A DNA stretch of 60,027 bases, the filler included, from Catajapyx aquilonaris (Eukaryota): NCBI GenBank assembly GCA_000934665.2. It is 2 parts of 2 records of this genome, joined end to end, with 100 filler letters (N's around TTAATTAATTAA, not from the genome) between each part and the next. Parts side by side here need not be neighbours in the genome. Positions count along the whole stretch, not along the records: positions 1 to 29,969 come from JYFJ02004709.1; 1 more part is not named here. One strand, given 5' to 3'. A program made the translations under genes and the position numbers. Each line of letters begins with the position of its first letter. The stretch's first letter is position 1. Under the pieces are notes generated by a model. The model was not told where the DNA came from, did no database searches, and saw only the letters and a list, made by a program, of their open reading frames with translations. This document shows positions 1 through 60,027 of this stretch, piece by piece.

Positions 1-52
1 TGAATTGCAAAGCTGTGTACAATCCACCCGCCACCTAGCAACTAAACGGTAC

Positions 53-217
53 GCTCGCTAACGCAGCCAGCCTGACGCGTCTGAGCGCACCCGTTCCTCG
101 TCTATGAACCCCCTCTAGATGGCGTTTCCGGACACGGTTTCCTATGTCAAAAATGTTTGTCTTGATCCCCTCTATCACCCCTACAAGTTTGTCGGCTGAA
201 TTCATTTACACCAGCTG
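53..217. mobile_element. Right TIR fragment of CAGGGTG-type (Tc1/mariner-like) MITE, subfamily B
   Basis: Matches the right TIR of the 386-939 element (GTTCC...TATGAACCCCCTCTAGATGGCGTTTCCGGACACGG). Ends GAATTCATTTACACCAGCTG|TA, like 21270-21287. Confidence 0.8.
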
Positions 218-385
218 TATACTTAAGTACACCATATTTGTACTTATTCTCTGCAATGTGTACTGAAACTTCATGCAAGTCCATCGTTACCATCTCTCCC
301 ACCTATACCTCCCTTGATCTATCATCCTTTTGCCCAATATTGACTTCTGGTCTGTTATCCATCCACCCATTTGACTTTTGATATA

Positions 386-939
386 CAGGGTGTTTCCTGT
401 AACTCTGTAAAGACTTTCAGGGGTAATAGAGGGGACCAAGACAAGTATTTTTGGCATATAGGAACCCGTGTCCGGAAACGCCATCTAGAGGGGGTTCATG
501 GACAAGGAACGGGTGCTCTCAGACGCGTCAGGCGAGAGGCGCTAGGCGAGCAGACTGTTTTGTTGATAGATGGCGCTCGGATAGTAAACACCAATGCGAT
601 GCGCCATCACCTGGCAACAGCAGAGCCATCTAGCAACTAATGTATGCCTCCTAGGAGACGCGCGGAGAGTAAACAACAGTTCTGTTGTTGCCAGGTTATG
701 GCGTATCGCATCGTTGTTTACTTACAACGACGCTATACGCCACAACAACTGCGCGCCATCTATCAACAAAACAGTCCGCTTGCCTATCGCCTCCCACGTG
801 ACGTGTCTGAGAGCACCCGTTCCTCGCCTATGAACCCCCTCTAGATGGCGTTTCCGGACACGGTTTCCTATATGAAATATGTCTCTTGGTCCCCTCTATT
901 ACCCCTGAAAGTCTTTACAGAGTTACAGGAAACACCCTG
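386..939. mobile_element. Full-length Tc1/mariner-like MITE with ~200-bp TIRs
   Basis: TA|CAGGGTGTTTCCTGTAACTCTGTAAAGACTTTCAGGGGTAATAGAGGGGACCAAG... with the reverse complement at the right end (...AAACACCCTG|CA). Related copies at 53, 7425, 9198 and 21074. Confidence 0.9.
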
Positions 940-1765
940 CATAATGAACAAATGGATTTGTAAATGTAAACCCGCATAATATCATAATAATTATGCGGCA
1001 TTTTGATTTGCAATATGATGTCATATGCTGCATGATATGATTTGGTGAAGTGTGAAGGTTCCCTGCAGGTAATTTTGACCTTGACTGTGGGGGGCATATG
1101 GGGTGGACTGCCAGTGTAGATGAATAGTTGCGTGGTACCAGCAGCTATGTTCATTCTAGCACATAAGACTGACAGCAATCATCAACATTGTTGCATATTT
1201 AACTTCAGGCGCTCTTTCTTTACTGTGTTTTCAATATTATATTCACTTTAATTAGCTACTGGTTTAATATGCAGAATATTGGAATTGTTCAAACTTTTTA
1301 TTCGATGTAATGTAAAACATTTCATGCTTTTTTTCCTTATCCTCCATTAACTAAATGGAGTTTGAGCCAAGCCTGCGCATCACTGGTTGAAATGCACGAA
1401 ATTTTATGTGAAGAGGATCCTGCTATGCAAATTGATTAGAGTTAGTGAAATCATGAATTATCATGAAATACCAAATGTTGCAAATTTTTCGTGTTTGAGT
1501 GATGTGGACAGTTGGTGTCTACTTTAATGACATTGGCTGTGGAATGTACATACTGTACATGACTGCCTATCTTTCTGTGTTTTTGTCTGGGGAAGTCAGT
1601 GGGGAGGGGGCCTCCAACAGATGCTGTCATTTTCTGTCATAGGAAGATCTTTGGGAGTCACACTGTGTGATGTCAGTGCCTATAAATGCTACAAGCAGCG
1701 ATGCCGGTGCTGTCTAAATGACCAAAATACACGTGGAAATTGATATGCTGCATTTCACTTTTCAG

Positions 1766-2419
1766 GAATTGGAAGAGGAAGGTCATGAAGTAAGTGTGAA
1801 GAAAGGAGTCCAGAAGAAGAAGAAGATCGCTAGACCTCCTGATAAAAGCAAGCGCTTTGATTGCCACGTGTGCCACAAATCACTTGGCTCCAAATCTAGT
1901 TTGGGACGTCACATGCGAAACCATACAGGAGAGAAGCCCTTTTCCTGCCAATTCTGCGAGAAGAAATTTATTGGGACAAGTGGTTTGAAATGCCACATGA
2001 GAGTGCACACTGCGGAGAGACCATATTCATGTGAGATGTGCCATAAAAGGTTTTACGAATCACGTGACTTGAAAGTTCACATGAAAATTCATGCAGGAGA
2101 AAAACCATATTCTTGCCAATTTTGTCAAAAGCAATTTACTTCGAATGGTAGTCTAAAGTGTCACTTAAAAATACACACTGGCGAGGGACCATACACTTGC
2201 CAGATTTGCGGAAAGCAATTCAGGCAGAGAGGTTTGTTAAAACTTCATATGCCAAGTCATACACGGCCCAAGAGAAACCATACACTTGCAAATGTTGCCT
2301 GCAGTGGACCCCATGCCACCAGCAGGGACCATGGCCAGACCAGGCAGCGAATCTTCCAGACTCCTAGACAAAAACACTTCTATTCCTTTCCAAGCTTTAC
2401 TCGCTTCACTCTAGACTAG
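1766..2419 (+). CDS. C2H2 zinc-finger gene U0, last exon (5 fingers, then frameshifted tail); 5' exons not found in window
   Basis: Phase-0 acceptor TTTTCAG|GAA at 1765/1766, as in paralogs. Five C-x2-C...H-x3-H fingers with TGEKP-like linkers. Frameshift after finger 5; degenerate fingers continue to ~2650. Confidence 0.75.
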   Translation, partial: ELEEEGHEVSVKKGVQKKKKIARPPDKSKRFDCHVCHKSLGSKSSLGRHMRNHTGEKPFSCQFCEKKFIGTSGLKCHMRVHTAERPYSCEMCHKRFYESRDLKVHMKIHAGEKPYSCQFCQKQFTSNGSLKCHLKIHTGEGPYTCQICGKQFRQRGLLKLHMPSHTRPKRNHTLANVACSGPHATSRDHGQTRQRIFQTPRQKHFYSFPSFTRFTLD

Positions 2420-2467
2420 CTCTCTTTTCCCATTGCTACAACAAACAACGCCAACAGAGCCACTACA
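2300..2467. mobile_element. Solo-LTR-like insertion in a degenerate finger
   Basis: TG...CA termini, short inverted ends TGCAGTGG/CCACTACA, flanked by TGCC at 2296-2299 and 2468-2471. Finger-coding sequence on both sides. Confidence 0.65.
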
Positions 2468-2883
2468 TGCCAGAGTCGGATAATCTGAAGACACACTTGC
2501 AAACGCACATTGGAGAAAAACCATTTAGTTGCAAATATTGCCAGAGAAAGTTGAGCCGGCGCACACAGCAGGGGGGGAAAACCACACACTTGCATTTGCC
2601 AGGAGACATTTAGTGACTCGAGTGGTATGACGAGACACATGCTAAATTGGGCACATAAGTGAAGATGTTGACCTTGGAAGAAAGAAAAAATGTAATAATA
2701 AGCATGCAGCGAGATGGAAATACAAGATGTCAGGCTGGATTTGGGTGTTTTTGTCATTTTCCCAGTGCAGCAGTGGGCTTCCCATCATGCCATGGCACTT
2801 GTGTATCAAGTTTTTTTTTCCTCTTTCATAGAAATTATTGTTAATAAATCATGAATAGCTTGTTAGCTGAAGTCGCATCACAA

Positions 2884-3006
2884 GTAGCGGCGATTATTGA
2901 ATAGGAGCGATAGCGTATAAGCCCGTCCTCCTCTCCGTTACGATATGAACGCACCCTAATTTTTTTGTTGAAAAAAAAAAAGTGAAGCGAATCCAAGATG
3001 GCCGCC
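2884..3006 (+). promoter_or_regulatory. Conserved ZNF promoter module, U1
   Basis: GTAGCGGCGA...TAGCGTATAAGCCCGTCC...GAACGCACCC...CAAGATGGCCGCC (YY1/Pho-like). Same motif order upstream of all 7 units. Confidence 0.65.
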
Positions 3007-3316
3007 TGACATTCTCTTGTTGTTGAGATGATTTCGTCGAATTTAATCAATTCCCACCCGCCTCGTTCGCTGGGCTTTGTTCCGTCGCCTGGAACACGTC
3101 GGTAGAAAGGTACTGACGCATAAGAGAGGAAGGGGAAGGCAAGTGATGATCCTGTGGTTCATGTAGCGCATGATTTACGTTGGTGGAGGCTAGGCTAGAT
3201 GATCAATGCCTAATTCGAGTCTATGAAAAGATATGCTTAGCTTCCTGCTCATTCCTCAGACGTATTGCCGTGATTGCGACACTGCTACACGTGCATACAT
3301 ATTGTGTTGCAGGACC

Positions 3317-5751
3317 ATGTCGACGACTGTGTGGATAAAGGAAGAGGTGCTGGACGGAGAGGAGGAAGAGGATGGGAACGTTGCCGAGGAGGAGTCCTGG
3401 CAGATGCCCTTGAAGGAGGAAACTCCATGTTCCGATGATGAAGACTCCGCACTTAGAGAAGACACTCTTGGTGAGATCAAGCAGGAGGAGGAGGAGGCAT
3501 CCGAGGAGGAGGAGGAGATGCTGGTGACCATGTCCGGAGATGATGATGATGACGACCCTTTGGCTGTTAGTTCTGGAAGGATTAGTGGGGTAAGCCGTCT
3601 GCTGAAAATGCCACACCAAATCATCAATCCAAATCAAACGCTCAGGATAAGAAAAGTGCAGTCAATTTAAAATGGGCCGAATTTATTGTGGGACATGCAA
3701 TAAGCTTATTGGCAGGGATAAACTTTTAAGAGAAAATTATGTGCATGCGCACTTAGAGGGAGCAGGTGTCGCATCACATGATGGAAAAGGAACTAATGCA
3801 CTGAAAGCTCGGGCCAGTTAATAAAAACCAAGCTGTACAGGGCGGAAAACGAAACGGCGATCTGATGTCATCATTTTGTTCTCATGCAACAATAGTTTTT
3901 TTCTTGACACTGCTTACTCATATTGTTGTGTGATGATGTCAGATCGTTGTTTCGTTTTCCAGACTGTAAGTGGTGTAAAGGTTATGTTTTACGTTTTAAT
4001 AGACTATTGCCCTTGGTGAATTGTACATTTATTTCACTGAAGCACTAGGCCTTCACATGTAAGTGCTTGGGTTGTTACCTTGTTACTGGAACCACACATC
4101 TGAACCCCTTCAAACATTTCATTCCATACACTTTGGAGGTATGATGGGCATTGTGGGATGCTGTAAGGAGGCGAGCCTTGTCGCCAAGCGTTTCGCATGT
4201 GAATGTTGCGGAGAGGCAGTGAACTGTGACCTTGGTTAGTCGCTATTGTTTTGGGTTCTTCAGGGGATATTTTCAGGGTCTACATGGTATACATGGGCAG
4301 GGCAGGTATGTGTGGTTTATTGGCATTCTTCAACATAGCAACAGTGAAGGCGTTCATTTCCCGAGTAATGGGTGAATTATATCGCACTTCATGCTTTTAG
4401 TTCTACGTTGTGTCAGTTCCTTGGAGAGCATTTATTTAAGTGTTTCTGACATTGTCATAGTCTGTAACTTCTTGAGTCTTTATGTAATATGGGGTACTTT
4501 CAAAATGGCCAAATGAAGTGCAAAGCTTCAGACCATGCACGCTGCACAATTGAAACTGATGTACTCTAAATCTTTTTCCAGGTTGTTCAAGTCAGAACTG
4601 AAGATGATGTAGAAGAGAATAGGATCCAGGAAGAGGGAAACAGTGGAATACGTGGTGGAGAAAATCCATTTGAGTGCACCGTATGCCAGATAATATTTGG
4701 TACCCTGAATGATTTGAATGATCACATGATAACGTTTAGTGAAAATAATTGCTGTCACATGTGTCAGAAGAAATTTTCGGATATAAGTAATTTGAAAACT
4801 CACTTGCGAATTCATACAGGAGACAAACCATTTACATGTGAAGTGTGTCAGAAAAAATTTAGTTTTTCTAATCGTTTGAAATCTCACATGCGAATTCATA
4901 CAGGAGACAAACCATTTACTTGTGAGGTGTGCCAGAAAAAATTTGCAGATGCGAGTAATTTGAAAAAACACTTACAAATTCACACAGGATTAAAACCATA
5001 TGTATGTGAGGTGTGCCAGAAAGATTTTGCTGATGCAAGTAATTTGAGAACTCACATGCAAATTCATACAGGAGAAAAACCTTTCACTTGTGAGGTATGC
5101 CAAAGCAAATTTCGTGATTCATATCAGTTCAAATCTCACATGCGAATTCATACAGGAGAAAAACCGTTTACTTGTGAGGTGTGCCAGAAAAAATTCCGTG
5201 ATTCAGTTCAGTTGAAATCTCACATGCGAATTCATTCTGGAGTAAAACCATTCACTTGTGAGGTCTGTCAGAAAAGTTTTTGTGGTGCAAATCGTTTGAA
5301 AACTCACATGCAAATCCATACAGGAGATAGGCCATTTATTTGCGAGGTGTGCCTGAAAAAATTTCGTGATGCAACACAGTTGAGAAATCACTCGCGAATT
5401 CATACGGGAGAAAAACCATATATTTGTGAGGTGTGCCAGAAAGAATTTAGTGGTTCATATAATTTGAAAATTCACATGCGAATTCATACAGGAGAGAAGC
5501 CTTATGTTTGTGAGTTATGCCAGAAAAAGTTTCGTGGATCAACCCAGTTGAAAACTCATTTGCGAGTTCATACAGGAGAGAAGCCATTTGTTTGTGAGTT
5601 ATGCCAGAAAACCTTTTGTGTTGCAAGTAACTTGAAAGCTCACATGCGAATTCATACGGGAGAGAGACCATTTGTTTGTGAGGTTTGCCAGAAAGGATTT
5701 CGTTATGCAAGCCATATGAAAACTCATATGAAAATTCATACACGAGAGTAA
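3317..5751 (+). CDS. C2H2 zinc-finger gene U1 (~480 aa; acidic N-terminal module, 1 degenerate + 12 fingers)
   Basis: Exons 3317-3589 (TTGCAG|GACCATG ... ATTAGTGGG|GTAAG) and 4582-5751 (TTCCAG|GTT). Phase 0, open frame. Confidence 0.88.
3838..3966. mobile_element. Small TA-flanked MITE in U1 intron
   Basis: TA|CAGGGCGGAAAACGAAACGGCGATCTGATGTCATCA vs TGATGATGTCAGATCGTTGTTTCGTTTTCCAGACTG|TA; imperfect ~35-bp TIR. Confidence 0.65.
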
Positions 5752-6848
5752 CCATGTCGTTTTGACATACGTGTGATTGAAGTCATTTGAAAACTCATAT
5801 GTGAATTCATACAGGAGATACAACTAATTGTGAACTTTGCCAAAATGAATTTAGTATGGCATGTGGTGTGAAATGTCATCAGAATGCACACCACATGCCT
5901 GCCATATTTGCAAGGAAGAGTTTCGTCTCTCACAGACTCCATACGTTCGAATACGCATTATTAAAAAGACACCAAATTGAGAAGTAATTATGCTGTAAAT
6001 GTAAAGTATGCTAGGAGTATATGAAGTTAAAACTTATTTCCAATCTCACATGCAAATTAATTGAAAACTCACATTGCAGCTCTCTGCATAAATACCAGCC
6101 CATGAACATGAATGGTTGCCTAGAGAGCAGGATGCGTGATACTGATTATTGTGCAAGAGGTGGCAATTTTTTCCAGGTCCCTGTTATGTGTTGTAACCAT
6201 AATCATGTTCACATCCCGCACTCTACATGTTGCGCTCAGTACACGTGATGTAGTATCCTGCAACTGTTGTCTTGTACTGACGAAGAGTGGATAATTTGCA
6301 AAACTTTCATATACGTAGGAATGCGTGTTTAAAAAATGACGATCCAATTTTTAAAAATACTTACGCTCCAGGAGTAGAATTTAGTTCATGCTTAGAGCAT
6401 GTTTGAATTTTATTGTAGGACAAAATCATCTACGTATTTTTGAACATCACCCGGTGAGCTTGGTTGATCAATTGATGACCTTCTAATGAGGGGCATCCTG
6501 ATTTATAGACAAGTGTAGTGTTAAGATATTTGAGATCGAAAGTCTCAATTTTTCATGAGGTTTGTCCAGTTCTGAATTTTCATATTAAATAGGCATCATC
6601 ACAATCAATAATTTCTTGATAATTGTCATATGCGATGCACATTGTGAAGCTGCTATTTGAAGGAAAAAAATGTGATTGTACAGGACAAGGAAGAAAATAA
6701 AAATGATGAATTGGAGGATTATATGATCACATGTTCTGTGCCAGATTGTACAGGTTTGATTCTCCATTGGGAAGCCTGAACATGCGGAATCATTTTAGGC
6801 GAATGATGATCAGTGTTGTTAGCCGTTATCGCAGAGTAGCAGCTCCAA

Positions 6849-6955
6849 ATAGCAGTGACTCCTGAGCTGCTCCTGAGAAGCAATAGCGCGTAATGGCGTC
6901 CTTCATTCTGGCGGTGGTAGGAATGCACCCGGCCAGAGAATCCAAGATGGCCGAC
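6849..6955 (+). promoter_or_regulatory. Conserved ZNF promoter module, U2
   Basis: TAGCAGTGAC...TAGCGCGTAA...GGTGGTAGGAATGCACCC...CAAGATGGCCGAC. Confidence 0.6.
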
Positions 6956-7082
6956 AAATGATGAATGTAGGTCGTGAAGGAAGGAGACTCCTTCATCATC
7001 CGGTGCGTGGCACTCATCCAGGCCTGTCGCTTCTTGTTTCATTTTATCATTCATGACCTCCACTCTTCGTGTTTGCAGGGCC

Positions 7083-10000
7083 ATGTCTTTGATCCTGAGG
7101 ATCAAGAAGGAGGAGGAAGTGAAGGAAGAGGAAGAAGATGAGGAGGACATCACAGTGGATGAGGACAGTTGGAGGCTAGGGTTGCAGGAGGAGACCCCTT
7201 CTTGCTCTGATGGGGGCTCCTCTCTCATAGAAGACACTCTCCTTGAGATCAAGAAGGAGGAAGTGAAGGAGGAGGAGGAAGAGGAAGAGATGGTGATGAC
7301 AATGTCTGGGATGGGTGAAGATGAAGATGACCCTTTAGCAGGAGGTTCTGGAATGATTAGTGGGGTATGTAATCTGCCGAATTTGCAATATTAAATTTTA
7401 TACAAAAACTCTCTCCAAATCGTCGCGCTAGGTGAGCGGACTGTTTTGTTGATAGATGGCGCGCAGTTGTTGCCAGCAAGTTATGGTGTATCGCATGGTG
7501 TAAGCAAACAACAACGCGATACGCCATAACCTGACAACCACAGAACCGCTGTTGACGACTATCCGCGTGTCTCCCAGGAGGCGGACTTTAGTTGCTAGAT
7601 GGCTTTGTTGTTGCAAGGTTATGGCACATCGCACCTTTGTTTACTATCCGAGCGCCATCTATCAACAAAACAGTCTGCTCGCCTAGCGCCTCTCGCGTGA
7701 CGCGTCTGAGCGCACCTGTTCCTCGTCTATGAACTCCCTCTAGATGGCTTTTCCGGACAAGGGTTCCTATGTCAAAAATACTTGCCTTGGTCCCCTCTAT
7801 TACCCGTGCAAGTCTTTACAGACTTACAGAAAACACCCTGTATAATACCCGAACTCTTTGGCCAGCACAGAGACATTTGACCCACAACAATATATGAGAT
7901 GGTAAACAACAACTGACGTTGCGAGGATATGACGTCATGAACAAATGAGGAAATGACGGGAAAAATAAGGGGCGAAAAATCATAACTTCTATCCCGTAGC
8001 AGGTGGAACTGGGAGGTTTTGAACACAGATTCGTACTGTCCTATTACACATTCAGCCCTTTGACGAAGAAACAGAATTCCGAACAGTTATTATTGAACCA
8101 AAAAAAACAACGTATTTTTAATGGTTTAAATTTTTTTGCGGATTACTGAAGAGGAATTAAGTAAAAGTGTAAATGGTAGGAAATCATTTCGCGGCAGTGG
8201 AGATATGTGTTCAAAATTTGGAAACTCTACCTGTACTATCAGTCCAACAAGAATTGTCGCAGCAGCAGCGCACGAACTGCAATCTACGAGCACAGGTATA
8301 CGAGAGACTGTAGTTCGTGCGCTGCCGCTTGTGACAATTCTTGTTGGACACCAGGTACCAGAATCTGAGCTAGGGCGAATTGAAAAAAAAACCTAACAAG
8401 AACAAGCTGGAAAAATTCATAGTTGAAATTGCATATTCGGTCTCACATAGAGGCTACCCAAAGGGGCTACCACCCCTAAAATAAGGATACATACGTAATA
8501 TGTATCCTTGACTATGATAACATCAATAGGGAAATAAACGACATTTGTATAGTTGCAATCGAATTGGTAAGACTTTGGTAAGACGTGTTTCTTTGCACTG
8601 CAGATCAGTGCTCAGCTGCACACAATGAGGGACAACTACATATGTGTGGACCCCTCCCGCATTCACATGAACACCGCTGAGAGGATCCAAAAAGCACCCT
8701 ACATCGGGTATATCAGAGAGGCCATGTTGCGAGATCCCACTCACAGCACCCTTCCATCACTAATCTCATATGCAGTCGCTTGACTGGCAGCCACGGGGGA
8801 GTATGCGGCTAAGGTGGAAAGAAAGGTGAACCAGTCCCTGTCAAACGGGATAGCAGTGAATAAAGTCCACACTACAAAATTTGGACTTTTCAAGATCGGC
8901 CCTTGCCCTTCACACTAAAACAAAAAACTGGTAGGCTAGCTACTTCTAATGTTTCTAATGTTGCATTCGGGAGTTTTCAAGAGAACATTTTCAACTGCAA
9001 ATGAAACTGCCCCACTTATTTTTAAGATGTGCTGTACGCCAGATAAAACCGTATAGGGCAAAACATACTATTCCACAAAAATGCTACTGTATGGACTGGT
9101 TTTGCACCATATTGAGGTCAAGTGCTTATTTTTCTCCCCATTTTCCTCTCTTTCTCACCAGCAAAAAAATGTCAACTATGTCCTTGATCTGATAATACAG
9201 GGTGTAAATGAATTCAGGGGACAGACTTCTAGGGGTAATAGAGGGGACCAAGACAAGAGTATTTTTGACATAGGAACCCGTGTCCGGAAACGTCATCTAT
9301 AGGGGGTGCAATGCTGCAACGCAGAGGTTTCACTGCATATGCGTCGATTCATCTAACCGAGGTGTTGTTGGCCTCCTCAGAGGTAATGAAAAAACTTTTG
9401 CTTATTGTTTTCAAATTCTACGCATAGACCTACTACACAATGTCCCATTCGCATATGGATGAAGTTTATGAAGTGTATTTCATTCTTGCATACCCTACCT
9501 CTACCACCACAACTCACCCGGGCAACACAGGGATACTTGCAAGTTATTGTGACTTTTCAATCGTAGTGCAGTGTCATTCCGTCCCAACGACCGCAGCGAA
9601 CTGTGGGGAATAGAACATGCAACGGGGGCTAATATTGTCCAGGAGTGAAAGCTCCGAGAAGCATACTGCATATTATGCAGGTGCACTTTTTGAGTCATCA
9701 ATAATATGGGGTACTTTCCATATGACAAAGCTGGCAGAAATCATTGCACCATCCACCATGCACACTGCATAATTGAAATTGATGGACTGCTATTATTTAT
9801 TTATTTTTTAGGTCATGCAAGCGAGAACTGAAGACGGTGTCGAAGAGAATGGGATCCAAGAGGAAAGGAACAGGGGAATATGTTATGGAAAAAATCAATT
9901 TGAGTGCAGAATATGCCAAATGATATTTGGTAGCATTAATGATTTGAATATTCACATGAAAACTCATGAAAATAATTGCTGCCATGTGTGCCAGAAGAAA

Positions 10001-10213
10001 TTTCCGTATCTAAGTAATTTGAAAACTCACCTGCGAATTCATACGGGAGAGAAGCCATACAGTTGTGAGATGTGCCATAAAAAATTTGGTCAGCTAAGTA
10101 ATTTGAAATGTCACATGCGAATTCATACAGTAGAGAGACCATTTACTTGTGAAGTATGCCAGAAGAAATTTTGTGACTCAAGGCAGTTGAAAAAGCACAT
10201 GCGAATTCATTAG
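7083..10213 (+). CDS. C2H2 zinc-finger gene U2, truncated (~227 aa, 4 fingers) or pseudogene
   Basis: Exons 7083-7364 and 9812-10213, phase 0. Premature TAG right after finger 4, followed by disrupted fingers (10214-10400). Confidence 0.7.
7425..7840. mobile_element. Truncated inverted copy of the 386-939 MITE
   Basis: Internal part is the reverse complement of ~590-790; intact end ...AAAACACCCTG|TA. Confidence 0.85.
8242..8349. repeat. Imperfect inverted repeat (MITE-like)
   Basis: GTCCAACAAGAATTGTC...GCAGCGCACGAACTGCA vs TGTAGTTCGTGCGCTGC...GACAATTCTTGTTGGAC. Confidence 0.7.
9198..9307. mobile_element. Left TIR fragment of the CAGGGTG MITE, subfamily B
   Basis: TA|CAGGGTGTAAATGAATTC...GGGGTAATAGAGGGGACCAAGACAAG...GGAACCCGTGTCCGGAAACG. 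Confidence 0.8.
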
Positions 10214-10562
10214 TGAGAGACACCATTTATTTGTGAGGTTTGACGGAAAGAATTTTGTGCGTCAAGGGATTTGAAAACTCATGTTCGAATGCACACATGA
10301 GAGTAACCATTTCATTTTGACATATGGAGGAGAAATTTTGTGATTGAAGTTATTTGAAGAGTCACAAGTGAATTATTCATACAGGGGAGGTAAATCATAG
10401 TTGCGAATTTTCACCCACAAACTTACGTACAACATTGTTACACTGGGCCTGCTGTCACCCCCTCGAAAAGTATGTAGCATCTCACGTTGCAACTTTTGAC
10501 ATAAATATAACATCCCGTGGATGTTTATGGTTGCCTAGAGAGCGAGAAAGGAGCGTGATACA

Positions 10563-10990
10563 GCAGAGAAGCCTTACATCTGTGAGGCCTGCCTGGAAAA
10601 GTTTCGTTATTCAAGCTCTTTAAAAACTCATATGCGAATTCACACAGGAGAGAAACCACATTTGTGTAAGGTGTGCCAGAAAAAATTTACGCAATCAAGT
10701 AAGTTGAAAATTCACATGCGAATTCACACAGGAGAGAAGCCATTTATTTGTGAGATATGCCAGAAAAACTTTCGCGTTGCAAGTAATTTGAAATCTCACA
10801 TGCGAATTCATACGGAAGAGAAACCATTTCAGTGTGAGATTTGCCAGAAAGAATATCGTTATGCAAATCATTTGAAAATTCACATGCGAATTCATACAGA
10901 AGAAAAACCACGTTTGTGAGGTTTTCCAGAGACCATTTCCTTATGCAAATCGCTTGAAAACTCATATCAAGATTCACACAGGACAGTAAC
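10563..10990 (+). pseudogene. Orphan zinc-finger array fragment U2b (4 in-frame fingers, then frameshift)
   Basis: Frame 10563-10919 encodes AEKPYICEACLEKF... and 3 more fingers. No promoter module or acidic exon of its own. Confidence 0.7.
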
Positions 10991-11653
10991 ATTTTGACAT
11001 GCAGGAAAAAGTTCGTGATTCTAGTTATTTGAATATTCGCATATGAAAGAAATTCTTATACGAATAGATAGGATTTAGTTCTTGCTTAGACATAAGCTTG
11101 TTTGGATTTTGTAAGACAAATCATGTATTTATATTTTTCCAACACACTGACATAACACTAATAAATATTTGAAGTAACATCTCAGTAGTTCATTTACCTG
11201 AATTATTGTAAAATGGGAATGGATTGTTTATGACCATCTACTCGGAACAACATCTTGAACACTAGACAACTGTGGTAAGGACGGGATATTTGAGATGGAA
11301 AGTCACAATATTTTCATGAGGTTTAGCCCAATTCAGAAGTTACTTTCACAGATCGGCAACATTACGCTGACTTTAATCACTGGAATTCAGACACCATCAT
11401 CTTCACCCAAGCCACATCTTAAGGTCCAAGACAATAAAGGATTGTCAATAAGGGAATCCTACACTCCGTGAAACTTCCTCCACGAGGATTGGGCATGAGC
11501 AGTCATCACAGTGGATTATTGCACATGAAGTGCTGTTGCTGTTTGGCATGTGCTCGTGAGTGGCAGTGGCCAAGAGAGAAGAAGCCCAAATGCGGGATCA
11601 TTTTGGGCAGCTAAAGAACTAGGAGCGGAGTTGTCGTTAGCCGCTATCGCAAA

Positions 11654-11768
11654 GTAGCAGTGACTCTCTGAGACGGGGGAGTAGCGCATAAGGACGTCCC
11701 TCGCTCTGGCGGTGGTAGGAATGCACCCCCGGGATCGCCTCCAAAGGGGAAGGGAAAAAGATGGCCGG
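11654..11768 (+). promoter_or_regulatory. Conserved ZNF promoter module, U3
   Basis: GTAGCAGTGAC...TAGCGCATAAG...GGTGGTAGGAATGCACCC...AAGATGGCCGG. Confidence 0.6.
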
Positions 11769-11962
11769 CCGGGATCGCATGTCCCGAAGGAGGATCCTGT
11801 GACTTGGTTGGACTCGTTTCCAGTCTTTCCACGTCCCCTTCTTGGCGTTCAGGTCGACTGGAACTGCTGGAACACTCCCTGGAACACTCCTTAGAAGAGG
11901 TACTGTGGCCACCCTTATTAAAGAGACTGTGATGGAGAGCCACTGCTTGTGTTTGCAGGGCC

Positions 11963-13442
11963 ATGTCTTTGATCCTGAGGATAAAGAGGGAGGAAGAGGC
12001 GGAGGAGGACATCACAGTGGACGAGGAGAGCTGGAGGCTGCCCTTATTGAAGGAGGAGACCCCTTCTTCCTTTGATGGTGGCTCGACCACTCTAATGGAA
12101 GACACTCTCCGCGAGGAAGCAGAGGTGGAGGAGGAAGAAATGGTGGTGGCCATGCCTACGGTGGTTGAAGATGAGGACGACCCTTTGGCAGTTGGATCAG
12201 GAAGGATTAGTGGGGTATGTGAGCTACTGAAATTGCAACTGAAGATGTTTTGGGCATACTTAATCAATCACTTGGTTCCCCTTGAAACGTCTTGGACACT
12301 AACTGTTTGACCTAGCTTTGACCTTGATACAATAGATATAATTATTTTCTCATTTCAACATTCATTTTAGTTGCACTGACATTTTGTGATTGCCCAGTCT
12401 GATAATCTGTCAGACAACTTCTTGAGCATTTATAATATAAGGTGCTTTCCAAATGACCAAAGCACGTAGAGTTACACTACGCACACAGCAAATAGAAATT
12501 GATTTACTGTAAATCTTTTTCCAGGTTATTCAAGTGAAAACTGATGACGGAGTTGAAGAGAAAGGGATCCAAGAGGAAAAGAACAGGGGAATATGTGATG
12601 GAAGAATTCTATTTGAGTGCAGAATATGCAATATTAAATTTGGTACCCGGGTTGATTTGCAAATTCACATGATACCTCATAAAGAAGGGAAATACTGCCA
12701 CATTTGCCAGAAAACACTTTCGACTCCGAGTTGTTTGAAAAAGCACATGCGAATTCATACAGGAGACAAACCATTCACTTGTGAGCTGTGCCGGAAAAGA
12801 TTTTCTGATGCAAGTAATATGAAAAAACACTTGAAAACCCATTCCGGAGAAAAACCATCTATTTGTGAGGTGTGCCAGCGAAGGTTCTCTGATAAATTTA
12901 AGTTGAAAGCCCATATGCGAATTCACACAGGTGAGACACCATTTATTTGTGAGGTGTGCCAGGAAGAATTCCGTTATGCAATACAGTTGAAAACTCACGT
13001 GCGAATTCATACCGGAGAAAACCCCTACATTTGTGAGGTGTGCCAAAAAAAATTCGATCGTCCATATAATTTGAAAAAGCACATGCAAATTCATACGGGG
13101 GAGAAGCCTTACGTTTGTGAGGTCTGCCAGGAAAATTTTCGTCATTCACGTGATTTGAAAGCTCACCTGCGAGTTCATACAGGAGAAAGACCACATATTT
13201 GTGAAGTGTGCCATAAAGAATTCCGTGATGCATATCGTTTGAAAACTCACATGCGAGTTCATACAGGGGAGATGCCATATTTTTGTGAGATATGCCAGAA
13301 AAACTTTCGTGTTTCAGGTAATTTGAAAACTCACATGCGCATTCATACAGGAGAAAAACCATATGTTTGTGAGGTATGCCAGAAAGAATTTCGTCATTCA
13401 CATCATTTGAACAGTCATATGCAAATTCATACAGGGGAGTAA
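11963..13442 (+). CDS. C2H2 zinc-finger gene U3 (~389 aa, 10 fingers)
   Basis: Exons 11963-12214 and 12525-13442; canonical phase-0 splice sites, open frame. Confidence 0.88.
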
Positions 13443-13779
13443 CCATATTATTTTGACAGGAAAAACTTTGTGGTGCTCCCATCAACACGCAATACCTTGG
13501 GAACGAGGCAATAATTGAACAATGTCAACAATGATTAATTGTTGTTGTTTACATCACCATGGAAGCAGGCTGTGCAGAGAACAAGTTGCCCTAAAAATAA
13601 TCAATTCATTCTGGTGGTAGGTTTCTCTTGAGCTGGACTGACCACCACACCTAGTTCCAGCAGCCAGAACCCGTGCTGCTTCTTCATGCCTCGAGGCAAG
13701 TGCATTTGTAACAATGTGACACTCTCAGGAGGAATATGTACTCGGTAGTGTAACCTCACAAAATATTGTAATTGCACAG

Positions 13780-14412
13780 GAAGGAAGCGTTCGGTGGGTG
13801 CAAGCCAGTCGGAGAAGAAGAATGTGCTGAAGAAGAAAAAGGAGAATGTGCTGAAGAAGAAGAAGAAGAAGAAGGAGAATGTGCTGAAGGAGGGGAAGGA
13901 TGTGCTGGAGAAGAGCGTCAACCAAAATGATCACCAGCCCTCTTCTGCCTCCCTTCCTACAGCTGTGTCTCCATCCCTCTCACCTTCCACTTCCTCCGCA
14001 GTAGCAGAAGCACCTGCTCTGGCAACACATGCTGAGGAAGAAAAGGCGACGCTGGAAGGAGGTGGTGGGATGGACGAAGATGACGATAGCATGCCTGATT
14101 TAACATTAGACCCTACAGCAGACTACCTGGACTGGACCTACGACCCAGACGGACCCAGATATTGCCTGTGCAACCAGGTCTCCTACGGGGACATGGTTTC
14201 ATGCGACAATGACGATGTAAGTATCCATTATTTTGATGTCCGGATCATAAGATCTATAACAACTCATTGTTGTTGTTGTTTTAAAAACATTCCAGTGCCC
14301 ATTCGAGTGGTTCCATTACTCCTGCATGGGAATCACTCACCCTCCGAAAGGAAAATGGTATTGCCCGCAGTGCTCATCCGCCTGGAAGCGGAGACGAGCC
14401 AGCCGAAAGTGA
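13780..14412 (+). pseudogene. ING3: ING3-like 3' gene fragment with an intact PHD finger; N-terminal ING domain not found
   Basis: Exons 13780-14216 and 14296-14412 (GT-AG intron) give DWTYDPDGPRYCLCNQVSYGDMVSCDNDD|CPFEWFHYSCMGITHPPKGKWYCPQCSSAWKRRRASRK*, matching the ING3 C-terminus as I recall it. Identity is confident; functional status is not. Confidence 0.75.
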
Positions 14413-14552
14413 ACCAAATATCATCTTCTCAGTGTTCATTGTTTCCAGGGTTTTTGTGCGTTTAATATGATTTTTAAAAAAATACACTCAGGAAATTACT
14501 GTTTTATTGATTAAAACATTTTTTTTTTGCACACAGCAGCAGTTCAGAAATG

Positions 14553-14686
14553 GTAGCTGCGATTTCAGAGTAGAGTGATAGCGCATAAGCCCGTCCTTCC
14601 ACTTTCTCGGGTGTGGTGGTAGGAACGCACCCTAATTTGCATAAAAAAAAGAAAGAAAAGAAAATCGATGAATCAAGATGGCCGAC
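14553..14686 (+). promoter_or_regulatory. Conserved ZNF promoter module, U4
   Basis: GTAGCTGCGA...TAGCGCATAAGCCCGTCC...GGTAGGAACGCACCC...CAAGATGGCCGAC; non-coding exon donor GG|GTGAGT at 14798. Confidence 0.65.
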
Positions 14687-14858
14687 CATCTCTTGCGAAG
14701 GTTCCAGGACCTCTAATTCTTTTCGGACACGTCTCATTCTGTTCGATCGTCTTCAGTTGGTCACTCAGGCAGAGGGTGACAAGGAAGAAGAAGAAGGGTG
14801 AGTAGGATGAAGGGCGGTGGCCCATCATAGTGACTTGACCTCATGTGTTTGCAGAACC

Positions 14859-17552
14859 ATGTCGGTGGCGGTGTGGATAAAAGAGGAACGGGTGGAGGAA
14901 GGTGAAGAGGAGGATGGTGGGACCTGGCAGATGCCCTTGAAGGAGCAGACCCCACCTTCTGATGACAGTGACACGACGCTTATGGATGGCACGATGACCG
15001 AGATCAAGCAGGAGCCGGCCGAGGAAGAAGAGATGGAGGTGGCCATGCCCAGCGTGGTTGAAGATGATCCTTTGGCAATTAGGTCCGGAAGGAATTGTGG
15101 GGTATGTAATATCTGCTGAAATACCGAAGCAGTTTGGAGTAGGGGATACGGTGTCCGACTGCTAAATCGGGAGGTCCTGGGATCAAATCCCGGGGCCAGC
15201 AACTCTGACCGTGGTGTTTTGTGGTTTCCCACGGTCCTTCCAGGAAAATTCCGGAGTTGCTTCCATAATTAATAGGCCACAGCCGCTTCCTTCCGTCCCT
15301 ATCCTATCCCAAAAAGCGCAGTAAAATGAAAGCAAAGAGTTCCAGGCAAAACAAAAACTTCCCGCCTAAAGAGCCGATAGGCTGATAACGGGGTGTGAAT
15401 TATTATTATTATTATATCTGCTGAAATTGCAATATAGTTTTACCAGCGAGCATATACTGCATAAGAGGCGCAAACTTCTGTTTGATGTTCGCGTCTCTCT
15501 GTTTGGGGCCGTTGCGAAGGCTGGAGGCCATCTTGAATTGTGTGGAACGCCAACGAGGTATAAATAGGACACAGGCAAAAATAGGGTCCGCCATCTTTGA
15601 TGGTTTAGGTGGCCATGGCAACTGCACGGCAAGAACACGGGCGAATCAAAGATGGCGGACCCTATTTTTTTGCCTGTACCGTATTTATACCTCGTTGGCG
15701 TTGCCCACACTTCAAGATGGCCGCCAGCCTTGGCAACGGCCCCAAACAGAGAGACGCGAAAATCGAATGTTTGCGCCTTTTAGTATGTAGTATATCGTCG
15801 GCCGGCGATCAAAACCTCGTAACTCCTCAAGACCAAATTTTACAGGAGGGACAAAAAACATTTTGTAAAATTATGTTTTCTGTTCATGCTGACAATTATT
15901 CCTACAGTATAGCATAACGTAAACCTTACCTTTCATGAGGATGATGTTGAATTCATGTACACCGTTGCAAAGTTGTGCAAAGGGACTTACGAGGTACGTT
16001 CCATTTTCGCACAAAATGGAGTTACGAGGTTTTGATCGCCGGCCGACGATATGCTCCCTGGTTTTACTGAATGAATTGCAACATGTAGCAGTATGGATTT
16101 CGTACAGTACAGTACAGTTCCTGTGCAACCTCATGGGTCTTATAGGAAACTCAACCTTTGATGTCCGTGGATATGTAGGACAACTTCTTGCCCTTCTATA
16201 ATAAGAGACATATTTCAAATGACTAGAGAAGGTGGAAAGTTTCACACTATCCACAGTGCAAAATAGCAATTGATGTACTGTACTTTATTTTGCAGGTCAT
16301 GCAAGTGAGAAGTGATGGCAGAGTAGAAGAGAAAGGGATCCAGGAGGAAAGGAACAGGGGAATATGTGATGGAAGCAATGAGTTGTATTGCGGAATATGC
16401 CAGATATTATTTGATACCATGCATGATTTGAATGTTCACATTGTAACTAATAGTGAAAATAATTGCTGCCATATTTGCCAGAAAAAATTAAGTGACTCGC
16501 GTAGTTTGAAAGGTCATATCCGAATTCACACAGGAGAAAAACCGTTTATTTGTGAGGTGTGCCAGAAAGGTTTTTGCGATGCAAGTAATTTGAAAAAGCA
16601 CATGCAAATTCATACAAGAGAAAAACCATTTGTTTGTGAGGTTTGCCTGAAACAATTTCGTGATGCAAGTCGTTTCAAAACTCACATGCGTATTCACACA
16701 GGAGAAAAACCATTTCCTTGTGAGGTGTGCCAGAAGAATTTTCGGGACTCCGGTAATTTGAAGTCTCACATGCTAATTCATACAGGAGAGAAACCATACA
16801 GCTGTGAGGTGTGCCAGAAAAAATTCCGTATTTCTAGTCATTTGAAAACTCACATGCAAATTCATACAGGAGAAAAACCTTTTATTTGTGAGGTGTGCCA
16901 GAAAAAGTTTCGTGATTCAAGTGGTTTGAACATTCATATGCGAATTCACACAGGAGAGAGACCATTTATTTGTGATGTGTGTCAGAAGGAATTTCGCGAT
17001 CCAAATAGTTTGAAAACTCATATGCGAATTCATACAGCAGAAAAACCATTTGTTTGTGAGGTGTGTCAGAAACAATTTCGTGATTTATCTCAGTGGCAAT
17101 ATCATATGCGAATTCACACAGGAGAGCAGCCATTTGTTTGTGAGGTGTGCCAGAAGAGATTTCGTGGTTCATCTCAGTTGAAAACTCACATGCAAACTCA
17201 CACAGGAGAAAAACCATTTGCTTGTGAGGTGTGCCAGAAAAAATTCCGTGATTCGCACAATTTGAATACTCACATGCGAATTCATACAGGAGAGAAACCA
17301 TTAATTTGTGAGGTGTGCCAGAAAAAATTCCGTGATCCAAGTAGTTTGAAAACTCACATGCGCAGTCACACAGGAGAAAGACCATTTACTTGTGAGGTCT
17401 GCCAGAAAAATTTTCGTGATCCAAGTAATTTAAAAGCTCACATGCGAATTCATTCGGGAGAAAAACCATTTGTTTGTGATGTATGTCAAAAAGAATATCG
17501 TTATTCAAGTCATTTGAAAACTCACATGCGAATTCATACAAGCGATGCTTGA
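14859..17552 (+). CDS. C2H2 zinc-finger gene U4 (~499 aa, 1 degenerate + 13 fingers)
   Basis: Exons 14859-15101 and 16296-17552; phase 0, open frame. Confidence 0.88.
15123..15413 (+). mobile_element. tRNA-derived SINE with (ATT)n tail
   Basis: 14-bp TSD ATATCTGCTGAAAT (15109-15122, 15414-15427). tRNA-like head with B-box-like GGATCAAATCC. Absent at this intron position in paralogs. Confidence 0.85.
15435..16070. mobile_element. Foldback element (~165-bp arms), right arm interrupted by a MITE
   Basis: 15451-15601 pairs with 15645-15794; the arm resumes after 16051 (TGCTCCCTGG vs CCAGCGAGCA). Confidence 0.75.
15795..16049. mobile_element. MITE with perfect 32-bp TIRs, TA TSD
   Basis: TCGTCGGCCGGCGATCAAAACCTCGTAACTCC and its exact reverse complement at 16018-16049; TA on both sides. 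Confidence 0.88.
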
Positions 17553-17998
17553 TGCATGCCAGATAATATTTTGCATATCAATTAATTTGAAACTCATCGG
17601 AATTCACACACTAGTGAAACCAATTATTTTCGCCTTGCCATAAATTTTTTTTGTAATCCATGTAATTGGAAACCTCATATGCTAAATCTTAAAGACAGGC
17701 ACATCATGATTGTGAAGTTTGTCAAAAGTAATTTAGTAAGACATAGAGTGGAATGTCATGGTAAGTGTGCAAACAACAAAAAAAAACCATACAGTTGCCG
17801 TATTTGCAATGAAAGGATTAGCCTGTTACGGAGTCTGAAAACTCATGTGAGACTGTGCAAGTGGAAATTGATGTATGTGAAAAAGTTTATCGACTGAGAT
17901 GATTTCTATAATCACTTTGACAACCCACATTTTTGCAGCTCTTGGCATAAATAACATCCCATCAACATGTATGGTTGTCTGGTCAGCCTGATATTAAT

Positions 17999-18150
17999 GG
18001 GGCCGTGCAGACGGGCCAAGCTTGCCCTTGCCAACTTCCAGGAAGGTGGCCCGTGCCCTGGCCATGGCGTTGCTAGGGGGCCCCTAGGACGGTGTGAACT
18101 GTCGCGGCCGTGGCCAGCCGCGGCTAAGCTTGGCCCGTCTGCACGGCCCC
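17999..18150. mobile_element. GC-rich MITE, PIF/Harbinger-like
   Basis: Perfect 25-bp TIR GGGGCCGTGCAGACGGGCCAAGCTT, 3-bp AAT TSD. Empty site in the duplicated copy at ~23678. Confidence 0.88.
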
Positions 18151-18658
18151 AATGTGATGTTGATTACTGTGCAAGAGGTGTCCATATTTCAAATGGAGTA
18201 TGTTCTAAAGTCCCTTAATTTTCGACTTAATTTGCCCATGTCAGGCTTTGAATAATACAAAAAGGGAAGCATTGCCTCAGTGTGAAACAATATTAAATTA
18301 ACCAGTGAAAGTGCTACATATTATCATGGTGATATACTGTAGTGTTAGTTTCAAACCCATGAAAAATGCACGCATAAATAACCTGTACAGGATAAGGTCA
18401 GATGTTTTAAATCACAGTTTTTAATTTAATTTACAATAATATATCAGGGTTGCACATGTGATTCATTTACACTCCACATAACAGTGCGACATTGTTGTGT
18501 TGTACTCTGTAGATTAGAAGCAAAATTTTTAATTTTAGGAATGCATATTTGGATAAAGGGATTCACTATCTGGTCAATTGTACAGGATGTGGAAGAAGAA
18601 AATAAATAAATGTAGTGAATGATTAATGAAGATAATAATTATGAGCGGTTATTCACCA

Positions 18659-18785
18659 GCAGCGGCGACTTGTGAGGAAGGAATAGCGGTTACTCACACG
18701 CGTCTCTGAGTGGCGGTGACGGGAATGCACCCCAAAGAGTGTGAGAGAAAAAAAGAAAAAAATCGGTGAAACTAAGATGGCATCT
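18659..18785 (+). promoter_or_regulatory. Conserved ZNF promoter module, U5 (near-identical to U6)
   Basis: GCAGCGGCGAC...TAGCGG...GGCGGTGACGGGAATGCACCC...AAGATGGCATC. Confidence 0.6.
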
Positions 18786-18958
18786 GAGAGTCCTTTGAAT
18801 TGAACTCATCTGGACCAGATTCATCACTTTAGAGGAAGGAAGGTGAGTGGTCCTTGTCTGATTCGATTTGCCCACACCACAGAGAAAATGCTCCTCCTCT
18901 TCAGCCGCCATGCGCTGGACATGATTGCATGACCTCCACTCTTTGTGTTTGCAGGACC

Positions 18959-20529
18959 ATGGCGCAGGCAGTGTGGATTAAGACGGAAGAGACGGAGGAA
19001 GGGGAAGATGGAACAATCACAGTGGAGGAGACCTGGCAGTTGCCTTTGAAGGAGGAGACCCCTTCCTGCTTCGATGAGGACTCTACGCTCATACAAGACA
19101 CCCTTCGTGACATCAAGAAGGAGGAAGAAGCGGAGGAGGAGGCAGAGATGACCCTGTCTGGGGTGGTTGAAGATGAAGATGACCCTTTGGCAGTTGGTTC
19201 TGGAAGGATTAGTCAGGTATGTAATGTGCATGATGATGATGATGATGATTATTATTATTATGAAGTGACCACCTCCGCCCGGGACGCTCATCTCGAAGGA
19301 ATACACGGAACGGCGCATGTCAAGTATATGGGACATTCGCAGAATCAATTAGGAAACAGTACCTGCGGCTTGCCTACCCTTTGATTCGTTGTTTTGCTTC
19401 TGGGTTTGAAGTCGGGGAAGTGACCAGGGACCCTGGAATTAATTCCTCAAGTTGGACCAGAATGCAGGTGGAATCATTGTATCCCTCAGTTCGAATCGTA
19501 AGTTGCCATGTTACAAACAAACATTCCAGCTTAAGAAAGCGTTAAGCAACAATGAAAATCTGGAAAGTTTATCGTTAATCTGCATATAGCGATGCGGCGG
19601 GGTTGGGTGTGCTGGGAAGGAGGTGGCAAATTTAAATGCTGCGATGGTTGCTGCAGAACGACATGAGGTCACACCAGCCGTGTTTTCTGAGCATGTGCAG
19701 TAGTATGTCTGCAGAGTGAGTCGTGAACATGATTGGAGGGGAGAGTAGGGTGGAGGCGGGCGGATCGTCATGTCGCATGTAGTTAGTTGGTTTAACGGAC
19801 TCTGTGGAGGTAAATTTCGCGCTTGACAAAGCCACAATAACGTTCGTTGGCCTGCGGTGCACAATGAGGACTGCATTGTTGGCGGATACAGAAACCCACA
19901 ATAAGTTCCCAGCTTCGCCACAACAACGGACAGTACTGTGCCTGGCAGGTCCACAACAACGGACAGTACTGTGCCTGGCAGGTCCACAACAACGGACAGT
20001 ACTGTTGCGGTTACAAAAAGTCATACAGCATCACCAAGACAAAGTGCTATTCCAAGCTATAATCACCTCAAAATCTGTACCGATCTGAAGAGGCTATTCG
20101 TAACCTAGCAACTTGCGATTCGAACTGAGAGATAACAATTAGGATGACAATGATCCCATCTGCATTCTGGTCCAACTTGAGGAATTAATTCCGGGGTCCC
20201 TGGTCACTTCCCGGACTTCAAACCCAGAAGCAAAACAACGAATCAAAGGGTAGGCAAGCCGCAGGTACTGTTTCCTAATTGATTCGGCGAATGTCCGTAT
20301 ACTTGACTTCAGCCCACGGAACTCCAACTAACACACGTCTATTCTTCTCTGAAACGTATATACACACAGCTGGCAGGACCCACACTCGGGACACAGCCAC
20401 GACAGACATCTGACCAGGACGACGTCTCACTCAGAACTCTCTATTCCAAACAAACCCCTGGACACCAAAATAACATAAATAGTTCAGCGTCCAGGCAACG
20501 ATCAACGATCCTGTTTCCAGGATGCTACA

Positions 20530-20597
<68 letters not shown>

Positions 20598-23222
20598 CAG
20601 CACCGGAGACTCATTTTTACACAGATTTTACATATTTTTATATGGTTTTTGTATATTTATATGTGTGTATTGTGCGTGTGTTTGTGTATCTGTATGTATT
20701 CATGTCATCCTTTTCATTATCATCCTATTCATTATATCCTCTGCGTGGCCTGACCAGTCACCAGAGGATTCATTATACTGGTCGTTCGAGATGGCCAGGT
20801 GGACTGTAAGGCCTACCTGGTCATCGCTGGTAACCCCATCTTGATGGGAATATGCCGTGAATGTATGTATGTATGTATTATTATTATTATTGTGTGAATA
20901 GTGAATGTCTATGACTAAGTAAGTGTGACACAGAAGTGCTACTAAAGAAACGCACGTTACTACCTTATTTAATCCTGGAACCGTGACGTGGGGTCTTTTA
21001 GGACCCCAAAGGAATTAAAGTGCATTAATAAAATGATAATTACAAGGAACATGTGCTATTTTTTAAAAGTATAAAAGGTGTTTATTGTAACTCTGCAAAG
21101 ACTTTCAGGGTAATAGAGGGGACCAAAACATAGTGCCTCTCGCGTGACGCGTCTGAGCGCACCCGTTCCTTGTCTATGAACCCCCTCTAGATGGCGTTTC
21201 CAGACATGGTTTCCTGTGTCAAATATGTTTGTCTTGGTCCCCTTTATTACCCCTACAAGTTTGTCGATTGAATTCATTTACACCCTGTATAAACATTAAT
21301 AAAAATAAAAATAGTGAGGTCCTAAAAGACCCCACGGCGTGGTTAATGTAACTTTCAGGCACGTCACGGTTCCAGTGTCTAAAATATCAGCAATGCAGAT
21401 TGTTATATAAAACATAAACATCATTATATTGGTGTGGATTTTCTGTCGATTACTTTAAGGCAACTCAGAAGGCGGGTCACGAATAAATGCAGAGGATGTA
21501 CAGAGGGTAATTGAGGGGTGTGGGGGAAAAACATGATAACTGACAAAGGTGTAATATTTCAGGAGAGCGAATTGAAGTTTGCATTTCGTTAACAAATCAT
21601 AGGGAATGCTGGTTTTAATCTAGTTCGTGTGGCCGTCCTGTGCATGATACATGAACTTGGAGTATACCAAACTGTTTGGCATGTCTTATACGTAGTTGCT
21701 AGGTGATTAGGTCAAAAATGACGAAAATGTCAGTTATCATGTTTTTCCCCCACACCCCCCAATTTATAGCCTACCAAAGATGTTTGAGATAACTGCAAGT
21801 GCGGAAAAAACCAGCTGACTGCCCAGGTTGTTGCATGTTGTATTGCTTTTACATGTACCTGATCCACAAACCTTACTAAATAAGGGCCTGCCCAGAGATG
21901 TATTAGTTTCTACCCTGATCAAGAGTCAAGAACTGAATCTGGCCACCACTTGTAAAATTGAAACAATCCATTTGCTGGAAATGCGATTCATACAGCTATT
22001 CTTACCCACTCGTTGGGCTTATACGTATAATTTTTGAGCTCCCGACCTTATGTGTGACATGTCCGAAACAAGTCTAGAGATTTCACACAATCCTAATTGC
22101 ATAAGAGAAATTGATTCACTGTAATTCACCTTCCAGGACATGCAAGTGACAACTGAAGATGCTGCAGAAGAGAATGGGATCCAGGAGGAAAGGAACGAGC
22201 GAATAAGTTGCGAAAGAAATCCATTTGATTGCGGAAAATGCCTGATCACATTTGGTACCCTGGATGATTTGAATGATCACATGATATCTCAGAGTGAGAA
22301 TAATTGCTGCCATGTTTGCCAGAAAAAATTCAAAAATTCAGGTCATTTGAAAAAGCACTTCAGAATTCACACAGGAGAGAGGCCATTTATTTGTGAGGTG
22401 TGCCAGGAAAAATTTCGTGATCCATACCATTTGAAGACTCACATGCGAATTCATACAGGAGAGAAACCATTCATATGTGAGCTGTGCCAGAAAACATATC
22501 GTGTTTCTAGTCATTTGAAAATTCACATGCGGAGTCATACTGGAGAAAAACCATTTCCTTGTGAGGTGTGCCAGAAGAATTTTGGGGACTCTGGTAATTT
22601 GAAGTCTCACATGCTAATTCATACAGGAGAGAAACCATACAGCTGTGAGGTATGCCAGAAAAAATTTCGCCTTTCTGGTCATATGAAAACTCATATGCAA
22701 ATTCATACAGGAGAAAAACCATTGATTTGTGAGGTGTGCCAGAAAAGGTTTCGTGATTCAAGTGGTTTGAATATTCACATGCGAATTCACACAGGAGAAA
22801 AACCATTTGCTTGTGAGGTGTGCCAGAAAAAATTCCGCGATTCGCACAATTTGAATACTCACATACGAATTCATACAGGTGAGAAACTATTAATTTGTGA
22901 GGTATGCCAGAAAAAATTCAGTGAATCAGCGAAGTTGAAAAACCACATGCGAATTCATACAGGAGAGAGACCATTTAGTTGTGAGGTCTGCCAGAAAGAT
23001 TTCTGTGATCCAAGTAATTTAAAAGCTCACATGCGAATTCATACAGGAGAGAGACCATTTAGTTGTGAGGTCTGCCAGAAAAATTTCAGTGATCCAAGAG
23101 TTTTAAAAGCTCACGTGCGAATTCATTCAGGAGAAAAACCATTTGTTTGTGATGTATGTCAAAAAGAATATTGTTATTCCAGTCATTTGAAAACTCACAT
23201 GCGAATTCACACAAGCGAGTAA
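18959..23222 (+). CDS. C2H2 zinc-finger gene U5 (~447 aa, 1 degenerate + 11 fingers), recombinant
   Basis: Exons 18959-19216 and 22137-23222; phase 0, open frame. Confidence 0.87.
19261..20529. mobile_element. Possible solo LTR (TG...CA), split by the 19312-20314 element
   Basis: ATTA|TGAAGTGACC...GATGCTACA|ATTA. The TSD lies in a microsatellite, so it is weak evidence. Absent from the U7 intron. Confidence 0.4.
19312..20314. mobile_element. Non-autonomous DNA transposon, ~200-bp TIRs, 8-bp TSD (Merlin/Mutator-like)
   Basis: TSD CACGGAAC (19304-19311, 20315-20322); GGC...GCC termini. 19312-19515 pairs with ~20098-20314. Internal 33-bp tandem repeat at ~19918-20004. Confidence 0.85.
20530..20597. 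repeat. (TTA)n microsatellite
   Basis: Directly visible. Confidence 0.95.
20973..21378. mobile_element. TIR element, possibly piggyBac-like, hosting a CAGGGTG MITE
   Basis: CTGGAACCGTGACGTG / CACGTCACGGTTCCAG plus subterminal CGTGGGGTCTTTTAGGACC / GGTCCTAAAAGACCCCACG. TTAA on the left, CTAA on the right. Confidence 0.55.
21074..21287. mobile_element. Internally deleted CAGGGTG MITE with mixed subfamily ends
   Basis: Left end resembles 386; right end resembles 53-217 and 9198; TA on both sides. Confidence 0.8.
21513..21760. mobile_element. MITE with 33-bp TIRs and AATT TSD (Sola-like)
   Basis: GAGGGGTGTGGGGGAAAAACATGATAACTGACA, 32/33 match to the right end. Empty site GGGTAATTTATAGCC at ~28580-28594 in U7. 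Confidence 0.88.
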
Positions 23223-23982
23223 CCATTTCATTGCTTGATGCATGCCAGATAATATTTTGCATATCAATTAATTTGAAACTCATCGGAATTCACACACTTG
23301 AGAAACCAATTATTTTCGCCTCACCATAAATTATTTTTTTTAGTAATCCATGTGATTAGAAAACTCATATGCGAAATCTTAAAGACATGCACGTCATGAT
23401 TGTGAAGTAATTTAGCAAGGCAAAGAGAGTGGAATGTCATATAAGTATGCACACAGCAAAAAAACCATACAGTTGCCTTATTTGCAATAAAAGGATTGGC
23501 CTGTTACGGAGTCTGAAAACTCATGTGAGACTGCGCAAGTGAAAATTGATGTATGTGAAAAAGTTTATCAACTGACTGAGATGATTTCTATAATCACTTT
23601 GACAACCCACATTTTTGCAGCTCTTGGCATAACTAACGTCCCATCAACATGGATGGTTGTCTGGTCAGCCTGATATGAATGTGATGTTGATTACTGTGCA
23701 ACAGGTGTCCATATTCCAAATGGAGTATGTTCTAAAGTCCCATAATTGCCGACTTAATTTGCCCATGTCCGGCTTTGAATCATACAAAAAGGGAAACATT
23801 GCCTCAGTGTGAAACAATAGTGAAAGTGCTGCATATCATGGTGGTATATACTGTAGTGTAGTTTCAAACCCATGAAAAATGCACGCATAATTAACCTGTA
23901 CACAATAAGGTTGGATGTTTTAGATCACAGTTTTTAATTTAATAAACAATAATATATCAGGATTGCACATGTGATTCATTTA

Positions 23983-24068
<86 letters not shown>

Positions 24069-24396
24069 GGTATAGTGCCATACCGCATCTGAGGTTACGT
24101 ACGGACCTTTATTTGTCAAGATGGTACATTTAGTTTTGACAACGTAGAATGGCCCTTGGGCCAAGGGCAGGGTGACTGGGAGGGGATGTGCAGTGTGCAA
24201 GTGCAATGTCGTAGCTATGATCATTTTGTGAGCTCCCCTGGGTGGTTCGTCTGTCGGAAATCCCACCCTAGACGAAGCAGGAGATGACCCCGGACTCCGC
24301 ACGAGATGAAAGGGGGGAAAGCCCGGGCTTGGGATCGAACCCGGGACCCTTCCATCCGTGGGTGCGTGCGTTACCGCAGCGCCACTCCGCCTTCCC
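23983..24396 (-). mobile_element. tRNA-derived SINE with long (TTA)n tail
   Basis: 17-bp TSD CACATGTGATTCATTTA (23966-23982, 24397-24413). Minus strand has A box TGGCGCTGCGG and B box GGTTCGATCCC. Empty site at 18453-18469. Confidence 0.92.
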
Positions 24397-24861
24397 CACA
24401 TGTGATTCATTTACACTCCACATAACAATGCTATATTGTGTTGTACTCTGTAGATTAGTCGCAAAATTTTTAATTTTAGGAATGCATATTTGGATAAAGG
24501 GATTTGTTATTGTACAGGACGTGGAAGAAGGAAAAAAAAAAAATGTATTGCGATGTAATGAGGTATTGCGTATAATGATTTGTCAGTTTTGATAATAAAT
24601 TTTCGCACAACCTAAACCAAAAATATTTGCTGGAATTCGAAGTCTTCATTACCCAAATCGCATGTCGTTGGTCCCAAACGAGGTTTTCAACTAATTACCG
24701 TGTACCCACCTCCATTTGCCTAGTTATGAAGCTCCAAATATTACTTAAAGGATTTATGCGCACTAGCAAGTGGGGAAAAAAACCAGTGTTTCACTTTGTG
24801 ACTGGTTTTAATGCAATGTAGTGAATGATTAATGCAGATAATTATGAGCTGTTATTCACCA

Positions 24862-24979
24862 GCAGCGGCGACTTGTGAAGAAGGAATAGCGGTTACTCAC
24901 ACGCGTCTCTGAGTGGCGGTGACGGGAATGCACCCCAAGGAGTGTGAGAGAAAAAAATCAGTGAAACTAAGATGGCATC
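24862..24979 (+). promoter_or_regulatory. Conserved ZNF promoter module, U6
   Basis: Near-identical to 18659-18785. Confidence 0.6.
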
Positions 24980-25167
24980 TGAGAGTCCTTTGAATTGAAC
25001 TCATCTGGACCAGCTTCATCACTACAGAGGAAGGAGGGTGAGTGGTGATGAACTTGTCTGATTCATGCCGTCCGTTGCCCACACCCCTGAGAAAATGCTC
25101 CTCCTCTTCAGCCGCCATCCACTGGATACATGATTACATGACCTCCACTCTTTGTGTTTGCAGGACC

Positions 25168-27410
25168 ATGTCGCAGGCAGTGTGGATTAAGACGGAAGAA
25201 GGAGAGGAGGAAGATGGAGCGATCACGGCCTGTTCGTTGCCCTTGAAGGTGGAGACCCTGTATTCTGATGACAGCTGCAGTGACGACTCTACGGAAGAGA
25301 CGACGACGCTTCGGGAGGTCAAGGAGGAGCTGGAAGAGGAGGAGGTGCCCATGCCAAGGGTGGTTGAAGAAGAAGATGATGACCCTTTAGCAGGAGGAGG
25401 ATCTGCAAAGATTAGCGGGGTATGTAATCTGCTGAAATTGTCATTCTACACTAAAATGACACCAAAAATCATCAATCCAAACACAAATGCTAGTATCCAT
25501 CGATAGTAGTAACAGTGATTAAATTTTTTGGGACATGTTGTAGCACTGTTTGGACTCCGTCCAGTTATTTGGGGCAACCCTGAAGAAGACCATAATGTCT
25601 ATTTCCTAGAAAAGAAAAGAACTGGAAGTGTTGTCAATATCTGACTGGTAAGCGCCCATTATATCTGGCTAGGCCATACAGCATATTAATGTGCTGCTAT
25701 TTCTTGCAAGTGTGCAACAAACTCTGTTTTACGTACATCATGCATGTCCTTGCCAGTCATCAGTTTGGATATCGACAGCACCTCCAGTTCTGTACAGCTT
25801 TTTTGCAAAGTTGAGCCATGTTTACATGTGAGCGATTTGACAAGTGAAGTAACCAATATTGTTTGAGGTGAAATAAGTAACAATAGATTTTTAGATGTTT
25901 ATTTCACGTCAGATAAGGAATTAAGTGCTTTGTGTCTATCTGTGTGTAATAAGATAATAACCAAAAAGATGTAAAAAAGAAGAAAGAAAAAAACAGGGTC
26001 TTGCGGATAATGTATGGCGCTGTGTGAAGCTACCCAGACAACTTACATCCAATTTTCTCGTGGAGGCTACAATATGGCTTTGGATACACTAAAGTTGCAT
26101 GAAATGGCTTCTCAGGAAATTTTGGTGGGTTTCCAAAATATTCACATGAAAAAATGTGAAATAATTTTTTTCCTTTCAGGCCTCAATCCAACATTGTTAC
26201 TTTCATTGCAATATTTCATGTAATTAGGCTACACTGAAATCTGTGATTGTACAATAATTATGTAGGTCTTATGGGACATCCCCTTGAACCGTTATAATAA
26301 GGTTTGACCTTCCAATAATAAGGCTTATGCCTTCCAAATGACCAAAGCAGGTCGAAAGGATCACACACTGTATATTAGAAATTGATGTGCTGTAAATCTT
26401 TTTTCCAGGATGTGCAAATGAGACCTGAAGATGGACTAGAAGAGAAAGAGATCCAGGAGGAAGTCAACAGTGGAATGTCTGATGGAGATAATCCACTTAA
26501 TTGTGGAAAATGCCAGATAACATTTGGTACCTTGGATGATTTGAATGATCACATAGTAACTCATAGTGAAAAAAATTGCTGTCACATTTGCCAGAAGAAA
26601 TTAAGCGATTCTCGTAGTTTGAAAGCCCATATCCGTATTCACACGGGAGAGAAACCATTTGTCTGTGAAATATGCCAAAGAAATTTTCGTGATGCAAGTA
26701 ATTTGAAAAAACACATGCAATTTCATACAGGACAACTACCATTTACTTGTGAGGTCTGTCAGAAAAAATTTCGCGATTCAAGTCGCTTGAAAACTCACGT
26801 GAAAATTCATACAGGAGAGAGACCATTTATTTGTCAATTGTGCCAGAAAAATTTCCGTCACTCAAGTGATTTGAAAATTCACATGCGAATTCATACAGAA
26901 GAGAAATCATTTATTTGTGACGTCTGTCAGAAAAAATTTCGTGATGCAAGTCGCTTGAGATCTCACATGCAAATTCACACAGGAGAAAAAATAATTATTT
27001 GTGAGGTCTGCGAGAAAGCATTTCGTGATTCACATAATTTGAAAGCTCACATGCGAATTCATACAGGAGAGAGACCATGTGCTTGTGAAGTATGCGAGAA
27101 ATCATTTCGCGATTCAACCCAGTTGAAGTATCACATGCGACTTCATACAGGAGAGCTGCCATATGTTTGTGAGGTGTGCCAGAAGAAGTTTCGGGATTCA
27201 ACTCAGTTGAAAACTCATATGCGAGTTCATACGGGAGACAAACCATATAGTTGTGACATATGCCAGAAGAAATTTTCTGCTCCAAGTAATTTGAGAACTC
27301 ACATGCGAACCCACACGGGAGAGAGACCATTTACTTGTGAGGTGTGCCAGAAAAAGTTTCGTTATTCCAGTCATTTGAAAACACACACAAAAATTCATAC
27401 AAGAGAGTAA
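25168..27410 (+). CDS. C2H2 zinc-finger gene U6 (~417 aa, 11 fingers)
   Basis: Exons 25168-25419 and 26409-27410; phase 0, open frame. Confidence 0.88.
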
Positions 27411-27915
27411 CCCCTTTCATTGTCACATGCGCCTGAAAATAAAATGGGTGGTGCACGTAATAATTTAACATTCACATGTTCATTCATGCACATGAGAACC
27501 AAATTTTTTAGTTGTAGGATTAATGTAATTTGAAAAGTGGTATGCGGAATCTTATGAGAGGGAAGTTGTTGATTGGTAGTGTACAGTATGCCAGAAAAAA
27601 TTGCTATGATTCAACTAATAAGTTGATATGTCCCATACGAATCCATCCAGATGTATGGGATTGCTCGGACAGCGACGCACCGAGAGAGGCCCAATAAAGG
27701 AAAACCCACGTACTAACTTGGAATCCGTGTGTTAATTCCTAAGGAGTGTACCTGACTCTCTCCACTTCCCCATGTTGTGTGAGCCAGGTAATTTAACAAG
27801 GTGGCTACATGGGCCACTTCACTAGCATGCCTCCCTCACATTTTTGAAGTAGAGAAAGTAGCTGTTCAGGAGTTCTTTAAATAGCGGTGATTGCAGGAGT
27901 AGCAGTTCTGCACAA

Positions 27916-28054
27916 GTAGCGGCGATTGCTGACTGCTTGGTAGCGCATAAGCCCGTCCTTACACTTTCGTGTGGCGGTAGGAACGCACCCTCGTCCGCAT
28001 TAAAAAAGAAAAAAAAAAGAGAATAAAAAGGGAAGCGAATAAAAGATGGCCGAC
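27916..28054 (+). promoter_or_regulatory. Conserved ZNF promoter module, U7
   Basis: GTAGCGGCGA...TAGCGCATAAGCCCGTCC...GGCGGTAGGAACGCACCC...AAGATGGCCGAC. Confidence 0.65.
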
Positions 28055-28256
28055 TGGTGTTCGGTCGGGGTCTGATGAGATCCTCTTGGGCAGCCTCTTG
28101 GGAGACAGGTGACTAGGGGAGTCTCACGCTCCATTAGTGTATTGCCTGACCTAGATCCAAATGCAATGGGAAGGTTCCTCCTCTGCAACCGGGATGATTG
28201 GGGATTACTATCCTTGACGTTAATACATGACCTCCTCTCTTTGTGTTTGCAGGACC

Positions 28257-29959
28257 ATGGCGCAGGCAGTGTGGATCAAGACGGAAGCGACAGAGGAAGG
28301 GGAAGAGGAAGATGGAACAGTCACAGTGGAGGAGACCTGGCAGTTGCCTTTGAAGGAGGAGACCCCTTCTTGCTTTGACGAGGGCTCTACGCTCATACAA
28401 GACACCCTTCGTGACATCAAGAAGGAGGAGGAAGCGGAGGAGGAGGAGGAGATGACCCTGTCTGGGGTGGTTGAAGATGAAGATGACCCTTTAGGAGTTA
28501 GTTCTGGAAGTATTTGTCAGGTATGTAATCTGCATTATGATGATGGATGGTTCGTGAATAAATGCAGAGGATGTGCAGAGGGTAATTTATAGCCTAGCAA
28601 AGATGTTTGAGATAACTGGAAGTGCCGAAGAAAAAAAACAGCTGACCGCCCAGGTTGTGGCCTGTTGTATTGCTTTTATATGTACCTGATCCACAAACCT
28701 TACTAAATAAGGGCCTGCCCAGAGATGTATTAGTTTCTACCCTGATCAGGAGTCAAGAACTGAATCTGGCCACCACTTGTAAAACTGAAACAATCCATTT
28801 GCTGGAAATACCATTCATACAGCTATTCTTATCCACTCGTTGGGCTCATAAGTATAATTTTTGAGCTCCCGACCTTATGTGTAACATGTCCAAAGCAAGT
28901 CTAGAGATTTCACACAATACCAATTGCATAAGAGAAATTGATTCACTGTAATTCACCTTCCAGGACATGCAAGTGACAACTGAAGATGCTGCAGAAGAGA
29001 GAGGGATTCAGAAGGAAAGGAACGAGCGAATAAGTTGCGAAAGAAATCCATTTGATTGCGGAAAATGCCAGATCACATTTGGTACCCTGGATGATTTGAA
29101 TGATCACATGATATCTCAGAGTGAGAATAATTGCTGCCATGTTTGCCAGAAAAAATTCAATCATTCAGGTCATTTGAAAAAGCACTTCCGAATTCACACA
29201 GGAGAGAGGCCATTTATTTGTGAGGTGTGCCAGGAAAAATTTCGTGATCCATACCATTTGAAGACTCACATGCGAATTCATACAGGAGAGAAACCATTCA
29301 TATGTGAGCTGTGCCAGAAAACATTTCGTGTTTCTAGTCATTTGAAAATTCACATGCGGAGTCATACTGGAGATAGGCCATTTATTTGTGAGGTGTGCCA
29401 GAAAAAATTCTCTGATTCTAGTAGTTTGAAAACTCACATGCAAGTTCATTCAGGAGATAAGCCATATGTTTGCGAGGTGTGCCAGAAATCATTTCGTTTT
29501 GCTTGGCGTTTGACAACTCACATGCGAATTCATACAGGAGAAAAACCATTTACATGTGAGGTGTGCCAGAAATGTTTTTCTGATTCAGGTAACTTGAGAA
29601 AGCACATCCGAGTTCATAAAGAAGGTAAGTCATTTATTTGTGAGGTGTGCAATAAAACCTTTCGTGATGCATCTACTATGAAGGCTCACATGCGAATTCA
29701 TGCAGGAGACGAGCCATTTACCTGTGAGGTATGCCAGAAAACATTTTGTCATTCCGGTCATATGAAAACTCATATGCGAATTCACACAGGAGAAAAACCA
29801 TTTCCTTGTGAGGTGTGCCGGAAAACATTTCGGTACTCAAGTTCTTTGAAAATCCACATGCGAATCCATACAGGAGAGAAACCATTCATATGTGACGTGT
29901 GCCAGAAAACATTTCGTCACGCGAGTAATTTGACCAAACACATGCAATCTCATGCATGA
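28257..29959 (+). CDS. C2H2 zinc-finger gene U7 (~419 aa, 1 degenerate + 10 fingers)
   Basis: Exons 28257-28520 and 28964-29959. Stop TGA replaces the Gly of the linker (HA*EKP), 10 nt before the gap. Confidence 0.85.
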
Positions 29960-29969
29960 GAGAAACCAT

Positions 29970-30069
29970 NNNNNNNNNNNNNNNNNNNNNNNNNNNNNNN
30001 NNNNNNNNNNNNNTTAATTAATTAANNNNNNNNNNNNNNNNNNNNNNNNNNNNNNNNNNNNNNNNNNNN
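29970..30069. other. Artificial contig linker
   Basis: 44 N + TTAATTAATTAA (30014-30025, stops in all six frames) + 44 N. Confidence 0.95.
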
Positions 30070-31331
30070 CAAGCATGACAAGCAATGAGCTGCTCCCTTC
30101 TTTTCCTCACAACGTTTCAAGATTTGGCCGCCAATGGCGCCACTTGTTGAAAGCTGGGTGTCAATAGCAGATAAGAACTCCTCTTTTCCGCGCTTATCCT
30201 GGGAATCCGGCAGCATGTGGAACTCGCGAACATTAACTTACAAGCATTACGATATGCGGTTGGAGGGAGGTGGGGGCGGCGGAAAGGCAGAACATATTGT
30301 GCGACTACACGTCCTTCTGGAAACGATAACACGTCACACTTTTATTGCTGTCTAACACAGCCGTATATATGACTGGCCTTTATCTTCGAGAAGGGAAATT
30401 GCTGTGAATATCCTGCAATAGTAGGTTTAGGTTGTAAAGTCAAGCAGCCGTAATGATGAGTTTTATGCACAAAGGGGCCTTGCGGCTAGAGTACATTAGG
30501 TGGGCCTAAGATACCTATACTTTTATCTATACTTTCTAAAATATTAAATGTAGATCATTTTATGATGTAGAGGTCATATCCTCATCATTTGTTTAGCCCA
30601 CACTGGCAAAACATTTTATTAACCAAAGGGTTATTTCTTACATAACATATTATGGTCAATGCCATTGCAATGCTCTAAAGCCACTATACATATTTGCAAT
30701 TTTTCACTCCAGTGTGTACCATAGCAAGCATCAAAAATTCCAATATGATGCAACGACTAGAGCGACATGCAGTGTAACTGACTGGATATAAAAGGAAATA
30801 CGACTTGGCCTAATACATGTGCTACAAGTGGCCCACCTCCCAGGATAGAGGGTATATAATCGCCCCGCCCTACCCTATACACCTTCCACACTCCACAGTT
30901 CAGGAGAGGGGTATAGGCAAATAAGGATTGGATTGCTTTCCCAGGAACCAGTTTAAAGAGAAGTAACCTGTTGGAAACCACTATCAAGGCCACACTCACT
31001 TGGCTAATTGTTGCTTCTCTTTAAACTGGTTGCTGGAGTGAACAATCTATAAACTGTACTCCTATCTCCTTCGGCATCACCACTCTGTAGAGCTAGCGAA
31101 TAATAAACTACTTGGGACAATCTGATTTATCGCATTATATTGCCAATTCTTACTCATCCTACATTTGTTAATTTTCTGTGTGATCAACACCCTATGGTAT
31201 TAACTCTATTAACCAAAATCTGTGTTCCTTCGCATATAGGCTGCAGCTTCAATAATTTATATTGAGAAATTAATTAAGTGCTTCATATACTGCTAACACA
31301 TTGACAATAAAAGTGTTATTTGCTATACTTA

Positions 31332-31510
31332 TGCCTATGGTTGCACCAACAAAATTGCCGATTCGATAGCTCCTAACAGATTGGTAGGACACGTTAAAAG
31401 GGCTCAGGAGCCCTTTTAACGTGTCCTACCAGTAGCTCGTAATGAATCGTTAGGACTAACGATTCATTACGAGCTATCGGATCGGTAACTTCGGTTGGTG
31501 GAATCGGGCA
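31332..31510. mobile_element. MITE with TTA TSD (Harbinger-like) containing two perfect hairpins
   Basis: TTA|TGCC...CACCAAC ... GTTGGTGGAATCGGGCA|TTA; hairpins at 31382-31431 and 31433-31476. Confidence 0.7.
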
Positions 31511-34500
31511 TTATGGTAAGATCCTCGTGTTGCCCCCCACATGTTGCGCATACATTCGTGACTACTTTAATAGCAATTATCTCAGTCGCCATCCTAGGAT
31601 AATATGTTTACCGCTAATGGCATTACGGTAGTGAGCTCGTAACTCTTGATTGCCGTCATTTACATGGGCCCGCCTATACTATTACCTGAGAGCAACCACT
31701 ATAATCCTGATGATCCCAATTTCGCTGGATGATAACCAACGGATATAAACCATTTCCGGTCACGGCGACAACAGTCGACTCCCATTGTTTGGCCATACTA
31801 CTCCGCCTGTACTTTTACTCCGGAACCGGTAAATAAGACAATGCAGGCATGAAGGAATGAATCCAACCCTCCTCCCAACTCGCGGCGTGACCGGGTCTAT
31901 ACAAGCTAAAGGCTGACTTATCTCACACAAAACACCAATAAATTAGCTAGAAAAGTCTGCACTTGCACGCGGATAAGAGTATCATTTGCATATTTATTCG
32001 GATAGCCAGTAGCAATTCCCACGAGTGCCCAAAAAAAAAGGTCAGGTCACAAACGTGGATCCAGCCATGTGGCACAACAATGGGGGCGTCCGATTCAATT
32101 TTTATCTCCGGTGCAAAAATCTATTAGGACGGATTAGGCACACAAACTACCTTGAGGACAATCTAGAGCGTGATTAATCTTTCGTTAGTGAGTGGACAGG
32201 CTTACAACGGCCTTTGTCACCGCCCACGCTCATTTTTTTGTGTAAGTTATCACCTGCTGAACACGTATCGGTGGAGTTATGGACCCTCTAGATCCAGTCA
32301 CGCTTCTAGACAGACATATATTAATTATCTGTTTCCGAGCACTGGGGAATTATTAATTTTCTTTAGACTTCTGCCACGAGCAGCTGAAATGGGCCGGAGT
32401 GATGGGGTCAGGGTGACTATGTTCTCTCTCTCTCCCTCCTCTGGTACCGCACACGTCCGGCATTAAGTCTACCTTTATATCAGACCGGTTTTCAGGATAG
32501 AAAAAGGAGATTGTATATGCACTCTACCGCCCCTTCCGACTAAGGTGAGCGACCTTTTGACCCTTTGCCGTGTATGCAAAGAGCTGTTACGTAACCGTGA
32601 GCGCACGATCTAGATCGGACTCGTGACCGTGATCATCAAATCGGTGCATCCCATTTCCGACCTGACGGTCTGTCGGTTTTAGAGGGGGAGAGTGAGGGTA
32701 TGAAAATAATTTATTAGGGGAACTTACGTAACTAAACATGAAAAAAAAACATGTGAAAAAATACTCCCAGGTGTTATTTATGGCCCATTGTTACAGTTCA
32801 TCGCTCCAGCAGCAACAAGGACCGATTCGGTTTTTTGTTTATCACCAGGCTGATCCAATTCTGCGTGAAAGTGGTTAAAAAGTGAGACAGGGTGAGAGTG
32901 ATGTGTTTATTATGTGAACTTATTGTCACCTTCACTTCCGAAGCCGGTAATGAAGGTGTAATGATGACTTGCCCAATTATTTTTAGTTATCGAGAATTGA
33001 ACAATGCCTCATTTGTTGAATGGTATTAGTAGATGGTGTTTTTATGAAATGAGCGCTTGAGGACGTTGCGTACTCTGCTAACAATGGCGTACAAAACGCA
33101 TTCCGATGGATCCAGAGCTTCACAATTGGTGTCGTTGGGTGGCGTATCCAATGTTTCTCAGGAGACTTGACATAGTGGCCTAATAATGCACTGTCTCTGC
33201 CAAAGGACCTTGACAACTTTTCTCTTGCTCGTTGCTTAGGACAGAGTAAAAGGATTGGCGGAAATTTGGCTGCATATCCTGGGGGAGTAGTTATGCAATT
33301 GCTCATTGCGTATGCAGATGATTCTTTAGATTTCATACCAGTCTGATGAGAGAATCCCGTTAATTGTTGCAAAATTGCATATGTATATATTCATAATATT
33401 GCATGTAGCAGATGTTGATAATGTAGAGTGACGTATTATCTCAAATATTCATGAATTAAATCCTGTAAGTTGCCTCAGCAGGTACAGTACTTGTAGGCTT
33501 AAATCATTTTTCCCGTCATCCACATTACCTAGTCCATTACTGAACTACCTTGAATATATTAACACATTCATTAACATGTATTATCGCACCACTCTGAATT
33601 CCCCAGTTTGAAGATGATCACATAGCTCAATATCTTGAGCATGAACCTCCATGAACTTTGCTAGACTTATGCTAATCTTCTCAGCTTTTGCACTCTCCCA
33701 CGACTCCCCAACAATAAACCAAGCCAGCCCGAGAGGCTAGAGCTTGTGTCTAAAGGCATCAAGTCACATTATTCTGGCAGCAAGAGCCAGAAGGACGACA
33801 TATCACAGCTTTCGCCAGAATTGCGAAGGGAAAGAGGACGACTGGAGGTGCTTAAGTTGTCATCGGAGCCGCAGAAAAAGGGCTGCAATGAAATGTTACT
33901 GGACCAGTCCCCACTAACACGAGCGACATTCAACCGTCGTTTGTGTCTACTCTCCTGACACTTTACAGGTCGTCGTTTTCGGTTCCTTTTACTTTGCTCT
34001 GACTTGAATTTTGTTCGGATTTTGCCTGTCGCTCGAATGTGCTCATCCTTTTTTTGTGTGCGGCATCCAAAGGTGATCTGCTAATCAACATGGCAACGAC
34101 AGGCCAATTTTTCTATACATAAATTATGCAACCTAAAGTGCAAATAACACGTAGTCTGAATATACATCAAAGAAGGAATATGATGCATATTTCAGGCGAG
34201 ATGGTCATGACGCAAGGGACTTCCCACCAGCAGGTTATCCAGTTGCATACATGCTGAGGGATGTCTGCAGGGGTTCTCAAAAGTGGCAAAAGACCTCCAC
34301 CCGGCCCGTCAGTCACATGCCAGTTCCAACCTGCATATTTGCCCTTTCTCGGCCTCGTAACAACAACAATAAGAAAATCTTCTCATAACCCCAAATAACA
34401 TCATTGCAAAATCGCATTTTTTTAAACTGTTTCATATCGCTACCTGCGTCAGAATATGACAGTGCTTCCGATATGACTTGTAAAAACGGGTCAGATTAAA

Positions 34501-36742
34501 GTCGTGATTGAAACGACCTTTTGAAACACTCTTTTTCCTGTACACCCATCCACGAAGGGAGGAGAAGAAGAGACGGAACAGAAAAAACCTCGCCCTATAC
34601 TTCATGCCTAACCTGGGAAACAAATTCGTCCTTAGAACTAGTTATATACTAATCGCATCATTAGGTTTCGAAGAAGAACGAGGTAGAAAATTTTAAAAAT
34701 GTATATCCTGTTCCGCCGCCCGCCCTTTAAGACAAGATGTTTCGATGATGAGTGTGTATATAATTTCCCGTCCTTGAGATTCTTTGAGCCGTCCGTTATT
34801 ATGCAAAATAACATGTGCAAATTTGAGACGTGGCCCTTCACTAAAACGTAGTATTTGTGCCGAAAGTCTGTAATGATCCGGCCCGTTTAACATCCTCCTC
34901 GTGCCAGATATACAAAAAAAAACTGCGATGTCGATGCTCAGGTGTGCGAAAATTGCTGCTATTTGGTCCAGCACCCTCGCCATTTGCTGAGGGTTGATTG
35001 GTACGCAAGTGTGGGGTTTAATCGGTTGGCAGTGCCACAGCCACACGAATCGACTTCTGTGATGAAGACTGACTGACACCTATAGCATGTGACTTACACC
35101 GATAAGTTGGCTAGGATTGGCTGATTTGGATCACGTGACTAGTCCTGTCAACTTACCTGATGGTTATTGCATAGATGCAGTCAATTACCTGCCTTGCAAC
35201 AGGCACTTGTCAAATGATGATTCATCCACGTACCATGCCCGAAGCAAACAATTTTGCCTCATTAGATACCAGTGGGGTGTGTATCGTGGGTTGCTATGCG
35301 TACCAGGTGGTCCTAGATAAAGGGTATATCTGCAGGAGGACCATTGATTTAAATAAATTACATGTTCATCAATATAATTACCAGTCGACAGTTTGATTGT
35401 ATTGGTGATTAAAAATTGCTGTATCATCAGACTTGCAGAGTTTATCGTGGAGCGCACAGTGTGTATTCGACAAACAAACGTGCGGCACACTGAACTTTAA
35501 CCTGTTAGACTGAACAACTTTTGATATAATTCACCCTTCAATATCCAAATATAGTAGTGCGTCTTAAGTTATAAATTAAATATGTTTCTGCCTCGGCAAT
35601 GCTCGCATGCAATTATTAGCATTAGTAGCTCAAGGTTGTCTCGTCAGCGCCTGTACTGTACAAAGGCCGTGTTAATGGAGATAACAAGCTGTAACTAACA
35701 AATAATTGGCTTTTATTACTCCTCATTACACGTCATCTACTCAGCACGTTTTGCGCACCGGAAAAAAATGGACATTCCATTCGGAAAAATCCAAACAACG
35801 CCTCTTTTTGCCAACAAGTTGAGTGCGGCATTAATAACTGTCAAGAGATGTAAAAGCCAGACATGTGGCCTACTGCAAGCTATCTCATTTATTTCATTTA
35901 TCGTCCGGGAATAGGAGTTATGTCATCCAGCAGTAACGTAAATCTTTGTACGACGACCTCCCCTGGCCGCAGTGGATACCGGTTACGTACGTTTTTTTCT
36001 TACTTGCTTTGACCTAACCAAAGGGAAGCGATGACCCCGTCGGCTCGAGATTGCTCCCTGTTGGTACCGCTCGCCATGAACAATTACAAGGGTGTAAATA
36101 AAAAAAGGTGAGTCAGCTAGTGCATGCATTGTCATTGGCAGGTGATGTACTCCAGGAAATGTATTAGCATCTGTCCAGACTTAAACTGTGTAATATGCAT
36201 GAGTACGTACCATATAAAGTTGTCTTTGGCCCGTTCCGACAGCACAGGTTCTGACAGAAGCAGCACCATGAAGGTATGGTACCTATTTTAGTTGCCTCTA
36301 GGGTCATTTTCCGGTAGTCATTCAAGTTGGAAAAAAAATTGTTCACCTTCAATATATAGGGATGTTGCAGTTGATATCAAGGTTAACGGCTGCTCATCTG
36401 CGGTTTATTCGTAGGATGCTTAACTATACCGGAAGGCTTACTACCTACTTCGGGTGTTGTTAGTGTAAAAGGCTGCTTTATTACTGCATTGACGAGCTGA
36501 CGTGTATCTACTGTAGTTCAGAGTTTCTACAATGTGAGAAATTTTTTGTTCCGAAACGTAGGCGTAACCTCACTTGAATGTAAGAGTAGGCCTATGTTCA
36601 ATTTTTAGGCTTTTTTGACCTTTGCACTATGACATTATGGTAAAACTATCAGTTCCTAAAAGTTGATGTAATTTATGAAAATAATTGTGCTAACTTTAGT
36701 AACAAGCAAATTCGAATGCTCCCGTTCTGACCATGTGCAACG

Positions 36743-36875
36743 GCAGGTTGCACCAAGTCGGATCCACTGAGAAACTCAGATTTAACGATGTCATTCAGTT
36801 AGCCTATTGTTGCCAAATATGAATAACATCCGTTAAATCTGAGATCTTTAATGTATCGGACTTTCAACAACCTGC
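36743..36875. repeat. Degenerate inverted repeat (old MITE)
   Basis: GCAGGTTG...AAGTC...CTCAGATTTAACG vs CGTTAAATCTGAG...GACTT...CAACCTGC. Confidence 0.55.
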
Positions 36876-37988
36876 TCTCAGCAACAAAATTTCTATACGT
36901 ACCGTATATCAACTGTGACTAAACGACTAGATGAAAATGAAAGTGGTTATGATCTAGGACTCTATATGCCTACACCAGTGTTGTAGTATAGCAATACCTA
37001 GAGTTATTTTTTCTGAAATCAGCAGTTATCGTCACGAAATTTTCCTATGAATATTTTAAAGACGAAACTACTTTTGTATTGGGTATGAACGAGTTTTTAG
37101 TTATTTATTTGGATGGAAATAAAGCTCCTGAAAAGCTTAGGTATTACCATACAGTAATCGCACTGGCATTTTCATTTTCTTTCAGTAGTAGTTTAAACTT
37201 AACACAATTTGGTGCCGTTGCTTTGATTCCATAATTGTGTACCAGATATTTTCCTTATTTAGAGCTTAAAATACGAAATTATGAAGTTGTGAGGGCAAAA
37301 AAATGAATGCTCCAATAAAACAAATGCCCAAATATAGCCTGAAAATTTACGTCCTGGATGCGAGAACATTTTTGCCATTCAATATACGTATAATATGCAC
37401 ATACTGTATAGTATAGGTGCAAAAAATCATAGTAGGTCTATACCATGTGACACGACCATACTGGTTATAGTATACAATATAAAAACTACGTCTGATCATG
37501 TAGCTCAAATATTTTTTAAAAAAATGACTTAGCAATACAGTTCTTGTTCTCCAACCATTTTTTCTGTCTGGAGATGGGTCCTTCTTCTACTGGGGCCATT
37601 CAATTATTTCCTAATGTAGGGAGTATACAGCTATTTTTGCAGCAAGATAACATACAGACAGGAGCCAGAAAACTAGTCTATACATAATGGTAATTGTTTT
37701 GCATTTCTGGGCAACGTAAAGTCACTCTAGGCCTATAGTATATAGGAACGTAATATGTCTTAAGTAGGCATACGTCATATGGTATTATAGTAGAAACCTC
37801 AATCAGTTAAACAATAGGGCTGACTGAGACGTGCAAAATTGGCATCGCAATACACAGTAGCCTATCCAGCTGCTACTCTGTTGCGCAAAATAATATTTCC
37901 ACTCACTTTGACCATGCAAGTATAAATTAACAATGCGTCTTTGGTAAACCTACGAACATCTTCATAACTCAGAGCATGCTAATGAGTA

Positions 37989-38507
37989 ATGATGAGTCAA
38001 CTTCCTCTCACGGACACCCGCGAAGTTGTAAGAACACATCATCAGTGTAGCTTATCGATATCCGTGCTACATCCCGCCTTGCAATCTTAATCCCATACAG
38101 TCCAATATGTGCATCAGTCTAACACCAAGCATTGTTAGGTCTTTGTCGCAGTGTGTATATCGGCCCTTGTGGTGATCGGTGCCGAAGCGGCGACCAGCAC
38201 CACAGCAGCAGCAACGATGGCCACGACCGCAAAACCAACCCAAACAACCGATGTAAAACGCTTGTTGATCCAGACCCAGGCAACCAGTACCGTACCGCCC
38301 CGAAAGGTTCGTCAGGTAACATCCCAGGAAGACGATCACGATGATCACGACGATCACGATGACTATTTCCCACCGAAACATCGCCCGATGATGGCAGCCC
38401 AACCTATGGCAGATTCCACTACCAGAAAAGTGCCGATGTCAGGAATATACTTGTACAGCGAGGAATCGTCGGAGATGTACAATGTTCCGACCACACGTAC
38501 AGTTTAA
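37989..38507 (+). CDS. Small secreted Thr-rich protein with a (DDH)n tract
   Basis: Main exon 38139-38507 (TTGTTAG|GTC; VFVAVCISALVVIGAEA signal-like stretch). Candidate first exon 37989-38027 (GTT|GTAAGA), less certain. TATAAAT at 37921; AATAAA at 38541. Confidence 0.6.
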
Positions 38508-38758
38508 TTTGGTGTTGTTTTGATGCATAGAGTATACACTAATAAAGTCATTGCATGTGAACAAGTTCCTCATTGCATTCCCCGTTTGAATGGGAAGGTT
38601 CTGGTGTTTGCGAGATGTACCAACAGAGGCCATACCTGCATACAGTCTGAGAATGAGAGTGGGTGATTGCTCTGCCACCACACTAGGTAAACCGAAACTA
38701 CTTGCAGAATATTCTGGGCACAGTTTATACAGTAGTAGTACTGTACAGAACTGTACTT

Positions 38759-40027
38759 GGGTCATTCCATGCCAAGTGAGCATCAGGGGTTATTTGACCG
38801 TCTGGGTTTTTCATTTTAAAAATCATGGATGTTTATATGCAGTACAGTATGTGCGAAGTGCATGTTATTGTGAAAATGCCTTTGACGACTTATGCATACC
38901 CGTAAAATGGGGCTACTTTGTATATCAATTTTTGGTTATTTGGATTAATAACTCCCTTACTATTGCAGTTTCGAACTTTAAAAGATTATGCACAATTTTT
39001 AAACATATTAGCAACACTTTTGCACTATTGTTCCGGCAGTGTAGATTATAGTGCCGACGGCAAGTTGGACTAAAGAAGCCCCATGGTGTGGGGCATAGAT
39101 GGTGTGGAGCTCCTTTAGTCCAGTATGATGACTCCCTTGGAAAAATGTCCATGGTTGAATATTAAACCCCATTGAGTGTAACATTGGTCCAGATAATACA
39201 TACCCCAATATTAAAGACATGTGTACAGTACTTACATCTTGGAGATGTGAGGTCCCTCGGATATAATTCAAATCAGCAGTAGGCTATATTTGTCTGGATA
39301 AGCTGTATTTTTTAATGATATTTCGTCTGAATAATCAAATATATTAGTACAACTGCTACTGGTACTGTACTCATTGGTAATGGCATGGAGACACTTTTTG
39401 AACTCACTGACTGTATACCCAGAGAGTCCAGTTTATCATGGCCATAATGTATACAAGGAGCTTCCTTTGATCCAAGAATATTCTTGACCAAAGTAATCCC
39501 ATCACTTACAACTTTGTTGATTTCTTTTTCTCTCACAATTCCTGATCAGAATTATTTCGTGACTTACATATGCCTGGAACGGCAACTAAATGTACTACAA
39601 ATCCTTGCATGCTAAATGCAGATGATACAGTCTACAAATCCTTGCTCCGGTCTTAGCAGTACGGACTTCTTGAAAACACATGCCAAAGTGAATGGTGGAA
39701 AGTAGACCTCTGCTGGTGGGTTCACCAACTTTGACGTATGACACTTCTACCACAGATGCACCAATATTAAGTGATTCTGACTGTGCTTATTACATGTAGT
39801 TAGTATCATTACCTGCCATCTTATGCATTTTTGAAGTACTTGGTACGTGCTTGGACCAAAGTAGCCCCATTTTACGGTATCTTGCTTCGGTATATGGCAT
39901 GGAAAATATATTACGGTAGCCTACTTGTGTTTTGACTTCCAGTCACTTGCACTATTTTTAAGTCAAAATCCCAGAGGGAGGAGCTACCAAAAAATTCAAT
40001 TTATGATAAGTTGGCATGGAATCACCC
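38759..40027. mobile_element. TIR element (Sola2-like) hosting a pogo-like element
   Basis: GGGTCATTCCATGCCAA / TTGGCATGGAATCACCC; flanks ACTT/ACCT (4 bp, 1 mismatch). Confidence 0.55.
38900..39877. mobile_element. Non-autonomous pogo/Tc1-like element
   Basis: TIR CCGTAAAATGGGGCTACTTTG / CAAAGTAGCCCCATTTTACGG|TA; no intact transposase. Confidence 0.7.
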
Positions 40028-41262
40028 ACCTGCATTCGTAATTATCAAAAATTGCTTAATTACGAATTAATTATGGTAATCAGGTAGGGCGATGGGAGGC
40101 CTTCTCAATTAGCAACAGTGGCCTTAAATGACAATCAACCCCCACAGGTGCGGCCATTGAAATAATAATTTATTGCATAAGCCTTTTAGAGGATTTTGAT
40201 TATTTGACCCTCCTTTTTTAGTGACTGTACGGTGGATTTTCGTGTAGTCCATGCTCATAGAATCAATGGGAAATCTGACACCATCACACCCAGAAAGTGT
40301 AAGTATATCATGTTCCTAAATTGGAACAAGGCTGGCCTTTATTCAGATTACTACTTGTACATGAAGCAGAGATAAAAATATGAATTGCTAATATTGGTTG
40401 TTGGAGAGTGTTGGGAGTGGGAGTCCTGAAGTCCATGTAGGAGGAATCATGACTGCATATTTTTGCTATAGCTTAGATGTAATAAAATGACATAAAAATG
40501 GTGTCAGTACCCTTCTCCTTTACACTCTGAATTGACGTCAGTCTTGAAAATTATGCATGACCATTTCACATACTGACATCCAGAGGTCAAGGTGATGAAG
40601 CCTTTTTTCATTCGGACATTTACAATTCGATGATTCGTTCAGACCTGCATTTATCTGGTGACATGGATGCATTTCTTCAACCTAACATTTGAGTTAATAT
40701 TTTAACTGAAAGATAAGAAGCACTTTATTATCATAATTTGTGATAACACTAATCAGCCCTTTCGGCTGAAATGCACTATTTTGACTGCTCATACAAATTT
40801 TCCTTCTTTCATACGTACTGTACTGTACATTCTTTCATACATACATTTGTACGTACAGCAGTACATTTGTAACTAAATTAGTTGATTTATCCAGAACTTG
40901 AATTTTATTACTCAAGCCTCATATGAAAAACATTTTCCACATGACGTAATTTGAAGCATCATGGAATCATTTCTTGTAGAAAATAGCCTAACCTCATCGA
41001 GTCGGCGCCGGCGTCGTCTCCATTAGAATAAGAACTTGATTGTCATGTGTTTGGATTTGAGGCAAAATTTCATTTTCATTAAATGGCAAGATTTGTAAAA
41101 TGAAAGGTTTCCAATACCGCTTGAAAGTGATGCTTACCAGGATAACTAGTGCACAAGGTGTCGCATAAGTTGTTACTTACTCTCTAAAAAATAGAGTTAA
41201 AAAAACTCAATAAGAGTTAAAATAACTCTTTTAAACCTTGAAAGTGGTCATTACCAAAAATT

Positions 41263-41401
41263 AGTTATAATAACTCTTTCGCTGGAGTTAAACAACTCTT
41301 TTAGTTCATTTCATCCTCCGAAAGAGTTATTCATTCACTCTTTCGGAGGATGAAATGAACTAAAAGAGTTGTTTTAACTCCAGCAAAGAGTTATTATAAC
41401 T
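41263..41401. repeat. ~65-bp-arm palindrome within AGAGTT/AACTCT sub-repeats
   Basis: AGTTATAATAACTCTTT...CATCCTCCGAAAGAGT / ACTCTTTCGGAGGATG...AAAGAGTTATTATAACT; more sub-repeats from 41180. Confidence 0.8.
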
Positions 41402-44400
41402 GCCTAGTTTATTTTACATTAAAAAGACACGGTCGCGATGAAGACATGGGAGTGTCCGAGGCAATGAAAGAATGGCATGCAATATGCGCAAAAGTATGTG
41501 ATTTCAGCTAATTATCTCACTAACGGGGCTTCGGAAACCAAATGACACCACTACATAAAATGATCCCTTGATATTCACGAACTCACCCTAGAAGTTTGTC
41601 TGAATCAGTAAGAAGCTGCTCTTACTTCGCTGTTGTTAAGCATGTAGGCCTACAGTATATGTAAATAGAGCCAACTCCCAAGTTAAACATGGTTCTAAAA
41701 GTTGACAAAATTCCTGATAAGGGCCATAATAGTCATTCTCTAGGAAACCTACTCCAAAACGACAGACCGAAATTGCTCAAATTACATCCCCAGCTCCCAG
41801 ATACACAACGCACGACCCCCAAACTATGACAAGGTGATCCAGAACAGCAGGACATAAATACACGTTGCCTCTACAGCCACACCATGGTTTCAATACCGGA
41901 CAGTGGACCGTATCGCCAGACCGTTTCAGATACAGAGACCCAAACTTGAGTCAGTGATTAGTAGAGGAAAAAGTCCGTCTAATTCGATAATGACCTGCAT
42001 CCGTCTATTCGTGATGGGTGGAGTATGTGGGGTCGGTCAGTGCGGCAGCCTGGAGCCCCACCTTCACGACACTTAACCTGCGTCACGAACGCACGATAGT
42101 TACCCCCCTGGCACAACACAAATCCCTTTTGTCGTCTCAACGGAGACTGCTGACCTCAAGGAGGGTAATCGTTCTTTTTCTGCGTCATTCAATCTGCGTA
42201 GGTAGGACACGATCGAAGGGGGAACAAAAAGGGCATTCGTCTTGTTGCCTGCGAATTCATGCTGGCTGTTTCTAGTTTGGATGACGTAATTGTTACAAGG
42301 TGCAACAATGCCTGGGCAGTCAGTTTTCAAATTGGATTTTGGTAGCTTGTGAAAATGAAAATGAAAATGAAAATAATCGAGAAATGTATTCGAAACTGTT
42401 TCCGTAAGTCATCAGTGTCTGCTTTCTCTGTTGACGAGATAAGATTTGGCGGAGTTTCCTCCTTACAAAGTTTTTCAGAGAAAAAAAAAAAGTGCTTCCG
42501 GTTACTTTCTCACCATGTGTCGGCGCGTGAGAAGTCACATATGGAAGTTAATTATACGTTTTGAACTTGGTTATCGGCTTAATGGGCCAGAAGTAAGACC
42601 ACATCCGGCCTTCACGTTTCGTAACAATGCTTTTCTCTCAATATATGTACAGAGCGGACTGTATTATATGAAAACTGTAATTGACATAATACTTCCAAGG
42701 ATGCAAAATTACGCGGACACAAAAATCGGCATCAACACACTCCACATTTAAAAGGGCACAAAAATATCCACAAATCCATTACACTGCAAGTCCATACTAC
42801 ATCTTTTAAGGACTGGTAAACTGGTCCTGCAGAAAAAGTGATTGCAAATGTATTTTTGATCATAATAATTAGCCAATGCAAATATTTCAGAAATTGGGTG
42901 TAGGTTACTTTTGTAACCTGGTTACAAAATATTTACAAAGCGTAAATATACCTGTTTGTGATGCGTACACAGTGTTCCTGACCCCCCTTTTTTACAAACT
43001 TGTTTAAGAGTAGCCGGTAAGCAGCGTCGCTATTGTCATAGCAATATCGAACATAATAATCATTAGTTATTAGCGATTCCTTTGAAGTGCACAGTATGAT
43101 ATTCCAACTGAAATATCCGCACAGTGCTTAGCAATTTTGTGTCTATAAGGTGCTTATACAAGCAGTTTCTGTGGATTAGTTACTTTTAGTGGCTATCAAA
43201 AGTATGAACTGATAATATCAAGCCGAATTGAATCATCTATCCCATCTCTGAATTGCACTGAACTTCCGATTGAGAGTAGCACATTTGAACAATTTGCATC
43301 TAACATCAATGACAGAACCCATTTTATTACCAGCTAGTTCTAAGAAATCTAATATTAGCAGCTAATACTAATGGTAACCACTGAAACTATTTAAAATCAA
43401 CTGCTTTAAAATGAGCGGAAAATGCTAACCAACAATACTAATTATTGCCAAAAATGGAACAGTATGAAACATGACATTGAGTGACCATGCCCGCCTGCGC
43501 AAAAATCACTTAACATTCACGAAGTGTCCTTTTCCATTAAAACAAACGCGTTGTTGCACGCTCCTTCTGCATATCCGCCTCCCCAAATGGAAATCTTTCG
43601 TGTACTATTCGCCCAAATTGAATGGTGGGCGTTGATGGATTGGGGGCTTCAGGTGTGAATCACCACCAAGCAGTAGCCTTCAGGTAGTCTTTGACCAGGC
43701 TTTCTCGAAACCGGCAAGGGTTCAACAATATACGTACGCTCCATAGGACCACTTTCTTCATCGTGGATCGTGGTCTCAGCAAACATGGAAACGTGTCTCT
43801 CCTGACACATTTAGGGGCCCACCCTTTTTTCTTATCCCATCAAGACGTGATTAAACGGTGGTGGCTCCCTCCAACCACAGCACACACAAAAAAAAATTGA
43901 CGGTATTCGAAGAGGCATCAAGTCCACTGGCATTTTGGGGTCGTTCAAGCCTGACATTCATGCATTGTACGATGGGTACCCATGATGCAGACCTGCTTTT
44001 AATTCTGGACATTTTGAGATCTAATATTCGTAAGGGGCGGCTCTATGTGATGTACAGGAAGTTTAGAATGGCTTGGGGCAGTGTACCTGTACTGAACAGT
44101 GTTATTTGCATTATGAAACATCTCACTGAATCTATAGCAAGTCGTGTGGTGTATGCAAACTAATATTTTACTACGAGGGTGTTCCTCAGAAGAGGGTTGG
44201 AAATGCACTTAATTCAACATAGATATTAATGGAGTGAAAGGGTGACTTCCGGTTCCGGGTAATCTGAAGTGCCATAGGGCACAGCAAGTTTGTTCAGTTT
44301 ATATAGCGACCTTAGAACATAAAAGCGCGTGTAATTAATTTTAAAATTACGATAGAGGAAGGTGTCCGACTGGATGCAAGGTCGGTGTAATATCCTAATC

Positions 44401-47400
44401 ATGCATATCTAAGTACCTTTGACGTCCAATTTTCTCCCATCTATGAGAATGAATCCCAGCAAACGCGGAACCGACTGCGCGCTCCATTATCTCCATATTC
44501 AATCCCTGGAAATGAGTGAAAGGCCACGGCCCTTGACATTGTTGGAAAGCCTGCTCTCAGAAATGAAAACTGGATCGGAATCAACAAGCATACTTGCTAT
44601 GTTGTTTTTTTTCCCATCCAGTTCCAAAATTAGGACGAGGTTACCAGAACACAAGCTACTGTGAAAACTGTGTTTTGTCAACAACACCCTATACTTTCTT
44701 ATGAAATTTTCCGGTGTTATACGAATGTAATCGGCTTCGAAAAGGCAGGTCAACGTTGTACGTTTACGTTTAGGCATGAATGTCTAATGACTGAATAATT
44801 TCTCACTCAGCAGGTACCGTAGAGCGTACCGTGTAATTTTCTCGCCTGTGTAAACGGCGATAACAATCCTCATTTTGAGAGTGGCGCAAATGATTGCAAT
44901 TCTTCCTCCTCCTATTTCATGGGAAAAAACCACACATTTTTTTTTTTGCTGGGATTCTCAAATCAATCCTGAATGAGAATAACGGTTCAATAAAGGGGAA
45001 GACAACATGCCCGTGGACAATGACATAAAATGGTAAGGTCAGGTTTTTATATTGCTTCCTGTAGCGCAAGGTCGTCTGAATATGTGCAAAAAAATTTTAC
45101 TTTAAAGGCCGGTTATAAGAACAAAAATTAGATCAAATCTCCGGTTTTGTGTCCCTACACATAATGCGACATAATCGGAACTTTTTCTTTAATTTGAGTT
45201 GATACAACCGGTACTTACAAGTTAGTTAAAAATGGTGTGTGACGGAAGGGTTTGCATTACATTATTATTTAAAAATTTATTCTGTTTAAAAATCATTATA
45301 CTTCCATGTGGAAATGAAGTGGATGAGAAACTAACACTGGGTACACCACAGTTTTGCTAGAATGAGGACCATTATTTCCTCCAACAATTACAATGTTGTA
45401 AAATGTCATTGCTGCACGCGGGGAATTCCTTAAATATAAATGTCCCTCTCGTTGGTCTTGAGCTGTCATCAGCGTTACCGCCACAAAGTACAGTTTGGAC
45501 TCACGTATGACGCCTGACATTGTAACAATTAAGAACTGACAAAGCATTGCATATTGCTGTCAACAAGTTTATGATAAGAGCTACCAGCAGAAAATTTCAG
45601 TGCAATATGTTGAATATCAGCAATGTTATCACAGACATTTGAAACTTTTTTTTTCATGACAGTGGTGGTTGACAGATGGACATGCACATTGTGAATGCAA
45701 TATGCTCATGAGACTGATAAACAAAACTTTGATCCGTATAGTGTCGCATGAAGATTGAAATAAACCATTACTAAATATCTGGGCCACATTATTTGCTGTA
45801 GGCCTACATTGTGTAAATTATTAAAATAAATCAAAAATACATTTTCATTATGTGCAGACTTTTCTTGAGGCTTTTCTGGACCACAAGCGGTTTCTTACCC
45901 CCTTCTCTTGCAGAAAGTACGTAGACCAAGTCAAGGTTACAGTGTTACGAGTGATCTGGTCTTAGGACAAACTTCCATCAAGTCAGCTGAGACAGCAAGC
46001 CCCTTTTATTGCACGATTTCCATCTGTAGAGTAGTATTATGTGAGAGGAGGAGATATTTACAAGTCATGGCTTATAATCATAAATCATAGTAGAGGTAAA
46101 TTTTCTGATTTGCTCTTAACTACAATAACCTCGTATTTTATTGCTGAGAAACTCCACCTAAAGTCGTTATATTTATGTCCCATATTTGACAGCTGAGCCA
46201 GAGTTAATTATAGTAAAGAAACAGAACAGTGTGTGTGGTGTCCTTGGTTGGCGACGTTTTGTCATCTACCATGGTGCCTTGTGACACACCCTGATGGCTG
46301 AACGCCCCTCATTTAGAAATACCCTGAGTTAAGGCCTGGTGTAACTAGCATGTACTGCTTAAGCCATTAATTTTTTCCCCAAAATTGTCCCACCTAATTA
46401 GCGCCTCAACTGATAGGCGTCCGTGTATTTTGGGATATCTTCTCCGTCATGGTCCATTTAATTTCTATTGTTGAAATTGGACATTTCCTTGCTCTGCTCT
46501 GGAAGGAAAAGCTGGCCGGAAATAAGTATTGAGGAGCCGTAGGCTATCTTATCCTCTACAAGCGTAAAATTGGGCACATCCACGCCTCCAATGTCCACAT
46601 CTCGATAGAAAGCTATCCATCTTCACCGACAGTGTTTGCATGCGGATTTTGAATTCCGGAATTATAACACGTGTGGGAACAAGATCAGTTGGGAGAGCGA
46701 ATTCCCAGCTGTGGACCGTGGCCACCACCTCAGGGTATCTTCCACGCCTTCTGGAATCACTTTCCCCTCCAGCCAAACAACACTGCATAAAAGAAAAACA
46801 TTGCAAACTCCCTGCCACCCACTCATTCTTATACTCTCAGCTCATTGGTTAAAAAACAAAAATGGCGACACATGTCAGTACTGTGACGTCATGAATTTCG
46901 GTTGCGTCAATAAACAATATTAGGGGTGGGCTCTACTGGTTGCATCGCAAATTTATTTTCATATATGTATTTGCAAAACGGACTGGTTACGCACGACTGC
47001 CATTCCTCATGGGCTCTGTTCTTGTCCAGTGAATCGGAAACTTTATGATGCGGCGCCTAATGAAATGAAATTGCTTCACTGGTGTTATCAAAAAGCGAGA
47101 CGAGCGGAACATCCTCGCAATCCTTTTGTTTTCGTGCCTTTTTAATAACGCCACTTCTGACCCCAATTGTGCTGGAATTTATGGACGAGGATTTAATTTA
47201 TATGGTTCGTGCTTATCGAGTTCCCGTTTTATTTTCCTTAGTTCAGTCAATGTAATAGTGTGTCGGATATTTTGTCTCTTCCGAATAATTTCTATGGCAT
47301 GTCGATATGGAAAGCAAGGTTGGAACAAAAGGCATTGCGTGTATTTTAAAACACTAACACATGCATGCTCGTGTGATTAGCAGTGTGTCGTTTTATAGCT

Positions 47401-47809
47401 CTGCCCCAGTTCTATCAGATGCGATAAAAAAGATGACGCGAACGTATCAAAGGATGCCAGGAAACAAAAGGAAAATGACACTCCCAGCCCCTCATCGCAC
47501 TAAACAATGTGAAACATGAGAACACTGACAGAAAATGGCCTCAATCATTGGCTAGGTACCACATTCGAGGCACTCTGAAGTGAGGTGACGACGAAGTTGT
47601 GCATGACCGTCATGCTCCACCGATGGGAGAAGGTTTTGAATACCATTTGTTTTATGACAGTCATTAATATTAGCCAGAGATGGTGCTGTGTGGTTCAGTC
47701 AAGGTGCTGTTCACAAGTCCATGAGGTGCTTAAACAATGTCAAAACATGATAATAAAGGCAAAAAATGTCAATTGAATTTATGGATGGAAAAAGTAGGTA
47801 ACTGTAGGC

Positions 47810-47898
47810 TACAGTGTTGGTCATATATCGAGGCAACTGCCAGCGACATTTTCCGAAAATGTCGCTGGCAGTTGCCTCGATATATGACCAACACTGTA
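47810..47898. repeat. Perfect 89-bp palindrome (head-to-head TIR mini-element, TA-flanked)
   Basis: 44-bp arms TACAGTGTTGGTCATATATCGAGGCAACTGCCAGCGACATTTTC with a 1-nt centre. Confidence 0.9.
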
Positions 47899-48909
47899 CT
47901 AGTGGCATTCTGAGAAAATTCTATTGCAGTCTGAATTTGACGCGATCATTAAGAGCCATGACTAATTACATTAATTATTTTAGCTCTATATTTATTCTTT
48001 GACTGAGATATCCTACATCGCTATCTCTTACAAAGTGACACATCCTGATTCTCTTGACGTTCTCTCTCTTGGGCCTGCCTGCGTGTTCAATCAGGTCAAA
48101 TCGCTCGATTACGAGATCTTTAATATAGGTCTCTTGATATTGTGCATTCAGTGACTGACAGTGTTGCAAACGTCACAAATACTCGAAGACCACTGCTCCA
48201 AAACTGGACAACTCAGAGAGACTGTAGTGCATTTTTTCGCAAGATAAATAACAATAACAACAAGCATTGCTGATTGCACTTCAGCATAATTATATATAAC
48301 TATATAAGCAATACTGAAAGTGATGAGCGACGAAAAATTTCCAATTTTAAAAAGTCGTCAAACCTAGAATTTTGCCTCTGGAATATTGCATTTGCCAGAT
48401 TATCACCCTCAAAATTATTATTATACTAATTGGATACCTTCGGCTGGATTAATCATGAAACGTCGCATAGGTTGTTTGGTCGTAAGGGTTACGAACAAAA
48501 ATCCGCACCCAAAAGGCTGCAAACAAGTTATAGAAAGTGACAGAGATGTATTCATCCTAATTTTGGTCGGAAGGTACAGTAGCTGCACACTCATATCGAC
48601 CTGTCAATAATCCCTGACTGGGATAAGGTTATTTTTCACGCCTCTGTTCCTACATATTTTAATGAAAGTGTAACACAATTGCGTGCATTCCAATGGGGAT
48701 TGTCCTATACAGTTAGCCACTTTTATATACTTTTGTACAGTCAAGATTTTCTGCCACAAGAAATATATTGTGGCCAAATTTAATTGACATTTTACAATAT
48801 TGCCAAAATTTACGCAGACTTGCAGTAGACTTACAGAAAGGTAACGTTAGCGAAAACTTGTCCAGCGACGAATTTTTTGTTTTGTTCTGGGGATTATTAT
48901 TAGTATATG

Positions 48910-49146
48910 CAGGGTGTTCCAAGTTCGCGGATCGTTTTTAGCCATCAGTAATAGCGTCCAAAGTAATTATATTTGTGTAGCTTGATGTGCCCCGATCCAG
49001 GTGGCCAATATATTTACAGGTGGTCGAATGTAACAGTGGCTATAGCATGTAGGGCACCTGGACGGGGCACAACAAGCTACACAAAAATAACAGCTTCGAG
49101 CAAGATTTCCTATAACTAAAAGGACTAACATACTTGGAACACCCTG
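48910..49146. mobile_element. Tc1-like MITE, 15-bp TIR
   Basis: CAGGGTGTTCCAAGT / ACTTGGAACACCCTG|TA. Confidence 0.7.
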
Positions 49147-49150
49147 TAGA

Positions 49151-49151
49151 C

Positions 49152-49221
<70 letters not shown>

Positions 49222-49619
49222 CATAATCATAATCATAATCATAATCATAATCATAAGAATAATATTATTATTTGTGGGTAATGCTTTCACCCCTACAGCG
49301 CTACAGGGGTATATCGCATGGACATTTATTATATTTTGAGTTGTTCAAAGTATACATGGTGACTATTTAATGAAAGCCAGGGCCCACGGGCAGGGTGACA
49401 GGAGGGGATGTGCATAGTGCAGTGCATTGTCGGTGCTGTGGTCATTTTGTAAACTCCCCCGAGTGGTTTGTTTTAACTGAGATACCACCCAAGGCGAAGC
49501 CAGAGACGACCTCTAACAAACTCTGCACGAGATGAAGGGGGGAACCCCGGGCGGGATTTGATCCCGGGACCTTAACATCCGTGGGCGCATACGTTACAGC
49601 AGCGCCACTTCGCCTCCCT
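49151..49619 (-). mobile_element. tRNA-derived SINE, same family as 23983-24396
   Basis: Homologous head and body (GCACGAGATGAA, GATCCCGGGACC, GCAGCGCCACT); (TAA)n/(TAATCA)n tail; 9-bp TSD CCCTGTAGA (49142-49150, 49620-49628). Confidence 0.85.
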
Positions 49620-49731
49620 CCCTGTAGAGAGTGTAGACTATTTCTGTCGCATATAGCAAAAATTTGCTAATTGCCGAATATTTTCGAGGAATGGAGATAT
49701 TCCGCTATGCAGCGTACAGGTTTCACTCTAT

Positions 49732-50387
49732 GAGCCTTTTAACGCTACGTCATCACAACAAAGGCGGCCGCCATGTTGGTTGGGTAAAACCCCTATCCCA
49801 CCCGTGTTGTTGGCATGGGTTTTGAGGTCTGCCGGGGTTTAGGAGCTCTGCTGTGGCCCGTGGTTGGCCCGTGGCCTACCTACGGGGCTCCCCGACATGG
49901 CCCGCTCTTTGGAACCACTGCCGCACTACGCGAAAAGGCTTACTACGGGAGAAACAAAGAGGGGAGGCGATACGATACTCGATACGATACTCTCGTGGGT
50001 AAATGATCGCTCCTGCCCGTGTTGTTGGCAGTGTTTGTGCCGGTGTGTGAGGTTCGCCGGGGTTAATTAGTCACACTGCAACTTCCAGCAGGGAAATAAA
50101 CACGGGAAATGGTTACTTTGTGCAAAGTGTGAGCGCCGCAAATCCGTCGATGTTTGGTGGGTTACCAACTTTTCTCGACCTTCTCCACTCTCCTGACGGC
50201 GGCCAACAATCTGGCCCTCCCCTCCACATCAATTTGGAACCGAAAAGAAGGCCGGCGTGGCTTACTTACTCGAGATATTGTTTCAGAAATAACCCGCTCA
50301 GCATGCCGCCATGCTGGTTCTGCCCAACCAACATGGCCGCCGCGAAAAAAAAAAAAGGTAAACAAATACGTCACGGCTAAAAGGTCC
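49732..50387. mobile_element. ISL2EU-like deletion derivative with a THAP-domain relic
   Basis: AT|GAGCCTTTT ... AAAAGGTCC|AT termini; subterminal GCCATGTTGGTTGGG / CCCAACCAACATGGC. Minus strand from 50312: MAAC*..., FRFQID..GRARLLAAVRR, W*PTKHRRICGAH. Confidence 0.65.
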
Positions 50388-52776
50388 ATAGTTTTAATTA
50401 TTCGCACCCAGTCGTCTAACATGCGTAGGCCTACGGTATAGTGAATGGAATTCAAGATTCTGTCATGTATAATTCGGTATTGCTAAAATGTGCAAGAAAT
50501 TTTGTTCTTGTGAGTTTTCTCTCTCTATCATTTCGAGAAAAAAATCACAATTTTATACAAAATTGGTAAAGATAAACCTGACATATTGGAAGACAGTGTT
50601 TCTTCCAGCTTGCAAACAAAATAAAAATAAAAAAATAAAAATCTCTTACGCACATTTCAGCGGTCTCTACAGTATACACCGGGCTACAATCTTGAAGTTG
50701 CATCGACCATCAGTTCCACATTTATGCTCACAAACTGACTGTGGCATAACACCGTAGTTTTTAAAATTCCACATTAGGATGGAATTTGCTTTTAATCATA
50801 GAAGATGGGTTCATCGATTGAGACACCGGTATATTGACAACGAGGTTTAGGTGACAAGACATAAGTTATAATTTCCAATCTGTCAGTTTAAATATCATTA
50901 ATGGAGTCAGTATGCATGTTTTATAACAATTATAAGTTAAGGAGGTTAAAAATGTTACCTAAAAATATTTTCCCTAACTTTCAGTGTCCTTAGACTGTGG
51001 ATTCACTAAATGTGATAAGCGAGGTTTTTGTGTTAATTTCGAACTCGCCGCTGCTGCCATTTGTGTGACCTATCCCATTCTCCAAGGTTCGTAACTGCTA
51101 CGAGATAATATTAAAGACTGTTGTAAGTATGTAAGAGATACACCATCTCAAGAGGTGTTGTATCTCTGTTCGGACGTATTTTGAGAGGCATCTATGTATT
51201 ATGTGCACCTTGTCGCACATCTTCATGCTCCTTTTGAAATGAATGGAGTGGGATTATATACTTTTTCTAACGGGCATGGCTCTGGGGTAATTATGCTCAT
51301 CAATAGGTGGTATTCCCCCAGAGTAATAATACAGAGGTTGCACAATTAATTATTGGCAGAAACATTTCCTCTTGTAAAATGATAATCTATAAAGTGAGCC
51401 AAAGGACTACTCTACTCCATGGAGCAAGAAGCATAATATTTGCTGTACAGTACTTGTATAATAAAATGTCACTTAAGTAAGGTGCTCGCGTGGGTTTTCT
51501 CAGGGTTTTTCGCTTTCCCCCCGCAATCAAAATCCATCAGCTCAGTTAATGGGGGAAAAAAAGTCGGTCAATTACAAGAAAATCCCCTCAAAGGCCAGCA
51601 GAATAACCAATTATAAACCAGGAAGAATCCGATTGTAAATTGTCCAGCAAACTTATATGGTCATAAATTGATCACATTCCGCGGGAATCAAATCCTATTC
51701 ATTCCCCCCCCCCCTCCTCCCCTGACCTATCATGGGAAGGCCGTTACGAACTGAATCATCCCAACACTGTCCAAATTTGTGGGAACAATTCACGCACCCT
51801 GCACAAAAAAAAAAATCCTTCTCATTTACTCCAGGTCAAGGTACGCCGGACATTTCCTGCTACACCATGGTCCGAATTACTCTTCAACAAAAGGACACAT
51901 GTCGTGTCCCCCTGTAAAATAAGTCTCTCATCCGGTATGGGCGTCATAATCACACCCGACTCCAAATGAGTTCCGTGATAACTGCATCTTTATTAACTCC
52001 GGGCGCGATTTTCCGTCCTTGACTCGAAGGTAAAAANGGGGGGGGATTATACCAAGTGCATGCATGTAACTCCAAAAAAAAAATATGGCCCCGACCAGCA
52101 TTAATTGATTCAAGGGAGGCGACAGCGGGAACGTGAGCATCTCCACAACTCGGGGTAAGAAAATAAACGCCCATTGGATTCGCCTCTCCATCGGGGCACC
52201 AGACAAAAGAGCTCCAATTTTGGGATCTTGGGGTTGCGTAACCTTAATCTGATGCACGCGTCTCATTCCACGGTCATCTGTATAAAAAGGAGGATGAAGG
52301 TCCACCTCCAGACAGTTGTGCACTTCTATTTCTGCTGGGGAAACTATGGGGTCACTTAAGGTGGGTGTGCTGAGAGTTTCGGGGGCGGAGGTGATGTTTT
52401 GGAAGGGAGTTCGTATTAGGTAGAGTGTCAGTATGTTATTTGAATTTGATTCCGAAAAATGCGGAAATAGTGACTTGAGTGACAGTGCAGTTTTTGTAAA
52501 TACACTCAAAATAATGCTAAATCTGGTATGAGCGTGTGAGGACTAATATTGCAACTGAAGTGTTGGAGGTAGCTCCATCTCAAAAGGAGTTGCAAGTTAT
52601 GAGTATTAAGTACGAGCCACACAATAGCATGTAATTACGGGGCAACTTGCAATTTCCTTCGTAATTGGTTATAACGGTAACTTCCTCCCACACTTCGCTG
52701 TAATTCTGGGCCACAGTGTAATTTTTTAAAGTCCAAATTCCAACCATTGTTGACATTATTAAGTCACAATATAATA

Positions 52777-53375
52777 ATGGAAACGAAGGTAACGTTATTG
52801 GGAGCTTTTAAAAAATAGCTCCATGCGTAACGAATGCTGTATGTGAACTATATAACCATTTTTCCTACAGGAGTTAGTGATATTGTGGACTATGATGGCT
52901 ATAGTTACGGCTGATTACTTCTCTAATAGCTATACACCTGCTCCTTATCACGACGGATACGATTACTCGGGAGGAAATTATTACGTAAGTAAATAGCTCC
53001 AAAATTATTAAGAACAATGATATCTGACGATTAAATATCTGCAGAATTCACCCAACTACCGGTTCCAATATCAAGTTCACGACTATCATGGGAATGATTA
53101 CGGTCACCAGGAGAGCCGTAAAGGTGACGAGACAACTGGGAAATACCAGGTAAATCCCACTTTATACATACGTAACAGTACATGTACACTGCTATTTCAT
53201 AACTGCAAACTATTTTCAGGTGTTGCTCCCAGATGGAAGGACACAAGTAGTGACTTACGTCGCTGATAAAGGCGGCTATCGAGCCAAAGTGAGCTACATT
53301 GGCGGCTCTCGACATCACGACACCTATTCAGGATACAACAAATACAAGCCTTCTTCGTCATATCCTTACTATTGA
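52777..53375 (+). CDS. Cuticular protein with RR (Chitin_bind_4) domain, pro-resilin/RR-2-like, ~128 aa
   Basis: Exons 52777-52788 (METK), 52871-52984 (signal-like), 53045-53149 (YRFQYQVHD..YGHQESRKGDETTGKYQ), 53220-53375 (VLLPDGRTQVVTYVADKGGYRAKVSY). All phase-0 GT-AG; AATAAA at ~53645. Not captured by the ORF track. Confidence 0.9.
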
Positions 53376-55318
53376 GATGTTTTGTACCTTCATATTGTCT
53401 TATTCATTAGCTTGATATGCGTATAATTGCGCCTACTTTCAAGTATTTTCACCGACACTTTGGCTGCCGGGAACTTGTGCAATCTATTAATTATTGTTAT
53501 TATTATTTTCCCACTGCTGTGTTCTAACATGTGCTACATGGCAGGCAAAGTGCGTATACTTTCAGTTGCGTCCGAAAAAGGCGTTTCATAATCAACGTGT
53601 AATATTGTGTCATTAGTTGCAATTATGTGTAGACTTTTGTTGATAATAAAAGACTATGATATATTATACATCTCAATATGTTGTCTCCTTATCTCATAAT
53701 AATTGACAGAAAAAGTCAGCCCCTTTCTCATCTACAGATGTTGGAATCATTTGTAACAAAAACCATTTAAAAATAAACATCCAAGCGGAATTTAATTACT
53801 CATTGTTTTCTCCTTGCAAGACCTATTTACGTAATGAATTTTTGATAATAAAAATATTTCGCCCCAATAAACAGCCAACACAATTCGAACCTTCCACCGA
53901 ATGAAAAACATGCGAGAGTGACATTTCGTAAGTGACGTCTCCCCCGGCTCGTTTTCGAACGGCGGTGAATAATACCTTAATGAATAAAAAATGCGACAGG
54001 TTGCCCAATCCAAACGTGACTTTAGGAAACTCTCCTCAGCAGTTATAAATTCAATGTATAGATATCCGATTAGAGTGCCAAGGGCAGAGGGGGAAACAAC
54101 CCTCATCGCCAAATCTCGATGGAGAAACAGAGCATGAAAATACCTTCACAACAAATTTTTTTCAGGTTACAAAGGTTCATACCTATCTGCCTCCCCCACC
54201 CCCAACCATGGGGCAGCTCCTTAGAAAAAGAAAAGAAGCGGAACATTTCATCTGTCTATTCGATTCTTTGTAGCACACCTATTCTCCCATTATTAGCCTT
54301 ATCAGGTTTCCAGCAGTGAACGCACAATCACAATAGAACTGCGTACGAAATCGTCTTTCACTCTTCCTAATATCGACACGTTAACAACCCTACAATTGTC
54401 AGAACCGAACAAATCTGTTTCCCATTCGTCCGGCGTGGAACTAACACGCGAGCAAAAAGGCCTGGGTAATTATCCCGCTGGAAAGAGACACGAGAAATTA
54501 AACCCCTGGCTCTCTCATGAATGCAACTTAACACTCCTTGTTTGCAGGTGAGAGTTAAACTCGACATCTTGAGGCGACTTGGACGACAGCTGAATCGTTC
54601 TTTCAATCGACACTTCCTCGTTAGCACTCAGGAAATGACGATTGGTTGCCTACCCTCCAGGTTGAAAAAGAAATGGAGGATCTCTTTGCAAAAGACGTGG
54701 GCTATCATGCTTCAATAACCTTGTTGAAAAGGTCATAAATTTCATGGGCTGTTTACAGACCCCTTATTTGTAAATCCCATATTAGTCGCAATCAGGATGT
54801 AATCATGTTGATTACACTAACTGCCGGATAGCATGAATCTGGACAAAAATTCCAATTAACCCTCGTTCAGTGCCAAATCTTTCACTCCCTTAGGGGTGTC
54901 AAAATCGTGCATATCCGCCAACACACCGTCCTAAATAACGCATGTATCCCTCCCCAAGAAGAAGAAAAAAATTAACTGCCTCACCACGACAGGACACATC
55001 CCAGGCACGGCCCTTCCTCACCTTACCATGAACCCATGACCCACCTGGTCATTACACTATTGCACACCCCCCCTGGCCCAGAAATGACAGCCTTGGGAAG
55101 CACCCATTATTGAGTAGGGAATCACAAAAGTGAAATAATTGACTCTCACTTCCTCTCTTCACAGGGGACCATCTCAGTTTCTTTTTCCTGATTTTTTTTT
55201 TAAAGGATTTGTACCCCCCCCCCCCCTCAAGACCCCGCCCTTCTGACCCTGCATGTTTGCAAGAAAGCGTAACCGCCCCACCGCCTTCCCCCAATTCCCC
55301 CCTTCCCTCCTTGTCCCT

Positions 55319-55356
55319 TATAAATGGGAGCAAATGCCGGCCAGGATTTCTCAGTC
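55319..55356 (+). promoter_or_regulatory. TATA box and arthropod initiator of cuticle gene 2
   Basis: TATAAAT at 55319 and TCAGTC at 55351, ~60 bp before ATG CTG GAC ATC AAG|GTGAG. Confidence 0.65.
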
Positions 55357-55411
55357 ACCTCCGTTATCAAGTGCAGCTCACGCGTGCAGTTTAGGTGTCT
55401 CACGGAAAACC

Positions 55412-58400
55412 ATGCTGGACATCAAGGTGAGGTGTGGGCTGCTCTAGTTATTGTTGTTGGATTGGGTGACCTTGAGAGGGAAGAGCGTGACCTGAGGTGC
55501 CGACGGATCGAGGGGTCACGGGATGATGTTGGGTTTTGCGCGCTTGTCAAGGAACGATTCTGGTTTGTTGTATAGTCTGATGGTCAGTTTTCACGTGTTT
55601 TCTGACCTTTCTGATGGCCTGGAGGAGTGGGGTGTTTATCAGTGTTACAAAATTGCATTGTTATCGCTTCAGTCAAAGTTCACAATTAAAAAACGATTTG
55701 CAATGTCTAACAATTTAATATGTGTGACATCTTCTCTGACTGAATCAATCCTGATCAGGCATGGCGGCCAAAGCACCACAGATTTAGTGGCCATAAATGT
55801 GATCGAGTTATCGTATACCGCGTAAACGGCAATTCATTACTGCCATTGCATTGTCAAGTTATAACCCTGAGGGAAGCATTAAATGCCAATTGTTCGCATG
55901 TAAATTATAAACCAATAATATTAGGACATTTCAACCGGTTAACAACCTGTGATTGAATTGATTATGCACGCTATAGTCTACATTATCTGAATTGCAGTTT
56001 TTTGTACGTCAGATAATCAGCGTAAAATTTGCACAATATTCGTAATATTTATAACATACATATCAGCCCAATATCGCAACTATCTGAATCTGCTTCGGAT
56101 TTTGCTAACCAGTAATCAGTTTTTCTATATTTTAAAAAGCTCTCGTACAATTTATTTCGGAGTCGTGTGAACAATCACTGTGCTACTTATCGCAATTTGC
56201 AAACACAAACAAAAACTTGCAATAACAGACGTGACAAACTGTCCAATTTAAAGGCATACCCCCCCCCCCCCTCTGTAAATAGACGGTCCACACATTCATG
56301 TATAAACTCCGCTTAGATCAGGGCGTTTACGAAGCCACTGAAACCATACCCCCATTACCAAGTGCAAAAGGTGAGATAACAGGTGTGAACAAATTGGCAT
56401 CTTCCACGCGAATTACAAGCCCCAGAGAAACTCCAGGCTCTGTGCCAACCTGCTAGTTAGAATGCTCAGTTCTTTTTTTTTTCTTCTTCTCATTGCGTAA
56501 GAACGGACGCGGACGCCTCTTGTAAAAGATTGTTTCTCTCACGTCACCTCTCAGATATCAGATGTTGTATATGAAGATTTCGCAATGTCTTCCGGAGAAA
56601 CCTATTCTCATCCTCATTGGCAAGTGGACGTGCGACCACATCCTGTAATTAACGTCTCACTATTCCTTCTTGTATTTTAGTGGGATCTTCACTCCGGTAT
56701 CGGAAGCACGCACCATAACTCATGTACCGATTGGTGCTGACATGTGGGCGGTTACATGTCTCCAAACTTTACGTAACCTTGCATTCAAAAGGAGTTAAAC
56801 GCAGCTTTTTTTTTCTTCTTCCAGGTACCTATAATCGAATCCCTGACATCAGAGAACAATAAGACTTCCGGACTCTTAAAAGACGATATTATCTAAGGTC
56901 CATCGTTACTTTCGACCATTGGAAAGCTTCTACATATATTGTTTCGGAGTGTTCGAGGTTTTTATGTTGAGCTCGCTCCCTGTGCTTCTTGTAGGTTCTT
57001 TTCAGTTTCGCAGACATCTTGTGCAATCACCCGCCCCAACTACATGCGCATGATTTTCTAGCGATCTCCCTGTTATAAAAGTGCCTGGAGGATTCACGAA
57101 TTCTGCCAGGCTGTATCTGATGGCAATGAAATCTGTGGAAAGCGGCGGGATTATCATAATCTCCACCGTCGCTCCAACTTACCGCTCACTTGCATTGCAG
57201 TAGATACTGCCGGGTGACTGACCAACTAGATTTGCCTTTTTGATTGTTGTCGTGCATTTTATTGGAAGCGAGAGGCAACCTGCTTAGTACTGTACCTCGA
57301 TGCTTTCGGTCAACATTGCGACAGTCCTTTATTTTTGCCAGAATTAAATGAAAATGTTGAAGCATTACACAATTTCATCAAGTGTCATTTTAGTAAACGT
57401 TCTGGTTTACGTCACTCAATAGCCTGAATTGCCCAATAGTTATTCGGCAAGGATCATGGTGTCAAGGACCGAATCTATTCGTAAACCTCCCTATTTTATT
57501 CGTCCCGCTTGATCGAAGAGGCAGTATACCGACGTACTGGTATCAAAAATGGTTATTTCCGTACTCACCATTGACCAATGCTCTCGGCACATGTGCACTG
57601 CGCAGAACGACGAATGTATCGCAGCGGTCATCCATTCGTGGCTACCAAACATAATCTTATGGGCTTCTGTACGAAAACACACCGTTAAATTCACTCCTCA
57701 GCACCTCAGGGCAACCAAATCACAGACCAATAATCCACGGCCACTGTGTCCCGTTCCTGGTCTCATCCAAGGGTACTCTAATGGTCAACCCCAATTACAA
57801 CCTATACAGCATCAGGGCTATTCCAGCCGGAAATCCAGCAGACAAAGGGATGTCGGTGACCCACAGCCATTATAGAATGCCGCATTATCTGTCTACTGGG
57901 TCTACTGCTGTATGACGTTGTGTGTGGCGATAATATTGGTAGGCTGATAGCAAATCGACAGCCTGAACATCTCGAGAAGGGAAACGTATTTGATGGCTTT
58001 GTAACAATTTAAATTTCATTATCTATAAGTACTTGTATGTTCCTCACCATAGCGCATTTCTCAGATTGGCTGGCATATGCCTCAACTACTGGTACCGTAT
58101 TTTATGATGCCAAAGAAAATTTATCGGTGTACATAAGAGGAGAACCCAACAATCTCTGTAGTTTAGTGGCAGAACACATACTCTTTTATAGAGTGTGGAC
58201 CTGGGTTCAATTCCCAGCGGAGATAAAGGTTCAAACTTGCAGTTGTCCTTTACAGTACATCACCTTTTAAAACTAACTTTTAATGCGTGTGGCGCTAACT
58301 TGTAAGTGAGGAACTTTCATCAAAGGAGAAGTGCATTTAATAATTTTGTTCTAATATAGCACAGCGTTGCTTCCCTTAATAACGTAACTCTACAGTTTCT

Positions 58401-59544
58401 TACAGTATTTGGAACAATCATTGTGTGTGCCTCATCCCAAATATTCTACCGTGCTGTGCATGGAGTAAATAATTATGACTTATATCCCACAAATTATTAC
58501 GTAAGTATGACACTTTTATTATTTAATATTAGAGTGTTTTACTCGATATTGTGTAATTAATTATTATTAGCAAGTAACATGTATAACACACTATACCAAA
58601 TGCAGAGCCGAAAGGTAATAGATGGCACAAATAAGTACATAGAGATATTTAACAGTATAGAATTACAATACATGCAGGCATCCATGTTTTATTCCTCAAG
58701 CCAGTAAAACATATTAATGGTCACGAAGGTCAATTTATGGACAAGGAATAACAATGGCAGTGAAAGGGGAGGGATCATGCCATCAGTTTAAAAACCAGGC
58801 AAGTGTAAAACCAGCTTGCACTATTAAAGCGTCTGTTTACCTTTACTTCTTTAAAATTACGGTAAAGGCATGCCGTTGGGCCTGTAGAAATGAGGCCAGC
58901 TGCTGCCTCAAGGGGTCACAGTGTAAGGCTAATAATTATGTGTGAAAATCCCGCGTTATTACTAGTACTAGACATTTTGAAATGCCTCTATCGAAATCCA
59001 AAAATTTCTAAGGTGCCTCTAACTCACTAAAACACGCTGACACTATGAAATCAACTAGCATATTGAATTACCTCATGATTGTGAGGCAACTAATTTCTTC
59101 CTTTGTCCACTAATTATTACTACTCAGTAAAGGCCAATGCGGACTGTATCGCATTTTACTGACAGTATTGTTTTTGTATGATCCGGTTTTTTTTTTTTAC
59201 CTTCACAGACATCGTGGCCATCATACTACAACTTCGGATACCAAGTGGATGATCCCTACAAGAGTGCCTCCTACGGACACCACGAGCATCGGCAAGGCAA
59301 CGCAGTGACAGGCGAATACCGGGTGTTGCTTCCAGACGGTCGCACCCAGATAGTGAAGTACACCGCGGATGAATTCGGCTACCGGGCCAAAGTGGCCTAC
59401 TTAGAAGAAGGAGAGATGGAGGTGGTGCGACCATCCCGTACGCCCAGGGCCCCACTCAAAGGATCTCTTTATTACGACCACGGTACTTTGTTCCGCGTGC
59501 CCAGAACAGATATACCGTACCGAGTCAAGCATGCACTCAACTAG
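55412..59544 (+). CDS. Cuticular protein with RR (Chitin_bind_4) domain, ~151 aa
   Basis: Exons 55412-55426 (MLDIK), 58396-58500 (FLTVFGTIIVCASS...NYY|GTAAGT), 59209-59544 (YNFGYQVDD..YGHHEHRQGNAVTGEYRVLLPDGRTQIVKYTADEFGYRAKVAY). Confidence 0.85.
58152..58225 (+). pseudogene. tRNA-like sequence (pseudo-tRNA or SINE head) in an intron
   Basis: Acceptor stem ATCTCTG/CGGAGAT; D arm GTTTAGTGGCAGAAC; T arm CTGGG-TTCAATT-CCCAG. Anticodon arm non-canonical (11-nt loop). Confidence 0.6.
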
Positions 59545-60027
59545 TTTCAATTGATGTGAGTTGACGTGGGGAGAATGGAAGTCCTGCTGCTATCCACATT
59601 GGTGGGACATCCGGACATGCCTTATTTACCGCCATTCACCATTCATTTTGCAATATGGCAAGACCAAAGACTTATGGACAGTCACATTCTATAGGATGGG
59701 TATAAGGGTTCAATGCCTGAATAAGTGTTTGGCATATGTGATGGACTGTGGATCCAAGCACTTATACAGTCGAACCCTAGCTATACCTGTAAAATAAGGT
59801 CATTTTAAATAATCCATCTTGTTTTGTATAAAAAATTATGCATAAGTTATAAACAAAGTCAATACTATAATGTATTTGCCTGCAGAATTTTCTCATGCAT
59901 CCAATTTTCGTACGAATGAACTAAAAATGCAAATTAAAAAATACTTTTTATGAAACTGAAAGCTTTATTGTCATGATTTTTTGCACATTAATCAGAAGTA
60001 CGCCATACTGCACTGCAGGGGGGCACT

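Follow-up and report, generated by a model that had tools for sequence, protein, structure and literature searches.

What is the acidic exon that precedes each zinc-finger (ZNF) array at this locus, and what might it do? In large, fast-changing ZNF families, the array of DNA-reading fingers comes with a head specific to the lineage. Tetrapods have KRAB, insects ZAD and carp-like fish FiNZ. To our knowledge, KRAB is the only one of these heads whose mode of action is understood. The window (the whole stretch of DNA analyzed, 60,027 nucleotides with filler) contains seven tandem ZNF genes at 3317-29959, all on the + strand, each with an acidic coding exon, 81-94 codons long, here called the head. 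The cluster is best explained as a lineage-restricted C2H2 ZNF transcription-factor subfamily that has multiplied in tandem. We put at roughly 90% the probability that the head is a real, expressed and selected ZNF-associated module that matches no known domain.

We found all seven genes and their head exons where an earlier note on this DNA had placed them. In the genes g1 to g7, numbered along the window, the head exons lie at 3317-3589 (91 aa), 7083-7364 (94 aa), 11963-12214 (84 aa), 14859-15101 (81 aa), 18959-19216 (86 aa), 25168-25419 (84 aa) and 28257-28520 (88 aa). The finger exons lie at 4582-5751, 9812-10919, 12525-13442, 16296-17552, 22137-23222, 26409-27410 and 28964-29959, the last followed by an assembly gap from 29970. 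Head and finger exons are joined by a phase-0 GT..AG intron in 7/7 genes, as had been claimed. The head-exon donors are gtatgt in six genes and gtaagc in g1, where an acceptor (ttgcag) also lies 4 nt 5' of the ATG. The finger-exon acceptors, at the seven starts just given, are AG after a pyrimidine-rich tract. A profile HMM built from the seven head exons and run against the six-frame translation of the 60-kb window recovered just those seven (E 2e-45 to 7e-28).

The finger exons encode tandem C-x2-C-x12-H-x3-H fingers with TGEKP linkers, which places the proteins in the C2H2 class. By pattern search, g1 to g7 have 12, 4, 10, 13, 11, 11 and 10 canonical fingers, and g1, g4, g5 and g7 also have a degenerate "finger 0" without the final His. 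The range of 4-14 fingers per gene claimed before is thus correct, with 4-13 canonical fingers plus finger 0 in four genes. Against Pfam, the g1 finger exon matched zf-C2H2 (E 1.8e-70) and zf-H2C2_2 (E 5.4e-96). In g2, the first four fingers are followed by in-frame stops (TAG TGA, 10211-10216), then by decayed fingers and by four intact ones at 10539-10919.

Probable transcript evidence agrees with these exon boundaries. We used only the joints in contigs of one public run, X1, as evidence. GT..AG splice joints were present for g3 (12214|12525) and g4 (15101|16296), and a further joint in g4 (14797|14855; shorter side 128 letters) defines a 5'UTR exon at 14669-14797, the 5' limit of which is simply the start of the contig. 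This exon is followed by a 57-nt GT..AG intron that runs to 14855. A joint for g6 (25419|26409) is weak, with a shorter side of 23 letters. Because the library type of run X1 is not recorded, we treat these contigs as probable rather than proven cDNA. The order of head exon and finger exon in the earlier gene model therefore stands; the model had missed the additional 5'UTR exon and a promoter common to the copies.

The promoter block is found upstream of all seven genes and consists of GGAAYGCACCC followed by AAGATGGC, each motif occurring once upstream per gene. The blocks lie on the + strand at 2946-3002 (g1, with one mismatch in the GGAAYGCACCC-like motif), 6920-6951 (g2), 11718-11765 (g3), 14622-14682 (g4), 18722-18781 (g5), 24925-24976 (g6) and 27980-28050 (g7). 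GGAAYGCACCC has 8 matches in the window (1.41 expected), and AAGATGGC has 12 (2.0 expected). Separately, we considered and rejected a fusion of a head to the ING-like PHD exons at 13780-14412. These exons have a phase-1 acceptor and the head exon ends in phase 0, so direct splicing would run into a stop.

We found that the head matches no catalogued domain. None of the seven heads reached the Pfam cut-off (best E 0.11, 12.8 bits versus a cut-off of 27). KRAB (PF01352) gave no Pfam match at E<=10 in 7/7 heads, and BTB and SCAN likewise gave none in 7/7, in line with the earlier note. The statement that the module lacks a Cys pattern and is not a ZAD also held: the heads have 0-2 Cys each, without the two Cys pairs, and no Pfam match to ZAD. 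A PDB profile search gave one match at E 0.98 and matched no solved chain. The head HMM, searched against 1.84 billion representative proteins, found two at E<=1e-3, both of them non-ZNF proteins with repeat or acidic stretches whose scores were driven by composition. A word-indexed protein search with the head alignment found no match among longer proteins, and a search with the finger-exon leader (g4 residues 1-62) gave no candidate. An ESM Atlas query gave low recognition, with unnamed top clusters and a best score of 0.90, and is uninformative. Literature searches on FiNZ and on lineage-specific or crustacean C2H2 genes found no description of the acidic head.

The window also contains a cuticle gene (Chitin_bind_4, E 2e-16). 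As a control, its ORF was searched against the protein collection of the word-indexed searches and matched 19 proteins, some of them named proteins from mayfly and caridean shrimp (51-60% identity). The collection therefore holds arthropod proteomes, and evidently not that of this species. The arthropod setting claimed for the locus is borne out by this gene and its nearest named relatives.

The heads share a series of short motifs. I-K is invariant at residues 7-8; in the Mxxx(W/R)IKxE motif proposed earlier, the I-K stood but the spacing from Met to W/R is four residues, not three. W-x-x-P-L-K-E-E-T-P, the core of the motif (E/D)xW(Q/R)(L/M)PLKEETP said to be usual, is complete in 5/7 heads. 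The TLxE(I/V)KxE-type motif is present as T-L-x-[ED]-[IV]-K-x-E in 6/7. The reported DDPL..SGxIS terminus was recovered as D-D-P-L in 7/7 heads, followed by S-G-x-I-S/C. A stretch V-V-E-D-E-D-D was rejected as a SUMO-interacting motif (SIM) because it has two aliphatic residues only, and CtBP (PxDLS) and HP1 (PxVxL) motifs were rejected because D-P-L-A-V fits neither pattern.

An AF2 model of the head was mostly coil with one helix (g1 residues 44-72; mean pLDDT 61.5, pTM 0.27), and the low confidence makes the helix tentative. The head is thus predicted to be mostly disordered, with one amphipathic helix ending in the third candidate acceptor lysine, and is better regarded as an acidic, disordered stretch bearing short linear motifs than as a folded domain. 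The term "module" used in the earlier note fits in that the head is real, occupies an exon to itself and shows the splicing proposed there; no folded domain is predicted.

Some of these motifs are candidate SUMO sites. The seven heads contain 20 psi-K-x-E motifs, 2-4 per copy, at three conserved positions, and these account for 20 of the 26 head lysines. Shuffled heads had a mean of 1.43, and 0/5000 shuffles reached 20, which agrees with the earlier claim of SUMO consensus sites. The copies are paralogs, so the excess reflects approximately three inherited sites and not 20 independent events. Judged from the sequence pattern alone, 17 of the 20 sites resemble NDSM-type SUMO acceptors, with at least two acidic residues at x3-x6; an NDSM acceptor is psi-K-x-E followed by acidic residues, as described in the part of PMC5727262 consulted.

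We infer that the fingers read DNA and that the head is the effector part, which probably determines the protein's action once it is bound to DNA. Each gene would comprise three exons. The first, a short 5'UTR exon, would be driven by the common promoter block; the second encodes the acidic head and the third the whole finger array. The head's working elements would be the three positionally conserved NDSM-type motifs, the amphipathic helix and the terminal DDPL..SGxIS. We tentatively favor SUMO-dependent repression as the mechanism, by analogy with known systems. Ubc9 would SUMOylate the head directly, and the SUMO groups together with the helix would bring SUMO-binding co-repressor or heterochromatin machinery to finger-bound sites. 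The genes would then operate like KRAB- or FiNZ-ZNFs, with no kinship to them.

Comparison with known systems shows where the likeness lies. KRAB-ZNFs of tetrapods also have an effector module on one or more separate exons, a one-exon finger array, tandem clusters and array turnover. In contrast to KRAB, a folded module that binds TRIM28, the heads are predicted to be mostly disordered, and they have no KRAB match. ZAD-ZNFs of insects (PMC7913770) are likewise an arthropod lineage-specific C2H2 expansion with an N-terminal associated module, but ZAD is a Cys4 zinc-binding dimerization fold. According to the part of PMC10547256 consulted, FiNZ-ZNFs form large, tandem, lineage-restricted families in which one exon encodes a Glu-rich head and a single further exon, downstream, the finger array, the layout found here. 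By description rather than by sequence, they differ in that FiNZ is 28 aa long and restricted to cyprinids, whereas the head is 81-94 aa long and lies in an arthropod genome. A short motif query gave no match in the part of the PMC10547256 supplements searched. Knock-down of FiNZ-ZNFs derepresses transposable elements (Wells et al. 2023, PMC10547256, in the part consulted).

A mechanistic parallel comes from Drosophila. In Panoramix, a SUMOylated disordered region with an amphipathic motif recruits the heterochromatin factor Sov (10.1101/2021.07.27.453956, in the part consulted), and we propose by analogy that the disordered head, with its SUMO acceptor sites and short amphipathic helix, may act similarly. 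The two have no sequence relation, the helix is not LxxLL, and Panoramix is guided by piRNAs rather than by zinc fingers of its own. A more specific version, in which the head is an independent arthropod effector, the fingers dock on transposons or repeats, Ubc9 modifies the three lysines, and SUMO plus helix recruit SetDB1/Sov-type machinery, is unlikely as a whole. If it were true, the cluster would be a protein-guided counterpart to piRNA-Panoramix, spread genome-wide as a portable promoter-plus-head cassette. More generally, an unrelated head in another arthropod lineage, with SUMO-acceptor motifs and one short helix as its conserved features, would be a simple test case. It could reveal whether ZNF heads have arrived convergently at SUMO-dependent silencing, and whether control of repeats by zinc fingers exists in arthropods beyond the ZAD family. 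Its three lysines, its helix and its DDPL motif are directly mutable.

The main rival to SUMO-dependent repression is that the head is an acidic activation domain, in which acidic residues expose W, L, M and I to coactivators, with SUMO at the psi-K-x-E sites as a "synergy control" brake. A composition of this kind, acidic with many W, L, M and I residues, is also classic for activation domains and counts against a repressor. The heads have a net charge of -17 to -30 and 19-25 aromatic or aliphatic residues, including one conserved Trp, and the predicted disorder with a short amphipathic helix also fits. P-L-K-E-E-T-P, moreover, matches what we take to be the proline-flanked synergy-control pattern. 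We nevertheless consider activation a possible but rather doubtful role, as the nearest architectural analogues, KRAB and FiNZ, are likewise Glu-rich and are tied to repression (PMC10547256, in the part consulted).

It is less likely that the head has no effector role and serves as an acidic, disordered tail, shielding or tuning the basic fingers as an intramolecular DNA mimic or as an aid to solubility or search speed. Its extreme charge and predicted disorder are consistent with this, as is the fact that it is always joined to a long basic finger array, and acidic tails can tune DNA-binding domains. Charge alone, however, would not keep I-K, L-K-E-E-T-P, T-L..I-K-x-E and D-D-P-L in 5-7 of the 7 copies at dS of 0.5-1.3. 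Less likely again is a role in stability or localization, for instance with S-G-x-I-S behind the acidic run serving as a phospho-degron, or with SUMO-controlled turnover. The residues immediately after the invariant DDPL are well kept (S96 7/7, G97 6/7, I99 6/7, S/C100 7/7) and presumably resemble DSGxxS-type degrons, but the canonical first Asp is absent.

Sequence comparisons indicate that the head is under purifying selection and is not decaying neutrally. Head dN/dS was 0.20-0.58 in 21/21 pairs (NG86), with dS up to 1.27, although common GAA/GAG transitions in this Glu-rich exon may have raised dS artificially. The synonymous excess was significant in 5/5 pairs tested (p 2e-5 to 0.012). 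These ratios contradict neutral decay of the motifs across paralogs, which the earlier note had raised against its own proposal. Older paralogs still align only in the promoter block, in the head exon with at most about 25 nt of flank, and in the acceptor region with the finger leader; no alignment is left in their intron interiors. That the head is a (near-)neutral leader persisting only through the youth of the duplicates is highly improbable and largely refuted by these comparisons, even though DNA identity within the youngest pair, g5/g7, is no higher in the head exon (92%) than in the adjacent intron (95%).

The fingers vary most at helix positions -1, +2, +3 and +6 (2.5-2.8 bits, versus <=1.4 at most scaffold positions; n=71). 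Positive selection on the contact residues of recent fingers found no significant support: in nine recently matched finger pairs, the DNA-contact positions had not changed significantly more often than the scaffold (5/36 versus 17/212, p = 0.34). The g5 array is a mosaic, with fingers 1-3 resembling those of g7 and later ones resembling those of g4.

A stop-to-stop ORF scan (standard genetic code) gave seven acidic ORFs, all on the + strand within 3317-29959, each (7/7) followed 0.3-2.9 kb downstream by a long C2H2 finger ORF. These are the acidic heads and finger arrays of the seven tandem genes, numbered g1 to g7 in order. The head exons, all on the + strand, lie at 3317-3589 (g1, 91 residues), 7083-7364 (g2, 94 residues), 11963-12214 (g3, 84 residues), 14859-15101 (g4, 81 residues), 18959-19216 (g5, 86 residues), 25168-25419 (g6, 84 residues) and 28257-28520 (g7, 88 residues). 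In 7/7 genes the ATG lies 4 nt past a conserved acceptor (tgtgtttgcag, then GNCC ATG), and the 3' end of the head exon is a phase 0 GT donor. The finger exons start at 4582, 9812, 12525, 16296, 22137, 26409 and 28964 (g1 to g7), preceded by pyrimidine-rich AG acceptors. All begin with a common leader (V/D-x-Q-V-R-T-E-D-x-x-E-E-x-G-I-Q-E-E), after which comes an atypical "finger 0". Every finger in the window lies within 1718-29956 (+ strand). Runs of N were present at 29970-30013, 30026-30069 and 52037. The cluster may extend past the assembled sequence because the first of these runs begins 11 nt after the g7 stop.

Splicing of several of these genes was seen in X1, the only public sequencing run covering part of the stretch. 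X1 is kept as contigs, which were placed on 10900-29900 and are most simply cDNA; its library type is not recorded and it lacks a DNA control. GT..AG joints connected the head to the fingers in g3 (12214 to 12525, shorter side 116 letters) and g4 (15101 to 16296, shorter side 65 letters), and a 57-nt intron separated the g4 5'UTR exon from its head exon (14797 to 14855, shorter side 128 letters). The joint in g6 (25419 to 26409) was weak, with a shorter side of just 23 letters. The joints coincided to the base with the predicted junctions. Among the joints listed for the X1 contigs, none belonged to g1, g2, g5 or g7. One contig omitted 160 nt at 17976-18137, with ends GT..CC. This skip is not a canonical intron and may reflect a polymorphic deletion or a difference between assemblies.

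The seven genes share a promoter. When the 400 nt preceding each of the seven ATGs were aligned, two blocks were invariant or almost so. GGAAYGCACCC was found 163-371 nt upstream of the ATG in 7/7 genes (the g1 copy has one mismatch); the window contained 8 matches where 1.41 were expected. The second, the short motif AAGATGGC, lay 24-63 nt downstream of GGAAYGCACCC in all seven genes, with 12 matches in the window against 2.0 expected; five of these were outside the promoters, four in a repeat within the g4 intron and one at 39815. In X1, the contig of g4 started 6 nt upstream of the g4 AAGATGGC, contig ends being no proof of a transcription start. We take AAGATGGC to be similar to the YY1/Pho core sequence, a site found just downstream of some start sites. 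The four intronic copies were in inverted arrangement (15527-15721). X1 word depth was very high over 14704-15971 (~2000 in the bin 14704-15337), and this stretch is probably an abundant, expressed repeat.

The earlier note had described the head as an unrecognised module carried by these seven genes, and both points held. An HMM built from the seven head exons and run against all six frames of the window matched exactly those seven and no others. None of the seven heads reached any Pfam cut-off (best match E 0.11, 12.8 bits vs a cut-off of 27), and the head is not KRAB, ZAD, BTB or SCAN. A profile search with the head over all PDB chains gave a single match (E 0.98). Against 1.84 billion representative proteins the head profile gave two matches (E 7.5e-5 and 4e-4). 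Both are non-ZNF repeat proteins, one of 3399 aa and the other, collagen-like, of 918 aa, and these matches look composition-driven. Word-indexed protein searches gave zero matches. A control query from the same window, the ORF at 59182-59541, found mayfly and shrimp proteins (51-60% identity) in the same protein collection, so arthropod proteomes are present in it. The lack of head relatives is weak evidence for lineage restriction, as the collection is apparently without this species and its close kin. The product of the control exon (+) is a cuticle protein of the Rebers-Riddiford type (Chitin_bind_4, E 2e-16), which identifies the window as arthropod. KRAB-ZNF and FiNZ-ZNF genes have the same architecture as g1-g7. 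For FiNZ the likeness was judged on architecture; the FiNZ sequence is 28 aa, whereas the heads have 81-94 residues.

Conserved motifs in the heads were rich in potential SUMO acceptors. Motifs conserved among the heads are an initial M-x4-[WR]-I-K-x-E, W-x-x-P-L-K-E-E-T-P, T-L-x-x-D-T-L-x-[ED]-[IV]-K-x-E, and an acidic run followed by D-D-P-L-[AG]-x-x-S-G-x-I-[SC]. Net charge ranged from -17 to -30, with 0-2 Cys per head. AF2, run with the seven-row alignment, predicted a single helix (g1 residues 44-72, pLDDT about 75), on which the T-L-x-x-D-T-L motif lies, and coil elsewhere (mean pLDDT 61.5, pTM 0.27). We counted 20 psi-K-x-E motifs, the SUMO-acceptor consensus, compared to 1.43 in composition-preserving shuffles (0/5000 shuffles reached 20). 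Twenty of the 26 head lysines fall within such motifs, at three alignment positions (7/7, 5/7 and 6/7 copies), and g2 has two extra. In 17/20 sites at least two acidic residues occupy x3-x6. This is the NDSM pattern, which strengthens Ubc9 binding according to PMC5727262.

The head is not decaying neutrally. Nei-Gojobori dN/dS on a codon alignment of the seven head exons was 0.20-0.58 in 21/21 pairs (dS 0.17-1.27), with the caveat that GAA/GAG transitions at Glu codons may raise head dS. The excess of synonymous changes was significant in 5/5 pairs tested (p 2e-5 to 0.012). Blastn between gene loci aligned only the promoter block, the head exon with at most ~25 nt of flank, the finger leader and the final 40-115 nt of the intron. 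Intron interiors failed to align except where they share repeats or in g5/g7, a young pair. In that pair the exon was no better kept than the intron (head exon 92% vs intron 95% identity).

We take the fingers to be the DNA reader and the head the effector. The conserved lysines of this acidic, selected, disordered head are almost confined to NDSM-type acceptor motifs. Attachment of SUMO to a transcription factor usually results in repression. Drosophila has a disordered repressor region that is SUMOylated and, together with a short amphipathic motif, recruits Sov, a heterochromatin factor (10.1101/2021.07.27.453956). In addition, piRNA targets are linked to SetDB1 via a SUMO ligase (10.1101/533091). 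We favor the reading that the head would recruit a co-repressor in a SUMO-dependent manner (probability about 0.4) because its lysines are kept in NDSM motifs, because of the usual effect of SUMO, and because of the Sov and SetDB1 precedents. The main rival is that the head is an acidic activation domain on which SUMO acts as a brake, and we consider it somewhat unlikely. A tail that shields by charge alone would draw on the same net charge; set beside lysines held at three aligned positions, it is unlikely. More doubtful still is a stability or localization signal. A neutral leader is highly improbable in view of the dN/dS values. By analogy with KRAB and FiNZ (PMC10547256 and PMC11603059), g1-g7 may be linked to transposons.

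We found that the finger arrays varied in length and order. The genes contain 12, 4, 10, 13, 11, 11 and 10 canonical fingers (g1 to g7). Entropy over 71 fingers was highest at helix positions -1, +2, +3 and +6 (2.5-2.8 bits), and unit positions 6 and 27 were variable too. In g2 (10211-10919, +), finger 4 is followed by in-frame TAG TGA, two decayed fingers, an unrelated stretch of ~130 nt and, lastly, four fingers that remain open. The gene is either recently truncated or a pseudogene; despite the stops in its array, its head exon had a dN/dS of 0.20 against g3. Finger remnants downstream of the stop codons of g1 (5805-5984) and g4 (17586-17897), both on the + strand, suggest that arrays were shortened by stop gain. 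Judged by sequence, g5 (22137-23222) is a recombinant of g7-like (28964-29959) and g4-like (16296-17552) fingers: its fingers 1-3 share 93-100% identity with g7 fingers 1-3, and its fingers 4-7 and 10 share 89-98% identity with g4 fingers 4, 5, 6, 10 and 12, with g4 fingers 7-9 skipped. The gene copies are mosaics, since g5 upstream of its ATG matches g6 (88% over 426 nt) and its downstream part matches g7. Together, the g2 stops, the g1 and g4 remnants and the g5 mosaic indicate that array length and order change by recombination and stop gain. Contact positions showed no detectable excess of differences in nine recently matched finger pairs (5/36 vs 17/212 at other positions; Fisher p = 0.34).

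Between g3 and g4, 13780-14216 and 14296-14412 (+) resemble the final two exons of an ING-type gene. The first is basic and Ser-rich and ends with the N-terminal half of a PHD finger (Y-C-x-C-N-Q-V-S-Y-G...C-D-N). After a 79-nt GT..AG intron, the second encodes the other half of the PHD finger and a basic tail that terminates at a stop at 14410; Pfam PHD matched this second half weakly (E 9e-4, below cut-off). No ING exons were found upstream of 13780. In-frame splicing of a head to the first ING-like exon was ruled out by its phase 1 acceptor. A different five-finger ZNF exon at 1718-2416 (+) has a similar acceptor context and another leader, with no acidic head exon upstream of it within the window. 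A dispersed repeat whose copies give similar ORF-like translations (zero Pfam matches) was present at 344-640 (+), 7588-7815 (-), 9057-9302 (+) and 21056-21277 (-). Its copies occupy both introns and intergenic DNA of the cluster; those within introns of g2 and g5 share ~88% identity.
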